From Candidatus Latescibacterota bacterium (GTDB lineage: Bacteria; Latescibacterota; UBA2968; UBA8231), in NCBI GenBank assembly GCA_965203175.1, contig OZ241867.1, forward strand, positions 5,536,001-5,600,000: DNA of 64,000 nucleotides, in the 5' to 3' direction. The translations under genes were made by a program, and so were the position numbers. Below the pieces are notes generated by a model, which ran no database searches, was not told the DNA's origin, and saw nothing but the letters and a program-made list of their open reading frames with translations. Within the stretch, counting starts at the first letter, position 1, and each line of letters begins with the position of its first letter. Shown here piece after piece: positions 1 through 64,000 of the stretch.

Positions 1-1
1 C

Positions 2-352
2 TCGATCCCGGATGCGCTGCGCTACGCTGGGTCGCGGATCAAACACTTCCACCTCAACGAAACCAACCACTGCCAACACGGGACTGGCCACGCCGACTAC
101 CAAGAGATCTTCAGAATCCTAAAAGGAATCGGCTACGACGGGTACCTCTGCACGTACATGCCCAAGACCACGCAGGCGATCTTGCAGAGTGCGCCTGGCA
201 ATCCCTACGTACCTGAAGGCGTCGCCACCAGCGCTGGAACGCGGCCCAATCTGGTCGTCCTCCTCAAGGGCCTGCTCTCCTTTCTGCAGGAGACGGAGAG
301 AACCGTCGATCAGTCGCGCGAGTTCTACGAGGCCGACGGCTGGCGGAGTTGA
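2..352 (+). CDS. Sugar phosphate isomerase/epimerase (xylose-isomerase-like TIM barrel), 5'-truncated by the window edge
   Basis: Frame +2 is open from the window start: SIPDALRYAGSRIKHFHLNETNH...GTGHADYQEIFRILKGIGYDGYL, the typical C-terminal HxHxxE/D...GxG...L..IGYDG motif of AP_endonuc_2 proteins. It continues into ORF 158..352. Confidence 0.7.
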   Translation, partial: SIPDALRYAGSRIKHFHLNETNHCQHGTGHADYQEIFRILKGIGYDGYLCTYMPKTTQAILQSAPGNPYVPEGVATSAGTRPNLVVLLKGLLSFLQETERTVDQSREFYEADGWRS

Positions 353-398
353 CGGTAACAAATGTAAATTCGCTACGACTCCCGAAAGGAGAAAACAA

Positions 399-1688
399 AT
401 GACCAATAATTGGCTCACAGGAATTTATCTGACCACGGATGAGGTCCTCAAATACCCCGATTACGTCGAGCGGCTGCGCGATGAGATCGGTCTGAATACG
501 GTGGTTCTGTCCTTTACCGGCCAGCTATCAGAGGAGGTGCTCGCCCTCAGTCCCTATGGAGGACGCACGCCGACAGAAGAGGAACTGGGCGAACTCGTCA
601 TACGGCATTTCGATGGTCGGCCCATCGACCCGAGGGAATACCCGCAAGCCCAGGCCCTGTGCGGTCCCGGCGTTGCAGCCCAGGGTGACGACGAAGCGTT
701 CAGAAGAGCTGTGGGACAGCTAAAGGAGGCCGGCCTGAACGTGTGGACGTACGGAGGAGCTTGGACGATCCGCCGCCTCATGTTCTGTCCAGCGCGACAG
801 GATGTGCAAGACTGGATCGAGGCCGTGTGCGTGTACTGGGTGACTCAGTACGATCTCGACGCGCTCGACATCACTCACTTCCGCTATCCCATGGGCAGTT
901 TTCCCCTAGGGCTTTTTGGCAGCACCTGTTCTTCTTGCACAGCCGCTGCCCAAGAGCTCGGTTACGACATGGAAGCGATGGTCGAGGACTTGCAGCGCGC
1001 CCGCGAAGGCCTGCGCCAGCTCGATGGTGCCCGCCTCGGCGAGGTAGTCCGTCTCGGGATTGGTTTCTTCGATGTGGTCCACGCACTCGGTCTGGGGTCG
1101 GGGGTACTCGACTGGGTCCGCTTCCGCTGTGATCTGGTCGTCCGCAATCTGGCGCGCTTTCGGGCGGCAGTGCACGCGGCGGCCCCTAACAAGGCCTTTG
1201 GCACCGACACCTACCCTGCCTCCATGGCCCTGACGGCGGGCCACGATTACCGGCGCTGGGGTGAGATGGCCGATTTTGCCAGCCCGCTGGTGTCCCACAT
1301 TTCCGCCTTTGTCTGCAACACGTTCATCGAGTGGGCCCGCTTTCTGCAAGAGGAAATTCCCAACCTGCGGGAAGAGGATGCCCTGCAACTCGTCTATCGA
1401 TTTACGGGATACGACGGCATGGGGTTGCCAGAGACCATTGCCGCATACGGCGCTGACGAGCCGGCGACGCTGGCCTATCGGATCCCCACGGCCGACTTGG
1501 TTTTGCGGGATCTGGTAAAGGCAAAACTGTACCTACCAGAGGACATGCCTTCCTATCCGATTATCCACGGAGAGGGTTGGCCACCAGAGGCAATCGACCG
1601 CATCGTCAGCGAAGCGCGGCGGCTGGGGCACAATGGTATCGTATGGCAGGGCACTGCCGAACTGATGGAGTACGACTTCAAGCGCTGA
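399..1688 (+). CDS. Hypothetical protein, glycoside-hydrolase-like TIM barrel (GHL10/DUF187-like)
   Basis: ATG 399 follows RBS AAAGGAGA. Motifs FCPARQDVQDW...YDLDALDITHFRYP and TCSSC resemble GHL10-like proteins. Function inferred. Confidence 0.5.
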   Translation: MTNNWLTGIYLTTDEVLKYPDYVERLRDEIGLNTVVLSFTGQLSEEVLALSPYGGRTPTEEELGELVIRHFDGRPIDPREYPQAQALCGPGVAAQGDDEAFRRAVGQLKEAGLNVWTYGGAWTIRRLMFCPARQDVQDWIEAVCVYWVTQYDLDALDITHFRYPMGSFPLGLFGSTCSSCTAAAQELGYDMEAMVEDLQRAREGLRQLDGARLGEVVRLGIGFFDVVHALGLGSGVLDWVRFRCDLVVRNLARFRAAVHAAAPNKAFGTDTYPASMALTAGHDYRRWGEMADFASPLVSHISAFVCNTFIEWARFLQEEIPNLREEDALQLVYRFTGYDGMGLPETIAAYGADEPATLAYRIPTADLVLRDLVKAKLYLPEDMPSYPIIHGEGWPPEAIDRIVSEARRLGHNGIVWQGTAELMEYDFKR

Positions 1689-1823
1689 GAAGGTACGTCA
1701 AATCATCAGCCTGCATTTGTGCAAGGCCCAGACCGTCGAAAAACTGGTGTAGTTGAAGTAAGCCAGCGCCTTGGTCAGCGCCTGTCGAGAGAGATAGAAT
1801 TTAAAAAACAAGGAGCAGTAGCC

Positions 1824-2570
1824 ATGTGGGAAATAATTCAAAGTGGCGGACCAATGATGGTGCCCCTCATCGCCTGTGCGATTCTAGCCCTTGCCTATTC
1901 GATTGAACGCCTGTGGATCTTCAGTCAATTGCCCACCTCGGAAGAAGCCCAAACTGAGCTCGATCGGCTCGAAACCGCGCTGCGCAACCGCGGCGAACAA
2001 GCCGTCGTCGAAGAGTGCAACCAAGGCAAGGGGCTGCTCAATTACGTCTTTGCTTCGCTGTTGAAACGATACGATACGCTGATGATCGAACAGCGGGAAT
2101 TCAAAGACACCAACGAGGAGATCATCCGGCTAGCCGACGCCGGCGGCGGCGGGCAGGTCAGCCGGTTTATGGTCATGCAGCGGGAACTGGCCGATCTCAA
2201 AGACGAACTGGTCATTCAGACCGAGGCTGCCGCCCGAACCTATTTGGGCAAGAATCTGGCGATCCTGAATACCATCGGCAACATAAGCCCCTTGCTGGGC
2301 TTGCTCGGCACCATTATGGGGATGATCATCGCCTTTGAGTCCATCGCCACCGCCGGGGCCGGCGACCCCAAAGTCGTCGCGGGCGGTATTTCCCAAGCTT
2401 TGGTCACCACCGCATCGGGGCTGATCGTGGCCATCCCAACGATTGTCTTGTATCGCTATCTAGCGCGCAAAGCAGACAATCTACTCGAAGACGCTGAGAT
2501 GTACGGCCATGCCTTTGCCAATGCGCTGATCACGACCGGACAGCGCCAACAATACGAAACGACCGAGTAG
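1824..2570 (+). CDS. exbB: MotA/TolQ/ExbB proton-channel family protein
   Basis: ATG 1824 follows AGGAG. Contains GGPMMVPL, ISPLLGLLGTIMGMIIAF and AGGISQALVTTASGLIVAIP. Confidence 0.9.
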   Translation: MWEIIQSGGPMMVPLIACAILALAYSIERLWIFSQLPTSEEAQTELDRLETALRNRGEQAVVEECNQGKGLLNYVFASLLKRYDTLMIEQREFKDTNEEIIRLADAGGGGQVSRFMVMQRELADLKDELVIQTEAAARTYLGKNLAILNTIGNISPLLGLLGTIMGMIIAFESIATAGAGDPKVVAGGISQALVTTASGLIVAIPTIVLYRYLARKADNLLEDAEMYGHAFANALITTGQRQQYETTE

Positions 2571-2594
2571 CTCCCGCCGGGAGGAGTCAACCTG

Positions 2595-3011
2595 ATGGCT
2601 AGACATCGCAAAGATCGTCCCGAGAGCTTTCTGGCCGAAGGCGGTCCGGATATGACGCCTTTGATCGACTGCGTGTTTTTGCTGCTGATTTTTTTCATGG
2701 TCACCACGGTGTTTCTCCACACCAAAGGGCTAGAAGTGGACATGCCAGCCCAAAGCGAGGCTACGGAAGAAAAAAAGAAAGATATCAACGTCTTGGTCGA
2801 TCGCGACGGCCAGATTCAGATCAAGGGCGAGGCCGTGCAGCCGACGGCCTTGGCGGCACGGCTGGTCACGGCCATGGACGAGGCCAATAACGACAATATC
2901 ATCATTCAGGCCGACGGCGAGTGCGCTCAGAAACACGTCGTGTTTGTGGTGGATAGAGCCAAGGAGGTTGGGGTTGAGGGCATCGCTTTTGTGCGGGAAC
3001 GGGAGGAGTGA
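2595..3011 (+). CDS. exbD: Biopolymer transport protein ExbD/TolR (copy 1)
   Basis: DMTPLIDCVFLLLIFFMV TM motif with the conserved Asp; follows exbB; RBS GGAGGAG. Confidence 0.9.
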   Translation: MARHRKDRPESFLAEGGPDMTPLIDCVFLLLIFFMVTTVFLHTKGLEVDMPAQSEATEEKKKDINVLVDRDGQIQIKGEAVQPTALAARLVTAMDEANNDNIIIQADGECAQKHVVFVVDRAKEVGVEGIAFVREREE

Positions 3012-3427
3012 GTCGGATGCCTAGGCGCAAATCCCTATACGAAGAGCAAGAATTGAACATGACGCCTTTGATCGACTGCGTGTTTTTGCTGCTGATCTTC
3101 TTCATGGTAACCACGGTATTCAAGCAGCCCTACAGTCTGCAGGTCGTATTGCCCGAAGCGCAACAGGGCGTGATCGTCGAAGAGAAGAAACTAGTCGCCT
3201 CGATCACCCAGGACGGCCGCATGGAAATCAACCGCCATCTGGTGACCTTGGACAATTTGGAGCAGGTTCTGTTGCGGGAAAAAGAAGGCACCCGAAGTCT
3301 GACGCTGGTGGTGCGAACCGATCAGGAGACCCCGCATAAGTACCTACTGGATCTCTTCGAGGTGGCTAAGCGCGTGGGAATTGAAAAAATACCCCTGGCT
3401 ACCGAGGACTTGCGCGAACAGCCGTGA
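3008..3427 (+). CDS. exbD: Biopolymer transport protein ExbD/TolR (copy 2)
   Basis: NMTPLIDCVFLLLIFFMV motif; GTGA overlap with the stop of copy 1. Confidence 0.9.
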   Translation: MSRMPRRKSLYEEQELNMTPLIDCVFLLLIFFMVTTVFKQPYSLQVVLPEAQQGVIVEEKKLVASITQDGRMEINRHLVTLDNLEQVLLREKEGTRSLTLVVRTDQETPHKYLLDLFEVAKRVGIEKIPLATEDLREQP

Positions 3428-3460
3428 GGTAGTTTTATACGGCCTAACAGGCTGCCACAA

Positions 3461-3505
3461 AAACCCGCCGGCACCATGCGCGCCATGCCATGCGTCGGCG
3501 GGTTT
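3461..3505 (+). terminator. Stem-loop after exbBDD, possible terminator
   Basis: AAACCCGCCG (3461-3470) pairs with CGGCGGGTTT (3496-3505), followed by GGCTTTTG. The loop is long, so termination is uncertain. Confidence 0.35.
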
Positions 3506-3538
3506 GGCTTTTGTAGAACTAACGTTAGGAGGACAACC

Positions 3539-4468
3539 ATGCTCATAGCCACCAACAATCAGGTCTTCACTTTGGAGAATGGCACGCCCACGCAACGCTT
3601 GGCCATCGACGGCATCCGCTGCCTAGACGAGGGCGTCCGCTGTTCCGCCATTGGTCTAGCCGATGGTCAAGTGATCGTCTTAGCCAATGGCCAAGCCCAA
3701 CCGCAGACCACTGGCATCGGCGATCCAGTGGAGAGCATCACTCTGCTGTCCGAAGAGCCGCTGCAAGTGCTGCTGGGCACCGAGCCGCCCCACGTGTACA
3801 GTCTCGACGGCGACGAGCCAGCGCGCCGGGTAGAATCCTTTGACGCTTTGGAATGCCGCCAAAGCTGGTACACGCCTTGGGGTGGGCCGCCAGCCGTGCG
3901 CAGTTTGGCGCACAGTGGCGACTGGGTTTTTGCCGATATCCACGTCGGCAGCATCATGCGCTCGCCCGACCGAGGCGCTACTTGGGAGCCAGTGACCCCG
4001 GACTTGCACGCCGATGTGCATCAAGTAGCGACCGCCCCTATGGAGGGACGCTTGTACGCCAACACCGCAGACGCGGTCTTTGCCAGCGACGACTACGGCG
4101 GCTCTTGGGAGCATCGGAAGGAGGGCTTGGCAAACCGCTATGGCCGCGCCGTGGCCGTCCACCCGCGCGATCCCGACTGCCTGCTGGCCAGCGTCAGCAA
4201 AGGACCTGGTCATGGCAGAGATGTGGAGGGCAAGCTCTACTTTTCGCACGACGCGGGCCGCACTTGGACCCAAGCGCTTGCCGGCTTCCCCGAGGCCAAG
4301 GGCAATATCGACACCTTCCACATCGCCTTTGACGCCGAGGGGATTGCTTGGGCCGCTGTCGAGGATCAGCTCTACCGCAGTGAGGATAGAGGCGAGAGTT
4401 GGTCTGCGTTTTGGCGCGCGCCCGCTGCTATTGTCGCCGTGGCCTGCGCCCGCTCGAACGGGGTCTAA
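3539..4468 (+). CDS. BNR/Asp-box (WD40/YVTN-like) beta-propeller protein
   Basis: ATG 3539 follows AGGAGG. Repeated SxDxGxxW boxes: SPDRGATW, SDDYGGSW, SHDAGRTW, SEDRGESW. Confidence 0.75.
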   Translation: MLIATNNQVFTLENGTPTQRLAIDGIRCLDEGVRCSAIGLADGQVIVLANGQAQPQTTGIGDPVESITLLSEEPLQVLLGTEPPHVYSLDGDEPARRVESFDALECRQSWYTPWGGPPAVRSLAHSGDWVFADIHVGSIMRSPDRGATWEPVTPDLHADVHQVATAPMEGRLYANTADAVFASDDYGGSWEHRKEGLANRYGRAVAVHPRDPDCLLASVSKGPGHGRDVEGKLYFSHDAGRTWTQALAGFPEAKGNIDTFHIAFDAEGIAWAAVEDQLYRSEDRGESWSAFWRAPAAIVAVACARSNGV

Positions 4469-4471
4469 GCG

Positions 4472-5842
4472 TTGCAACTCCTTCTGACGCTATTAATCCT
4501 AGCCAGTTGTTCCACCACCGGGAACATGCGGTCGCACTGGCCTGAATACCCCATAAATCCATTCGTCATCCGATTGGACATTCCCGGCCCTGAGAATTCT
4601 GCCGGCGGCCTCATTGTCGCCGATCTAAATGGCGATGGACGCATGGATTATTTGGTCACCGTTCCCAATCATCTCACAGCTCATGCCCACGATGGCCGCA
4701 AACTCTGGGTACTCGAAACCGACCTCTGGATAGGCGGCTCCTCAGAGCGCATCGGCCTGCCCGGGCATCACGGGCCAGGTGTTCAGGCTGCAGACATCGA
4801 TGGCGATAAACGAGTCGAAGTCCTGTTCCTTACTCAAGATGGCACGCTCCACGTGGTCGATGGCACCACGGGGAGCAAGCAGTGGACCGCAAAGCCGCCC
4901 ATCCCCAAAGGCACCCAACGCTGGGAGCATCTGGTCATCGCCAATTTCCGTGGCGCGGGTGATCGAGATCTACTCCTCCAAACCACCAATGCCGAGGGCT
5001 ACCGCATGGGTCGCTTTCTAGCAGCCTATGCGCTAGACGATCTCCGTCGCGGCCATTTTGTCCCCCTGTGGGAACGCGACGATTTCGTCTCCTGCGCCCA
5101 CAACGGCGCGCGGCTGGCGGATCTAAATAGAGATGGACAAGACGAGGTAATCGGCGCTACGGTCGTCTCTGCCGATGGCGAAATTCTACTACAAATTCCC
5201 CTGCGCGGTCACATCGACTCGATCTTCATCTACGATGTGCTACCCAATATACCGGGCCTAGAAATCGTCGCCTTAGAAGAAGGCGGCGGCAATCGCGTTT
5301 TCCTCTACAACCACGAACAACTCTTCTGGGAAACGCACTTCCGCCATCAAGAACCCCAGAATGCAGCAGTCGGCGAGTTCGACCTAGAGCGGCCGGGCCT
5401 AGAGATATGGTGTCGGAGCCGCTATAACGAGCATCAGAAACCTTTCATTTTTGACGCACAGGGTGAGAGGATCGCGGATTACCAGATGGACGATGTAGCG
5501 CCCGAGGGCTGGACCGTAAGAGGCGTCGAGGTCATCCACAAAATCGATTGGACGGGCGACCGCAAACAACTCGCCGCAGCCAAAGAGCGCCATACCTCCG
5601 GCGATATTGGCATCTTCGATCCGCTTAGTGGACAGTTTCTCCACCGCTTCGAGGAAAAAGCCGACCGGCTCTACGTCGCCGATGTGGCCGGAGATTGGCG
5701 CGAAGAGCTGATCGTCTTGCACGGCAACCAACTCCACATCCACTTCAATGAGTCCAAGAATCCGGGGTCTGACCATCCCCGCCTGTGGTCGCAAGACCAC
5801 TACCGCCGCAGTAAGATGACTTGGAACTACTACAGTCCATAA
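4472..5842 (+). CDS. FG-GAP/PL11-like beta-propeller lipoprotein
   Basis: Lipobox LASC; repeated DxxGDG Ca-binding motifs (ADLNGDGRMD, ADIDGDKRVE, ADLNRDGQDE, ADVAGDWREE, the last typical of rhamnogalacturonan lyase PL11-like propellers). Confidence 0.6.
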   Translation: MQLLLTLLILASCSTTGNMRSHWPEYPINPFVIRLDIPGPENSAGGLIVADLNGDGRMDYLVTVPNHLTAHAHDGRKLWVLETDLWIGGSSERIGLPGHHGPGVQAADIDGDKRVEVLFLTQDGTLHVVDGTTGSKQWTAKPPIPKGTQRWEHLVIANFRGAGDRDLLLQTTNAEGYRMGRFLAAYALDDLRRGHFVPLWERDDFVSCAHNGARLADLNRDGQDEVIGATVVSADGEILLQIPLRGHIDSIFIYDVLPNIPGLEIVALEEGGGNRVFLYNHEQLFWETHFRHQEPQNAAVGEFDLERPGLEIWCRSRYNEHQKPFIFDAQGERIADYQMDDVAPEGWTVRGVEVIHKIDWTGDRKQLAAAKERHTSGDIGIFDPLSGQFLHRFEEKADRLYVADVAGDWREELIVLHGNQLHIHFNESKNPGSDHPRLWSQDHYRRSKMTWNYYSP

Positions 5843-5854
5843 AACCAGGCAACC

Positions 5855-6868
5855 ATGTCCATTCTGCCGGGAAAAATCAGTGATTTTCTCAAGATCGCGG
5901 TCGGTGCCGCCGGGCGCGGCGACCTCCAAACGGTCCAGGCCGTATTGGCGCAGAAGCCAGCGTGGATCAGCCGCATTGGTTCGCACGGCCGCACCATGTT
6001 GTGGGAAGCTGCGTACCGGGGACGGCTCGCCATGGTCGATTACCTGCTCGATCAAGGCGCTGACATCCACGCCTGCGGCTGTCACTTCACGCCGCTGCTA
6101 GTCGAAATCTCCCCCTACTGCGCCGCGCGCTACAAGCACCACCACGCGGTCGCCGACCGCCTGCTAACACGCGGTGCAGCAACCGACATCTACACCGCTG
6201 CCTTCCTCGGCGATAGCGATGCAGTCGCCGACTATCTCGACCGCGAACCGGAGCTGGCAACAGCCGAGAAAGCCCAGCACGATTCCAGCCAGCGCATGAC
6301 AGTCTTGCACTACGCCGTCAGTGCCGGGCACCTCGCCATCGTCGCGATGCTGTTGGCGCGGGGTGCCGATCCGCAGCCGTACAGTGGCGGGCTGATTCGC
6401 TTTGCCGTGTGGCGGGATCGCGCCGACATCCTCAAGGCCCTGCTCGACGCCGGGGCCGACCCCACTCACGCCGAGGCCCCTCGTTCCGGCATCGTCAATG
6501 CCGATATCATCGAACTGTTGACCGCTCGCGGCGTCGCCATGGATGTGGACCACGCCGAAGGAGGCTGGCCGCCCCTCGTCTTCCAGTCGCGCGGCGACCG
6601 CGGCGGCAGTGTCCAGCGCGTGCGCGCCCTGCTCGACGCCGGGGCCGATGTCAACGTCAGGAACTACAAGGGCCAGACGGCATTGCACTGCGCCGCCAAA
6701 GCGGGATTCGACCAAATCGTCGCCCTGCTGCTCGACCGTGGGGCCGAGGTAAACGCCAAAGACGACAAGGGTGTAACGCCGCTGGCGACTGCGTTGCGTT
6801 CAAAAATCAAAGACAAGAATCGGCTCGCGGCTGTCATCGGCCTGCTCACCGACGCTGGTGGCGTTTGA
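5855..6868 (+). CDS. Ankyrin repeat protein
   Basis: Multiple ankyrin repeats: GRTMLWEAAYRG...LLDQGADI, TVLHYAVSAGH...LLARGAD, GQTALHCAAKAG...LLDRGAEVNAKDDKGVTPL. Confidence 0.9.
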   Translation: MSILPGKISDFLKIAVGAAGRGDLQTVQAVLAQKPAWISRIGSHGRTMLWEAAYRGRLAMVDYLLDQGADIHACGCHFTPLLVEISPYCAARYKHHHAVADRLLTRGAATDIYTAAFLGDSDAVADYLDREPELATAEKAQHDSSQRMTVLHYAVSAGHLAIVAMLLARGADPQPYSGGLIRFAVWRDRADILKALLDAGADPTHAEAPRSGIVNADIIELLTARGVAMDVDHAEGGWPPLVFQSRGDRGGSVQRVRALLDAGADVNVRNYKGQTALHCAAKAGFDQIVALLLDRGAEVNAKDDKGVTPLATALRSKIKDKNRLAAVIGLLTDAGGV

Positions 6869-6869
6869 G
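6849..6869 (+). repeat. 21-bp direct repeat, copy 1 (3' end of the ankyrin gene, includes its stop codon)
   Basis: CCGACGCTGGTGGCGTTTGAG, identical to 8170-8190. Confidence 0.9.
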
Positions 6870-6930
6870 TCCAGCTAAGAGAACATAGATAGCCTGCACC
6901 ATTACTGACGCTCATTCCTTGCATTCGACA

Positions 6931-6997
6931 ATTCTTATTAGTATTTTAGCGTTAAATACTAATAAGAATACGCCTTATTACGTTGTGCTTAATAAGG
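6931..6997. promoter_or_regulatory. AT-rich tandem palindromes upstream of the Fic gene (putative operator)
   Basis: Perfect 16-bp arms ATTCTTATTAGTATTT / AAATACTAATAAGAAT (6931-6969) and 8-bp arms CCTTATTA / TAATAAGG (6973-6997), sharing the core CTTATTA/TAATAAG. Confidence 0.6.
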
Positions 6998-7007
6998 AAA
7001 TCTCTCC

Positions 7008-8168
7008 GTGAAACGCGGCGAAACTGGCCGATACGAGACCACGATCGTTGGCGATGAGACAGTGCGGGCTTTCGTACCTGCGCCGCTTCCGCCCACGCCT
7101 GTACTGGATCTGGTAGCTCTGCAAGGGCCACTGGAAAAGGCATTACTGGCGCTAGGCCGGTTGGACAGTCTCTCCGTGTTACTACCCGATACGCACCTTT
7201 TCCTTTACACCTATGTCCGCAAGGAGGCCGTTCTATCCTCCCAGATTGAAGGCACTCAGTCTTCTCTGTCAGATCTTCTATTGTTCGAACTAGAGGAGAT
7301 GCCAGGTACCCCCCTCGATGATGTCGTCGAGGTCTCGAATTACGTGGCGGCACTGGAACATGGATTGCGCCGGATACGCGAGGGGTTCCCGCTCTGCAAT
7401 CGACTCATCCGCGAGATCCATGCCGAGTTGCTCGCACGGGGCCGCGGCAGCGACAAAACTCCAGGTGAATTCCGGCGCTCACAAAACTGGATTGGTGGCA
7501 GCCGGCCCGGAACGGCGCGCTTTGTGCCCGCGCCGGCACACGCCGTTGCAGAGTGCATGTCGGATTTGGAGCGATTTCTCCATACAGAGACTTGCGGATT
7601 GCCCGCGCTCCTGCGGGCGGGACTTGCCCATGTCCAATTTGAGACCATCCACCCCTTCCTCGACGGTAACGGACGGGTTGGCCGTCTGCTGATCACGTTC
7701 CTGCTGTGTCACGACGGCGTGCTGCGCGAGCCGCTGCTGTATTTGAGCCTCTACTTCAAACAACACCGAGAGAGCTATTACGAACTCCTCAATGATGTGC
7801 GGAAAAACGGTGACTGGGAGACGTGGCTTGCGTTCTTTCTCGACGGCGTGACGCAGACCGCAGAGGGAGCCGTCTCGACTGCACAGCGGTTGCTCTCCCT
7901 GTTTCAGGAAGACCAAGCAAAGATACAACAGATAGGGCGTGCGGCAGGGTCGGCGCTGCGCGTCCATCGGGCTTTGCAGGAGCACCCGATTGCATCGCTC
8001 CAAGACCTTGCCAAGCGCACGGAACTCTCTTTCACCGCGGTTACCGCCGGGATACAGGTACTCGAACAGATCGGAGTGGTGCACGAATTGACAGGCAAGA
8101 AGCGGAACCGGCTTTTTGGCTACGATCAATATCTTGCCATTCTCGGCGAGGGGACCGAATTACCATAG
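7008..8168 (+). CDS. Fic family protein (class II, N-terminal inhibitory helix, C-terminal wHTH)
   Basis: Fic motif HPFLDGNGRVGR; inhibitory motif SSQIEG; C-terminal HTH-like region ending TGKKRNRLFGY. Confidence 0.92.
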   Translation: MKRGETGRYETTIVGDETVRAFVPAPLPPTPVLDLVALQGPLEKALLALGRLDSLSVLLPDTHLFLYTYVRKEAVLSSQIEGTQSSLSDLLLFELEEMPGTPLDDVVEVSNYVAALEHGLRRIREGFPLCNRLIREIHAELLARGRGSDKTPGEFRRSQNWIGGSRPGTARFVPAPAHAVAECMSDLERFLHTETCGLPALLRAGLAHVQFETIHPFLDGNGRVGRLLITFLLCHDGVLREPLLYLSLYFKQHRESYYELLNDVRKNGDWETWLAFFLDGVTQTAEGAVSTAQRLLSLFQEDQAKIQQIGRAAGSALRVHRALQEHPIASLQDLAKRTELSFTAVTAGIQVLEQIGVVHELTGKKRNRLFGYDQYLAILGEGTELP

Positions 8169-8169
8169 G

Positions 8170-8190
8170 CCGACGCTGGTGGCGTTTGAG
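8170..8190 (+). repeat. 21-bp direct repeat, copy 2 (immediately after the Fic stop codon)
   Basis: CCGACGCTGGTGGCGTTTGAG, identical to 6849-6869. Confidence 0.9.
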
Positions 8191-8353
8191 CGTGCGGACA
8201 TGAATGCTTGCGGCTTCACAGTCGAGTTGTGTTATTAGCGCATTCCAGCGTTAACGCTAATTAGGCCCGTTCTTGTTTTCACATCTGAAAACAAGGGAAC
8301 ATTGTAACACCCACACCTAGCTCCCAACCACCGGTCTAAGTAGGAAAAAAACA

Positions 8354-9445
8354 ATGCAACCAACGCCAATCACCCCAAACGTAAAGCAAGTCCCGCTCCT
8401 GACCGCGAGCCAGATAGCCCAGTTCAAGCGCGACGGCTTCCTCGTGCTCCCCTCTGTGCTCGACCCCGAACTCTGCCGCCGTGCCAGAGACGCAATGTGG
8501 GACGCGATTGCAACCCACCTGCCCCGCATGAAGCGGGACGATCCTTCCACTTGGGGACCGCTCACCGAAGAAGAAAGCGCCGAGCTAAACGCGCAGCGGC
8601 CCGAGGTCGGCGGAGACCCCTATTTCGGCGGCGGCGGCCACCGCTTCTACGTCCGCAACGGCGCCGAACAATTCATGCTCGACTTGGCCCCCCGGGCCTT
8701 GTGGCAAGTCGCCGAGCAATTGCTTGGCGGGGGCACGGTGGTGTGGCCCGCTGGAGAGGATGATTCCGGTACGACGACGGGTCCGTGCTTCATGTGCGAC
8801 GACGCCGTGGGAGGGCTGGCCACCCATTTGGGCAAAGAGATCGAGCGATGGCCAGAGAAGGGATCCTTCACCACCGAGGAAGCACTGCGCCTGCCCAAGA
8901 CCGGCCCAGTGTGGCTCAACGGCCAAGGGACGCGCGGCTTGTATTGCACCCTACCCAACAGCCCGTCTCCCGGCCCCGAATACCGCAGCGCCCACTCCGA
9001 CGGCGCCTGCTACGGCCGCTGGCGATTGCAAATGTCGGTTTACACCGACGACCTACCGCCCAACTCCGGCGGCTTCACCGTGTGGCCGGGCAGCCACAGC
9101 CGGATCTGGCACGATCAGTGGGATGCCTTCCTTGAAGGCGAAAAGCACACGGACAAACATTTGGCAGAACGCAAGGCCGGCGGCTACAACGACCCCGTCA
9201 TCCAGCGCATCAAGACCGATACCCAACCCTTTGATTGCCACGGCCCCGCTGGCACGGTGGTTTTGTGGCACACCAAAATTTTGCACATGGCTGGGCAGAA
9301 TCTATCTACCGACGTCATCCGCCAAGCGACCATCTACGGTTTCCTCAAAACACCAGCATCCCTCCCCGACCCACTCGTAGTGGACAACACCAACGGCGAC
9401 ATCTGGCGGGATTGGTCCGACGAAGTCCGCGCCATCAATGGGTAG
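8354..9445 (+). CDS. Phytanoyl-CoA dioxygenase (PhyH) family Fe(II)/2OG oxygenase
   Basis: QFKRDGFLVL N-terminus, HSD metal motif, GGFTVWPGSH, GTVVLWH..ILH. Confidence 0.8.
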   Translation: MQPTPITPNVKQVPLLTASQIAQFKRDGFLVLPSVLDPELCRRARDAMWDAIATHLPRMKRDDPSTWGPLTEEESAELNAQRPEVGGDPYFGGGGHRFYVRNGAEQFMLDLAPRALWQVAEQLLGGGTVVWPAGEDDSGTTTGPCFMCDDAVGGLATHLGKEIERWPEKGSFTTEEALRLPKTGPVWLNGQGTRGLYCTLPNSPSPGPEYRSAHSDGACYGRWRLQMSVYTDDLPPNSGGFTVWPGSHSRIWHDQWDAFLEGEKHTDKHLAERKAGGYNDPVIQRIKTDTQPFDCHGPAGTVVLWHTKILHMAGQNLSTDVIRQATIYGFLKTPASLPDPLVVDNTNGDIWRDWSDEVRAING

Positions 9446-9454
9446 CGACGACCC

Positions 9455-10450
9455 TCAAGAGTCCAGCGGTTCGACGGCGACCGCGACACCTGAACTCGAT
9501 GAGGTGCGGGCAGCGTCGGAGACCGCCTGCACCCAGTAGCCACTCTCCGCATCACAGACCGGTTTTTCACTGCGCTCCGCGGCGGCGACGAAATCCTCAA
9601 TCATCGGCAGATCGAACAGCTTCTCCTGCAGCGGCTCCACCTCAATCCTCTCAGTTCCATCGGGCAGCTCCAGAATTAGGTGACCCGCCGTCAACTCCAG
9701 CGGGTCGATCAGTATCCTGCCGCCATCGCCGTCGATCTGGGCAAAGTCGCGACGCGGTGGCGAGGTCAGGATCGTCGAGTGCATGCCGATCCCGCCACCC
9801 TCGAAGCGCACGATCAGGGCGTCGGTGTCATCGACGGGCCAGTCGTGGTCGACCGCGTCAACCACAGCGCTCACCGACTGCGGTCGGCCGCCGAAGTTCA
9901 ACAGCACTTCGATGCGATGAGACGCCATTTCCATCAGGGCACCGCCGATGTCCGGTTCGATCCGCCAATCCCCCGCTTCCGGATCCCAGCGCCCGCTGTA
10001 ATGGGTGCGCGCAAAAACGACCCGTCCGATGCGGCCCGCAGCGATCAACCGCTTGGCCGCGACCACTTGCGGACAGGTGCGGCGGCGATAGGCGACCGCC
10101 AGAGTCACACCGTGAGCCCGGCACGCAGCGATCATTTCGCGACACTCGGCGGCGTTTCTCGCCATCGGCTTCTCGCACAGTACGTGCTTCCCGTGCTCCG
10201 CCGCCAGGCAGGTGTAGTCGCAATGGGTATCGGTCGGCGTCGACACGATGACAGCCTCCACCCGGTCGTCGCGCACCAGCTCCGCCGCCGAGCCGTACGC
10301 GCGCGGGCCATTGAATCGCGCCGCGAATGCCTTAGCGGCCTCGAGGTCGCGACGGCAGACGGCGACGAGGTCGGTCCGTTCCGAAGCCAGCAGACTCGGC
10401 CCGAACGAATTCTCGGCTATGGAGCCGCAGCCAATGATGCCAAATTTCAC
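9455..10450 (-). CDS. Gfo/Idh/MocA family oxidoreductase
   Basis: GTG 10450 follows GAAAGGA; FGIIGCGSIA Rossmann motif; HVLCEKPMA. Confidence 0.88.
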   Translation of the reverse strand: MKFGIIGCGSIAENSFGPSLLASERTDLVAVCRRDLEAAKAFAARFNGPRAYGSAAELVRDDRVEAVIVSTPTDTHCDYTCLAAEHGKHVLCEKPMARNAAECREMIAACRAHGVTLAVAYRRRTCPQVVAAKRLIAAGRIGRVVFARTHYSGRWDPEAGDWRIEPDIGGALMEMASHRIEVLLNFGGRPQSVSAVVDAVDHDWPVDDTDALIVRFEGGGIGMHSTILTSPPRRDFAQIDGDGGRILIDPLELTAGHLILELPDGTERIEVEPLQEKLFDLPMIEDFVAAAERSEKPVCDAESGYWVQAVSDAARTSSSSGVAVAVEPLDS

Positions 10451-10533
10451 GGTGAAGTCCTTTCCCGGTGAGGAAGCCCATCTTCGAGCCCGTCTCCCCG
10501 TCTCATGGTGCGCAGTCGCTGCACAGCCATGGT

Positions 10534-12033
10534 TCAGCGCTCGACTCCCTCGCCCATCTGCGCCGTGGCAGTCAGCTCTTCCCACTTCGTCTCCCCAAAG
10601 CCGACGTTGTACTCCATGTCGAAGAGCAGCCGGTCTGCGGCGAAGCGGAAAGCCAGCAGGGGGCGGAAGGGCGTCTCGTAGAAGCAGAGCCTCGCGTTGT
10701 AGGTGCCGTCCGCGCTCCATGCGCCACTGGCGGCGACCGGTTGAGAATGGTCGCTGTCGAATGAGGTGCTGCCCTCCACCCAAGCCCCATAGCCGATGCG
10801 GAGCGGGTGCTCGACGCCGGACGCGTCCTCGACGGTCACCAGCGTTTCCTCCTCGCCGAAAGCAAAAGTGACCGCCCGCAGGTTGCGCTCGTTGGGCGCA
10901 AACAGAAACCTCCGCCCCGAATGTTTGTCGGCCAGCGCGGCGGTGGACAACCCTTCTTGCGGCGCAAGGGACAGGCCCCTCAACCGCTCGGCCAGCGGGC
11001 CGTTATCGGCCGGCGGCAGGGCTTCATGCTCCATCGCTGGCAGCAGGTGATCCCAGACCAGATCGAGCACCCGCTGCATGTCGCTCACGCCGGCGGTTAT
11101 GGCCACCACTGCGTCCTGATCGGGCATGACGATGCAGTACTGGCCGAAGGCGCCGTCGCCCCGGTAGGCATTGTGCCGGCAGCGCCAGAACTGGTAGCCG
11201 TAACCCTGGTCCCAGTCGCTGTCGGGGTCGCTGCCATTCGCGGTCTGCAAGGCGGTGGCCTCCGTCACCCACCACTCTGGGAGCAGCCGCCGGCCATCCC
11301 ACATCCCCCGCTGTAGCAGCAACTGGCCGAAGCGGGCGATATCCTCAGTGCGTATTCTCAGTCCCCAGCCGCCGACATTGTAGCCCTCGTCATCGCTCTG
11401 CCAAGTGGCACCCTCGATCCCCAGGGGCGCGAAGAGCCGCGGTGTCAGATAGTCAATCAGGGTCCCGCCCGTCAGCCGCTGAACCATCAAGCCGGCCATG
11501 TAGGTAGCTCCCGTGTTGTAGACGAAGTGGGTTCCGGGCTTGAGACCCACCGGCACGGCGAGAAAAGACTCAGCCCAGGTGTCCCTCTCGGTCGACCAGA
11601 AGGCGTCGGCCTGCTCCTTCAGGTGGCCGGTGTTCATGCGCAGCAGATCCCGCACGCGCATCGACGCAAGGTTTTCGTCCGGCTCGGCAGGGGCTTCCTC
11701 GGGAAAGTGGTCGAGGACCAAGTCGTCGAGGCTCATCAGCCCTTCCTCGACCGCCAGACCCACCGCTGTGGAGGTGAAGCTCTTGCTCAGAGAGTAGAGG
11801 CGATGGGGACTGTCGGGGTTGTAGGGGTACCACCAACCCTCGGCCACCACTTTCCCTCCGCGCAGCAGCATGAAGCTGTGCAGGGCATTGATCGAATCCT
11901 CGGCCGCATCGACGAAGCCGAGAATGGCCCGACTGGAGATGCCCTGAGCCTCGGGGGTACTGCGCTCAAGGGCGGCGACTGGCTGATTGGCGTGAAGCAT
12001 CAGTATAAACAGCAGGAGAAAGGCGCGAAACAT
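10534..12033 (-). CDS. Secreted serine hydrolase (beta-lactamase class C/CubicO family)
   Basis: Signal peptide; SxxK motif YSLSKSFT; FVYNT; YGYQFW; GDGAFGQY. Confidence 0.85.
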   Translation of the reverse strand: MFRAFLLLFILMLHANQPVAALERSTPEAQGISSRAILGFVDAAEDSINALHSFMLLRGGKVVAEGWWYPYNPDSPHRLYSLSKSFTSTAVGLAVEEGLMSLDDLVLDHFPEEAPAEPDENLASMRVRDLLRMNTGHLKEQADAFWSTERDTWAESFLAVPVGLKPGTHFVYNTGATYMAGLMVQRLTGGTLIDYLTPRLFAPLGIEGATWQSDDEGYNVGGWGLRIRTEDIARFGQLLLQRGMWDGRRLLPEWWVTEATALQTANGSDPDSDWDQGYGYQFWRCRHNAYRGDGAFGQYCIVMPDQDAVVAITAGVSDMQRVLDLVWDHLLPAMEHEALPPADNGPLAERLRGLSLAPQEGLSTAALADKHSGRRFLFAPNERNLRAVTFAFGEEETLVTVEDASGVEHPLRIGYGAWVEGSTSFDSDHSQPVAASGAWSADGTYNARLCFYETPFRPLLAFRFAADRLLFDMEYNVGFGETKWEELTATAQMGEGVER

Positions 12034-12086
12034 GAGCAAAATCCGGGAAAGAGTTGGCAGTCTATAGAGAATGGATGGACATCCAA

Positions 12087-12455
12087 CTATTGGTTATGTC
12101 CTTGAAGAACGGTCAGTGCATCCCACGTCGCCGGAAATCCTCCGAAGGCGCTCATCTGCAACACGACCTCCTCAATCTCCGTCCTCGTGGCTCCACAACC
12201 AAGGGCCCGGTCGATGTGAACAGCAAGCTGTTCCGGCCTGCCGAGAACCGTCAAGGCCGCGATCGTGCACAGCAGACGGGTCTTGATATCCAGTCCCGCC
12301 CGTCCGTACAGGTCGTGCATCACGTGCGTCATCACGAGTCGCTCGAACTCGGGATGAAGTGTGCGCATCTTCTCGGCAGAGGCATCTGCAGCGGCTTCTC
12401 CGAGCATCGTCGAGAGCATTCTGCGCCCTGCTTCGTAGCGTTCACTTTCAGTCAT
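12087..12455 (-). CDS. Carboxymuconolactone decarboxylase (CMD/AhpD-like) family protein
   Basis: ATG 12455 follows GGGGAGG; LYGRAGLDIKTRLLCTIAAL...QLAVHI..AL..GAT..EI.E....AFGGFP. Confidence 0.85.
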   Translation of the reverse strand: MTESERYEAGRRMLSTMLGEAAADASAEKMRTLHPEFERLVMTHVMHDLYGRAGLDIKTRLLCTIAALTVLGRPEQLAVHIDRALGCGATRTEIEEVVLQMSAFGGFPATWDALTVLQGHNQ

Positions 12456-12541
12456 ATATCCTCCCCTGATCGGTTGTGCTCTCGCTGGGTCTTTCGGGCA
12501 TATGCTGCGGTAGGTAGCCAGAGAGCGGGCGGAATCTGACC

Positions 12542-13369
12542 TCAGCCGTAGGCACCCTTCTCGTGACGGCCGAGCAAGCGCTGCAGACGCGGCGAGGCTC
12601 CCTCCATCACGTGCGGCGGCATGCGGTAGTCGACAAAAGGGTAGAAGCGCTGGGAGATAAAGCGCTTGCTGTACGTGACGCCGGCCATAAAGCGAGTGCG
12701 ATCCGAGGCATTGGGAGCACCCCGGTGCCAGATCTGGTTGTTGAACATGTACGCGTCGCCAGCCCGGGCGAATAAGGAAATCGGTCCAGTCCCACAAAAT
12801 GTGGGCTTGTCTTGCTCGGCGGGCCTGCGGCCAGCGCGGTGGCTGCCAGGCACGACCTGAGTAGGGCCGTATTCAATGCTCTCTACATCGCTAACCGGAG
12901 TAAAGATCTGCAGCACAAAGCAGGGCATAGTAATGCTCGGATCGTGCTGTTCCACCTCATCGGGCAGGGGAAAGTGGATCAAATCGTCGAGGTGCCAGCC
13001 GCCGGGACCGTCGGGCACTTTGCTGGAATCGGGCTCGGTGTACAGGGCGTTTTGCGACATGAGGTGGCAGTTGTCGCCCAAGATGGCTTCGGCCAAGCTG
13101 GCAAAGGGCTCGCGGACTACCAAGTCGCGGAATGCCTCGCTATATTCGAACATGCGCATGAGGCTGATGCCGCGGATATGATCGCCTGCTTCGTCGTTGA
13201 GGATGCGGGGATCTGCGACTTTGCGCGCCATGGCCCCGCGCAGGGCTTCGACCTCGTCGGCTGCGAGGACGGGCCCTAGGTGACAGTAGCCGTCTCGGTT
13301 GAACTGCTCGATGATGCGCTGGGTTTCTTCCGGCGAGTACGGCTGGCCTGCTGCAATGGGACTAGACAT
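12542..13369 (-). CDS. PhyH family dioxygenase
   Basis: QFNRDGY, WHLD metal motif, GPTQVVPGSH, IWHRG. Confidence 0.85.
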   Translation of the reverse strand: MSSPIAAGQPYSPEETQRIIEQFNRDGYCHLGPVLAADEVEALRGAMARKVADPRILNDEAGDHIRGISLMRMFEYSEAFRDLVVREPFASLAEAILGDNCHLMSQNALYTEPDSSKVPDGPGGWHLDDLIHFPLPDEVEQHDPSITMPCFVLQIFTPVSDVESIEYGPTQVVPGSHRAGRRPAEQDKPTFCGTGPISLFARAGDAYMFNNQIWHRGAPNASDRTRFMAGVTYSKRFISQRFYPFVDYRMPPHVMEGASPRLQRLLGRHEKGAYG

Positions 13370-13485
13370 GGGATTTTAGCTGGGCAAAAGGGTGGACAGG
13401 TCGGCTGCAAAATAGGGCACGGCCTTGCTGACGCCAAATCAACACAAGAACGAATCTTGCGTCAGGTGCTGCAAAGGAGGCTCCT

Positions 13486-14997
13486 ATGAAAAGACGAGTC
13501 GCATGGCTATTAGCCGTCATCTGCCTAACGGGCAATGTCGCCGGAGTCTCGGGGCGAGAAATCGACGTGCACCTATCTAAAATCGACGCAGGGGTGGCTT
13601 GGGTTAGTTCGTACTGGGGCTACAACGCCCCCAAGTTAGTGTACGATGGCGAAAGCTATTACACGGTCGCTCTGTGGGGACCGGAACAGGCCACAGCACA
13701 GGGAGCGCTCTACCAATTGCGCGACGGGCAGTGGCACCGGGGCTACGAGTGGGACGGTTTGAACTACCAGCCGGGCATGGTATTGCTCGACGAGCAACGG
13801 CGACTGCTCCTGATCTACCCAAAGATCAACGCAAAGCCGGTCATTCTGCGGGCCACAGCGCCGGGGCAGATCGACCAGTTTGAGCAACTCGAAGTGCCGG
13901 ACGCTATTGGCAAGGCCGGGTACATGGGTGCTGGCATTTACGACGAGCGCCTAGTCATCGGCTATATCGGCGATCCAGCGACCTATACCTTCAAGACGGC
14001 TATGCTCGATTTGCGCACCGGCACTTGGGACGGCCCCTACGTCCTCGCGCCAGCGCAAAGAACAGAGGTGCCGTGGACGACTTGGCTCTACCCGGTCATT
14101 CAGCCAGATGAGACGGGTTATCACTTGCTAGTGAGCAATCAGCCCGACTCCCGGGCGCTCTACAACCGCATCCTCTACATGCACTTGCCCTATGGCGACC
14201 CCGGTCCGGTCGCGCCCGAGGTCGTAGTCGAGATCGCACCCGAAGGCGATTTTATCGCTTTCGGCGAGGCCATGTGGCGCGACTTAGATGGCTACATTTA
14301 CGTCACCGGACAATACCAATCCCCCGGACAGGCCAATCAACTATTCGTCTTTGTGCGCGACCCGCATACGGGCGCATGGACCCGCCAAGCGCTGAGCAAT
14401 GCGCAGGTGGCTGCGGCCTATCAAAGCCCCGGTGGAAGCCGTGCCGTGTGGGTAGCCAGCACGTACGGATCCGACTTGCGGCTCTATAAATCGGACGATC
14501 GCGGGGGTAGCTGGCAGGAGAAGCCGCTGGTCGATCTGGACAGCTACGGCCTAGTCTCCAGTTTCTTCCTCCACGGCATTTCCCCGGCCAGTGGCAGCCT
14601 GATGCCAAGCTTGCCCACGGCGGTATTCAGCGCCGGGCCTCACCCCAACTACGAGTTGTGGTTCGTCCAGTTCGACATCGCCGAGTTGGCAATGGCTACC
14701 GCAGTGGAGGAAGTAGAGTCACTGGACGCGACCGGTGCGCCGATTCTGGTCGCCAACGCGCCCAATCCCTTCAACAATTCGACCCAGATACGCTTTTGGC
14801 TGCCCGTGGCGGGGCTGGTTGATCTAGCGGTGTACAATCTTCAAGGCCAGCGCGTCGGACAGATAAGCAAGGGCCACCGGGAAGCTGGCTGGCATACCAT
14901 TACCTGGACAGCCGGCGATCTAGCGACCGGGGTGTACTTGTATCGCTTGCAGGCTGGCGGCACTGAAATCGCGCGCAAGTTGGCAGTGATCCGCTAG
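13486..14997 (+). CDS. Secreted BNR-type propeller protein with C-terminal FlgD-Ig/T9SS-type-A-like domain
   Basis: Signal peptide; SDDRGGSW box; C-terminus TAVEE...NAPNPFNNSTQIRF...VYNLQGQRV...GVYLYRL...KLAVIR. Confidence 0.7.
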   Translation: MKRRVAWLLAVICLTGNVAGVSGREIDVHLSKIDAGVAWVSSYWGYNAPKLVYDGESYYTVALWGPEQATAQGALYQLRDGQWHRGYEWDGLNYQPGMVLLDEQRRLLLIYPKINAKPVILRATAPGQIDQFEQLEVPDAIGKAGYMGAGIYDERLVIGYIGDPATYTFKTAMLDLRTGTWDGPYVLAPAQRTEVPWTTWLYPVIQPDETGYHLLVSNQPDSRALYNRILYMHLPYGDPGPVAPEVVVEIAPEGDFIAFGEAMWRDLDGYIYVTGQYQSPGQANQLFVFVRDPHTGAWTRQALSNAQVAAAYQSPGGSRAVWVASTYGSDLRLYKSDDRGGSWQEKPLVDLDSYGLVSSFFLHGISPASGSLMPSLPTAVFSAGPHPNYELWFVQFDIAELAMATAVEEVESLDATGAPILVANAPNPFNNSTQIRFWLPVAGLVDLAVYNLQGQRVGQISKGHREAGWHTITWTAGDLATGVYLYRLQAGGTEIARKLAVIR

Positions 14998-15095
14998 CGC
15001 GACCACACCTTTGCGTGGCAGCGCGAGCAGTGCATCCTGCATTTGCTTCCTTTCTTGGTTGGTCGGCGCGGAAAGATGGCTGCATCCGCTCCACT

Positions 15096-15533
15096 TCAAC
15101 CAACTCGCAGTCGCATACCCCCCTCTACTAACTCCAGGTCGTAGCGATTGAGGGGATTCTGCGCCGGCCCTCGGGTGGGCTCTCCCGCCCGATTAAAGGT
15201 CGATCCATGGCAAGGACATACTAAAAAATGCTCTCTAGGGCGCACTTGACATCCCTGGTGCGGACAAGTGGCCCCCAGAGCTTGCAAGGGCGGTTCCCCA
15301 CCGCGCAACAAGACGATGGCTTCGGGCAAGTCAGGGCCTTGCAGGAGCCCGGCGTTGCCCTTTTTAAATAATTTGTTTAACTCGTTATCCGACAAAAAAA
15401 CAGCCCCGTCTTTTACCACTGCATAGTGCATGGGCACAGTAGCGCATCCGAGCAGGGAGTGGCCGGCTAGGCAAACTCCGCCCAAGCGGGCTAAGAAACT
15501 GCGCCGCGGCATTTTTTCGGCCCCGTTCTCCAC
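15096..15533 (-). CDS. Tat-exported Rieske [2Fe-2S] protein
   Basis: RRSFL Tat motif; Rieske motifs CPHQGC and CPCHGSTF. Confidence 0.9.
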   Translation of the reverse strand: MENGAEKMPRRSFLARLGGVCLAGHSLLGCATVPMHYAVVKDGAVFLSDNELNKLFKKGNAGLLQGPDLPEAIVLLRGGEPPLQALGATCPHQGCQVRPREHFLVCPCHGSTFNRAGEPTRGPAQNPLNRYDLELVEGGMRLRVG

Positions 15534-15541
15534 AACACCTC

Positions 15542-16690
15542 CTAGAAATAAGTAGCCGCACTGAAGAGGAAGGCGGCCCCGCGAATCAGGTTATCAAAGG
15601 CGTCGCGCTGCCAATTGCGCTGGTAGTCTACCTTGAACACGGCCTCCTCCTCGGGGCGGAAATTGAGCCCCAGACTGAGGCGGCGGTGGCTGTCGCCGTC
15701 GATATCCGCATCGAAATCCACCAAGCCATAGCGCACTATGCCAGTAAAATGGGAACGGGACAATTGAGCAATCCACCCACGGCCAAAGTGGGCGTTTAAT
15801 TGGGCGTAGTACCCGCGTTGACTCGACTGAAAAATGGCGCTTTGCTCGGGCACGTCAATGGCGGCCCAAGCGCATTCCCCCAACCATTCAAAGGGGCCTT
15901 GGAGGACTTCCCAATCGAGGGCGAAAATGCTCAGATTGCGCTTGTCGGCAATGGCCAAACCATCGGCTTCCCAGCTATTATAGGGGCCCGTGTGCAGAGA
16001 GACCCCCACTTCGACAGCGGGCCGCGGACTCAGACCCAAGCGCCCCACCCAGGAAGGGCGGTTGTTGTTGTCTGTAAAGTTGCCCCGTCCCGCGGCAATG
16101 CGGGTGCCCTCGGGCCGACCCCCTACTACTCGATCGTCAAATCCGTTTACTGCGTACAGCTCGTAAGTCATCCGGGCTTGGGGAGTGGGATGGACAGCGC
16201 CGTAAAATCCCATGCCCCCCTCTGACAGAGCCGTGGGGATGATCTGGGTGCTGACTAGGGGTCGGTCGGTGAAATCGTTGGTCGGGCTGTCGTGGGACAA
16301 ATTGAAACGCCCCAAGGGGGACAGGATAATGCCGCCCCTAAAGGTGAGGGATGGGTGGATTTCAAAGTCGATAAGGGCGAGTTCTATTTTGATCTCCTCG
16401 CCCCCCTCCTCAAATTCCAGTTCCGAGGCCACGCGGAGGCGGTCGGATACCGGCGTATAGGTAAAGATATTGAAGCGCTTGGGCTCAAAAGTCAGTTCCT
16501 CGGTAATTCCCTCTTCGCGCTCGTAGCGGAAGTGGACCTCAGTATAGCCGCCAAAGTACGTGCGGCCCCCAATCCCCTTGATAAAGGGCTTGTCGCCAAT
16601 GCCACCCCGCACCAAGGGCGTTTCGCCCTCTTGGGCTGCCGCAATCCCCACGAGCGGGCATAGCAGGCTCATCAGCATTCTCAATATCAT
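15542..16690 (-). CDS. Outer-membrane beta-barrel porin (OprO/P-like)
   Basis: Signal peptide; amphipathic strands; SELEFEEG and LGRFNLSHD motifs; C-terminal aromatic AATYF. Confidence 0.7.
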   Translation of the reverse strand: MILRMLMSLLCPLVGIAAAQEGETPLVRGGIGDKPFIKGIGGRTYFGGYTEVHFRYEREEGITEELTFEPKRFNIFTYTPVSDRLRVASELEFEEGGEEIKIELALIDFEIHPSLTFRGGIILSPLGRFNLSHDSPTNDFTDRPLVSTQIIPTALSEGGMGFYGAVHPTPQARMTYELYAVNGFDDRVVGGRPEGTRIAAGRGNFTDNNNRPSWVGRLGLSPRPAVEVGVSLHTGPYNSWEADGLAIADKRNLSIFALDWEVLQGPFEWLGECAWAAIDVPEQSAIFQSSQRGYYAQLNAHFGRGWIAQLSRSHFTGIVRYGLVDFDADIDGDSHRRLSLGLNFRPEEEAVFKVDYQRNWQRDAFDNLIRGAAFLFSAATYF

Positions 16691-16712
16691 GGCTTACTTC
16701 TTTTTTTACTTT

Positions 16713-17921
16713 TCAAAGCGATTCCAAAAAGGCGACCAAGGCCTCCTGATCCGCCTGATCCAAGGCCATGTACGCGTCCCGGCTGGCCGCGGATTCGCCC
16801 CCGTGGCGCACAATGGCATCGTGCAAGGTGGTCGATTGGCCGTCGTGCATATAAAAGGCTTGCCCCCCCAGGAAATCGGGCACTAGACGCAGGCCCCACA
16901 AAGGCGCAGTGCGCCACTCTCGCCCCGTGGCGTCGCCGTCGGGGCGATTATCGGCCAATCCCTCCCCCATGTCGTGGAGCAACAGATCAGAGTACAGGTG
17001 GGCGTCCACATAGCTCAAGGCAGCCACCGAACTGGCCCCCGTGCGCATGGTAGGCGCGTGGCAGGTATGGCACTGAGCTTGGTGGAACAGGGCCTCGCCG
17101 CGCTCGACTTGGGGCGTGATAGGACCCCGTTTGGGCGGAGCCAGCAACCGCACGTACATCACCGTAGTCAGCACAGTGGCAGCCGAAATCTCTGGATCGG
17201 GCACTTGGTCGCCCTGCGCTACTCCGCCGGCCTGGGCATGGCTGTTCTCCTCGGGCAGAAAGTCACTGGTGATGCCTATATCCTCGTGATAGGCCTCCAC
17301 CACCTGCTGCAGTAGAGACGAGACCTGGGCCTTGCGCGAAAAGCGCCCGAGCTGGATCCCGTCCCCTCCGCCCACGTGGGCTGCGGAGACGTAGTCGGGC
17401 GAACTGACCCAGTGGGCCCGGCCCGATATGCCGTCGCCATCCGCATCGTCGGGATCTCCGCGCGCCAGGATGGTCTCCACTGGAATGGCCTCGATCAAAC
17501 CCACGCCAAATACCGGCGGCGGAATGCGGAAGGAGCGATCCACCTCGGGGGGCAGCATTTCGGGGGGCGCGCCGGGGATGGATTTGTCCTGGTGCTGGGC
17601 CCCGCCTTTGTCCAGGGCCAAATCTTCTCCTTCGCTAAAGCGGAAAAATCCCACTGCGGGGGTGCCTCGCCCATCGCCGGGATGGCAGCCTTCACAGCTA
17701 ACATTGTTGAAGATGGGCCCCAAGCCCTCATCAATGGTAAAGGCCTTGGCAAAATTCTCGTCTCCTGCGACGAAAACCGCGTTGAGGTCTGCGGACAGGC
17801 CCTCAAAGGGAGATTCGAAATCGTCGCCTGGGGGAGGGGGTTCGGTCATGAGCTGGCCACAGGCCCCACCGATCCAAGTCATAGCGCACAGGCCGACGGC
17901 AAAAATCGGACGCTTCACCAA
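16713..17921 (-). CDS. Di-heme oxidoreductase (DHOR) family c-type cytochrome
   Basis: Two CxxCH motifs (CEGCH, CHTCH); GLGPIFN, PPVFGVGLIEAI, YSDLLLHDMG, WRTAPLWG, MHDG. Confidence 0.9.
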   Translation of the reverse strand: MVKRPIFAVGLCAMTWIGGACGQLMTEPPPPGDDFESPFEGLSADLNAVFVAGDENFAKAFTIDEGLGPIFNNVSCEGCHPGDGRGTPAVGFFRFSEGEDLALDKGGAQHQDKSIPGAPPEMLPPEVDRSFRIPPPVFGVGLIEAIPVETILARGDPDDADGDGISGRAHWVSSPDYVSAAHVGGGDGIQLGRFSRKAQVSSLLQQVVEAYHEDIGITSDFLPEENSHAQAGGVAQGDQVPDPEISAATVLTTVMYVRLLAPPKRGPITPQVERGEALFHQAQCHTCHAPTMRTGASSVAALSYVDAHLYSDLLLHDMGEGLADNRPDGDATGREWRTAPLWGLRLVPDFLGGQAFYMHDGQSTTLHDAIVRHGGESAASRDAYMALDQADQEALVAFLESL

Positions 17922-17974
17922 TTGCCTCCTTTAGGCAGAGAATAAAATATAGTTATGTAATATACAACTTAAAG

Positions 17975-17990
17975 TTTAGTCATGGCTAAA
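17975..17990. promoter_or_regulatory. DtxR/IdeR/MntR-like operator
   Basis: Near-perfect palindrome TTTAGTCATGGCTAAA in an AT-rich region about 55 nt upstream of the DHOR start; fits the TTTAG-N6-CTAAA pattern of DtxR-family boxes. Confidence 0.6.
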
Positions 17991-18178
17991 AATAAAAAAT
18001 GATCGAGCAAAAGACAAGGCCATCCATCCTTCGGGAACGACCTCGGCGGCTTTGAGTGCGACCGACCTTTTGCAATGGGCTTTGCTAACGCCAAATCAAC
18101 CTAGAAAACGGACTATTGCGCCGCCTATTCACCCGCCGTACCTTGCCCCCATGATGCAGAGAGTTGAGCGATAAGTTC

Positions 18179-19471
18179 ATGAAAAATCGAGCCACCTCGC
18201 TTTGGATATTTCCCGCTTGGGTCCTGTGCCTGTTGCTAGCGGCCCCTGCCTTCTGCCGCACGGGATCAGTGCCCACAGGACCCGTGCCCGCCGCCCTGCA
18301 GCAGCCCGAGGTGGCCGACCTCGAACCGCTGTTCTGCTGGGCCACCCCGGTGCCCGATGAATACGCCAACAACAAGTCGGGGTACACTGCTTGCGTGGCA
18401 GGGCCCGACGGCAAAGTCTACCTAGGCACGGCCAACTACTACGATTACGGCGACTGGCTGGCCTATGATCCCCACGACCGCAGCATCGAAAGAGTAGTCA
18501 ACCTAAGCCAGACCATCGCCGAAAACCTGTACGACATCAATACCCAGGGCAAGACGCACACGCAGCTGGCCATCGGCCCCGACGGGCGCATATACGGCGG
18601 CACCAAGCAAGGGCACGAACTATTTGCCACCAGGCCCGAAATCGGCGAACAGGCCGGCGGTTATCCCGGCGGTCATTTAATCGCCTATGATCCGCGCACG
18701 GGCCTAGCCCAGGACCTGGGTATCCTGCGCGCCCAAGACGGTCTGATGAACGGCATTGTCGATCACGAGCGCCGCCGCATCTACTTCAAAACCGAACCGC
18801 GCATGCACTTTCTCATCTACGAGCTGGACACGCACCAAGTAATCGACAAAGGGCGAGTGGGCACCTGGAGCCGCTACATCGACATGGACGACCGAGGCGA
18901 TGTGTGGATACCCAATCGCGGCAGAATGACCCGCTACGACGTGGAAAGAGACGAACTCGTCGAGTACAAAGTGCGCGTCCCAGCAGGTGCCCCGCCCTAT
19001 GAAAAACCGTACGCCTGTGTAATTGGCGGCGGCGGCAGCAAGCTCGGAGCCGATTTCAACCGCCGCGGCATGAAGCTCTACGGAGGCGACCTCAGGCAAA
19101 TTCAGGAATTCGACCTGGCCAGCGCCGCCAGCGGAGTCGTGTCCATGCGCTATGTCTGCAATTCAGTCCCCGAGCCCTTTGCAGAAAGCAGCGATATCCA
19201 CACCATGATACAGGACGCCAAGGGCCGGATCTACTGGACTGCGGATGTGGGCCAAAACCCGAAGCAGACCCTGATTATGCGCTACGATCCGCACCAAGGC
19301 CAAGGCGAATGCCTCGGTTATGTCGTCGATGCGGAGTTTGTCCAACATCGGGATTTGCACAATGGCCTAGGCTCGATCCAAGGCTCGGCAATAGGGCCAG
19401 ATGGAACCCTGTACATCATGGCGACCTATCCGTATTACATCCTCGAATTTCCCCGGCTGACCGCGGATTGA
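18179..19471 (+). CDS. Secreted beta-propeller hypothetical protein
   Basis: Signal peptide; repeated blades GPDGKVYLGT, GPDGRIYGGT, DAKGRIYW, GPDGTLY; GYPGGHLIAYDP. Confidence 0.65.
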   Translation: MKNRATSLWIFPAWVLCLLLAAPAFCRTGSVPTGPVPAALQQPEVADLEPLFCWATPVPDEYANNKSGYTACVAGPDGKVYLGTANYYDYGDWLAYDPHDRSIERVVNLSQTIAENLYDINTQGKTHTQLAIGPDGRIYGGTKQGHELFATRPEIGEQAGGYPGGHLIAYDPRTGLAQDLGILRAQDGLMNGIVDHERRRIYFKTEPRMHFLIYELDTHQVIDKGRVGTWSRYIDMDDRGDVWIPNRGRMTRYDVERDELVEYKVRVPAGAPPYEKPYACVIGGGGSKLGADFNRRGMKLYGGDLRQIQEFDLASAASGVVSMRYVCNSVPEPFAESSDIHTMIQDAKGRIYWTADVGQNPKQTLIMRYDPHQGQGECLGYVVDAEFVQHRDLHNGLGSIQGSAIGPDGTLYIMATYPYYILEFPRLTAD

Positions 19472-19477
19472 GAATCC

Positions 19478-22400
19478 ATGTATCGGATAAAATTCACAAG
19501 CTGCGCCCTGCTCGCTTTTTCCCCACTGCTCGCCGGCGCTGAACCCGCGCTGGACCTGGAGCGGGAAAGTGCTCGCATGGTGCCTCTGTTTGAGGCCCTG
19601 CCCGTCAATGAGTGCATGGTGACTGCAATGGTCCGCCGGCAGCGCGACGGCCTGATCATTGGGGCCACCTGCGGCAAAAAGGAAATCTGCCTGTTCAGCT
19701 TTGACCCCAGCAGCACGGCAGTGAAAAAACTCGACTGCTTCGAGGCCCTGTGGTGGGATGAGCCGCGCCTAGCGCTCGGACCCGAAGGGGACATTTATCT
19801 GGGTGCCCGACGAGCGTACGACAAGCAGTTCTTCTTCGAGCGCCCGCGGCAGCGCCCTCACACCCCCAGCACATTCAGGCGCCGCGACTCAGTGCCGCCA
19901 CCCCACCTGACGGATCCAACAGCCCCAAGCATGCCCATCCGGCACTACTCGCCCGCTGGCCGCTTGCTCGCAGAAATCGCCCTCCCTGAATTCCCCGAGC
20001 CGGACGGAGTAGGAGCCCTAGCCGTCGACGCCACCGGGCAAATGCTCTGCGGCCTTACCGCGCCCGGAGGGCGGCTTTTCACCGTGGCGCTGTCGTCCGA
20101 ATGGGAGGCACAAAAGGATTACGGCGAGGTAGTCCCCCTGCCCCAACACCACCATACCCGCCCAATCAGCAGAGTCCTGCTGGCTGCAGACAACGGCAAG
20201 ATCTACCTCAGCGGCACCAGCACCGGGGCGAGTGGCGACGACGACATGGGTCGCATCCTCGAACTGGATCCCCTCACAGGCGTCCTCAAGCCCCTCGATG
20301 CCAGATTGCCCGCCGTAGTGGGGCGACGGCGCTTCGCCGCCATCGACGCCGCGGTAAAACTGGACGACGGCAGCTTTCTCGCCGGCACGACAGATGGCTA
20401 TCTGTTCCGCTTTGACCCAAAAGCCGCATTGCTAGAGGGTTTTGGCAAGCCCCTGCGGCAGCACCGCATACCGGGGCTGGCCCGGGGGGTGGATAGCCTG
20501 ATCTACGGCGTGGGCGGCGAAGAGGAAGGGCTGCCGCGCTTGTTTGCCTTTGACCCGGTCCAACGCCGGATACACCTGGGCACCTGGCCGGGCGGCATGC
20601 AGCCGGAAGGAGGACACCAAACCTTCGGCGATATCGGCGCAGTCGTCAGCACGGCCGACGGCACCCTCATATGTGGCGAGCGCGAGCGGCGCGGTTACCT
20701 GCTGTTGTACTACCCAAAAGACAGGCCGATGTCCTCCGCTGCAGAGACCAAAGCGCGCTACACCGCTGCCACCGCAACCTCGTCCAAGTGGAAAAGCACC
20801 CTTGCGGGCGAGGCGCTCGCCAACTGCACCCGCGACCGTTTCATCGATTTTTCCGTCGCCTCTGGCACCCTTGGTCTAGCCCCCACCTATCTGATCGCCG
20901 ATGCCATGGCCCGCAGTTCGAAAATCAGCGAACCCCTGACGGACGCAATCCAAGTAAAAAAGGTCTTCGAACTGCCATCGGCAGTCGAAAAAGTCGAAAT
21001 CCTCTTTTTCGGCGGGGGTGGTAGCGAACAAACACCCATGCTCATCACAGTCAACGGGCACGAGATCCGCCACGTTCAGAACAGAGAAAAAATGCTCACG
21101 GGCGGCTGGGACCGGGAAACCATTCCCGGCCGCTACCTGCAGCAGGGCAGCAACGAACTGATCTTTTCGGGAGCAGGGTTTCTGCTCATCGATGCGGATA
21201 GGCCCGGCAAAAACAGTTTCAAGCGCCTTTCCGGGGAAAGCAGCGAGTGGAAGAGCGACATACTCGGGCCCGGGAACAATCTCTCAGGCGAGTACGTCGT
21301 CCGCATCCGGGTCCACGGCTATCCGCCCGAGGGTACCCTGACTTCCCCAATAATTGATATGGCCGCAGAATATGCCCTTTCCCCCAAGATAGAGGTGAGC
21401 GCCCTGCATCTGTCCGCCGATCTGGCACTACAGCCGCAGACCGCTGTCCGGTTCGCAGTGCGCACTGGCTCAACGGCCTGGTACGCGCCGGATAAATGGA
21501 GTCCCTGGCGGTCAGCCGACTCGGCCAATACCCTGCCCGGACAGCGCTTTGTGCAGTGGCGAGCGACCCTTTCCAGCCGGGATGCCCGCATCACGCCCTT
21601 AGTGAAAAAAGTGACCATTGAGGCTTCCGGCCGGATCAGCGGGGTAAATCACCCGGACATCGAGATGATCGAGGCACCGGACAATGCTATTGCGGTCTCT
21701 TCGTACGATTTCGACTACGCCGACCCGCACCACCCCCGCATGCGCCACCTGCGGGAAAAATACCGGCTGGAGGAAATAGTCGCCCCTGGCAAAACGGAGA
21801 TGGAAAAGTTTGCCCTTTTGCGTCAGTGGGTGCGCCGGCAGTGGGAGGGATGGAACGAAAACGAGTACAACTACTGCCCACAGTGGGACGCGCTGGAGAT
21901 CCTCGAACTAGCTCCGCAGAACCTGGCGCTGGGGATGTGTACCCACTATGCGGCTGTCTTTGCCCAGTGCGCCGCGGCCCTAGGGTACCACACCCGTCCC
22001 CTCATCGTCGACCACCACTGCCTGACCGAGATCTGGTCGGACCAGTACGGCAAGTGGATTCTCCAAGATCCGGGGCTTCTGCCAGGGCACCAAGTGGCTT
22101 TCCAGTACGAAAGGGCCGGTGTGCCCATCAATGCGCTCGAAATGCATCGCAGCGCCGCAGCCAACAAGGCCGGGAATATCGATATTATTCCCCCACCGCC
22201 CATTCCCGTGGACCAGATGCGGCGGATGTTTGTCGATCTGTACCTGCGCTTCGGCATACCGCTGCGCAACGACCACCTGTACCGCTCCGAGCCTCAAGAA
22301 CTGGAACAGGGCATGAATCAGTACCACTGGGACGGCCATCTGTGGTGGACCGACAGTCTCGACCCGAGGTACCCGGAATACTCACTCCAGACCACCCGGC

Positions 22401-22669
22401 CAGAGGATTTCTATTGGTCCTTGAACAAAACGAGGATCGACCTAGAGGACACCGAGACGACCGCGACCCTGTCCGTGCAATTGTCCGGCCCCATTCCCAA
22501 TCTCGCCCGCTTTGAGATCAGCTTGGACGAGGGCGCATGGCAGGAGAGCGATCCGTCTTTCGCGTGGAACCTGCGCCCGGGCAGAAACGCGCTGCGGGCA
22601 AAAGCGGTCAATACCATGGGCCTCCAAGGCCCTGTCAATCAGGTCGTACTCGAGTATCGCAGCAACTGA
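19478..22669 (+). CDS. Large secreted protein: N-terminal beta-propeller plus C-terminal transglutaminase-like domain
   Basis: Signal peptide; propeller blades in residues ~30-410; putative Cys-His-Asp triad GMCTHYA...HHCLTEIWSDQYGKWILQDP. Confidence 0.7.
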   Translation: MYRIKFTSCALLAFSPLLAGAEPALDLERESARMVPLFEALPVNECMVTAMVRRQRDGLIIGATCGKKEICLFSFDPSSTAVKKLDCFEALWWDEPRLALGPEGDIYLGARRAYDKQFFFERPRQRPHTPSTFRRRDSVPPPHLTDPTAPSMPIRHYSPAGRLLAEIALPEFPEPDGVGALAVDATGQMLCGLTAPGGRLFTVALSSEWEAQKDYGEVVPLPQHHHTRPISRVLLAADNGKIYLSGTSTGASGDDDMGRILELDPLTGVLKPLDARLPAVVGRRRFAAIDAAVKLDDGSFLAGTTDGYLFRFDPKAALLEGFGKPLRQHRIPGLARGVDSLIYGVGGEEEGLPRLFAFDPVQRRIHLGTWPGGMQPEGGHQTFGDIGAVVSTADGTLICGERERRGYLLLYYPKDRPMSSAAETKARYTAATATSSKWKSTLAGEALANCTRDRFIDFSVASGTLGLAPTYLIADAMARSSKISEPLTDAIQVKKVFELPSAVEKVEILFFGGGGSEQTPMLITVNGHEIRHVQNREKMLTGGWDRETIPGRYLQQGSNELIFSGAGFLLIDADRPGKNSFKRLSGESSEWKSDILGPGNNLSGEYVVRIRVHGYPPEGTLTSPIIDMAAEYALSPKIEVSALHLSADLALQPQTAVRFAVRTGSTAWYAPDKWSPWRSADSANTLPGQRFVQWRATLSSRDARITPLVKKVTIEASGRISGVNHPDIEMIEAPDNAIAVSSYDFDYADPHHPRMRHLREKYRLEEIVAPGKTEMEKFALLRQWVRRQWEGWNENEYNYCPQWDALEILELAPQNLALGMCTHYAAVFAQCAAALGYHTRPLIVDHHCLTEIWSDQYGKWILQDPGLLPGHQVAFQYERAGVPINALEMHRSAAANKAGNIDIIPPPPIPVDQMRRMFVDLYLRFGIPLRNDHLYRSEPQELEQGMNQYHWDGHLWWTDSLDPRYPEYSLQTTRPEDFYWSLNKTRIDLEDTETTATLSVQLSGPIPNLARFEISLDEGAWQESDPSFAWNLRPGRNALRAKAVNTMGLQGPVNQVVLEYRSN

Positions 22670-22760
22670 GCGCGTGGCCCGCGTCCCGGATCAATGTATA
22701 CCAGTAGAGGTAGCACTTCTACACGTGACTCCGGGAACGGTCGTCCACTAGACACTCCCC

Positions 22761-22798
22761 TTGCGCCTCGATTAAATGTTATTACACTAGTAGCAACA
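22761..22798 (+). promoter_or_regulatory. Putative promoter and autorepression operator of the TA pair
   Basis: TTGCGC-N16-TACACT, overlapped by the imperfect palindrome TGTTATTAC-acta-GTAGCAACA; RBS AGGAGG follows. Confidence 0.5.
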
Positions 22799-22812
22799 AC
22801 AGGAGGTGCTTC

Positions 22813-23040
22813 ATGGTTGAACTCAAAGTCCGCAAATTCGGCAACTCACTCGGCGTCGTCCTGCCCAAGGAAGTCGTCAACCGGCTGCGCACCAAAGACG
22901 GGGATCCTCTATTCCTGATCGAAGGGCCAGACGGCAGCTACCAGATGACGCCCTACGATCCCACCTTTGCAAAGAAGCTGGCAAAGGCCGAAGACATCAT
23001 CGATCGCTATCGCAACACGCTCCACGTTCTGGCCCAGTGA
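22813..23040 (+). CDS. AbrB/MazE-family antitoxin
   Basis: LKVRKFGNSLGVVLPKE AbrB motif; overlaps the doc start. Confidence 0.9.
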   Translation: MVELKVRKFGNSLGVVLPKEVVNRLRTKDGDPLFLIEGPDGSYQMTPYDPTFAKKLAKAEDIIDRYRNTLHVLAQ

Positions 23041-23438
23041 CGGAACCGGTTTGGATTGACGCACGCGACGCGCTGATGCTACACGACCGACTGCTCGCGC
23101 TGCACGGCGGCGCGGCGGGGGTGCGCGACGATGGCTTGTTGCAATCGGCTTTGGCCCGGCCACAGCAACACTACGCCTATGCGGATGCGCCCGATCTCAT
23201 CGAAATGGCAACCGCCTATACGGCGGGTATCGTGCGCAACCATCCTTTTGTCGATGGCAACAAGCGCACCGGCTTTGTAGTCGGAATCCTGTTTTTGGAG
23301 TTGAACGGCTATCGCTTCACCGCCATTCAAGAGAACGCGGCTCAAGCCGTCATCGCGCTGGCGGCCGGGACACTCGATGAAGCGGGCTACACGTCTTTCC
23401 TGCGCGCGAACACCGAAGTGCAACGCGAAAAACAATGA
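23037..23438 (+). CDS. doc: Doc (death-on-curing) family toxin
   Basis: HGGAAGVRD..LL.SALARP and the Doc motif HPFVDGNKRTG. Confidence 0.92.
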   Translation: MTEPVWIDARDALMLHDRLLALHGGAAGVRDDGLLQSALARPQQHYAYADAPDLIEMATAYTAGIVRNHPFVDGNKRTGFVVGILFLELNGYRFTAIQENAAQAVIALAAGTLDEAGYTSFLRANTEVQREKQ

Positions 23439-23582
23439 CAGCGCATTAGCACGGCTCATCCACCGCTTAAAAGCGGCCTATTGCGCCACCTCTCCACCCG
23501 CTATATCTTGCCCCACCATGAATTTACGCCTCAGCATCATCGCCCAGAGCTTTATTCCCCTCTGCAAAGCGCATCTCCTCGC

Positions 23583-25037
23583 ATGAACAAAGTAGAAATC
23601 CCGCCGCCCGAAGGCGTCTTCGCCCAGTCCTGGTCGCTGAAAAAACTTTTTGGTATGCTCGCCGTCTTCGGCCCGGCGGCCATCGTCGCCTCGGTCGCCA
23701 TCGGCGCTGGCGAGACCATCGTCGTGGTGCGGGCCGGGGCTTGGGCTGGTTACGGCCTGTTGTGGATGGTCTTGCTCAGTTGTCTGGTCAAGGGCGTCTT
23801 CTTCACCTACCTGATTGGCCGCTACACAGCCGTCAGCGGCGAGCTGATCGGCCACCGCCTCGTGCGTCTGCCCGGGCCGCGCGGGTGGCTGCTGTTGACC
23901 ATTTTGCTGTTTGAGATGATCGGCGCGCCCCTAGCTTGGGTACCCGTCTCCAAGCCCTGCGGCGACCTCTTTCACTTCCTGCTGCGCGACATGCTGCCCG
24001 CTGGCGAGGAAGAAGTCTTTTGGGAAAACGCCATAACCTCGGCCTTCATTGCCTTGGCGCTGTTCTTTGGCATCCGCCTGTCCTTTGAACGCCTCGAAAA
24101 GCAACAACTCCTCATCTGCGGAATCCTAGTCACGGGCACCATCGCCGGGACCCTCATCGTGCGTCCAGACTTTATCGCGGCGCTTGTCGGGACCTTCCGT
24201 TTTGGCGACCTGCCGCCCTTCCCAGAGTGGGCACCCGCGGACACCGTCGCGCATCCGCTGCTGACGTTGGGCACCACCTTTGGCTACGTCGGCGGCGGGG
24301 TCATTAGCTACATCGCCTACGCCAACTGGGTCGGCCTGCACAAGTGGGGGCTGACGGGCCACCAAGACATCGAGGCCATCCGCGACCGCGCCGGACGCAG
24401 CGAGACCATCGACTACCTACCCGACGATCCCCAGCAAATCCATCGCCTGCGGCAACGCGTGGCACCGCTGCGCTGGGACGTGGCGCTGGGGGCACTGGTC
24501 CTCTTCATCGTCACCGGGGCCTTTATGATTTCCGGAGCGGCCGTGCTCTTCCCGCTCGAAACCCGCTTTGAGGGCTGGAACTTGCTGACGCATCAAGCCC
24601 ACGTCTGGCGGCAGATTCATCCGACCTTAGTGTGGATTTACTACGTCTGCATCCTCGCCGCACTGTGGGGCACCCTGCAAGCCCTGCCCGAAATCTACGC
24701 CCGCGTGGCCCAAGAGTTTCTCTCCGCCCGCTGGCCCGACCGCACTTGGGAATACCAGGCGATCAAGCGCGTCATCTGCCTCTACATCTTCGCCACCACC
24801 ATGCTCATCGTCTGGAACAACATCCCCTTCGACATCCTGACCCAGATCGCCGGCTTCCTCATCGCCAACCTAGCCATTGCCATGATGATGGTGGCAGCTA
24901 TCTATCTCAACTTCAAGCTACCCACCTCCTACCGCACCCGCGCTTGGGTTCTCATCGGCGCGGTGCTCTCGACTGTGGTACTGATCGCCTCAGCCGCCGT
25001 CAGTGGTTGGGGACTGCTGGGAAAACTGGCGGGCTGA
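23583..25037 (+). CDS. NRAMP/APC-superfamily transporter (YcsG-like)
   Basis: FGPAAIVASVAIGAGE..V..RAGA..GY.LLW N-terminal motif; about 11 hydrophobic segments. Confidence 0.75.
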   Translation: MNKVEIPPPEGVFAQSWSLKKLFGMLAVFGPAAIVASVAIGAGETIVVVRAGAWAGYGLLWMVLLSCLVKGVFFTYLIGRYTAVSGELIGHRLVRLPGPRGWLLLTILLFEMIGAPLAWVPVSKPCGDLFHFLLRDMLPAGEEEVFWENAITSAFIALALFFGIRLSFERLEKQQLLICGILVTGTIAGTLIVRPDFIAALVGTFRFGDLPPFPEWAPADTVAHPLLTLGTTFGYVGGGVISYIAYANWVGLHKWGLTGHQDIEAIRDRAGRSETIDYLPDDPQQIHRLRQRVAPLRWDVALGALVLFIVTGAFMISGAAVLFPLETRFEGWNLLTHQAHVWRQIHPTLVWIYYVCILAALWGTLQALPEIYARVAQEFLSARWPDRTWEYQAIKRVICLYIFATTMLIVWNNIPFDILTQIAGFLIANLAIAMMMVAAIYLNFKLPTSYRTRAWVLIGAVLSTVVLIASAAVSGWGLLGKLAG

Positions 25038-25076
25038 CAGGCGGCGACGACACTGTTCATTCGCGCTTGTCCCTCA

Positions 25077-25553
25077 ATGAAAACTAAGATTAAGAAAAAC
25101 TACCTATACTACGCTGCCGGTCGGACATGGTCTGTGCCAGAGCTACGACTAGTTTCACTCCCCGATGGCACCGCTGCCATTTCTGAAGAGGAAATCCACC
25201 GGATCCACCGGGCGATCGCCAACGAAATCTGCGGAAATAACACCAGTCTATCTATGGAAGAATTGGAATTCCTCTGTGACGTAACGGACACCACCTTCTC
25301 GGATGTGGCAGACTGGCTACAGATCCACCGCAGCACGGTTACTCGATGGCGCAAATCTGGTGAAGTGCCGAAGAGCGTAATGAGCTTGGTACTCAAGAAA
25401 TGGTTTTGGTACCTTCTTTTCGGAGAATCTCTCCATGACGAAGCGATTCCGCTGAATTGCGCCGTCAACGAGACCAAATTCCTGTCTTTTGCCAAACAAG
25501 AGACCATTGATAAACACTTAGCAGACCCAGTCTCCCAAGCTAAAATTCTATAA
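25077..25553 (+). CDS. XRE-HTH protein, MqsA-like antitoxin architecture (orphan)
   Basis: LSMEELEFL...FSDVADWLQIHRSTVTRWRKSGEVP HTH; lower GC than the flank; no toxin gene adjacent. Confidence 0.55.
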   Translation: MKTKIKKNYLYYAAGRTWSVPELRLVSLPDGTAAISEEEIHRIHRAIANEICGNNTSLSMEELEFLCDVTDTTFSDVADWLQIHRSTVTRWRKSGEVPKSVMSLVLKKWFWYLLFGESLHDEAIPLNCAVNETKFLSFAKQETIDKHLADPVSQAKIL

Positions 25554-25687
25554 CATGGGTCGCGACGGAAGTATCGTTCGCTGGTGCTTAAGGAGACCCG
25601 ACCAGTGGCTTTGGGGTTCGGAAGGGTGCTGATGCCAGAGAGTGATGTACTTTGTGGAGATGGCGAGGAGGATTGGGGGATTTGCTC

Positions 25688-27232
25688 CTATATGTAATGT
25701 CTAAACGGTAAGGGCGGCAGATCGGGAACAGGTGCAGCAGTAAGAATTTCTCCTACAGCATCAGCAAATTTGAGTGTAACAGGTTGTCCGTCTGCGAACT
25801 GGCAGGTGTTGAAGTTGATCTTGGTTAGGCCCATCACATCCGTCATAACCCTGAGCAGATCCGCATCGCCTCTGTGGATTTCGATTAGAAGAGGATTGGG
25901 CACCTCCCAACCAGGATAGGTGTCGAGTCGAGGTATAAAACCCTTGGTCCAAAGGTATCCTCTCCCTCTTGTTGAAAGGTATGCAGTGCCACGCAGGACG
26001 GGCATTTTACCTGATCTATATAGCTTCAACTCACTGGTTGAGCGAATACGCACCCCGACTAGGTCGGTCTCTTTTGGGACAACGGATTTGAAACCTTCCC
26101 ACTCATCGTCGTTAAATCGCGTTTTGCCGTGAATAAAAAGCTCAGTAGGTGGCTTTCCGTGAAGGTTTAGATATGACCCCACCACTAGACTCATCAACTC
26201 GGAGGCTTTCTCTTTACTAAGGTGAAATTCGTGCGTATCCTTCGAGTACCAAGGGCCGACTGCACCTCGAAAAACAACGCCATCGCCCGAGTCCAAAAAC
26301 ATTTGGGCTCCGCAACAAGCATTGCCAGCGATTATGTCGGTACCGTCCATCTTGTAAACCAATCCTACGTAGCAGACCCCCGGGCGGACCGACGCCAGTT
26401 TCCATGGTTTGCCACTGGCCTTGAAGAATGCTGTTGTACAGAGATTCCAAGCGACTGTGGCAGGATCTTCAGGTTCACGGATGAGGCGGCCATCTTGAGT
26501 GAATCGGTGAGGTGTAAGTGTCGTGTCGCGTACAATCTGAAGGACAGCCCCTATACCTAAAAGGCGAGCTTTCATTTGGTGGTGAAAATTAAGCTCGTAG
26601 CGGTAAATTTCTGCGGCTTTCCGGTCTTCGGGAAAAAGCGAACCTTTACGGAGAATTCGACGTCCGTCCCTAGGTTCGAAAGGCTGATTTCCCTTAATGC
26701 GCTCTTCCTTCGGTACAACTGACTTAGGTCGCCCATATCGGTAAACCTCTTCCGGTATGATAACGAACCACATGGTAGGCGGTGCTTCGTCTTGGCGTAA
26801 ATGCCTGCGTATCGGCTCCTCAAAAAGCTCGACAGTCTTGTATATTGCTTCATGCCTATCAGTGATCCGAATCGAATCACGAACGTCATTTTCCAAGACA
26901 GTTAATTCGACTAGAGGATTTTCTGGCCACTGAGTGCCAAAAACTGCTTGGAATCCAGGCCAACCAGTGTGGTGGGGTTCATTCGGGGTCTTGGGTGGAA
27001 TATAGCGTCGAATACTTTCTACCCATTCACGAAAACAGCTCAAACCGTTCGGTGTCCCAATGACGCCGATACGCATTTCGGCAGGATTAGCTCTGTCATC
27101 CAAGGGTCCGAACAGAAAAAGCCCATCCTTCGGATGTTCCAATTCCTGACCGTAGCGGAAGCCTAATTGTGGCTCTTCGATGTGTTTGAGTGGAGAGTTT
27201 TCATACCGCCTCTCCGTATTTGTCGTCTTCAT
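25688..27232 (-). CDS. ago: Short prokaryotic Argonaute (MID-PIWI, catalytically inactive), SPARTA
   Basis: HIEEPQL.F.YGQ...PKDGLFLFGP N-terminus; MID FHHQMKARLL...QIVRDTT; KASGKPWKL; CYVGLVYK without the DEDX tetrad; LFIHG; TKINFN; C-terminal PPLPFRHYI. Matches short pAgos of SPARTA systems. Start uncertain. Confidence 0.95.
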   Translation of the reverse strand: MKTTNTERRYENSPLKHIEEPQLGFRYGQELEHPKDGLFLFGPLDDRANPAEMRIGVIGTPNGLSCFREWVESIRRYIPPKTPNEPHHTGWPGFQAVFGTQWPENPLVELTVLENDVRDSIRITDRHEAIYKTVELFEEPIRRHLRQDEAPPTMWFVIIPEEVYRYGRPKSVVPKEERIKGNQPFEPRDGRRILRKGSLFPEDRKAAEIYRYELNFHHQMKARLLGIGAVLQIVRDTTLTPHRFTQDGRLIREPEDPATVAWNLCTTAFFKASGKPWKLASVRPGVCYVGLVYKMDGTDIIAGNACCGAQMFLDSGDGVVFRGAVGPWYSKDTHEFHLSKEKASELMSLVVGSYLNLHGKPPTELFIHGKTRFNDDEWEGFKSVVPKETDLVGVRIRSTSELKLYRSGKMPVLRGTAYLSTRGRGYLWTKGFIPRLDTYPGWEVPNPLLIEIHRGDADLLRVMTDVMGLTKINFNTCQFADGQPVTLKFADAVGEILTAAPVPDLPPLPFRHYI

Positions 27233-28637
27233 TGTCAAGTAAGTCGTCAAAATCCCTTCCATCCAAGGCACTATCGAAATTATCCAGAGCGTCAGCCTCT
27301 GTTTCATCTTCTACATGGTCTTCTTCGGCTGTGGACACTGAGCCATTCTCAACAATAGACAAAGGAGCCTCAAAGCCCATCGGAGAAGCAGCTATTGTCG
27401 CCACGGCGTCACCGCCTAGAGATAGGGAGAATTCTTCTTTGCCGTTCGCTAGGTCAGCTACAAAAGCGCGAAGCAAGTCGCGCCAACGATCATTCCACCA
27501 ATTCTTACAGAAGCTCTTTCGTAGGCGATCAGCACTAGATTGGCTATCGAGCGGCGTCTTTCCATCTTGGGTGAAGACGACGTGGGTGCGCAAGGCAAGA
27601 TGCCGTGGGTCAGCTATGCTGATCTTGCCTGATACCGCAAAGTGCCAATGGACGCCTCTTGTTTCGCTTCGACCAACTAGCCGCCGTCGCCGTTTCTTGC
27701 CGTTCTCATCTTGAAAAGTGGCAATGTTCCCTTCGATCATATCGAGAGGGACGAACCACGCGCTGCCGTGTGCAAATTCACAAAGCAATAGACCCTGATT
27801 CCGTGCGAATTGCTCCCATGCTTGGCGTAGAAGTCTAGTTACTATGTTTCGAGCATCGCGCCACGAGACTTGTGGCCTGTTGTTCTTCTGACCATCGAGA
27901 AACTGTGTCAATGGAACACGATAAGCGTGTTCAAGTGGAATATCGGGAGTCTCCATTTGAAGCGTATCCGCATTAGCAAAGCTGACGGCCAGCCGCATAT
28001 ACGGGGCTGTGGGGCTTTGAAATTCATTAAACGCACGCTCCATGGCCTCCTGTGACGCATTGAAACGAGAAAAATAGATATGAGACGGTAGAGAACTGAT
28101 TTGGAACCAGTTAGAAAATATTGGCTCCGGTGTATCAGAGACGGAGGCGCTTTGCCGCAGCTTAAACTTTTGCCAAGAAGCCAAGGCTTCTCCGAAATCA
28201 CTAGTCGATTGCGGAATCTGGATATCCTTGAGAGTCTCCAGAAGTGTGCTGAATCCGTCCGCCCAGTTAGGAGAGAAGTCTATGGCGTTTAGGCGAATCA
28301 ACTGTTCGGGGAAGTCCGAGAACGGAAGATCATCAAGGCGGATAGGTATGACGAATTGTTGTTTGTTGAGTCGCCGACCTGTGTTTACAGCAAGAGCAAT
28401 TTCGTCAAGAACGCCATCTTTCTGATAAGAATCACGGGATAAGGCAACGATGACGGTGGCGGCTTCTTCCTTAATCGCGTCACCAATATCTCTCCAGAAT
28501 GTCTCGCCGCCGAGTAGGGTAAGGACATCTGCCCAGACTTCATAGCCAGCGGCGGTTAACCGTGTACCTAGCCAAGAGGCAAACTCGTTATCCTCGGGAT
28601 TAGCGTGGCTGATGAAGATAAGGTTACGTTCCTTCAT
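27201..28637 (-). CDS. TIR-APAZ NADase effector, SPARTA
   Basis: IFISHANPED..F..WL...L...GYEVWAD..L.GGE.FW; catalytic Glu in GVLDEI (E79); APAZ region WHFAVS...HVVFTQDG...KNWWNDRWRD; acidic C-terminal tail. Confidence 0.95.
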   Translation of the reverse strand: MKERNLIFISHANPEDNEFASWLGTRLTAAGYEVWADVLTLLGGETFWRDIGDAIKEEAATVIVALSRDSYQKDGVLDEIALAVNTGRRLNKQQFVIPIRLDDLPFSDFPEQLIRLNAIDFSPNWADGFSTLLETLKDIQIPQSTSDFGEALASWQKFKLRQSASVSDTPEPIFSNWFQISSLPSHIYFSRFNASQEAMERAFNEFQSPTAPYMRLAVSFANADTLQMETPDIPLEHAYRVPLTQFLDGQKNNRPQVSWRDARNIVTRLLRQAWEQFARNQGLLLCEFAHGSAWFVPLDMIEGNIATFQDENGKKRRRRLVGRSETRGVHWHFAVSGKISIADPRHLALRTHVVFTQDGKTPLDSQSSADRLRKSFCKNWWNDRWRDLLRAFVADLANGKEEFSLSLGGDAVATIAASPMGFEAPLSIVENGSVSTAEEDHVEDETEADALDNFDSALDGRDFDDLLDNEDDKYGEAV

Positions 28638-28650
28638 ATCGACTCAGCGG

Positions 28651-29808
28651 CTAACTCGCACCCCGGCCCAAGCGGCAATCTTCGGCGGCGAGCCACTCCG
28701 CATACGGGCGCGGCATAGGGCTAGGCAAGCCCAAGCCGTGTTCCTCGCGCCAGCGCAATAGTGGGTGCTCGCGGTCTGCTTGCGGCAAAGCCACGCGCTT
28801 CCCACGCGCCCCCGACTCGAAAATCCCCATCAATATCTCCAGCACGTGGCGACCGGCCTCGCCCGAACACTCGTGCGCGCGGCCCTCGTCGAGCGCCTTC
28901 ACGTACTCGTCGGTGAACTGATAGTCCTCCACAGCAGCCGGGCCCGCCGGGTCGTAGTGTTCGGGCACTATGGGGTCGAGCGGCTGCCACTCGGATTGGC
29001 CAGGGGCAAAGTGCGGCGTGGACAAAAACCACGGCGCACCGCTCTTCCAGTAGAGCCGCCCCTCGGTGCCGTAGATCTCGATCATATAAGCCGTTGAATC
29101 CACCTTGGGAAAGCGGTGCTGCAAGAGCGTACCCGAAATCCCACATGCAAAGGCAAGGGCCGCAGTGACGTGCTCACCGGCAATGTAGCCCATGCCGCTC
29201 GGCGACGGCACCACATCCTCGGGCGTGATCGGTCGGCCATCGGTCAGGGCCACGGCTTGCACGCTCTGCACCGGCCCAACCACGCCGAGCATGGCATTGA
29301 GCGAGTGCGTGGCGATATTCATCAGGCCATAGCCTCCGTAGTAGCCCTTACCGCTGCCCTGCACATAGCGCAACTCGCCAATCCGGCCCTCGGCAATCGC
29401 CGCTTTGACCGCTTGCAGTGCACCGCCGCTGCGCCCTTGGTGATGCACGGCCACTTGCACCCCTTTCTCCGCGGCTTTGGCCAACACTTCATCGGCCTCG
29501 GCCAAGGTAATGCAAATCGGCTTCTCAATGTCGATGTGGACTCCGTACTCCAACACTCGCATAGCCAGCGGATAGTGGAACTCAGTGCCCGTGGGAATGG
29601 CGACAATGTCCGGGGCCTCGGCCTCGATCATCCGGTCGAGGTCGTCGTAGCGAGCCGCAACCCCCAACTCGTCGCCGAGGTTCGCCAACCGCTCGGGCAC
29701 AAGATCGCACAGAGCCACAACCTCGGTGCGGGGATGCTGATGGTACGCGCGGGCCGCGGCCGTGCCTCGGCCGCGGCAGCCCAAAATGGCAATTCGGTAT
29801 TGTTGCAT
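28651..29808 (-). CDS. Gfo/Idh/MocA family oxidoreductase
   Basis: IAILGCRGRG, HIDIEKPI, LMNIATH; ATG 29808 follows AAGGAG. Confidence 0.85.
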   Translation of the reverse strand: MQQYRIAILGCRGRGTAAARAYHQHPRTEVVALCDLVPERLANLGDELGVAARYDDLDRMIEAEAPDIVAIPTGTEFHYPLAMRVLEYGVHIDIEKPICITLAEADEVLAKAAEKGVQVAVHHQGRSGGALQAVKAAIAEGRIGELRYVQGSGKGYYGGYGLMNIATHSLNAMLGVVGPVQSVQAVALTDGRPITPEDVVPSPSGMGYIAGEHVTAALAFACGISGTLLQHRFPKVDSTAYMIEIYGTEGRLYWKSGAPWFLSTPHFAPGQSEWQPLDPIVPEHYDPAGPAAVEDYQFTDEYVKALDEGRAHECSGEAGRHVLEILMGIFESGARGKRVALPQADREHPLLRWREEHGLGLPSPMPRPYAEWLAAEDCRLGRGAS

Positions 29809-29854
29809 GGTGCTATCTCCTTGCGACGCCAATGCTGGCGTCGGACTGATTGAG

Positions 29855-30529
29855 TTACTTTTGATCGATTAACTCGGCCTTTTTCCAATACGCTGCAAGG
29901 TGCTTGCGCAGCCACGTCAGCGGCGCAAAGCGCAGCGCATTAAAGCCCCCCCAAGACCAGCGCAACGGCCACTCTTTCCGGCCAGTGAGCCATTGAAAAA
30001 GCCGTTTGCGCTCCGCGCCCGCCAACTCCACCTCGGCGCTGAGCCGCGCCAATTCGCGGTCGTACGTCCCCTCCATGATCATGCGGGCGTGCCGCGCGAC
30101 CTTTTCCGGCTCCAGCACGGCCACCCGTGGACACACCATGCCAGCCTCGCGCCGCACAAAGGCGCGAATTTGCGCCGACGGAAAATCGCCTTGATGCGCA
30201 ATAGCTTGGCGGGCGATCGAAACCGGATTCATCGCCCCGTACGTGCGGCAGATCAGCGGGCGCACCGGATAAATAGTACAGCTATGGTCCGCGCCGAGAA
30301 AGGGACAGCGGCGCGGCCGCTCCTCAGTAAAGCTCAGCAGCTCTTGGCGACGCTGTGGGGAAAAGTGCTTCTCCACATAGGCGACGATGTGGACGTATTC
30401 GGCTCGGTAGAGCGGGAACATGGTGGCGTAATAGTTGTCGAACTCCTCTTCCGTGAGCGCACAGCAGTCGCCCGTACCAGCGCACCGCGTCGCCGGAACT
30501 TGATCGTAGAGTACCTCTAGATCGCGCAT
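29855..30529 (-). CDS. YkgJ-family cysteine-cluster (Zn/Fe-chelating) protein
   Basis: CAGTGDCC and CPFL....CTIYPVRPLICR. Confidence 0.8.
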   Translation of the reverse strand: MRDLEVLYDQVPATRCAGTGDCCALTEEEFDNYYATMFPLYRAEYVHIVAYVEKHFSPQRRQELLSFTEERPRRCPFLGADHSCTIYPVRPLICRTYGAMNPVSIARQAIAHQGDFPSAQIRAFVRREAGMVCPRVAVLEPEKVARHARMIMEGTYDRELARLSAEVELAGAERKRLFQWLTGRKEWPLRWSWGGFNALRFAPLTWLRKHLAAYWKKAELIDQK

Positions 30530-30547
30530 AACTCCTCCTGTTGTAAT

Positions 30548-31834
30548 CTAGCGCACCTTCGCTATCAACGCCGCGGCCCGCTGCCGTATCAGCGACTCGC
30601 TCTCCGGCGCGATCATCTGCACGCTCGGATAGAACTTGTAGGCTAGGTCGATCTCGTAGCCGCCGCGCGCGTACTCGTCGGCCGTGGGCACGTAGCCAAT
30701 GCAGCCATTGGCAAAGCCGCACAAGACGGCTGGCCCATGCGCGGCCTCCAAGTCGAGCTGATAGCGGGCAAAAAGCTCGCCCTCCACGCCCAAGAGCACC
30801 AGTTCGCCAAGGGCCAACGCCTGTATCTCAAAGGGCTGGACCCGAGCGCGCTCCGAGCCAGCCCGCACCCATTTGCACATAGCCATAGCCCATTCAAACT
30901 GCGCCTTGGCTACCTCGCTGCCCCGCGCCAAACGAGTCCGCAGGTGCCATTTGAGTTTCTCAACCTCAGCGCGCCAGCGCGTCGGCGGAGGTTGCAGCGG
31001 CAAGTCCAACCGCTCGTGCGCCCAGCTTATCGATGAAGTCTCCAAAGGCGCGGTCGCATCCCGCCCCTCCAGCACGGCCCGACCCAACTCCTGCCCCAAC
31101 TCCTCGACGTCGGCAAATGATCCGCTGGTTATTCGCGGGTTGACATCGCCGCAGGCACCGTTGATAAAGAGTGCTTTATCAACGGTCTGCTCCTCGATGT
31201 GGCGCACCGCCGCACCCGCAAAGTCGCCGCTGATCTGGAGGTTGTCGTGGCCCAAGATCACCGGATGACAGGTGTGGTTGAAGAGCGTAACCCCTGTGCC
31301 ATCGGTAGTGACAAAGCGCAGTACGTGCGCGTAGGGCACGACCGGACCGGCGGGATTTTGCCCGATCCGCGTGCCCTGGGGGTGTGGCTCGCGGCGATTG
31401 ATGCCTATCTGCACCGGAGGACGAGCATAGTACAGGCGGCCCGGTCGGCTGTCGGCAGCAGCAGCTACCACCGCCTCGACCACGGCGTCCGCAACTTGCT
31501 CCAAGTAGTAGTAGTCGATGCGACCCATGCCTCGGAAAGGGAAGGTCAACGGACCGGCGTGGGTGTGGGAGGCACAGACCATGATGGCCGCGTCTTCAAT
31601 GCCAGTAGCGCGCCTTATCTTCTCCCGAATCCCCCGCACGGCGTCCGCGTCCAACCCCACCAAATCGACGGCGACAAGAGCGACCCGCGCCGCATCTTGG
31701 CCACAGACGAGGGCCTTGGCCATGAGGCGATCGCGGATGTGCGTGGCTCCGGACCGCCGCCCCCAGTACCCGCCCATTGCAATGCCGACCGGCGGCGTGA
31801 TGTCAGCGGCCGCCGCGCCAAAGTGCAAGGTCAC
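30548..31834 (-). CDS. Neutral/alkaline ceramidase N-terminal-domain family protein
   Basis: DITPP...MGGY, ASHTHAGP, CHP, SGDFAG, GACGDVNP, GYVPT..EY..GGYE. Confidence 0.75.
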   Translation of the reverse strand: MTLHFGAAAADITPPVGIAMGGYWGRRSGATHIRDRLMAKALVCGQDAARVALVAVDLVGLDADAVRGIREKIRRATGIEDAAIMVCASHTHAGPLTFPFRGMGRIDYYYLEQVADAVVEAVVAAAADSRPGRLYYARPPVQIGINRREPHPQGTRIGQNPAGPVVPYAHVLRFVTTDGTGVTLFNHTCHPVILGHDNLQISGDFAGAAVRHIEEQTVDKALFINGACGDVNPRITSGSFADVEELGQELGRAVLEGRDATAPLETSSISWAHERLDLPLQPPPTRWRAEVEKLKWHLRTRLARGSEVAKAQFEWAMAMCKWVRAGSERARVQPFEIQALALGELVLLGVEGELFARYQLDLEAAHGPAVLCGFANGCIGYVPTADEYARGGYEIDLAYKFYPSVQMIAPESESLIRQRAAALIAKVR

Positions 31835-32352
31835 TGCTGCGGTACCTCTCTCCAGTTGGCAGGTAGAACGACGAGCGGGGTGCCCGGGCTGCAGGCATTG
31901 TACAGAGCGCGCAAATCAGCGACTCCAATTTGCAGGTCCATAGCACTTGGTCGGTGCCACGCCGGACTGGCGTAGATCAGCAGCCCGCTCGCGAAATACA
32001 AGGCACTAGTGGCCGAGGCGTCGGTGACCAAATTCTGTTCCCAGTCAAACGGGCTGGGTACCAAGCCGCGCCAAGGGTTGCTGGGTCGATAGCGCCGCAA
32101 CCGGGCCGCGAGCGAGGATTGTACCGACGGCTGCGTCCCGAGGGAGTCGGCTGCGAGCGGCACGCGCCGCAAGAGCGCCTTCCCGTGCATCAGCCGCAAC
32201 TCACCCGCGCCCCGATCCACCAACAAGTACGGCGCGTCCGCTTCTATGGCCTGCAACCAAGCCCGCAGCGCGGCGTTGACATAGGCCAAGTCCTCAGCCG
32301 ACGCCACACTCGCGCCGCACGCAAAGGCCCAGACCAACGCTAGGTGCTTCAT
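31831..32352 (-). CDS. Degenerate (catalytically dead) L,D-transpeptidase-fold protein
   Basis: Aligns by eye with the neighbouring LDT (PYLLVD...L.L.HG..LLR; ALYF...LIY; DL..LY....GTPLVV) but lacks the IHG and HGC catalytic residues. Confidence 0.6.
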   Translation of the reverse strand: MKHLALVWAFACGASVASAEDLAYVNAALRAWLQAIEADAPYLLVDRGAGELRLMHGKALLRRVPLAADSLGTQPSVQSSLAARLRRYRPSNPWRGLVPSPFDWEQNLVTDASATSALYFASGLLIYASPAWHRPSAMDLQIGVADLRALYNACSPGTPLVVLPANWREVPQQ

Positions 32353-32945
32353 CAGTAGATAAAGACCGGCCAGCCGATTTCGACGGCTTCGTACAGGTAC
32401 TCCAGATCTTCGTTGCCCACCCGGACGCAGCCGTGGGTGATGCTCTTGCCCAAGTTAATTTCAAAGAGCGTGCCGTGAATCATAAAATCCTTGAGAAAGT
32501 ACAAGGCGTACGACCCCAAGACCCCACGCTGGAACCGCCGAGGATCCTCGGCGAAAATGGGGATCTCCTCGTCGTTTTCGACGAAGTACCAAGTTGGCCG
32601 AGTCCACAGGGGGTCGGCGACTTTGCGGCGGATGGCGAAACGGCCCTTGGGGGTGTCGAAGGTCCAGCGATGCCATCGCTTGACCCCTTCGAGCTTCCGG
32701 CCACTGCCCGTTGCACAAGCGGCTTGGCGCAACACCTGCTCTCCTTCGCGGAGCAGGATTAGATTGTCTTGGGTATTGATGACGATGTAGGGCGTAGCTA
32801 GATCGCGGCGCTCAATGGCTTGCACCAGTTGCTGGTGCTCTAACGAGAGCGCGGACGCACGCGCGGCGGATGGCCCCCACAGCAGTGCGAAAAAAAACAA
32901 AGCGACCGGGAGCAACTCCCGGCCGCCTGTGATTAGAGCTTGCAA
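32352..32945 (-). CDS. L,D-transpeptidase (YkuD family)
   Basis: ATGSG, TPKGRF, P.W..P, IHGT...ITHGCVR. Confidence 0.9.
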   Translation of the reverse strand: MQALITGGRELLPVALFFFALLWGPSAARASALSLEHQQLVQAIERRDLATPYIVINTQDNLILLREGEQVLRQAACATGSGRKLEGVKRWHRWTFDTPKGRFAIRRKVADPLWTRPTWYFVENDEEIPIFAEDPRRFQRGVLGSYALYFLKDFMIHGTLFEINLGKSITHGCVRVGNEDLEYLYEAVEIGWPVFIY

Positions 32946-32955
32946 TCGCGCGTGC

Positions 32956-33579
32956 TCAGAAGCGCTCGTACCAAGGGCGCATCTCCTCGACCAGCGCGTA
33001 GTATCTATCCACGGCCACTATCACGCCATCGGCGACCTCAGTAGCCTTCTGATCCGCGCTGTCAGCGAGGGACTCGGCATCGGGGAAATGCTCGCTGTCC
33101 ACCGCGGCTTCGGCCGCGTCTAGATCGGCGTCGGCCGTGCTTAACTCGGCGCGCAATTCCTCAATATCGGCCTCCGTGCCCTTGCCCGACGGAGCTTCCT
33201 CTAGGCTAGTATATGCGGCAGCAATCGCATCGCGGGCGGCAGCAATCGCAGCTTCGGCCGACTCCCGCTGGCGTTTCTTTTCGGCTTCAGCAGACGACTC
33301 TGCCCGCATGGCTTTGGTCTTGGCATCGGCGATTTGCGCTCGCGCCTGCTCAAAGTCCTTGAAGAGGAAAAACCGTTCGGCTTCGGTGTTGGTCGTTGCT
33401 TCAGCTTCGCTGTACGCGCGCTGCGCGGCCGAGTACTCGTTGGCGGCAAAGCGTTCGGCACCGACGTCTCGGGCCGAGTCGAGGGCTTGTTTGGCCGCAT
33501 CTAGCTCGGCTGTGGGGGGGTCGTCACAGCCCGTCAAAACCGCGACGGCGACAAACAGCGATATTGCCCGCATTTTCAT
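32956..33579 (-). CDS. Ala-rich coiled-coil lipoprotein (DUF4398-like)
   Basis: Lipobox LTGC, then PPTAELDAAKQALDSA..VGA..FA..EY..A. Confidence 0.7.
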   Translation of the reverse strand: MKMRAISLFVAVAVLTGCDDPPTAELDAAKQALDSARDVGAERFAANEYSAAQRAYSEAEATTNTEAERFFLFKDFEQARAQIADAKTKAMRAESSAEAEKKRQRESAEAAIAAARDAIAAAYTSLEEAPSGKGTEADIEELRAELSTADADLDAAEAAVDSEHFPDAESLADSADQKATEVADGVIVAVDRYYALVEEMRPWYERF

Positions 33580-33605
33580 GGTCCACCTTCCTGAGTTTGA
33601 ACGTT

Positions 33606-33660
33606 CTGTGCTTCCCTATATATCAGAGACAATCTAAAGGGAAGCACAGGGAATTGTCAA
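33606..33660 (-). promoter_or_regulatory. Sigma70-type promoter with overlapping 12-bp inverted repeat
   Basis: Minus strand TTGACA (33660-33655)-N18-TAGATT (33636-33631); inverted arms CTGTGCTTCCCT (33606-33617) / AGGGAAGCACAG (33638-33649). Confidence 0.6.
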
Positions 33661-33696
33661 GCGCAAACAGGGTGCAGTAACACGGCTTTACACCCC

Positions 33697-33903
33697 TCAG
33701 AATTTCGCGTTTTCTTCGTCGTCCGGCGCAAAATCCTCGTCCTCTTCCCCAGGCACTTCGTAGATCCACCCGCAATTTGGACACAAGGGATATTCCGCAT
33801 CCTCCCGGCGGGTTTGGCACTGGGGACACCGCTGGCCAAAGGGCGACCAGAACTTCAGCACCACGACGATTAGCAGTAAGACCGCCAATAAGGTGTAGAG
33901 CAT
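33697..33903 (-). CDS. Small membrane-anchored zinc-ribbon protein
   Basis: N-terminal TM; CPQC...CPNC; acidic tail; RBS GGAGGAGG. Confidence 0.65.
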   Translation of the reverse strand: MLYTLLAVLLLIVVVLKFWSPFGQRCPQCQTRREDAEYPLCPNCGWIYEVPGEEDEDFAPDDEENAKF

Positions 33904-33924
33904 CAGGACCTCCTCCCCGGCTTC

Positions 33925-34773
33925 TTAGCGACGCTTCTTGGCGGCCTTGAGCTTGCGCAATTGACGGCGGCGGCCCCAGCGGCTGCGCTTGACGCGCTGA
34001 CCCAAGGGCGGCCGCAGTTGCCCGTCGGCGACCAGTTCGTCGAGTACTCGATTGAGCAGGTCTGGCCGATTGGTGATGATCCCTTGCACCCCCATCATCG
34101 CCAAATCGCGCATGGCAATGTCTTCATCAACGGTCCAAGCCCAGACCGCAATGCCCCGCTGGCGCATCTCTTCGAGGAAGGGCGGGGTCAGCGTCGCGTA
34201 CCACATCGCCAGCGCGTTGGCCCCCACTTGCAGCACTTGGCGCACGAGGCGGCGCGCGCGAACCCGCGAGGGCGTGGCCGGCAACTGGCCGACCAACAGC
34301 GCGGTGGGCAGGGTCGGCGCGAGCAAATTGAGCCGCTGGACGGTTTGCGGATTAAACGCTTGCACCACGACGCGCTCCGCCGCATTCGCCGCTTCAATCA
34401 CCTGTAGGACGCGCTCGGCAATGCCGTCGGCCTTGATCTCTATCAGCACGAGGGCCTGATTCCGCGCTAAGTCGAGCACGTCTTCTAGCAGGGGCACGCG
34501 CTCGCCGGCAAAATCAGCGCTAAACCAACGGCCAGCATCGAATTGGCGCACTTCCTCGCCCAAGAGGTCGGCGACCAACCCGGTGCCATTGGTCGTCCGG
34601 TCAAGTGCTGCGTCGTGCAGGACCACGATCTGGCCATCGCGGGTAGCATGGACATCGATTTCGAGGATATCGACGCCTATCTGGAGGGCCTTTTCACAAG
34701 CGGCCAACGTGTTCTCGGGCGCCAGCCCCGAACCGGACGCGCCGCGGTGGGCAATGCGCAGGGGAGTGATCAT
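33925..34773 (-). CDS. Glycerophosphodiester phosphodiesterase
   Basis: IAHRGAS...PENT, EIDVH.TRDG..VVLHD, IEIK, WTVD, GIITNRP. Confidence 0.9.
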   Translation of the reverse strand: MITPLRIAHRGASGSGLAPENTLAACEKALQIGVDILEIDVHATRDGQIVVLHDAALDRTTNGTGLVADLLGEEVRQFDAGRWFSADFAGERVPLLEDVLDLARNQALVLIEIKADGIAERVLQVIEAANAAERVVVQAFNPQTVQRLNLLAPTLPTALLVGQLPATPSRVRARRLVRQVLQVGANALAMWYATLTPPFLEEMRQRGIAVWAWTVDEDIAMRDLAMMGVQGIITNRPDLLNRVLDELVADGQLRPPLGQRVKRSRWGRRRQLRKLKAAKKRR

Positions 34774-34774
34774 C

Positions 34775-35983
34775 TCAAGCGCCGAATTTGTCGAGCCGGC
34801 GCGCGTGGGCCAACGCGTGGGCCATCAAACTGGTCGCCGGCGCAATTCCGAGGCTGCCAGCGCTGCAACCGCGCTCGGAAAATTCATCTGTCGCATCGGC
34901 CAATGCCCACTGGCTGGCTATAACTGTGGGCACGGGGTGCCAACTGTGACTGCGCATAATCGACGGGGTCGAGTGGTCGCCGGTGACGATGAGCACCTCG
35001 GGTTGCAGTGCGAGCAACCTCGGAATATAGGTATCCAACTCCTCTAGCAGCCGAACCTTCAAATCGAAATCGCCGTCCTCGCCCGCGCTGTCGGTCTTCT
35101 TTACGTGGACGTAGAAAAAGTCGTAGTCCGCGTAGTGGCTTTCGAGCAAGGCGAACTCGGATTCGAGGTCCCAGCCGACCTCTTCGACATCCATGCCTAC
35201 TGCGCCGGCCACGCCGCGGTACATGGGATATCCGGCAATGCCTAGCGCCTTCAGCCCGTACGCCTCGTCCATCAACACCAGCTCTGGGTAGCGACCAAAT
35301 CCCCGCAGCAATACCATGTTGGCTGGGTGTTCGTCAGCGAGCAAGGCGGAGGCTTGCTCTAAAAAGGCATTGGCCACTTCGACGGTGCGCTCGGAATCCG
35401 CTACGAGTGCCGACAAGGGCTTGGGCGGCACGCCCGTCACCTGTGGGTCCGAATCCGAGACTTGGTCTCCCAAGCCCGCGCCGCGCAACACCACGCCGGC
35501 GCGATACTCCATCTCGGCAGCGACTTGCACCTCCACTCCAGGCACTGCGATCGCTCTTAGCACTTCGCAAAGCTGGCGGCCTTTTTCCGTGGGGATGCGA
35601 CCGGCGCGGCGATCGCTCACCCGGCCCGCAGCATCCACCGTACAAAAATTGAGACGCGCCGCCACATCGCCGCGGGCAAAGTCCAGTCCCAACCCGAGGG
35701 CCGAAAGGGCACCGCGACCGATCTGGTTCTGCCAAGGATCGTAGCCAAAGAGAGCTAAGTGGGCCGGGCCGCTACCCGGGGTAAAGCCACCCCCTAAAGG
35801 CGAAATCAGGCCGCAGGTACCCCCCTTGGCCAACGCATCTAAGTTGGGCAACTGGGCCGTCTCCAACTCGGACTTGCCCGTAGCGGGATGGGGTAACCCG
35901 CCCAAGCCATCGACGACCAACAGGACGATTTTGGCGTCGTTGTCCCGGATGCACAATTCCTGGGTGTATTGGGAACTTATCAC
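34775..35983 (-). CDS. apgM: 2,3-bisphosphoglycerate-independent phosphoglycerate mutase (ApgM type)
   Basis: VVDGLGG, TPGSGPAHLALFGYDP, DRRAGRI, HVKKTDSAGEDG, TGDHSTP, HSWHPVP. Start GTG approximate. Confidence 0.9.
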   Translation of the reverse strand: MISSQYTQELCIRDNDAKIVLLVVDGLGGLPHPATGKSELETAQLPNLDALAKGGTCGLISPLGGGFTPGSGPAHLALFGYDPWQNQIGRGALSALGLGLDFARGDVAARLNFCTVDAAGRVSDRRAGRIPTEKGRQLCEVLRAIAVPGVEVQVAAEMEYRAGVVLRGAGLGDQVSDSDPQVTGVPPKPLSALVADSERTVEVANAFLEQASALLADEHPANMVLLRGFGRYPELVLMDEAYGLKALGIAGYPMYRGVAGAVGMDVEEVGWDLESEFALLESHYADYDFFYVHVKKTDSAGEDGDFDLKVRLLEELDTYIPRLLALQPEVLIVTGDHSTPSIMRSHSWHPVPTVIASQWALADATDEFSERGCSAGSLGIAPATSLMAHALAHARRLDKFGA

Positions 35984-36014
35984 GTTCTCATGCTCCAACT
36001 CCGCAGCAAGCCAC

Positions 36015-37694
36015 CTAAACCACCGACTCCCGCAAGTACAAGTCCCTGAGGACCATCTGCACGGCACCGTTGCCAGTATAGGTGTCTGCCTCCAGCTCGA
36101 AAGCCGCGTTCAGCCGGTCGCCCGGCCGCACCTGGTCCGCGAGGTCTTTTTGGTTCCACCACAGCGCGGCACAGCGGCGACCACCCACCTCCAATTCGGC
36201 CTTGAAGTGGCGGCCGTCAGTGCCTATTTGCCGCGACCAGACGACCCGACAGTCCTCGAGGGCAAAAACCGGACGCCGGTGTCCATTGCCAAAAGGCTCT
36301 AGCGCGGCGAGTCGCTCCACCGTGTCTAGCGTCAAATCGGCCGGTTTGAGCATCAGGTCGATGTCCAAGACGGGTTGTAGCACCTCGGCGCTAATGTGGG
36401 CGTTGGCGTGGTCGATCAGTGCGAGGCGGAAGCCCTCAAAAGCGTCAACTGCGAGCGAAAAACCAGCGGCTGCCGGATGGCCGCCATGCGTCTGCAAGTG
36501 CTCTTCGCAGGCGTGGATCCCTTCGCTGATGTCGTAGCCTGGGATGCTGCGAGCTGAGCCTACGCAGAGGCCGCGGTCGCTGCCTTGGGTGCACACGACT
36601 GCGGGGCGGGCGTATTTTTCGCACAACTTGCTGGCCAACAGGCCGATTATTCCCGCGTTCCACTTCCCCAACTCCACGATGATTTGGTCCTCCACGTCTT
36701 CCTCCGGGCCGATCCGTTCTTCAACCTCCTGTATGCCCTCGCGCTGTTTCTCCTGCCGCTGGGAATTGAGCTTGTTGAGTTCGTCGGCCAACTGCACGGC
36801 CTCGCCCTCGTTTGCGGAGCGCAAAAGCTGCAGCGCTATATCGGGCGTCTTCAAGCGACCGGCGACATTGATCCGTGGCCCCAAGCGAAAACCCAAGCTG
36901 GCGGCATCGAGGGGCTGGTCTCGGTAGCTGGCCACCTTCTTGAGTGCGCACAGCCCGAGGCGCTTGGTGCGCTGAAGAATCTGCAGGCCGCGCTGGATAA
37001 ACAGGCGATTCTCCCCCAGCACGGGCACGACATCAGCCACTGTCCCCAAGGCTACAAGATCGAGCAATTCGTTGAGATAGCGGCGGCGCTCCTCGCCGGC
37101 GAGAAAGACTTCGCTGAGGGCCTGCACCAGCTTGAAGGTGACGCCAACCCCGGCCAAGTCTTTGAAAGGATACGCGCAATCGCGGCGATTGGGATTGATG
37201 ATGGCAAGGGCGCGCGGCAGTTCGGCGAGCTGCTGATGGTGATCAACTACGACGACCTCCACGCCGCGGACCTCGGCCAGCGCTAGGGCATCGTAGGCTG
37301 AAATGCCATTGTCAACCGTGACGATGACGCGCGCGCCCTTTGCTATGGCGCGCTCGACCCCGGGCGGCTTGAGGCCGTACCCGTCTTTGTGGCGATCGGG
37401 CAAGAGGCAATCGCAGTCGGCACCCACGCGCTCGAGAAAATCCATCAGCACGACGGTGCTGCAAACCCCATCGACGTCGTAGTCGCCGTACACGACGATC
37501 TTCTCGCGGGCTCGCACGGCGCGTTCTAGGCGTTCAACCGCCGCTGCCATGTCCTGCATTTGCTCGGGCGGATGCAGAGATTCAGGACCGACTTGCAGCG
37601 CGGCGCGGGTCAGGCCGCGACCGGCTAGCAAATCATCGATCAAGCTATCGTACGGGTCTTCGCGGATGACATTCCAAACCGGGTAACGGCGCAT
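36015..37694 (-). CDS. recJ: Single-stranded-DNA-specific exonuclease RecJ
   Basis: YGDYDVDG, TVDNG, DHH, LGTVADVV, GPRINVAGR, GSARS, GGHPAAAG, LEPFGNG. Confidence 0.95.
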   Translation of the reverse strand: MRRYPVWNVIREDPYDSLIDDLLAGRGLTRAALQVGPESLHPPEQMQDMAAAVERLERAVRAREKIVVYGDYDVDGVCSTVVLMDFLERVGADCDCLLPDRHKDGYGLKPPGVERAIAKGARVIVTVDNGISAYDALALAEVRGVEVVVVDHHQQLAELPRALAIINPNRRDCAYPFKDLAGVGVTFKLVQALSEVFLAGEERRRYLNELLDLVALGTVADVVPVLGENRLFIQRGLQILQRTKRLGLCALKKVASYRDQPLDAASLGFRLGPRINVAGRLKTPDIALQLLRSANEGEAVQLADELNKLNSQRQEKQREGIQEVEERIGPEEDVEDQIIVELGKWNAGIIGLLASKLCEKYARPAVVCTQGSDRGLCVGSARSIPGYDISEGIHACEEHLQTHGGHPAAAGFSLAVDAFEGFRLALIDHANAHISAEVLQPVLDIDLMLKPADLTLDTVERLAALEPFGNGHRRPVFALEDCRVVWSRQIGTDGRHFKAELEVGGRRCAALWWNQKDLADQVRPGDRLNAAFELEADTYTGNGAVQMVLRDLYLRESVV

Positions 37695-37863
37695 AATTGT
37701 CTTAGATTGTTCACATATTTGGGAATTGGTAGGACGCGGCTCAGACAATAATATCATACCCAGCAAAACCCGGTCAAGGCGAGGCTAACGAGCTTGCCTA
37801 GACGCTAGCGTTGCGTACATTTATTCGCTGTGCTTTTTGAACTTAATCACTCAGGAAAAATCT

Positions 37864-39069
37864 ATGTTCCTCTTCATAGCCCTCATCAGCATCGCCGCAT
37901 TGCCTTGCCTCACAGTCGCCGGCCCCAACGCAGACGCCGAAATTTTCGTCGGCGCAGAAGGTCCCCTCTGCGGGTTTGCAGCAAATAGCACCGTGGAGTT
38001 CAGCGTCTCGGCGCGCAACATGAGCGGCGTGCGCCAAGTCAAATTCGAGTTTAGCTGGGAGCCGGCCAACGCCATCGCCGCGATCGTGGGCACAATAGGC
38101 GAGACGGCGAAGACCAATTCCTTTATCTCCCCAGGGCCACCGCAGATAAAAGACCAGACCGCCCAATGGGGCATCGCGACCCTCGGCGGTGCAGGGATAG
38201 TGGGTGAGGGCCATCTCGCAGACATGGCATTCACCTTGACCGACTCCATCAGTCCCACCACGCCCATCGACATCTACCTCGACGTGGTGTCGCTCGGGCC
38301 TTCTTTTAATGAGCGCGACGACATCCGTCCCCAAGTCGCGTTCTTGCGCAATTACTGCGATGCCGAAGGACAGGCTTTGCCAGAGGGCATCTTCTTCCGC
38401 CCGGTCGAGCAAAATTCCTCCTTTTCTGCAACCGGCACCGGTGGGCTAGCCGATGGTAGCGCCGGCGAAGTTCTCGTGTCGGCGCGCCTTTGGCAGGCTG
38501 GTTCCCTCCACGCGGGCACGGCTTTTACCTGGGACCTTACCAACTCTGGAGCAGGCCCAGCGTACGCGTTAGTCAACGGCGAGGCCATCGCCATCCCGGC
38601 TGGTGCAACCCAGCAGGTGACGACCACCAGCGACGAGCGCGGCCTGACCTATCTACTCCTCGACGCCGAACAGGCTACCACGCTCGTCTTCAATACCTGC
38701 GCCGAAGGTTCGTGCGCAGAAAACCAAGTAGTATGGGAAGACGCTGCCACGTCCATCTCAGAGCCGTCCGGCTTTGCCCTGCCGCGCGAACCCACCCTCG
38801 CTCAGAACTATCCCAATCCCTTTAACGCCGGCACCACTATCCCCTTCGCCATCCCCGAGGGAGGACCTCGCTTTGCCCAAATCGACATCTTCAACATCAT
38901 GGGGCAAAAGGTGGCCACGCCCTTTGCAGCGAACACAGCTCCGGGACAGCACGTGGTCCACTGGGATAGCCAGTCGGCAACCGGCGTGCCAACAGCCAGC
39001 GGCCTCTATATCTACCGCCTGCGGACGGATTCGGCCGAACTGCACCGCTCCATGATTCTCTTGCGCTGA
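37864..39069 (+). CDS. Secreted protein with cohesin/Ig-like domains and C-terminal FlgD-Ig/T9SS-type-A-like domain
   Basis: Signal peptide; C-terminus LAQNYPNPFNAGTTIPF...IFNIMGQKV...WD...ASGLYIYRL...MILLR. Confidence 0.7.
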   Translation: MFLFIALISIAALPCLTVAGPNADAEIFVGAEGPLCGFAANSTVEFSVSARNMSGVRQVKFEFSWEPANAIAAIVGTIGETAKTNSFISPGPPQIKDQTAQWGIATLGGAGIVGEGHLADMAFTLTDSISPTTPIDIYLDVVSLGPSFNERDDIRPQVAFLRNYCDAEGQALPEGIFFRPVEQNSSFSATGTGGLADGSAGEVLVSARLWQAGSLHAGTAFTWDLTNSGAGPAYALVNGEAIAIPAGATQQVTTTSDERGLTYLLLDAEQATTLVFNTCAEGSCAENQVVWEDAATSISEPSGFALPREPTLAQNYPNPFNAGTTIPFAIPEGGPRFAQIDIFNIMGQKVATPFAANTAPGQHVVHWDSQSATGVPTASGLYIYRLRTDSAELHRSMILLR

Positions 39070-39072
39070 ACC

Positions 39073-40389
39073 GTGCGCCCTCCCGACCCAGCCCGCCTTG
39101 CCGCGGCGCGCCTGCTCCACGACCTAGAGCAGCAAACCCAGCCTTTCGACGAACTGCTACAAGCCCTTGACGTAAGCTTGCCGACCAACCGCGACGCGCG
39201 CTTTGCTCGTCAGCTAGTTCTCGGTGCGGTGCGATGGCAGAAGCGGCTCGATTGGATCATCGCTACCTGCTGTGCGCGCCCAGTCGTCCAACTCTCGCCC
39301 TGGGCCCGCCACATCCTGCGCCTTGGCACCTATCAACTCTTCTGGCTCGACCGCGTGCCTCAGTCCGCGGCTGTCCATACTTCGGTTGAGCTAGCCAAGC
39401 ACCTGACGCACCAAGGTATCGCCTCACTCGTCAACGCCGTGCTCCGCAATTTGCTGCGGCAACGCGCGCGGATAAGCTACCCCGACCAGCAGCAGACTCC
39501 GACGCGCTACCTAGCGGTGTATCACTCTCATCCCGAATGGCTGGTCGACCGCTGGGTCGGCCGTTGGGGCCGCGAACTCGTCGAGCATTTGCTCGCGGCC
39601 AACAACGAGCCCGCCCAACTCAATATCTACCTCAATCCACTGCGCGCCGGCCGCGAAACCGTCACCGAACTCGATCTAGTTCCGGTCGGGTCGAGACCGG
39701 GCTTTTATAAAGCGGCAAATGGCGCGGATCTCTTTGCCTCGCGAGCATACCAGCAAGGACAATTTCAAGTCCAAGACCCCAACGCCGGCTTGGCCGTGGC
39801 CCTGCTCGACCCGCAGCCGGGCGAATGCCTACTCGACTTGTGCAGCGCACCCGGCGGCAAGGCCGTGCAAGCCGCCATTGCCATGGCCGACCGCGGCTGG
39901 ATCGTAGCGGCCGACATTTCGCTGCCGCGGCTCAATCGAGTGCGCGAAAACGCCCAACGCCTGCGCCTGCGCGCCATCCGTCCAGTGGTCCGCGACGGCA
40001 CAACACCCGGGTGCGGTGCCTTTGACCGCGTCCTCGCCGATGTTCCCTGCAGTGCCACCGGCGTATTGGGACGGCGACCAGATGCTCGCTGGCGTCGCAA
40101 TCCAGCCGAATTTGCCGCCTTGACGAAGCGCCAACAGGTGCTCATCCAACGCGCGTACGAGCACGTGCGGCCCGGCGGCGTCTTGGTGTATAGCACCTGT
40201 AGCTTGGAAGAAGAGGAAAACGAAGCCATTGTCGAGCGCTTCTTAAAGCAGACTCCGACCGCTCAGCTAGAGCGCGCCGATGCCCACTTCCCTACCCAAC
40301 CTTGGGCCGGCCGCTACGTACTAACCATACCGGGCCAACACGCCGGCGACGGTAGTTTTGCCGCGCGCATCCGCAAGGCCGCATCGTGA
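39073..40389 (+). CDS. rsmB: 16S rRNA m5C967 methyltransferase RsmB/Sun
   Basis: NusB-like N-terminus; DLCSAPGGK; DVPCSATG; YSTCS. Confidence 0.93.
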   Translation: MRPPDPARLAAARLLHDLEQQTQPFDELLQALDVSLPTNRDARFARQLVLGAVRWQKRLDWIIATCCARPVVQLSPWARHILRLGTYQLFWLDRVPQSAAVHTSVELAKHLTHQGIASLVNAVLRNLLRQRARISYPDQQQTPTRYLAVYHSHPEWLVDRWVGRWGRELVEHLLAANNEPAQLNIYLNPLRAGRETVTELDLVPVGSRPGFYKAANGADLFASRAYQQGQFQVQDPNAGLAVALLDPQPGECLLDLCSAPGGKAVQAAIAMADRGWIVAADISLPRLNRVRENAQRLRLRAIRPVVRDGTTPGCGAFDRVLADVPCSATGVLGRRPDARWRRNPAEFAALTKRQQVLIQRAYEHVRPGGVLVYSTCSLEEEENEAIVERFLKQTPTAQLERADAHFPTQPWAGRYVLTIPGQHAGDGSFAARIRKAAS

Positions 40390-41159
40390 AAAGCTTCCTC
40401 CGCCAATTGGTCTTGCTCGCGGCGGGCGCATGCCTCGCTGGCATCATCGCCCTCGTTCTGATCGACAAGATCGTCATGCCGCACCTAGTCGACACGCCCA
40501 GCGTCCAAGTCCCCGATCTTAAGGGCCTTTCTGCGCCCGAAGCATCCGCCCGCCTCGCTGAAGCAGGACTGAAGATGACCATCGGCGATTCGCTACACCA
40601 CGAAACCGTCCCCGCCGACGCGGTCGTCGATCAAGACCCCAGTGTTGGGCAATTGGTCAAAGAAGGGCGGCGCGTCGTCTTGACCGTGAGCAAGGGGCCG
40701 CGCTATTACGCGGCCCCCGACGTGCGCCGCGTCAGTCTGCGCGAGGCGCGTTTGCAGCTAGAGGGGAACCAGCTCAAAGTTGGCCAAATTCTCTACCGCT
40801 CCTCAGATGCCCTCCCCGAGGGCGCTATCGTCGAGCAGTCACCCCCTCCCGGCGCTCAACTCGCCTTGGGCAGTTCGGTTGACCTCTGGATCAGCAACGG
40901 CTCACCCGCAGCCCTCAAGCGCGTCCCGAATCTAATAGGCCTGTCTATCGGAGTTGTGGAGGATACCTTGCGCAAGTACGAAATGCGCATTGGCCATATT
41001 GCCAAGCGCATCGACGGGCAAAAACGCGTCGGCACAGTCCTGACGCAATCGCCGCCGAGCGGGCAGCGCATCTCGCGCCACAGCCGCATCGACCTCGTCG
41101 TCAGTGCCGCAGCACCGCCCCCGGAGCCGGACGCCTTCGACAACTGGGAGGAACCATGA
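40386..41159 (+). CDS. PASTA-domain protein (3 PASTA repeats, single TM, no kinase)
   Basis: VPDLKG, APDVR and VPNLIG repeats with V..Q.P..G motifs. Confidence 0.88.
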   Translation: MKSFLRQLVLLAAGACLAGIIALVLIDKIVMPHLVDTPSVQVPDLKGLSAPEASARLAEAGLKMTIGDSLHHETVPADAVVDQDPSVGQLVKEGRRVVLTVSKGPRYYAAPDVRRVSLREARLQLEGNQLKVGQILYRSSDALPEGAIVEQSPPPGAQLALGSSVDLWISNGSPAALKRVPNLIGLSIGVVEDTLRKYEMRIGHIAKRIDGQKRVGTVLTQSPPSGQRISRHSRIDLVVSAAAPPPEPDAFDNWEEP

Positions 41160-41803
41160 ACGCCACGCGCATCGGCCCTTCTCTCTTGGCCGCCGACTTC
41201 GCCCGCCTAGCCGAGGACATCGACCGCATCGAGCGCGGAGGAGCTGATTTTCTCCATCTCGATGTAATGGACGGGCACTTCGTCCCCAACATCAGCTTTG
41301 GCCTGCCAGTCGTCGCGGCCGTGCGCCAAACTACCCGCCTCGAACTCAACACGCACCTGATGCTGCAAGACCCCTTGCCCTTTATCGGTCCCTTCAAAAA
41401 GGCGGGTGCCGACTCGCTCGTCGTCCACGTGGAACTCGAATCCGCCCAAGCCGTACTCGACGCCATTCGCCAGCACGGTCTCCAGTGCGGCCTCGCGGTC
41501 AATCCAAACACGCCCGTCTCCGCTCTCTATCCCTATCTCGACGAGCTCGATTCGGCCTTGGTCATGTCCGTGGAGCCGGGATTTGGCGGCCAAGCCTTCC
41601 AGCCCGCCGCCCTCGACAAAATCCGCGACCTGTGCGCTGAAATCGAGCGCCGTGGGCTAGACATACCCGTCGGCATTGACGGCGGCGTTCATCCCGGCAA
41701 CGCCGCCGACTGCCGCCGTGCCGGTGCCCAGTGCCTAGTGGCTGGCTCAGCCGTCTTCAACTCCCCTGACCCAGCCCGCGTTATCGCCGACCTGCGCGGC
41801 TGA
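41156..41803 (+). CDS. rpe: Ribulose-phosphate 3-epimerase
   Basis: PSLLAADF, HLDVMDGHFVPN, MSVEPGFGGQ, DGG. Confidence 0.96.
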   Translation: MNATRIGPSLLAADFARLAEDIDRIERGGADFLHLDVMDGHFVPNISFGLPVVAAVRQTTRLELNTHLMLQDPLPFIGPFKKAGADSLVVHVELESAQAVLDAIRQHGLQCGLAVNPNTPVSALYPYLDELDSALVMSVEPGFGGQAFQPAALDKIRDLCAEIERRGLDIPVGIDGGVHPGNAADCRRAGAQCLVAGSAVFNSPDPARVIADLRG

Positions 41804-41883
41804 CCTGCATCTGTTGCTATATCTATATATTAAATTTATATTTTAGCTTCTTTGCCGCATTCTACCACTCGACGCATCGGCCC

Positions 41884-43212
41884 ATGTTTGACCGACTCAG
41901 CGAACGCTTTGACGACCTCTTCCGCTCGCTCCGCGGACAGGGACGCATCACCGAGCGCAACATCGACGATACGCTGCGCCAGATTCGCCGCTCTCTGCTC
42001 GAAGCCGACGTCAACTTCAAGGTCGCCAAGGACTTTATTCAGCGGGTCAAAGAGCAGGCCCTCGGCCAAAACGTCCTCAAGAGCCTGACCCCGGGCCAGC
42101 AGCTAGTCAAAATCGTCCACAGCGAGCTCATCGCCCTGTTGGGGGGCAACAATAGCCCGCTCAATCTCGCCGAGCACCCTCCCACCGTCGTTATGCTCGT
42201 CGGCCTGCAGGGCTGTGGCAAGACGACTATGGCTGCCAAGCTAGCCCGTCAGTTCAAGGACAAAGGCCGACCGCCGCTGTTGATCGCCGCCGACGTGTAT
42301 CGCCCGGCCGCCGTGGATCAGCTCCAATCGCTGGGAGCCTCTATCGACGTGCCCGTTTTCAGTCAACCCGCAGGTGTCGATCCAGTCGCCATCTGCCGTC
42401 GCGGCATCGACCAAGCCCGCCAGACCCACCGCAGCATCGCGCTCATAGACACGGCGGGCCGCCTGAGTATCGATGAAGAGATGATGGACGAACTAGATCG
42501 CATCCAGCAGGCCGTCGAGCCGCACGAGATCCTCTTTGTCGCCGACAGCATGCTGGGCCAAGACGCCGTAGAAACCGCCGCCCGCTTTAACCAGCGCCTC
42601 GCGTTTACCGGCTGTGCCCTGACCAAGCTCGACAGCGACGCCCGCGGCGGAGCAGCACTGTCGGTCCGCGCCGTCACGGGCCAGCCGATCAAATTCGTCG
42701 GCACCGGCGAGAAAATCGAAGATCTAGAGTCTTTTCACCCTGACCGCATGGCCTCGCGCATCCTCGGCATGGGCGACATTGTCTCACTGGCAGAAAAGGC
42801 CGAACAAGCCATGGAGCGCGACAAGGCCAAAGAGTTAGAAGAAAAATTTCGCCGGGCCTCTTTCACTTTTGAGGATTTTCTCTCGCAGTTGCAAGCGGTG
42901 CGCCGCATGGGGCCTCTGGACCAGCTCATGGGCATGATTCCCGGAGGAGGCAAAGCCGCCAAGAACATGCAGCTCGACGACAGCGCATTCACCCAAGTCG
43001 AGGCCATCATCAACTCCATGACCCGCCAAGAGCGAGTCCAACCCAAAATTCTCAACGGCAGCCGCCGCAAGCGCATCGCTCGCGGCAGTGGCACAACAAT
43101 CCAAGAGGTGAACCAACTAGTCAAACAATTTCACATGATGCAGAAAATGATCCGACAGATGGGCCGCGCCAAAGGCGGCCGCTTGAAAATGAGAATGCCC
43201 CTCGTGGGCTAG
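41884..43212 (+). CDS. ffh: Signal recognition particle protein Ffh
   Basis: GLQGCGKTT, DTAGR, TKLDSDARGG, PDRMASRILGMGD, SRRKRIARGSG. Confidence 0.97.
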   Translation: MFDRLSERFDDLFRSLRGQGRITERNIDDTLRQIRRSLLEADVNFKVAKDFIQRVKEQALGQNVLKSLTPGQQLVKIVHSELIALLGGNNSPLNLAEHPPTVVMLVGLQGCGKTTMAAKLARQFKDKGRPPLLIAADVYRPAAVDQLQSLGASIDVPVFSQPAGVDPVAICRRGIDQARQTHRSIALIDTAGRLSIDEEMMDELDRIQQAVEPHEILFVADSMLGQDAVETAARFNQRLAFTGCALTKLDSDARGGAALSVRAVTGQPIKFVGTGEKIEDLESFHPDRMASRILGMGDIVSLAEKAEQAMERDKAKELEEKFRRASFTFEDFLSQLQAVRRMGPLDQLMGMIPGGGKAAKNMQLDDSAFTQVEAIINSMTRQERVQPKILNGSRRKRIARGSGTTIQEVNQLVKQFHMMQKMIRQMGRAKGGRLKMRMPLVG

Positions 43213-43237
43213 GCATCCTTCGCCAAGGAGAATAGCA

Positions 43238-43747
43238 TTGGTCAAACTTCGCCTTAAGAGAATAGGCAAACGCAAACAGCCTTATTACCGGATCGTCGCC
43301 GCCCACATTAGCGTCGCCCGCAACGGCCGATCCCTCGCAGAGGTGGGCTTCTACGATCCCATGCACGCCAGCGTCAAAATCGACGAAGAGCGGGCCATAG
43401 AGTGGCTCAACAAAGGTGCGCAGATGAGCGAAACCGTCGCCGACCTCTTCCACAGCCAAGGAGTATTGGCCCGCTGGAAGGGAGCAGAGGGCCGGGTGCG
43501 CGACGACGCTCTCACCGGCGACAAACCCAAGCGCCGGCGCAAGAAAGCCGCGGCTGCGCCAGTCCAACCGGCTGAACCGGTCGAGCAAGAAGCCGCTGAA
43601 TCAACCGAACCGGCTGAACAAGAAGAAGCTGCGCCAGCCGAACAGGAAGCCGCTGAATCGACTGAACCAGCCGAGCAAGAAGAAGCTGAACCGGTCGAGC
43701 AAGAAGCCGCTGAATCGGCTGAACCAGCCGAGCAAGAGAAAAAATAG
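43238..43747 (+). CDS. rpsP: 30S ribosomal protein S16 with acidic repeat C-terminal extension
   Basis: VKLRLKRIGKRKQPYYRIV...GFYDP...WL.KGAQ.SETV; position in the ffh-rpsP-rimM-trmD-rplS operon. Confidence 0.95.
   Translation: MVKLRLKRIGKRKQPYYRIVAAHISVARNGRSLAEVGFYDPMHASVKIDEERAIEWLNKGAQMSETVADLFHSQGVLARWKGAEGRVRDDALTGDKPKRRRKKAAAAPVQPAEPVEQEAAESTEPAEQEEAAPAEQEAAESTEPAEQEEAEPVEQEAAESAEPAEQEKK
43571..43741 (+). repeat. Three tandem 57-bp (19-aa) coding repeats in rpsP
   Basis: Units start at 43571, 43628 and 43685, encoding approximately AEPVEQEAAESTEPAEQEE. Confidence 0.9.
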
Positions 43748-43758
43748 AGAGATACCCC

Positions 43759-44268
43759 ATGGCCGGGCGCGTCGCCGTAGCCTATATCTCCCGTCCGTGG
43801 GGAGTGCGCGGCGAAGTTCGAGCCCAAGCCTTGACGCACCGCGTCGAGCGCTTCAGCGACCTGCGGGACGTCGTCCTCCAATGCGCGGGCCGACCCGACC
43901 GACCGCTCGAACTCAAGCGCTGGCGCGTAGATGCCAAGAGCTTGTTGCTCAAATTCGCCGGTATCGACGCGCCCGAACTAGCGCGTTCCGTTCTGGTCGG
44001 GGGCTATGTCACCATCGCCCCAGATCAGCGCGATCCCCTGCCGGAGGGCACGCACTACATCGACGACTTAGTGAATTGCGCGGTCGTCAATTCGGCAGGA
44101 GAGCCATTGGGCCACATCGTCGAGGTCTTATCCCTGCCGACTACAGACGCCTACGTGGTCCGCGGTGCCAAAGGCGAAGCCCTCGTGCCGGCCGTCGGCG
44201 ACTTTGTCGTGGAAATCGCGCCGGGTCGGGTCGTCGTGCAGGGCGTTGCAGAGTTGTTTGAGCCATGA
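43759..44268 (+). CDS. rimM: Ribosome maturation factor RimM
   Basis: PWGVRGEV, Y..DL..C.V, LGHIVEVL...TDAYVV; operon context. Confidence 0.92.
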   Translation: MAGRVAVAYISRPWGVRGEVRAQALTHRVERFSDLRDVVLQCAGRPDRPLELKRWRVDAKSLLLKFAGIDAPELARSVLVGGYVTIAPDQRDPLPEGTHYIDDLVNCAVVNSAGEPLGHIVEVLSLPTTDAYVVRGAKGEALVPAVGDFVVEIAPGRVVVQGVAELFEP

Positions 44269-45005
44269 AAATAGACATTGTAACGCTCTTCCCGGATTTT
44301 TTCGCCTCGCCGTTGGCGACTAGCATGATGGCCCGCGCCATCGCCCAGGGCCTGCTGACCGTCGAGACCCACGACCCGCGCGATTGTGCGACCGACAAAC
44401 ACCGCACCGTGGACGATGCGCCGTACGGCGGCGGCGGCGGCATGGTCCTCAAGCCCGAGCCTGTGTACCAGCTCTGGCAGGAGCGGGGTCTAGCAGCCGG
44501 CCGCTGCATTTACCTGACGGCCGACGGCCAGCCGCTCAACCAAGCGCTAGCAGTCGAGTTGGCGCTCGAGGAGCGGTTGGTGCTGTTGTGCGGGCATTAC
44601 AAAGGAGTAGATGAACGCATACGCACCGGGCTTATCGACCGTGAAATTTCAATCGGCGACTACGTGCTCACCGGCGGCGAGCCAGCCGCCCTCGTCCTCA
44701 TCGACGCGGTGGCCCGGCTCATACCCAATGTGTTGGGCAACTTTTCTTCGGCCTTGGACGACTCATTCCAAGAGGCCGTACTCGATTGCCCTTGGTACAC
44801 TCGGCCGATTGAATTCCGCGGCCAACGCGTCCCCGATGCGCTGCTTTCTGGGGATCACGAGCGCATAGAGCACTGGCGGCGACGCCAAGCCCTGCGGCGC
44901 ACGTTTGCGCGTCGGCCCGACTTGCTGCAACAGATCGAACTCGACGAAGAAGAACAACAGCTCATCGCCACTTGGCGGAAGCAAGGGCTGGAAGAAGCCC
45001 CGTAA
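44265..45005 (+). CDS. trmD: tRNA (guanine-N1)-methyltransferase TrmD
   Basis: [41 protein letters not shown]. Confidence 0.97.
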
Positions 45006-45021
45006 CAAACAAGGTGATACA

Positions 45022-45375
45022 ATGGACGCAAGTATTCTGCGCGAACTAACCTCGGACCTACTCAAAACCGATCTTCCCGAATTCGGCGCTGGCGACACCG
45101 TGCGCATCCACGTGCGAGTCATCGAGGGCGACAAGGAGCGCACCCAGATCTTTGAAGGGACTGTCATCCAGCGCAGAGGCAGCGGCATCCAAGAGACTTT
45201 TACCGTGCGCAAAATCTCTCAGGGCATTGCCATCGAGCGCATCTTTCCCATGCACTCGCCGCGCATCGCCAAGATCGAGCGCCTGCGCGAGGGCCGGGTG
45301 CGCCGCGCCCGCCTGTTTTACCTGCGCGGTCGCAAAGGCCGCGCCGCCCGCATCCGCGAAAAGCAGGCGCGGTAA
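45022..45375 (+). CDS. rplS: 50S ribosomal protein L19
   Basis: PEFGAGDTV...[12 protein letters not shown]...TFTVRKIS...[12 protein letters not shown]. Confidence 0.97.
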
Positions 45376-45389
45376 GCGGAGGCCACGCC

Positions 45390-45623
45390 ATGGCCCAACG
45401 CGGAGACTTGCCTTTTACGCGCAAAAACTGGTCTTTGGCCATAGCCGGCCTAGCCGCGATCGTACTCGGCTATGTGTTTTTGCGCATCCCGCCGGCCGAG
45501 GGTTTCCTCTCCCTCACCCTAGCACCGGTACTCTTAGTGGTCGGCTACTGCGTGCTAATTCCCATGGCAATCTTGGTCCGGGACCAGTCAGCAGACCAGG
45601 AAGACGAGGCTGAACAGACATGA
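45390..45623 (+). CDS. Small membrane protein (DUF3098-like)
   Basis: LPFTRKN...I.LGY...SLTLAPVLLVVGY; two TM segments; RBS GGAGG. Confidence 0.7.
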   Translation: MAQRGDLPFTRKNWSLAIAGLAAIVLGYVFLRIPPAEGFLSLTLAPVLLVVGYCVLIPMAILVRDQSADQEDEAEQT

Positions 45624-46468
45624 CCAGCGCCCAACCCATCATCGACGACGGCGTCCACACCGACTACGCCCCGGATCTCTATCGCCACGACACCGAGGCT
45701 CAGCAGGTCGCCCGCTTCGCCGACATTGGCCCCGAGCAGCTAGCCTTCTTTCACCAGCAGGGCTACCTCGTAATAGCAGAGGCGTTTTCTCCCGCCCAAG
45801 TCGCCGACGCTGCCGACGCAGTGTACGACCTAATTGACGGCAAGCAGCCCGAATTTCGCGGCGTCCAACTGGAAACCTCCGCGCAAGGCCAAAAGCTGAC
45901 GGGCGCGGCGCGGCGTAAGGCCGTGCGCAAGCTTATGAAGTTCGTCGATTGGGACGAGCGCTTCCAACCCCTAGCCACCGACCCGGATCTCTTGGACATC
46001 CTCGCCCGCCTGATGGACGACACGCCCGTTCTATTCCAGGAGATGGCCCTACTCAAGCCGCCTAGGGGCCGGGAAAAGCCCTGGCATCAAGACTGCGCGT
46101 ACTTCAACTATCCTCTGGGCACTACCATTATCGGCGTCTGGATCGCCTTAGACCACGCCGACGCGAATAACGGCTGCCTGCACATCCTGCCCGGCACGCA
46201 TCGCGAGGGCCCAGTCAATCACTTCAAACGCCGCGATTGGCAGATCTGCGACACCGATGTCCAAGCCGAGCGCGACGTCGTCGTGCCCCTCGCCCCTGGC
46301 GGTTGCCTGCTCTGGCACGGCATGACCCACCACGGCAGCCCGACCAACCCCTCGCAAAAAATGCGCCGCGCCCTGCAACTGCACTACCGACCCGCCAACG
46401 CCGGCCAGATCGACACCGACGAGCGCATGCAGCACTTCGGCGGCGAAGTGCGCGGTGCCGAGTGCTGA
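45620..46468 (+). CDS. PhyH family dioxygenase
   Basis: KPWHQD, WIALD....NGCL..LPGTH, HG.T.HGS. Confidence 0.9.
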   Translation: MTSAQPIIDDGVHTDYAPDLYRHDTEAQQVARFADIGPEQLAFFHQQGYLVIAEAFSPAQVADAADAVYDLIDGKQPEFRGVQLETSAQGQKLTGAARRKAVRKLMKFVDWDERFQPLATDPDLLDILARLMDDTPVLFQEMALLKPPRGREKPWHQDCAYFNYPLGTTIIGVWIALDHADANNGCLHILPGTHREGPVNHFKRRDWQICDTDVQAERDVVVPLAPGGCLLWHGMTHHGSPTNPSQKMRRALQLHYRPANAGQIDTDERMQHFGGEVRGAEC

Positions 46469-46522
46469 ACGCTACTTCGATCTGACCTTCATACCCAGCA
46501 ACGTTTGAGGAGGGCTAATCCG

Positions 46523-47767
46523 ATGCAATTCATCCAACGCCTTCGCATGGGCGGCTTGCTGTCGTTTCCTCCAGATATGGACTTCTTTGAATTGCAACCA
46601 TTGAACGTCCTTATCGGTCCGAACGCCTCGGGAAAAACGAACTTCATCGAAGTATTGGAACTCCTGCGTGCCACACCGACGGACTTCGCTGCCGCAATCC
46701 GAGACGGGGGTGGGGCACAGGAGTGGACGTGGAAAGGCGATTATACCAAGCATATGATTGAAGAAGTAATGAGGGGCAGAGATCCGGAAGATGTATTGAA
46801 CTTGTCTCCCAAGGCCTCGACCATAGAAGTCGAAATCAGTCGAGGTCAGAGAATCGTCCAACCATTAAAATATCGTCTGTCGTTTACCGCTATCAGCTCC
46901 CGAGTCAATATCATAGCCGAGTCCATCGAGAAGGTGAATACCCGGCAGGGGGACAAGCCGTACTTCTACTACACATTCCAACAAGGGCTCCCGGCGATCA
47001 ACATTCGAGTACGGAGACCAGGGGGACGGACCGAGGAATTACCGTTGCAATCTGACGAACTCTCCCTGGATCAATCCGTCCTTGCGCAGCGCAAGGATCG
47101 GGATCTCTATCCGGCACTCTATCAACTCGGGTGGCAGTTCCTGTTAATACAGACGTTCCGCGAGTGGACGTTTGGTCGTTACAGTGCGCTGCGACAACCG
47201 CAACGCGTCGATCTTCCGGAGAAACGGTTACTCCCCGACTCCAGCAATCTTGCGCTGGTACTCAATCAGATCGAGCATAAGTCTGGACCGACACTCAATG
47301 AACATCTGAGGCGCTTCTTTCCCCGATTTGAGCGCATATCTACTGTAATCTCAGGTGGCACCGTGCAGTTCTACCTGCACGAACCCGGCTTCCGTGCGCC
47401 AATTCCCCCAACCCGGCTATCTGATGGCACCATCCGATTTATCGCGCTGCTGGCGACTCTGCTGGCCCCGGAGCCGCCGTCGCTGGTTTGCATAGAAGAG
47501 CCAGAACTCGGATTGCATCCCGACGCAGTGGCGCTACTGGCCGACCTGCTCGTTGAAGCCTCCCAACGGATGCAGCTCGTGGTCACGACGCATTCCGACG
47601 CCCTTGTGTCGGCGCTGACCAATCAGCCGGCCGCCATCGTCACCTGCGAACGACCAGGAGCCAGCACCGTGTTGCGCCGCCTTGATCCCGAAAAGCTCGC
47701 TAGTTGGCTAGACGACTATCGACTCGGAGACCTGTGGCGGATGGGCGAGCTTGGAGCCAACCCTTGA
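46523..47767 (+). CDS. Predicted ABC-type AAA_21 ATPase (COG4637-like)
   Basis: Walker A GPNASGKT; signature LSDGT; Walker B IEEPELGLHP; VTTHS; C-terminal LGDLW..GELG. Confidence 0.88.
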   Translation: MQFIQRLRMGGLLSFPPDMDFFELQPLNVLIGPNASGKTNFIEVLELLRATPTDFAAAIRDGGGAQEWTWKGDYTKHMIEEVMRGRDPEDVLNLSPKASTIEVEISRGQRIVQPLKYRLSFTAISSRVNIIAESIEKVNTRQGDKPYFYYTFQQGLPAINIRVRRPGGRTEELPLQSDELSLDQSVLAQRKDRDLYPALYQLGWQFLLIQTFREWTFGRYSALRQPQRVDLPEKRLLPDSSNLALVLNQIEHKSGPTLNEHLRRFFPRFERISTVISGGTVQFYLHEPGFRAPIPPTRLSDGTIRFIALLATLLAPEPPSLVCIEEPELGLHPDAVALLADLLVEASQRMQLVVTTHSDALVSALTNQPAAIVTCERPGASTVLRRLDPEKLASWLDDYRLGDLWRMGELGANP

Positions 47768-48378
47768 GCAGTATCGCCATCTACATGGAAGGTGGAGGGG
47801 ACGGCAAAGAAAATCGAGCTGCTCTTCGCCAAGGGATGGACACGTTTCTTCAGCCGCTTAAGGAAGCTGCCAGAAATAAGGCGTTACCTTGGAAGTTGGT
47901 CTGTTGTGGGCCACGCAACGAGGCGTTCAAACACTTTATAGATGCCGTCAACAGCAGTGCCGATGTGGTGAATGTCTTGCTGGTGGATGCAGAAGGGCCG
48001 GTGAACCAGTCGGCCCGAGACCACCTGCAAGATCGGGAGGGATGGGATCTGAGATTTATCGAAGAACACACCGTTCACCTCATGGTGCAAACGATGGAAG
48101 CCTGGATTGTCGCTGACTCAGAGACCCTGAAAAGCTACTACGGGCAAGGCTTCAGGGCGAAGCAACTGCCAAGGTCGAAGAACCTTGAAAGTGTGCCCAA
48201 GACTGACGTTGAAAGCTCCCTAAGTGAGGCGACGAAGGACACGCAGAAGAAGAGCTACCACAAAATCAGGCACGCAGGCGATTTGCTGAAACGGATTGAT
48301 GCAGGGAAGGTGAAGGCGCGGTGCGCTCACTGCCGACGGTTGTTTGAAGCACTTGGGGAGATAGTCGATTCGGTCTGA
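47764..48378 (+). CDS. DUF4276 family (TOPRIM-like) protein
   Basis: IYMEGGG, LLVDAE, HLMVQTMEAWIVAD, YHKIRH; TTGA overlap with the ATPase stop. Confidence 0.8.
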   Translation: MSSIAIYMEGGGDGKENRAALRQGMDTFLQPLKEAARNKALPWKLVCCGPRNEAFKHFIDAVNSSADVVNVLLVDAEGPVNQSARDHLQDREGWDLRFIEEHTVHLMVQTMEAWIVADSETLKSYYGQGFRAKQLPRSKNLESVPKTDVESSLSEATKDTQKKSYHKIRHAGDLLKRIDAGKVKARCAHCRRLFEALGEIVDSV

Positions 48379-48468
48379 TATAAGGAATCGGGGCGACGAT
48401 CTTCGCTTGATCTCGGCCCAACCAGCCACGCCATGTGAAATGACTTTCCGTGAACGGTAGTGAATGCA

Positions 48469-48702
48469 CTACCTGTGAATGAGACAGTCTTTTAGATATG
48501 ATGCCCACTTGAGCTTTTTCTTTGTCTGTACGCAATCCTGTAGATACAGATCAATCAAGCTCTGGTATGGAATACCCGTCTCATCCGCCAAATCCTTAAA
48601 ATACGCAATCACATCCGTCCCCAAACGAAGTGTAACCTGCTTCTTAAGATGCTTTTCATAGGGATTCCGGACGGACTTCGAGAAATCGTATTCTTTCCTC
48701 AT
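48469..48702 (-). CDS. brnA: BrnA-family antitoxin
   Basis: MRKEYDFSKSVRNPY...KKQVTLRL..DVIAYFK......GIPYQSLI.LYL.DC. Confidence 0.88.
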   Translation of the reverse strand: MRKEYDFSKSVRNPYEKHLKKQVTLRLGTDVIAYFKDLADETGIPYQSLIDLYLQDCVQTKKKLKWASYLKDCLIHR

Positions 48703-48776
48703 CACATGAACCTTTCGTGTTGTCGCTGTTCGTTCCTGTTGGCCTTTCGAGCTAAAATAATCTTGATCACTGCATC
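48702..48776 (-). pseudogene. brnT: C-terminal remnant of BrnT toxin
   Basis: Reads DAVIKIILARKANRNEQRQHERFM-stop, matching the BrnT C-terminal 'VIRIISARKA..E..Y' motif. Its TGA overlaps the brnA ATG (TGATG). The 5' part is replaced by the end of the pfkB gene. Confidence 0.75.
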
Positions 48777-49645
48777 TAAATTTTACCCCCCTCCAAGCGC
48801 AACGTCGCCGCGTCGATAAAACCACCCTCCACTTGGCGAGCAGCCAACGCAGCCGCACGCTGAGCAGCCGTAGCAATCCCCACCCCTCGGTGCAGCCGAT
48901 GCGCCAAATACGCGGCGAAAAACACGTCTCCAGCCCCCGTTGGATCGGCGACCGTCTCCACCGGAGCCGACGTAAATTTCGTCCGCTGCCCTTCCCGACT
49001 GGCGACCCAGCCGCCGTGCGAGCCTTCGGTGACGACCCACTCTGCTACCGAGCAATCGCGCATCAACTGGTCCAGCGTCAGACCCCAATCGGCGAGTACG
49101 AGTTCTAATTCATCGTTGGAAGTTTTGACGTAGTCCGCGCATTGCAGAGCGGCATACAGACTTTTAGCAATCCCCTGGTACACCTGCGTCCCCTCAATCT
49201 GCCGCGCATAGCCTTGGATGTCCAAGCTCACCACGCCGTCCATCGCCGTCAGCACATCCTCGGCCAGATCACGCGGATGCAGCGGCCCCAAATGCACGTG
49301 CTCCACGCCGGCGAGTACCGGCCCGAGTTGGGCTGCGGCAATCGGCGCGGCGCAAGCGAGCAACTCCTGACGCCGTGCGTCGCCATCGACGTAGTTGACA
49401 AAACAGGTCGTCGCCGCGCTCTCGCCCATATAGACTGCAATACCCCGTTGCTGCAACACCGCCAGCATCGCCCGGTCGGCCGCGGCGACGTTGGTCAACA
49501 CCCGTGTCTCCACGCCCAACTCGGCAAAGGTCAGTCCAGCGTACGCGACTACTCCCCCGCGCTTGTACGCGCTCGTGCCGCCTTGCACCACGCGGTCAAT
49601 CGTCGCCGAACCAATGACTGCCACCGCACCCATATCAGACTTCAT
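48776..49645 (-). CDS. PfkB-family carbohydrate/nucleoside kinase
   Basis: IGSATID, GG..AY, VTEGSHG, DPTGAGDVF. Confidence 0.88.
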   Translation of the reverse strand: MKSDMGAVAVIGSATIDRVVQGGTSAYKRGGVVAYAGLTFAELGVETRVLTNVAAADRAMLAVLQQRGIAVYMGESAATTCFVNYVDGDARRQELLACAAPIAAAQLGPVLAGVEHVHLGPLHPRDLAEDVLTAMDGVVSLDIQGYARQIEGTQVYQGIAKSLYAALQCADYVKTSNDELELVLADWGLTLDQLMRDCSVAEWVVTEGSHGGWVASREGQRTKFTSAPVETVADPTGAGDVFFAAYLAHRLHRGVGIATAAQRAAALAARQVEGGFIDAATLRLEGGKI

Positions 49646-49789
49646 CAGATCGGCGGCTCAAAAGAGCACATCGAGCTATAATCCACTGTGTCGTCATAGT
49701 GCGCGACCGCGACAAGAGATTTACTCACCTCGGGTCGATGTTTATTTTTATAGTCCATGCTATCGCGCACCAGAGTAAAGGAGCTTTCC

Positions 49790-50521
49790 ATGCCCTCTCG
49801 ACGCCAGCCCGACGGCCGCCCCGAATGGCGCAGTGTTGACGAAATGTTGGCCCAAGCCATAGCGGGCGAGGATTTTGCCACGCTGCCCGGCAAAGGGCAA
49901 CCCCTCGATCTGAGCGCTTACTTTGCCAGCGGCCCCGAACACCGCATCGCCGGCAAACTGCTCAAGGACAACGCGGTTTTACCCCAAACTTTACAGGACC
50001 GCCGCGACGCCGAACAGCTCTGCATCCAAGCCAGCCAAACACTGGCGACGCAAAAGAAATACCTGTCGGCCTTAAAGGACAAAATTTGTGCCCAAGCCCC
50101 GGCCCTGTGCCGCTTCTTTCCCGACCGCCCAACCGCATTGGCCGCCCTCGGCCTACCGACTTGGCCCGAATATTTCTCCGAACCAGAGAATGCGCCCTTG
50201 CCCGCTCGTCGCGTCTTGCTCGACGGTGCTAAACGCCTAGCCGAACTCGTCACCGCCTACAATCGCCGCATCGAAGTCGCCATCGCCGAATACTTAGACT
50301 CTCTGCGCCAAGCCAATACTTGCGTCGAGCGGCTCAACCAACAAGTGGCCTTCTCGCGGCACTTGCCCGCCGGCTTACAGCTTAAGGCCGCAGACCTCAC
50401 CGAGGCCGAAGCCCAAGTGCGCACGTCACTTCCACCCCTGACACCCTTGCCCGCCGATATAGTCCAGCGGTTAGGCCAGTATCACAAAGCGACCCGTCCC
50501 TCGCTCTGGCGGCGGCTCTAA
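49790..50521 (+). CDS. DUF1992 (DnaJ-related DNAJC28-like) domain protein
   Basis: A...EDF..LPGKGQPLDL...IAGKLLKD..VLP; ATG follows AAGGAG. Confidence 0.75.
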   Translation: MPSRRQPDGRPEWRSVDEMLAQAIAGEDFATLPGKGQPLDLSAYFASGPEHRIAGKLLKDNAVLPQTLQDRRDAEQLCIQASQTLATQKKYLSALKDKICAQAPALCRFFPDRPTALAALGLPTWPEYFSEPENAPLPARRVLLDGAKRLAELVTAYNRRIEVAIAEYLDSLRQANTCVERLNQQVAFSRHLPAGLQLKAADLTEAEAQVRTSLPPLTPLPADIVQRLGQYHKATRPSLWRRL

Positions 50522-51333
50522 AAAAACAGCCGTATAGCCGTCGCTCCCAACACCTGCTCCTGCTCCGCCGCGCTCAGTCCTAGCTCTTCGGTAAACACCG
50601 CCAAGTGCTGGGCATAGGTCGTGTTTTCCAACCAGTGCTCGCACGGAAAATCCGATCCCCAGACACAGCGCTCGGGACCAAAGGCCGCAAGCAAATGGCG
50701 CAGTTGCGGGTGCGTATCGGCGAATGGGTACTCCTGATCCGAACTGGTCACCGCAAAGGTGAGTTTGGCGTGGAGTTGGTCAAAGCGCGCCAAATCCGCC
50801 GCTTGGCGCACCGCTGCGTCCTCGATCCCGTTAGCTCCTACCGGATAGGCGCAGTGGTCCAGCACCACCGGAACGTGGGGAAATCGCTCTAGCAAAGCGG
50901 CCAACTCGCCGAGTTGTTCCCGGCGCAAATGGGCGCAGATTACCGCGCCCACTTCCCCGGCCCGACGCCAGAGCCGCTCTGCTCCAGGCTGGTCGTACCC
51001 CGTAGGTGCGGCTTCGAGGCGGAGTCCCTTGACGTTGTATCCAGTCACCAGCCGCTCCAGTTCGTCCGGGCTATCGTCCCCAGCCGAGTCCAAAGTGCAG
51101 ACCCCAACCGTCCAGTCGGCATTGGCCCGAGCCGTATCGGCCAACAACCGATTGTCCCAGCGATAGGCCGATCCGGTCTGGATCAGCACCACGCGCCCAA
51201 CGCCGTTGGATTGGGCCTCGCGCCGCAAGTGGTCGATAGTCCCCACACCCGGCGACGGCCGGAAGGGGTCTTCTATCATGGGGTATTGCGTCTCGTCTCC
51301 GTGGTAAATATGTGCGTGTGTATCGACGATCAT
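50518..51333 (-). CDS. Amidohydrolase_2 family protein (L-fuconolactonase-like)
   Basis: DTHAH, VVLDH, AFGPERCVWGSDFP. Confidence 0.88.
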   Translation of the reverse strand: MIVDTHAHIYHGDETQYPMIEDPFRPSPGVGTIDHLRREAQSNGVGRVVLIQTGSAYRWDNRLLADTARANADWTVGVCTLDSAGDDSPDELERLVTGYNVKGLRLEAAPTGYDQPGAERLWRRAGEVGAVICAHLRREQLGELAALLERFPHVPVVLDHCAYPVGANGIEDAAVRQAADLARFDQLHAKLTFAVTSSDQEYPFADTHPQLRHLLAAFGPERCVWGSDFPCEHWLENTTYAQHLAVFTEELGLSAAEQEQVLGATAIRLFF

Positions 51334-51459
51334 CGCCGGCTCCTTTCCATTGTCTATGCAACGGGAACATAAAGAACAACTGAACAGTTCAAAACTTGCC
51401 CGAATTCATACGCTAGGTATCTTTTTGTGCAACTTCTCGAAAGAACCCCTGCATAATTC

Positions 51460-52371
51460 ATGCGTTTATACCTCAAGCGGGCCTTGATCGCCTTGCTGCT
51501 TTTGGCACCGGTGTTGTACGGTGCCTTCGCCCTGACATCACACCCCGTAGAGCCACATCCCTACTTTGCATCAGGGGACGTTTTAGTCATTGCCCATCGG
51601 GGCGGCAAGGGGCTGGTACCGGAAAACACATTAGCGGCCTTTTCCCGCTCGGCCGCGTTGGGAGTCGATGTGCTAGAAATGGACTTGCGCCAAAGTAGCG
51701 ACGGCGCGCTCATTGTCCTACACGACCGGCGCGTTGACCGCACGACCAACGGCCAAGGCGCAGCCGATAGCTTGAGTCTCGCTCAATTGAAGCAGTTAGA
51801 CGCCGGCTACCACTTCAGCCCAGACGGCCAAACCTTTCCCTGGCGCGGCCAAGGAGTCACAATCCCCACCCTAGACGAGGTATTTACAGCCTTTCCCAAC
51901 ATGCGCTTTCTCATCGAAATCAAAAACGACTCCGCCGCGTTAGTAAACGACTTTTGCCGCACGATCCAGCGCTTCCAACTAAGCGATCGCGTCATCGCCG
52001 CCTCGTTCCACAGCCGTCCTTTAGAGACCTTGCGCCAGACTTGCCCCCAAGTAGCAACTTCGGCTTCTTCATCGGCGGGAATGTCCTTTATCTTTCTCCA
52101 CTGGCTGAGGCTCGACGCGGCTTATCACCCCACTAGCCAAGCCTTTCAGGTTCCGGCCCGCTTAGGCAAAATCAACCTAATAGACCAGCGCTTCATCGCC
52201 CGTGCCCACGCCCACAACGTCCAAGTCCACATCTGGACCATTAACGATCCCGATGCCATGCAGCACTACCTAGACCTAGGCGTTGATGGCCTAATCACCG
52301 ACTATCCCGACCGCCTACTACGCATCCTAAACCGCCAGCCCGCAGAGGAGACATCATGGGCGACCCAGTAG
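51460..52371 (+). CDS. Glycerophosphodiester phosphodiesterase (membrane-anchored)
   Basis: IAHRGG...PENT, EMD, HD..VDRTTNG, IEIK, WTIND, GLITDYP. Confidence 0.9.
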   Translation: MRLYLKRALIALLLLAPVLYGAFALTSHPVEPHPYFASGDVLVIAHRGGKGLVPENTLAAFSRSAALGVDVLEMDLRQSSDGALIVLHDRRVDRTTNGQGAADSLSLAQLKQLDAGYHFSPDGQTFPWRGQGVTIPTLDEVFTAFPNMRFLIEIKNDSAALVNDFCRTIQRFQLSDRVIAASFHSRPLETLRQTCPQVATSASSSAGMSFIFLHWLRLDAAYHPTSQAFQVPARLGKINLIDQRFIARAHAHNVQVHIWTINDPDAMQHYLDLGVDGLITDYPDRLLRILNRQPAEETSWATQ

Positions 52372-53045
52372 CCCTGAGCGTACAACACTTGACCAAAGCC
52401 TACGGCACAGGACCAAACGCCTTAACCGTCCTCGACGATGTGAGTTTCGCCCTCGCAGCCGGTGCCACCTGCGCAGTCGTAGGCCCCTCGGGCAGCGGCA
52501 AAACCACGCTACTCGGATTGTGCGCTGGGCTGGATCGCGCCAGTTCGGGATCGGTCGCACTCGACGGCGTGGACTTAGACGATCTCGACGAAGACCAGCG
52601 CGCGCACCTCCGCAGCGAAAAGGTCGGCTTCGTCTTCCAGACCTTCCAGCTCATCCCCACCCTCAGCGCCCTCGAAAACGCCATGGTGCCACTCGAATTG
52701 CGCCGCGAGCCAAACGTCCGCGAGCGCGCCGTTGACCTCCTCGACCGGGTCGGCTTGGGCGACCGGCTGCACCACTACCCAGCGCAGCTTTCAGGAGGAG
52801 AGCAGCAGCGTGTGGCGCTCGCACGGGCCTTTATCAACCGCCCCGCGCTCCTCTTTGCCGACGAGCCTACCGGCAACCTCGACGACGGCACCAGCGGCAA
52901 AGTGCGGGACTTGCTCTTTAGCCTCAACGAAGAATCCGGTGCCACCCTAATTCTGGTCACCCACGATCTGGCGCTGGCCCGCCTCACCCAGCGAATCATT
53001 CGCCTCCAAGGCGGCCGAGTGGCTGACGACCAGCTAGTGCCATGA
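52356..53045 (+). CDS. ybbA: ABC transporter ATP-binding protein (YbbA-like)
   Basis: GPSGSGKTT, LSGGEQQRV, ADEPTGNLD. Confidence 0.85.
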   Translation: MGDPVALSVQHLTKAYGTGPNALTVLDDVSFALAAGATCAVVGPSGSGKTTLLGLCAGLDRASSGSVALDGVDLDDLDEDQRAHLRSEKVGFVFQTFQLIPTLSALENAMVPLELRREPNVRERAVDLLDRVGLGDRLHHYPAQLSGGEQQRVALARAFINRPALLFADEPTGNLDDGTSGKVRDLLFSLNEESGATLILVTHDLALARLTQRIIRLQGGRVADDQLVP

Positions 53046-55570
53046 TGGTCTGGCTCGGCAAAATGGCCTGGCGCGACAGCCGCAGCCACCGCCGCAAACT
53101 GCTGCTTTTTACTTCTTCGATCTCCATCGGCATCGGTGCGCTCGTCGGCTTGAGCAGCCTCAGTTCCACCCTGCAAGAGGCGATGGACCAACAAGCTGCC
53201 GAGCTTTTAGGTGCCGATATGGCGCTGACGAGCCGCCAGCCCTTCACGTCCGCCACCGAGACGCTCATCGACTCGCTCGGCGGCGTTCAGGCGCGCCAGG
53301 TTGCCTTCAATTCCATGATTTACCTGCCTAAGACCCAGAGCACCCGCCTCGCCCAGATCCGCGCCCTTGATGGCCCTTTCCCTTTTTACGGCGAGCTAAA
53401 AACAGCACCGGCTGAGGCCGCCCAGAGCTTCCGCACCCAGCCTCATGCTCTCGTTGACGAGGCGCTCATGTTGCAGTTTGGCGCGGCGGTCGGCGACTCG
53501 ATCAAGATCGGCGACACGGTCTTTCTCATCGGTGGCCGACTCCTGCGCATACCCGGCGAGAACGCCCTCTTCAGCGACATCCAGCCGCGCGTCTATATCC
53601 CGATGTCCTACCTCGACGACACTCACCTGATCCAACGAGGCAGCCGCGTCACCTACACTGCTTTCTTCCGCTTTGCCGAGCGGGATGTCCAAGCAATAGC
53701 CAAGTCCATCCGCCCCCACACCCGAGGCGACCGCCTCCGGCTCGAAACCATCGAGAGACGCAAGGCGCGCCTCGGCCGTACCCTCAACAACCTCTACCGC
53801 TTCTTAAACCTCGGCAGCTTTATCGCCCTGCTGCTGGGCGGCGTGGGCGTGGCCAGCGCCATCCACACCTATACGCGGCAAAAACTGTCCACCGTCGCGG
53901 TGCTGCGCAGTCTCGGTGCCACGGCCCGTCAGACCGTCTTGATCTATCTAATCCAAGCCGGGGGCATGGGTTTAGTCGGCTCGCTCGTCGGCGCCCTGCT
54001 CGGCGTCGGGGTTCTCTACCTGCTCCCCAACATCCTCGCCGACGTGCTACCCCTCCAAGTCGAGCCGAGCTTTGATTTCCTCGCCGTCTTGGAGGGTCTC
54101 GGTCTCGGCCTCGGCCTTTCGCTGCTATTTGCCGCGCGGCCGTTGCTGGCCATTCGCAAGACCTCGCCGCTTTTGACTCTGCGTGCCTCATTTGAAGACG
54201 ACCAACCGACCGACAGCGGGTGGTTGCGCTGGGCTTTGTATGTGGGGATCGTCCTTATAACCGCGCTCTTCGCCTACCGACTCACCGACCGCTGGCCGCT
54301 GGCCATTGGCTTTGTCGGCGGGGTTGGAGTCGCCTTTGCGCTCCTAACGCTTACGGCCCGCGCAATCATCTACGGCACTCGGCGGTTCTTTCCCGCCTCT
54401 TGGAGCTATATCTGGCGTCAGGGCCTAGCCAACCTCTACCGCCCTAACAACCAGACTACGCTGCTGATGTTGGGCCTCGGGCTGGGGACTTTCCTGCTCA
54501 GCACTCTGTTCCTAACCCAGACCAACCTGCTGTCCTACATTAGAAGCGTCGGCTCCGACCAAAACCCCAACGTCGTGCTCTTCGACATCCAAACCGATCA
54601 GCGCCAAGGACTAAACGACCTCGTCGCGGGGATGGATCTGCCGTTGTTGCAACAGATGCCCATCGTCACCATGCACATCCACAGCATCAAAGGCCAACCC
54701 GCCCGCGCCATACTCCGCGATACCACCGCCAACCGACGCCGACGCGGCAATTGGGCCCTGCGGCACGAGTACCGCGCGACCTACCGCGATTCTCTCACCA
54801 ACACCGAAGAGATCGTCGCCGGCACGTGGCGCAGCCAACCTGCGGGCGACACCCTCTACGTCTCCTTGGAAACCGGCGTCGCCTCCTCCTTGGGCGTTGG
54901 CGTTGGCGACTCGCTGACCTTTGACGTCCAAGGAGTCCCTGTCGAAGTCGTCGTCGGCAGTCTGCGCCAAGTCAACTGGCAGCGCATCATGCCCAACTTT
55001 TTGGCGGTCTTCCCGCCCGGCATCCTCGAACCTGCGCCGCAATCCCACGTCCTCGTCACCCGCGCCGCCACGACCGAGCAAATGGCCGCCCTGCAGCGGG
55101 CCACCGTGCATCGATTCCCCAATGTCTCGGTCATCGATCTCGGCAGTATCCTCAGCACCGTCGATACTATTCTCGACAAGGTGTCGCTAGTAGTCCGTTT
55201 TATGGCCTTTTTCAGCGTCTCCGTTGGCCTAGTCGTGCTCGTCGGCGTGATTGCCAGCAGCCGCTACCAACGCATTGAGGAAAGCGTCTTGCTCAAGACC
55301 TTGGGGGCCAGTCGCCGCCAAGTGGTAGCAATCATGGCGCTCGAGTATCTGTTTTTGGGAGCTTTTGCTGCGGCGACGGGAGTGATCTTGTCGCTAGGGG
55401 GCGTCTGGGCCTTGAACCGCTATCTCTTCGAGATCGGCTTCGCGCCCGACTACCTGCCCGTGATCCTCGCCTTTGCGGTGGTCAGTCTGCTAACGGTCAC
55501 CGTCGGCATGATTTCCAGCCGCGGCGTCCACACTAGCCCGCCGCTCGAAGTCCTGCGCTCGCTCGGTTAG
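53042..55570 (+). CDS. ybbP: ABC transporter permease, FtsX/MacB-like (YbbP-like)
   Basis: MAWRDSR, LLGAD, FPFYG, two FtsX halves, FDIQ.DQ, LKTLGAS. Confidence 0.85.
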   Translation: MMVWLGKMAWRDSRSHRRKLLLFTSSISIGIGALVGLSSLSSTLQEAMDQQAAELLGADMALTSRQPFTSATETLIDSLGGVQARQVAFNSMIYLPKTQSTRLAQIRALDGPFPFYGELKTAPAEAAQSFRTQPHALVDEALMLQFGAAVGDSIKIGDTVFLIGGRLLRIPGENALFSDIQPRVYIPMSYLDDTHLIQRGSRVTYTAFFRFAERDVQAIAKSIRPHTRGDRLRLETIERRKARLGRTLNNLYRFLNLGSFIALLLGGVGVASAIHTYTRQKLSTVAVLRSLGATARQTVLIYLIQAGGMGLVGSLVGALLGVGVLYLLPNILADVLPLQVEPSFDFLAVLEGLGLGLGLSLLFAARPLLAIRKTSPLLTLRASFEDDQPTDSGWLRWALYVGIVLITALFAYRLTDRWPLAIGFVGGVGVAFALLTLTARAIIYGTRRFFPASWSYIWRQGLANLYRPNNQTTLLMLGLGLGTFLLSTLFLTQTNLLSYIRSVGSDQNPNVVLFDIQTDQRQGLNDLVAGMDLPLLQQMPIVTMHIHSIKGQPARAILRDTTANRRRRGNWALRHEYRATYRDSLTNTEEIVAGTWRSQPAGDTLYVSLETGVASSLGVGVGDSLTFDVQGVPVEVVVGSLRQVNWQRIMPNFLAVFPPGILEPAPQSHVLVTRAATTEQMAALQRATVHRFPNVSVIDLGSILSTVDTILDKVSLVVRFMAFFSVSVGLVVLVGVIASSRYQRIEESVLLKTLGASRRQVVAIMALEYLFLGAFAAATGVILSLGGVWALNRYLFEIGFAPDYLPVILAFAVVSLLTVTVGMISSRGVHTSPPLEVLRSLG

Positions 55571-56223
55571 CGACGCAACTCCTCCAGCACTGGCCCCAGC
55601 GTCACCCACACGGTTTCGGCGACGATCCGGTGGCCTTCGGCGTTCGGATGGTTGCCGTCGGGCAGGTTTAGCGCGGGTTGGTCGCCCACGCCTTCTAACA
55701 AAAAGGGGATCAAGGCTGCATCGTTTTTCTCTGCCAACGCCGGGAAGATCGCGGCAAACGCCTTTGTGTATTCTGCGCCCATATTGGGCGGCATTAGCAT
55801 CCCAGCGATGACCAAGGCTACTTCGGGGTTTTTTGCTTTTACCCGCTCGACGATTTGTTGCAGGTTGGCGTGGGTGTCTTTGGGGTCTATGCCGCGCAGG
55901 CCGTCGTTGGCCCCCAATTCGAGGACGAAGACATCGATGGGACGGCGCAAGAGCCAGTCAATGCGACGCAGCCCACCGGCTGAGGTCTCGCCGCCAAGCC
56001 CGGCATTAAAAACCTCGAAGTTCCAGCCGAGCGAATCGATCCGCGCCTGCACTAACGCCGGGAAGGCCTGTTCGCGGTCGAGGCCATAGCCAGCGGTCAA
56101 GCTATCGCCAAAAAAGAGAATGACGCGGCTGGAGTCCGCCTCTTCGGCATAGGCGCTACTGCTGAGTAACGCCAAGGCTAATGCGATGTATTTCACCTTG
56201 TGTGCCTTCTTAGTTTTGCCCAT
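55567..56223 (-). CDS. tesA: Arylesterase / SGNH-GDSL lipase (TesA-like)
   Basis: GDSLTAGYG, NAG.GGETSAGG, ELGANDGLRG, DGNHPN. Confidence 0.9.
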   Translation of the reverse strand: MGKTKKAHKVKYIALALALLSSSAYAEEADSSRVILFFGDSLTAGYGLDREQAFPALVQARIDSLGWNFEVFNAGLGGETSAGGLRRIDWLLRRPIDVFVLELGANDGLRGIDPKDTHANLQQIVERVKAKNPEVALVIAGMLMPPNMGAEYTKAFAAIFPALAEKNDAALIPFLLEGVGDQPALNLPDGNHPNAEGHRIVAETVWVTLGPVLEELRR

Positions 56224-57001
56224 GTGCTTCTTGCTTGTTAAAGCGAAAAATTCGCTGTGCCCGCGCCGATAGCTGGTCCATAATCTCCGCTGGCAGCGGA
56301 TCGGCCGCTTTGTATTGGTAGCCCAAGGTCGGGAAGTAGCGGTGGTACACCAGCGACATCATGGTGCGGCGGCAGTTCGTGCGGTTGGGCGTGGCCCGGT
56401 GCCAGACGCGCATGTCGCGCACTACGGTAGAACCAGCCGGCATGTTGGTGCGCATCGACGGCATAGTCAATGCACGCTCTTCCAAGCCGCCCGCTCGCCC
56501 CACATCCGCCGGGTCAATGGTAGCCTCGTGATCCGTAATCAGATGCGTGCCCGGCCACACCTCCGTGCTGCCGTTTTCCTCTGTAAAGTTCACCAACGGG
56601 ATGTTCACGACCATCATATGCGGCGGCATGGCAATGGGCAAATCGGGGAAGAGATGCAGTTGGTCGCGGTGGACAACTTGCGTCTCCAGCCAGTTGGGCT
56701 CCGTGGAGTTGCAGTGATAGGGCAGCTTGGCCCAAAAATCCTCGCCGAGCATGACGTCCAAAATCTGCACGGCCCAAGGATTTTCAATTGCCAGCGGATC
56801 AATAAAGGGAGGACGCAACAAATCGCCCAGCGTCCGGCCTTCCAAATGACCGTCCCAAGCCTCGCGCATTGCATCGCACCACACCCGGTCCATGGTCTCC
56901 TCCAAAATGACGAATCCCGCTTCCCGCACTTGGCGCACTGCCTCGGCCAAAGTGTCATCGGCGAGGCGGTGCTGTTCAATTTCTTGTGTCGATAGTTTCA
57001 T
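56210..57001 (-). CDS. PhyH family dioxygenase
   Basis: Q.VHRD, NIPLV.FT.ENGSTEVWPGTH, RD.RVWHR. Confidence 0.85.
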   Translation of the reverse strand: MKLSTQEIEQHRLADDTLAEAVRQVREAGFVILEETMDRVWCDAMREAWDGHLEGRTLGDLLRPPFIDPLAIENPWAVQILDVMLGEDFWAKLPYHCNSTEPNWLETQVVHRDQLHLFPDLPIAMPPHMMVVNIPLVNFTEENGSTEVWPGTHLITDHEATIDPADVGRAGGLEERALTMPSMRTNMPAGSTVVRDMRVWHRATPNRTNCRRTMMSLVYHRYFPTLGYQYKAADPLPAEIMDQLSARAQRIFRFNKQEAHGQN

Positions 57002-57103
57002 AAAAATCTCGTCGATCCTACTGCAAAGCTATTGTCATGGTCAAGGTTTGATCCCACTCCTATATTAAGCGCCGATTCCCTAAACTGCACCCCCGGAGTC
57101 TTC

Positions 57104-58033
57104 ATGCAGACCACCATTTTAGGCCGCACTAACCTAACCGTCTCGCGCATGGGCTTAGGCGCTGGCGGCCACAGCCGAATCGGGCGCAACATTGGCTTAA
57201 CCGACGCCCAATCCGCCGACCTCGTTCGCCGTGCCTTAGACCACGGCGTCAACTTCATCGACACGGCCGAAGGCTATGGCACTGAAGCCATCATTGGCCA
57301 AGCTCTACAGGGCCGCGACCGCACCTCCGTCGTCCTCTCCACCAAAAAATCCACCCGCAACGAACAGGTCACACCCGACACTTTGCAAATCAGCCTCGAC
57401 CAGAGCCTAAAGCACCTAGGCACCGACTACATCGACCTCTACAATCTCCACGGCGTCGTGCCCCAAGACTACGCCTATCTCGTCAACGACGTTTATCCCG
57501 CGCTGCAAAAGGCGCAGCAACAGGGCAAAATACGCTTCGTCGGTCTTAGCGAGATGTTCAACGAGGACTTCGAACACACCATGCTCCAGCAGGCTCTAGC
57601 CGACGACCTCTGGGATGTCCTAATGGTCGGCTTCAATCTGCTCAACCAGACCGCCCGGGCCAACGTCTTCGCGCAGGCCATCGCGCAAAACGTCGGCATC
57701 CAAATCATGTTCGCCATCCGAAAGGCACTTAGCCACCCCGACAACCTGCGCGCATTCACCGACGCCCTCGTCGAAAAGGGGCAAATCGACCTCGCCGACC
57801 TCGACTCCTTTCCCGACTTCCTGCTGGCCGAAGCCCCATCCCTACCTGATGCCGCCTACCGCTTCTGCCGCGACGAGCCGGGCGTCCACGTCGTCCTCTC
57901 CGGCACGGGCAACGCCGACCACCTCGACGCCAACCTCGCGTCTTTCGCCCGCCCGCCACTGACGCAAAAGACACGCGACCGACTCATCCACATCTTCCGC
58001 CGCGTCAATTCTACTACGGGGCAAGCGGTGTAG
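57104..58033 (+). CDS. Aldo/keto reductase
   Basis: LGRT.L.VS..GLG, NFIDTAEGYG, LSTK, LGTDYIDLYNLH, GKIRFVGLS. Confidence 0.9.
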   Translation: MQTTILGRTNLTVSRMGLGAGGHSRIGRNIGLTDAQSADLVRRALDHGVNFIDTAEGYGTEAIIGQALQGRDRTSVVLSTKKSTRNEQVTPDTLQISLDQSLKHLGTDYIDLYNLHGVVPQDYAYLVNDVYPALQKAQQQGKIRFVGLSEMFNEDFEHTMLQQALADDLWDVLMVGFNLLNQTARANVFAQAIAQNVGIQIMFAIRKALSHPDNLRAFTDALVEKGQIDLADLDSFPDFLLAEAPSLPDAAYRFCRDEPGVHVVLSGTGNADHLDANLASFARPPLTQKTRDRLIHIFRRVNSTTGQAV

Positions 58034-58046
58034 GGAGGATATAGTA

Positions 58047-58304
58047 ATGACTCCGTTTGAAAAATGTCCAGTGTGCAGTGGCGATATTGTTAAAAAGGAA
58101 GTCGAGAAAGTCCTACGTGTTGGCAATAACACGGAGATCGTGAAAGTTCAAGCTTTGGTTTGTCTTCGTTGTGGCGAACGCTTTTATACGCCCGAGGTTG
58201 TAAGACTTTTTGAAGAGATCAGATCAAAACTGAACGATGCGGAAATGGCTAATGCCAAAAATACAACGCTTCAGACTAAGAAAGACAATACCGGCTCACT
58301 GTAA
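58047..58304 (+). CDS. YgiT-type zinc-finger protein (putative orphan antitoxin)
   Basis: CPVCSG...VCLRCGERFY; RBS GGAGGA; low GC. Confidence 0.8.
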   Translation: MTPFEKCPVCSGDIVKKEVEKVLRVGNNTEIVKVQALVCLRCGERFYTPEVVRLFEEIRSKLNDAEMANAKNTTLQTKKDNTGSL

Positions 58305-58341
58305 TCGGATCCATATATAGCGTCTTCATGGTTGGGTTCCA

Positions 58342-58674
58342 TTAGCTCGTTGGGTGTGCTAACTCGTCCAGTGCCACATTGAGCACGCCCGCGAGTCTAC
58401 GGAATAATTTGAGTGTACCAGGCTTCTGTCCGTTCTCAATCTGCGACAGATACCCTTTCGAGACGCCCACTTGCTTGGCCAGCGCGTCCAGCGTGAATTC
58501 GCGGTGCTTCCGCCACACGCGCAAGGGCGATTCGCCAACGAGAATGGCCTTTACGACTTCACCCGGAATCGTCTCGCCTGCCGCGTCTTCGGCCCATGCC
58601 TGTTCGATAGCCGTAGAATCGGCCGCGTCCTCAAGTGCGGCGACCATCTGGTCGATCTTCGCCATCAGCAACAC
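58342..58674 (-). CDS. XRE-HTH antitoxin-like regulator (orphan, start uncertain)
   Basis: ED..D..A......E.IP.EVV..IL.GESPLRVWRK.R..T...LA..VGVS..YLSQIENG. Confidence 0.75.
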   Translation of the reverse strand: MLLMAKIDQMVAALEDAADSTAIEQAWAEDAAGETIPGEVVKAILVGESPLRVWRKHREFTLDALAKQVGVSKGYLSQIENGQKPGTLKLFRRLAGVLNVALDELAHPTS

Positions 58675-58778
58675 CTTTTGCTCGTCGTTGAGCGAGTAGT
58701 CTAGATTGAACTAGTAGACACTCAATAAGTAAGCATACTCAATGACACGGCCTTAGTCCGGCGTTACCGCGTCACTCA

Positions 58779-59651
58779 CTAGCCTTTCATCAGCGAACAG
58801 ATAAGATCTTTAGATCGTCCTGCGACAATCCGGCTTTGCTGAAAAGAGGCTCTGTTTATTCTCTTGATGATATAATCGTTGCTATCGTTTAAAGGAAGTA
58901 ACAACTCCTTTTCAGGGGTCGAAGTAGGCGCCACGATGACATCGTAAGCAATAGGAAGCCAACTTCCATACACTTGGTCTCGCTTATGCGCGGGTTGAAC
59001 GATGACGACACCATGGCTCCCAATGACAAAGCTTCTTCTCGGCTGGCGAATGACAGCGATAAGCAAACCTGTTTTACGAGAGAAGCACTTCACATCAGAT
59101 TTAAGGTGGGGGTGCTCACCAGAAGCAAAGCCTGCCTTGGTGTTTTGCTTCATAGCGGGTTTGGCTCCGCTAAGGATAGGATTCGAATCGAGAAATTCCC
59201 TGTTAGGAGGATCTATTCCTTGTTGGAGCAATAGGCGCTCAATCGCCATATGAAAAACATCGTCATACTGCTCATCAAGCCTTAGCATTTCCTCTGCAAA
59301 TTCTGGCGTCCGCCGACACGAAGCATGATAGAATCGGGTCCAAGATAGTCTCTCCTCCACGGAGAGCTTGGGATGTTCATTGTTTCGAACACACTGTATG
59401 ATTCTTCGGATAACGGGCGCTGCGCGGCTTTCAATCCGGCTTAGTTCCTCTTCAGCTTCATAACTGTAGTTCCCTTGATCGAGATTTAATGTTCGATAGA
59501 GATTTCTCTGCACAAAAATATTTGTCGGAGTACCTGGATACAGTTTTCCTTTCTCTTTGTCGTATACCCATAAACGATTCTTGTCATCAAGAAAGTTATT
59601 GAGCAGTATCTTCGGAATGTAATGATGTCGTTTTGGATCATTAGAACTCAT
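58779..59651 (-). CDS. DUF4238 domain protein
   Basis: KRHHYIPK.LL.NF...LWVYDK...NLY...E..LS.IE; low GC. Confidence 0.8.
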   Translation of the reverse strand: MSSNDPKRHHYIPKILLNNFLDDKNRLWVYDKEKGKLYPGTPTNIFVQRNLYRTLNLDQGNYSYEAEEELSRIESRAAPVIRRIIQCVRNNEHPKLSVEERLSWTRFYHASCRRTPEFAEEMLRLDEQYDDVFHMAIERLLLQQGIDPPNREFLDSNPILSGAKPAMKQNTKAGFASGEHPHLKSDVKCFSRKTGLLIAVIRQPRRSFVIGSHGVVIVQPAHKRDQVYGSWLPIAYDVIVAPTSTPEKELLLPLNDSNDYIIKRINRASFQQSRIVAGRSKDLICSLMKG

Positions 59652-59719
59652 TTACGTGTGATCCCTTTTTCAAAAGTGTCCTTTTGGTTCCAATAATATC
59701 GCTCGACTCCCCTCGCCCC

Positions 59720-60583
59720 CTACCCCTTAAGCGCCCCCACAGTAATCCCCTTCGTCAAGTATTGCTGCAGAAAAGCATACACCAACATCGTCGGAGCCAT
59801 AATCAGCACCAACCCGGCAAAGGCCATGCCCCAATCGCTGCGATACTGACTGACAATAGTGATGTTGGCCAGCCCCAACGGCAGCGTGCGCAACGCCTGC
59901 GACCCCTCCCCAGACAGGAACATAAAGGCCATGAAAAACTCGTTCCAAGTCCCCAAAAAGGCGAATATACCCACCGTAATAAGCCCCGGCCGCGCCAACG
60001 GCAACATAATCGACCAAAACGCCCGGAACTCCCCCGCCCCATCTATCAGCGCCGATTCGTGCAACCCAGAGGGCAAAGACTTGAAAAACCCCGTGAGAAT
60101 AAAGATGGCAAACGGCATCCCAAAGGCCACATAGACTATCAAGATGCCCAGCCGCGAGTTGAGCAGTCCAAAATCCTTCATCTGAAAAAAGAGTGGCACA
60201 ATCGACAGTTGCAACGGAATCATCAACCCGGCCAAGAAGTAGAAAAACATCGGCCGCACGCCAAAAAAGCTAAAGCGCGCCAGCGCATAGGCCGCCATCG
60301 CCGCCAGCAGCATGGAGACCGCCACCGTCGAGATAGTCAAAAAGACGCTGTTGAAGAAATAGTCGCCGAAGTGCCCCTTAGTCCAAGCGTTGGCAAAGTT
60401 GATCCACTGCAAGGCGTCAATCTCGGGCAAGCTGAAAGGATTGAGAAAAATCTCGCGATCCGTCTTCAGCGAGGTGTAGAGCAGCCACAGCATCGGATAA
60501 ACCACAACCGTCAGATAGCCGCATAGCACCAGATAGACAAAAGGTTTGGCAAAAGAAAATTTGCGTTGCTCGGCCATACTCAA
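59720..60583 (-). CDS. Carbohydrate ABC transporter permease (MalG type)
   Basis: ESALIDGA EAA loop, WNEFF, TLPLGL, GALKG C-terminus. Confidence 0.92.
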   Translation of the reverse strand: MSMAEQRKFSFAKPFVYLVLCGYLTVVVYPMLWLLYTSLKTDREIFLNPFSLPEIDALQWINFANAWTKGHFGDYFFNSVFLTISTVAVSMLLAAMAAYALARFSFFGVRPMFFYFLAGLMIPLQLSIVPLFFQMKDFGLLNSRLGILIVYVAFGMPFAIFILTGFFKSLPSGLHESALIDGAGEFRAFWSIMLPLARPGLITVGIFAFLGTWNEFFMAFMFLSGEGSQALRTLPLGLANITIVSQYRSDWGMAFAGLVLIMAPTMLVYAFLQQYLTKGITVGALKG

Positions 60584-62877
60584 AACTCCACAGCTTCGCG
60601 CTTCATCGCGCGCAAGGTCGCGGTGGTGCCAAAGAAGACGATCAAAAAGAGCAGCACTGCAATCGCGGTGGCCTCCCCCACCTTGAACTCAGTAAACATA
60701 GCCTGCACCATCCGCGTGCCAATCACGTGGTTGTCGGTCGTCGGCCGCTGATTGGTCAACAGCCAAATCACCTCAAACGCCTTCATCCCGCCGATGATCA
60801 TAAACACAATCGCTATCGACAGGATTTCCCAAATCAGTGGCATGGTAATCGACCAAAACTGCCGCCATGCCGAGGCCCCGTCGATGTCGGCCGCCTCGTA
60901 CATGCTCTGCGGAATGCTCTCCATCGCCGCCAAAAACAGCACCATGTTGAACCCAGCCGCGCCCCAGATCGACATGGGTATCAGCGCCCAGTAGAGGTTG
61001 TCCTGCGCCAGCCAAGCAAACCCCTCAAACCCCTCCAAGCCCAAGGCCACCAACACCGTATTGATCGGCCCACCCTGTGGATTGTATAAGTGCATCCACA
61101 GCAAAGTCGCCGCGACCCCGCCGAGAATATTGGGAAAAAAGAAGACGATGCGGAAGAGCTTGGCCCCAATGACCTCGCGGCTGATGCACACCGCCAGAAA
61201 AAGCGCCAGCGGCAACACGCAAAGCGGGATGACAAACATGATGAAGAGATTGTTCGACAGCGCAATCCAAAACTCGTCGCTCTCAAACAGCAACCGTTGG
61301 AAGTGCAACAGCCCGACGAAAACCATCTCGGTCAGCCCATCCCAGCGCATCGCGCTCCAGACAAAGGACTTGATACTGGGCACCACCACGAAGAGCGTAT
61401 AGAATGCCGCCGCCGGACCGACGAAGAACACCACCCCAGCCCAGCCTAGGCGCACGGTGCTAGTAGGTCGGGGCACTTGGCCAGCCTGTTTTTCGCGCCA
61501 CTGCCGCGCCGTCGTGTACAACCAGTAGCCCATCGCCAGCGCCAACAGCCCCAACAGCAGCGCAGGTTTCCACAGGTGGCGAATGGTAATTTGGTCGGGT
61601 TGCTGACTGCGATTGCGCACCGCCTCAGCCGCTGACTCCAGCTCTTGGGCTGCCTCCTCCGGCGTGATCTGCCCATTGACGATCTTGAAGCGCACGTCGT
61701 TGAGAAACTGGTCCATCTCCGGGAAGCCTTCGCCCGGAGCAGTGCCATAGCTCGTAGTCGCCTGCTGCGCTAGTTCCACCAAGTCCTGCAAATCTTCGCT
61801 AGTCCGTCCCTCCATCGCCCCATTAATGGCCACCAAAACATCGCGCATCTCGGCGAAGGTGCCTGCCATTTCCCGCGAGCTCATAAAGCGCAAAAAATCC
61901 ACGCCCAACTCGGGGTGGGCGCTGTTTTTGAAGACAAAGTAATACCCGGCACCAGTATATATGGCACCGGGTTCGCCAGCTCCTCCCTCGACCACTGGCA
62001 AATTAAACGCCCCCAAGCGGAAGCCATCGGGGATTTTGCCCATCATCTCGCTCTTGAGCCAAGAGCCGCAAAAAACCATCGCCGTATGCCCCAAGAAAAA
62101 CTCGAGTTGCGCCTCGGTGTGGCTCATGCCGAGGGCACCGGGTTGGAAGTACTCCTGCGCCGTGCGCTGAATAAGCCCGAGCGCTGTCTCGTATTCGGGG
62201 TTGGCAAAACTGCCCGGCACTAGATCCTTCTGCTCGTAGAATCGGGCGCGGCCAGCGAGATGATAATAGGCATTGTCGGTCACGCCGCCGATATAGCCTG
62301 GATAGCGCCCCTGAAAGGCCAGCGGCCAGATCCCTGCGGCGCGGATTTGCTCACAGAGAGCGAAAAACTCGTCCCAAGTGCGCGGCGGTACCCAGCCGTG
62401 CTCTGCGAACATGTTCTTGTTATACCAGACGGCGTAAACCGAATAGAGGAAGGGGAGGCCGTAAATCTTGCCTTCGTACTCATAGCGGTCGAGGCTACCG
62501 GGCAGGAAGGACTCACGCCAAGTCTGGTCCCCGTTCCAATTTGGTCCGTCCAAATAGTCGTCGAGGGGCAGGATTTCGCCGTTGCGGATCAGCGCCCAAT
62601 AATTGAGACCCGCGTTGCTGACTTCCGGAAACGTCCCTTCGAGAATCCGCACCCGCACCTTGTCGGCGATGCGCGGATCGCCGTAGAGATCAACCTGCAC
62701 ATCGGGACGGACTTTTTCGTATTCGCGTGCGGCAAAAAAGAAAAATTCCAATCCCGCACCACCCTCAAAAATGGGCACTTCAACGCGAGTCGCCGCTTGC
62801 GCTGTCGCCGAGCCGCCAAGCAGCCCCAGCACAACGACCGTCCAGCCGATGACTTTGTTAGGCGTTATTATTTTCAA
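60580..62877 (-). CDS. Fused sugar-binding protein + ABC permease (MalE-MalF type fusion)
   Basis: Signal peptide; SBP_bac_1 motifs (GKIYGLP, YNK..F...G..PP.TWDEF); then TM helices and the EAADIDGA EAA loop in a single open frame. Confidence 0.85.
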   Translation of the reverse strand: MKIITPNKVIGWTVVVLGLLGGSATAQAATRVEVPIFEGGAGLEFFFFAAREYEKVRPDVQVDLYGDPRIADKVRVRILEGTFPEVSNAGLNYWALIRNGEILPLDDYLDGPNWNGDQTWRESFLPGSLDRYEYEGKIYGLPFLYSVYAVWYNKNMFAEHGWVPPRTWDEFFALCEQIRAAGIWPLAFQGRYPGYIGGVTDNAYYHLAGRARFYEQKDLVPGSFANPEYETALGLIQRTAQEYFQPGALGMSHTEAQLEFFLGHTAMVFCGSWLKSEMMGKIPDGFRLGAFNLPVVEGGAGEPGAIYTGAGYYFVFKNSAHPELGVDFLRFMSSREMAGTFAEMRDVLVAINGAMEGRTSEDLQDLVELAQQATTSYGTAPGEGFPEMDQFLNDVRFKIVNGQITPEEAAQELESAAEAVRNRSQQPDQITIRHLWKPALLLGLLALAMGYWLYTTARQWREKQAGQVPRPTSTVRLGWAGVVFFVGPAAAFYTLFVVVPSIKSFVWSAMRWDGLTEMVFVGLLHFQRLLFESDEFWIALSNNLFIMFVIPLCVLPLALFLAVCISREVIGAKLFRIVFFFPNILGGVAATLLWMHLYNPQGGPINTVLVALGLEGFEGFAWLAQDNLYWALIPMSIWGAAGFNMVLFLAAMESIPQSMYEAADIDGASAWRQFWSITMPLIWEILSIAIVFMIIGGMKAFEVIWLLTNQRPTTDNHVIGTRMVQAMFTEFKVGEATAIAVLLFLIVFFGTTATLRAMKREAVEF

Positions 62878-62963
62878 AAGAACTGCTAGAAGTCGGCGGT
62901 TGCTCTAGGCCTGTTTGTCATGGCAACCTCTCGTAAAGAATTGATATAAACGGCCTTTTGCAT

Positions 62964-63008
62964 AAAAACACCCTCTGCGAGAGAAGTGCCGCCTCTCTCG
63001 CAGAGGGT
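62964..63008 (-). terminator. Intrinsic terminator after the secreted-protein gene
   Basis: Perfect 15-bp stem ACCCTCTGCGAGAGA (62970-62984) / TCTCTCGCAGAGGGT (62994-63008), followed on the minus strand by GTTTTT. Confidence 0.85.
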
Positions 63009-63026
63009 AAAAAGCAGAAAGAAAAC

Positions 63027-63923
63027 CTACTTGCTAAAACTCGCCTTGATCCGCGCCCACGATCGGTCCTCAACCGCAGTAGCGTCGTCGGCACCGACTA
63101 GCTGGCCATCAACGAAGCGCTCGGCAAAGCGGAAGGTCGCCGCTTGGCCGGAGAGGGTATGATAGCCCCGGTACTCCTGAGGAGCCTTGTCGAAGTCCGG
63201 CATGGCGATCTGGAAGCCAATGATGTGGCCGGGCTCCAAGTCCGTAGCCACGCTGGCCGCTTGGTCGCTAAAGACGATATCGTCATAGGGCGTGACGTAG
63301 ATTTCGAGAATCGACGTAGTTGGTGCTTCGCCGACCGACTTGCCGCCACCATCGCTCAGAGGCGGCGAGTTGAGCCAGTCGGCCCGGCCGGGATAGCCCA
63401 AAAATCGCCCGTCGGGCGAATCGAAAATCGCGTTCCATTTCTGGGCTTGGCGATTTTGGTTGAGCGCCTTCTCCTCGTCGGTCATGGTCTCGTCGTTGCC
63501 AAAATTGTACTGGCCACCGGAGTGGTCGCCATCCACCATGAACTCGACCGAATCGTGCTGCCACACCGAAGCGGGTGCACCGCCGGCGTACTCGTTGATG
63601 TACACATCGTCGGTGCGCTCGGCCGCGAGGTAAAGCCGATTGTTGGTGTTGTTCCAACCCAGCCAGACCCGGTAGTCCATATCGGCTGGGTTGTACTGAG
63701 CACCGTCGCCAACGGTCGGATCAGCGAAAAAATCCTCCGGCGTGAGCGAAGCGTCGCCGACCACATCCTCCCAATCTGAGATATCCCCATCGAAGAGGTC
63801 GATATCCCCTAAATCGGCATCCGGGATTTCGAAGATCAGAAAGATCTTTTCGCCGATGTGGGCATGGGCACTGCCAGCCAGCACGAGGGCCAGCATGAGG
63901 CAAAACGTACTGATGAGTCGCAT
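63027..63923 (-). CDS. Secreted CBM9/DOMON-like protein with C-terminal AVE..SWARIKA motif
   Basis: ATG 63923 follows AAAGGAGG; signal peptide AHA; DGDISDW, LGWN...LYLA...DD, DSVEFMVDGD; ends TAVEDRSWARIKASFSK. Confidence 0.65.
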   Translation of the reverse strand: MRLISTFCLMLALVLAGSAHAHIGEKIFLIFEIPDADLGDIDLFDGDISDWEDVVGDASLTPEDFFADPTVGDGAQYNPADMDYRVWLGWNNTNNRLYLAAERTDDVYINEYAGGAPASVWQHDSVEFMVDGDHSGGQYNFGNDETMTDEEKALNQNRQAQKWNAIFDSPDGRFLGYPGRADWLNSPPLSDGGGKSVGEAPTTSILEIYVTPYDDIVFSDQAASVATDLEPGHIIGFQIAMPDFDKAPQEYRGYHTLSGQAATFRFAERFVDGQLVGADDATAVEDRSWARIKASFSK

Positions 63924-64000
63924 AAAAGCACCTCCTTTGGGTTTGCTTTTAAGTGCGCGTCGCCGGTGTAAGCGACCTTGGTTCACTCTCCGAGCACATC

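Follow-up and report, generated by a model that had tools for sequence, protein, structure and literature searches.

J2 and J3, two of three convergent gene gaps (J1 to J3) studied in a Candidatus Latescibacterota bacterium, are hypervariable. Their flanking genes are kept across sister species, and each gap has its own pool of toxin-antitoxin (TA) and defence modules, with no J2-J3 cross matches among 34 regions. The window is the whole stretch analyzed, 64,000 nt of assembly GCA_965203175.1 (contig OZ241867.1, positions 5,536,001 to 5,600,000, forward strand); L-numbers denote loci of relatives. With a probability of about 0.6, such a site would be an additive island free of integrase, built up by homology-anchored recombination and worn down by deletions that take the toxin first, for which the available text of Oliveira et al. 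2017 (PMC5635113) offers a precedent.

Results

Layout of the window

An earlier note on this DNA had described cargo at host gene 3' ends at three convergent junctions. Gene calls and profile searches confirmed this layout and upheld the gene identities: TIR-APAZ with short pAgo, the ATPase with DUF4276 (HEC-01A/B), BrnA, the YgiT finger, HTH_3, DUF4238 and Fic (Table 1). The cargo genes of the window itself all belong to known families. Distances from host stop to cargo are 39 nt (NRAMP-HTH) and 13 nt (oxidoreductase-TIR-APAZ) at J1, 54 nt (phyH-ATPase; 36 nt from a TTG further upstream) and 0 nt (pfkB-brnT stub) at J2, and 13 nt (AKR-ygiT) and 68 nt (permease-DUF4238) at J3. Cargo is lower in GC, as had been noted (0.50, 0.53 and 0.47 versus 0.59 for the whole window), with the caveat that the host permease at J3 has a value of just 0.53. 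The reported absence of mobility genes also stood, no integrase or transposase family being found in the 69 window ORFs scanned. Searches of the window found no tRNA or tmRNA gene and no Rfam match. Cargo occupies 3/7 convergent versus 2/43 other window junctions (Fisher p 0.016, post hoc). Co-orientation at six of six host ends has p ~0.15 at the window background of 73% (37/51, a hand count from gene calls and profile matches) and 0.016 at 50%.

Table 1. Coordinates of host genes, cargo genes and remnants in the window.
Feature	Position	Strand	Basis or remark
Fic gene (7008-8168) with an exact 21-bp copy of the ankyrin gene end on each side	6849..8190	+	PADLOC, repeat search
Intact phd/AbrB-doc pair, tandem junction, 143 nt past upstream stop	22813..23438	+	TIGR02609, TIGR01550
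NRAMP-like transporter, J1 left host gene	23481..25037	+	Pfam Nramp, NCBIfam NF037982
HTH protein, full length, 158 aa	25077..25553	+	64 homologues, mostly 157-164 aa
Type ISP restriction-modification gene, 3' tail remnant, abuts pAgo stop	25596..25686	+	Resembles ISP tails at J3 of L003, L011, L015
Short pAgo of SPARTA	25688..27232	-	PADLOC pAgo_I E 2e-211; PDB SPARTA pAgo E 1e-131
TIR-APAZ of SPARTA	27201..28637	-	PADLOC Aga_TIR E 4e-148; 13 nt past oxidoreductase stop
Gfo/Idh/MocA oxidoreductase, J1 right host gene	28651..29832	-	Pfam
phyH, J2 left host gene, last of ffh-rpsP-rimM-trmD-rplS run	45620..46468	+	Pfam; synteny in 15 close relatives
HEC-01A ABC ATPase	46523..47767	+	PADLOC E 2e-144
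HEC-01B (DUF4276)	47764..48378	+	Pfam, PADLOC
BrnA antitoxin, orphaned	48469..48702	-	Pfam
brnT remnant, last ~24 codons	48702..48775	-	Alignment to intact brnTA in L007, L014, L034
pfkB kinase, J2 right host gene	48776..49645	-	Pfam
Aldo/keto reductase (AKR), J3 left host gene	57104..58033	+	Pfam; present in 17 relatives
YgiT-finger gene, truncated to 85 aa	58047..58304	+	L005 and L014 have a 373-aa form
parE::higA fusion remnant, 98-nt internal deletion	58342..58698	-	Alignment to intact parE-higA of L011, L012
DUF4238 gene	58779..59651	-	Pfam; window only, among 18 J3 loci
Sugar ABC permease, J3 right host gene	59720..60577	-	Pfam; flank present in L006, L017, L018

At J1 the SPARTA genes stand in the expected order, TIR-APAZ upstream of short pAgo. 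The pAgo start that overlaps the TIR-APAZ stop is one base out of frame, with an in-frame ATG at 27232, and the gene is 1 base short near its start relative to its closest homologues (505 aa); the alternative ATG would give 514 aa, and the annotated length of some homologues is 515-518 aa. By profile, SPARTA here and HEC-01 at J2 are ordinary members, and this pAgo may be frameshifted. A TIR-APAZ copy with 85.5% nt identity lies at J3 of L010, and the ISP gene at J3 of L015 carries Type_ISP_C (Pfam). The J1 HTH protein is a putative antitoxin by resemblance to MqsA. Its assignment as an MqsA-like antitoxin was set aside, family membership not being shown by a search that gave no MqsA structure match and Atlas clusters that were unnamed or HTH_3; no plasmid match was found for it. 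The cross-species comparison covered J2 and J3, and J1 is probably an integrase-free accessory hotspot of the same kind.

Turnover and order of modules in relatives

A single GTDB scan returned 42 loci of 20 kb each, of which 19 are close Latescibacterota-type relatives; four at 75-79% identity were used for synteny only and 19 at 67% or less were excluded. Of the relatives' ORFs, 106 were searched against Pfam, nearly all of them taken from a set of 403 clustered candidates, and 28 against PADLOC. When J2 and J3 were aligned across these relatives, turnover of cargo at fixed gene ends was seen at both, as the earlier note had anticipated.

Both J2 flanks were present in 15 relatives. The junction is empty in two of them (L008 and L013, 9-10 nt gap), and also in the distant L020; the other 13 hold 0.1-4 kb of differing cargo, with the HEC-01A ATPase the first cargo past phyH in seven. 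One IS-type DDE transposase, the sole one among the relatives' ORFs scanned, lies at J2 of L007. For J3, the left flank was seen in 17 relatives and both flanks in three, and the junction is occupied in 17/17. The strand is constant in each of nine J3 modules (52/52), and of 20 module pairs seven were found in both orders, a count made with one paralogous nucleotidyltransferase fragment (71%, L007) set aside. Nucleotidyltransferase alleles that are near-identical (95-99% nt) occupy different positions. Cargo divergence (83-99% nt) is close to core divergence (83-95%); contrasts of cargo against core in L011 were not counted as evidence of transfer, its core identity being lowered by a divergent permease allele. 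A chimeric HigA::TIR-APAZ fusion occurs in L010. Amid known defence genes, the arrays also hold genes of 264, 611, 373, 246 and 205 aa with no Pfam or PADLOC match.

Toxin loss and deletion scars

Toxin loss runs one way: of 50 cases scored, 20 were intact pairs, 20 antitoxin-only and none toxin-only, which bears out the earlier proposal that orphan antitoxins are left behind. Alignment to intact relatives identified deletion alleles of brnT, ygiT and higA. The brnT deletion took out the leader and left ~24 codons of the toxin gene, and the pfkB stop codon now sits at the deletion junction; no plasmid match was found for the brnA region. The ygiT gene had been taken for a cassette. Its YgiT finger is real, but it is a piece of a longer gene rather than a whole one, and the DUF4258 partner upstream, present in L014, is deleted in the window. 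Likewise the gene described as a J3 HTH does belong to HTH_3, but is actually a parE::higA deletion fusion; plasmid homologues have a toxin gene upstream. Intact relatives keep the toxin, and for brnTA also a promoter-like leader. Deletions take toxins and leaders and end at the host stop codon. On these alignments, the 0-nt (brnT) and 13-nt (ygiT) gaps are deletion scars. Given the swapping, reordering and wear of cargo in related species at two junctions, the tight tail-on layout appears to be mostly a residue of deletion, not a designed borrowing of host promoters.

Gene-end duplications and tests for mobility

The 21-bp gene-end duplication reported around fic is exact (6849-6869 = 8170-8190), two matches arising in 0/100 shuffles; a promoter scan upstream of fic called no site. 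Such duplications recur in relatives, with unequal lengths: 12 bp at the phyH end (L011), 15 bp at the AKR end (L034), 14 bp at the permease end (L012), 47 bp at a higA end around vapBC (L008) and ~300 bp at 77% in an ISP tail (L003). With the fic case included, two have diverged copies. They are rare, as 2/50 end-array searches exceeded the 8-11 nt control range, and none was found at J1, J2 or J3 of the window. In L005 the AKR end matches 15 bp of its upstream region, but this was set aside, that region being variable and promoter-like in all relatives.

No common cassette-end repeat was found among the largest repeat families of the window. The marks of IS or transposon insertion were not seen either: of 599 pairs, the 25 longest included no terminal inverted repeat, and the duplications span 12 to ~300 bp, some diverged, rather than being identical and of fixed length. 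A home-made PHI test, crude and sensitive to rate clustering, gave p<0.05 for 3/3 flanking genes and 2/5 other genes. The co-transfer test, which compared host gene end with adjacent cassette type, was mostly null, with 1/10 windows significant (p 0.006, ~0.06 corrected).

Discussion

Under the preferred reading, homologous recombination in the flanking genes would carry alleles from one sister lineage to another, at times with one end homologous and the other joined by microhomology. Such a one-sided join would stack donor cargo next to recipient cargo, reordering modules without inversion and leaving a second copy of the gene end. Convergent gaps would be used because an insertion there breaks no promoter. 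Decay would begin with the toxin, since loss of the antitoxin would be lethal, and a deletion that dropped the antitoxin behind the host stop would keep it expressible by read-through. Several observations count against this reading. Because cargo divergence is near core divergence, long residence with vertical loss would explain much, and the differing sites of TIR-APAZ, J1 in the window and J3 in L010, call for a further relocation or inversion. The null co-transfer test, the rarity of gene-end repeats and the L007 transposase are further points against it.

The earlier note's own model, that promoterless cassettes are caught at operon 3' ends to exploit read-through, now seems very unlikely. 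It draws support from the window, where 8/8 cargo units are co-oriented with the host gene, from the polarity of J2 in most relatives (11/13 and 12/13 at its two ends), and from HEC-01, which begins 54-62 nt past phyH with neither a promoter-like site nor a terminator in the window's gap. Strict co-orientation nevertheless fails across relatives, at 37/48 host ends, about the window background. It holds at 12/18 AKR ends, with a convergent gene facing AKR in the other 6/18, and at 2/4 permease ends, and an ImmA-PIN cassette is convergent on phyH2 in L009 and L034. The idea of promoterless cassettes made for read-through is not supported either. Intact modules have their own leaders (sigma70-like in intact brnTA and in the nucleotidyltransferase module), some units inside J3 arrays are divergent, and deletion produced the two shortest of the testable gaps; promoter counts in relatives were not above shuffles, and single sites are suggestive only. 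Read-through is still plausible for HEC-01, SPARTA, DUF4238 and the orphan antitoxins as they stand today.

Vertical descent of one long ancestral array per site, with tandem duplication, random loss and little exchange, is unlikely, although 13/20 module pairs keep a single order, pools are site-specific, duplicates such as the L007 fragment exist, and in several modules, each with few loci, cargo identity follows that of the core (r 0.8-0.99). It is hard to reconcile with near-identical nucleotidyltransferase alleles in different positions, diverged gene-end copies, many genes unique to one lineage, and a J2 that is empty in L008, a member of the close clade, as well as in L013 and L020, which lie outside that clade. 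Sedentary chromosomal integrons shuffle cassette order in a comparable way and carry TA cassettes with their own promoters, but no IntI tyrosine recombinase was found in the 69 window ORFs or the 106 selected cargo ORFs of relatives, and attC-like core pairs show no excess here. Excision and reinsertion of modules by a trans-acting enzyme, either a remote integrase or a REP-associated tyrosine transposase, would account for integron-like shuffling without inversion, and in relatives small palindromic repeats have inserted at gene ends, accompanied by duplications. This is quite unlikely too: a scan of 33 arrays by core motifs gave 14 attC-like core pairs, with 10-20 in shuffles, no repeat common to several modules was found in the relatives' regions, and junction points and repeat lengths vary.

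The preferred reading, of an integrase-free additive island, has likenesses among known hotspots, taken here from the available text of each source. The MGE-free hotspots of PMC5635113, like J2 and J3, have fixed core flanks, fast turnover and no recognizable mobile element, and new genes enter at operon edges; correspondingly, variable genes lie between the same core genes at J2 and J3, and no integrase or MGE protein was found in the window. Fixed-strand order permutation, toxin-first erosion and gene-end duplications are not described in that text, in which "convergent" and "orientation" have 0 occurrences. In the additive flexible genomic islands of Alteromonas (PMC4898812), cassette number and order likewise vary at a fixed site, and the end of the target gene is repeated after some cassettes, but tRNA/tmRNA genes are mostly targeted, whereas here the targets are protein-coding gene ends with repeats of 12 to ~300 bp, sometimes diverged. 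Core defence hotspots of Pseudomonas aeruginosa (PMC10250203) likewise have constant core genes on either side of the defence systems, and 29-47% lack a mobile gene, but cDHS1 has a median of 26 kb and the hotspots are tied to tRNA/tmRNA landing sites; the sites here are 0-4+ kb and TA-dominated. P2/P4 hotspots (PMC13586616) show rapid swapping and chimeric fusions, comparable to the L010 fusion, but swap without pseudogenization and are almost never empty, whereas here remnants abound and J2 can be empty. In the available text of 10.1101/2024.01.29.577857, HEC-01 showed no defence in assays. No description of the pattern in Latescibacterota was found in a search of largely open-access literature.

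A broader possibility, though doubtful, is that this lineage runs integron-like shuffling of TA/defence arrays without integrase or attC. The last bases of protein genes would serve as recombination anchor, modules would be stacked and reordered without a change of polarity at many scattered gene ends, and deletions that park the antitoxin under a host operon would provide an escape from addiction. The arrays give a base-level picture of how an integrase-free hotspot may be born (gene-end duplications at gapless junctions), reordered and decayed, a mechanism left open in the available text of the cited hotspot papers. Toxin-first decay can be tested directly, given the 20-to-0 asymmetry and deletions that end at host stop codons. 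The unannotated array genes, which lie among known defence genes, are candidate new anti-phage systems.

Results

ORF listing and profile scans of the window upheld every gene that the earlier note had named at three convergent junctions, here called J1 (between NRAMP and oxidoreductase host genes), J2 (phyH and pfkB) and J3 (AKR and ABC permease). The accessory genes, or cargo, begin 39, 13, 54, 0, 13 and 68 nt from the host genes, and their GC content is 0.47-0.53, against 0.59 for the window. Of the window's remaining junctions, four convergent ones lack cargo and two tandem ones carry it (fic; phd-doc); in a post hoc test, cargo was enriched at convergent junctions (3/7 versus 2/43 elsewhere in the window, p 0.016). 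Co-orientation of cargo with host at 6/6 ends is unremarkable against the window background of 73% (p ~0.15).

Features of the window and of relatives' loci (positions are within the window or locus named)
Feature	Locus	Positions	Description
J1 cargo	window		HTH gene; SPARTA (TIR-APAZ, short pAgo)
J2 cargo	window		HEC-01 (ATPase, DUF4276); brnA with brnT stub
J3 cargo	window		ygiT; HTH gene; DUF4238
Second gene-end copy	window		21 bp, around fic
Second gene-end copy	L011		12 bp of phyH including stop, around HEC-01
Second gene-end copy	L034		15 bp of AKR
Second gene-end copy	L012		14 bp of permease
Second gene-end copy	L008		47 diverged bp of higA, around vapBC
Second gene-end copy	L003		~300 bp at 77% of ISP gene
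Unannotated J3 cargo gene	L003	1895-2689	no Pfam or PADLOC match
Unannotated J3 cargo gene	L004	10-1845	no Pfam or PADLOC match
Unannotated J3 cargo gene	L005	560-1681	no Pfam or PADLOC match
Unannotated J3 cargo gene	L011	641-1381	no Pfam or PADLOC match
Unannotated J3 cargo gene	L008	1385-2002	no Pfam or PADLOC match
CRISPR array	L034	1-275	within J3 array, at locus end beyond AKR; 28-bp repeat, 5 copies seen
higA-TIR-APAZ fusion	L010	2-1411	in frame, N-terminal HTH of HigA antitoxin; intact higB upstream
Large LRR and fibronectin-III repeat gene	L005	7610-10405	between core genes
Large LRR and fibronectin-III repeat gene	L013	7585-9846	between core genes
Large LRR and fibronectin-III repeat gene	L016	11180-15265	between core genes
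P450-GPP34, kinase, sulfotransferase, MFS cluster	L004	11096-17078	between pfkB and DJC28; part also in L018
pAgo start	window	27204-27232	one base short versus 505-aa homologues
phyH2 (second phyH gene)	window	56210-57001	present, remnant or absent across relatives
Ribosomal protein S16 extension	window	43571-43737	tandem acidic Ala/Glu/Pro repeats

Relatives' loci (L numbers) came from a single scan of GTDB genomes, in which the query was an alignment of the amidohydrolase located between J2 and J3. The scan returned 42 loci, 19 of them at 89-95% identity and with titles mostly of Candidatus Latescibacterota; core nucleotide identity to the window was 84-93%. The ABC ATPase and permease genes of L011, at 80-86% identity among neighbours at 90-94%, suggest a replaced core segment. 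J2 and J3 were compared across these loci, and J1 lies outside them. The clade is one of sponge symbionts, and the source of the window may share this lifestyle. Toxin-antitoxin (TA), restriction-modification and CRISPR systems have been reported in sponge Latescibacterota (PMC12993501).

The earlier note's turnover of cargo at fixed gene ends is real, as the contents of J2 and J3 differ among relatives. Both flanks of J2 were present in 15 close relatives; the junction was empty in L008 and L013 (9-10 nt) and likewise in the distant L020, and where occupied it held HEC-01, a second ATPase pair, a restriction-modification pair, an AAA-nuclease, a transposase or remnants, at most 4 kb. J3 was occupied in all 17 relatives showing AKR, but since many arrays extend beyond the locus end, the permease flank could be seen in just 3 of them. 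Cargo pools are site-specific: no J2-J3 cross matches were seen, and the exceptions were shared by J1 of the window and J3 of relatives, namely TIR-APAZ (L010, 85.5% identity) and the tail of a type ISP restriction-modification gene (L003, L011, L015). This sharing reflects either relocation or inversion between both arrays. The unannotated J3 cargo genes are defence candidates, and the CRISPR array is presumably type I-E-like.

Nine recurring J3 modules each kept to one strand (52/52 occurrences), while 7 of the 20 module pairs present in at least two loci occurred in both orders. The strict co-orientation proposed earlier fails: the gene adjoining a host 3' end was co-oriented at 37/48 ends, and at 38/52, the background level, with four hand-scored ends included, counts that share alleles and are not independent. 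Polarity held at J2 (phyH 11/13, pfkB 12/13) and not at J3 (AKR 12/18, permease 2/4). At divergent sites, relatives carry further insertions (of AbiEii and LRR genes), and one cassette converges on phyH2. In relatives lacking phyH2, its start appears fused to tesA.

Intact brnTA in L007 and L014 starts 45 nt after pfkB; a predicted sigma70-like site lies upstream, its end 12 nt from this start. One deletion common to the window, L003, L004, L010 and L015 took out most of brnT together with its leader, and L023 carries a different brnT deletion. A DUF4258 gene precedes ygiT in L014; the window and L005 lack it, owing to a deletion that starts at the AKR stop and ends at the ribosome-binding site. 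Of the window's ygiT, moreover, only the N-terminal quarter survives, and the window's J3 HTH gene is a parE::higA fusion. The short gaps before brnT and ygiT are thus, on sequence comparison, deletion scars, contrary to the designed read-through suggested before. No longer leader was seen for HEC-01, SPARTA or DUF4238 in the compared loci, so these may be expressed by read-through. The start of the window's pAgo may be out of frame, which would make it a pseudogene, a gene with an alternative start or an assembly error.

Orphan antitoxins are indeed left behind: among 50 TA occurrences in seven families, 20 were intact, 20 antitoxin-only, none toxin-only, 9 fragments and 1 at a contig edge, with the parE::higA fusion scored antitoxin-only by coverage and with roles within HEPN-MNT and DUF4258-YgiT pairs as we assume them. 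Orphan antitoxins as such are already known (PMC7192599).

The 21-bp repeat around fic proved exact and beyond chance. No gene-end duplication was found at J1-J3 of the window, and such repeats were a minority (2/50 host-end searches). Small palindromic inserts of 33-92 nt, which we take to be REP-like, are found where gene ends overlap, in some cases along with a duplicated gene end (DJC28/amidohydrolase or permease/tesA ends in L003, L008, L009, L010, L012, L014 and L023; rsmB end in L011 and L013). Repeats of 17-18 bp, shared by tesA and AKR of L006 and L008 and in frame inside both, seem like coding-embedded palindromic elements.

Discussion

At a probability of about 0.6, the arrays are best read as the outcome of allele exchange through flanking-gene recombination and one-sided joins, followed by toxin-first deletion. 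Alleles would be exchanged by recombination within flanking genes, as proposed for hotspots free of mobile genetic elements (MGEs; PMC5635113). PHI was significant (p<0.05) in 3/3 flanking and 2/5 other genes, and host gene ends were not found to track the adjacent cassette type; direct support for the reading is weak.

Homology-facilitated illegitimate recombination exists (PMC6382021), and we infer additional one-sided events of this type at these junctions. Donor DNA would be anchored in a host gene on one side, and on the other a microhomology join would connect it to the recipient immediately ahead of the gene end, leaving a duplicate gene end and donor cargo ahead of recipient cargo, with no inversion. 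Where a junction has no gap, both host genes would be spared only by joins of this sort. Toxin-first deletion would afterwards wear modules down to the host stop. Duplication with random loss is an unlikely source of the array variety. A remote recombinase acting on the arrays is about as unlikely; the attC scan of the arrays was negative, and the unequal, diverged gene-end repeats do not fit the product of a transposase or of a single att core.

J2 and J3, and probably J1, form a real hotspot system. Its general kind is known, and its nearest counterparts are the MGE-free hotspots and additive islands (PMC4898812). The anatomy is a variant one: small, TA-dominated, anchored at protein-coding gene ends, heavily eroded, and shuffled without change of polarity.
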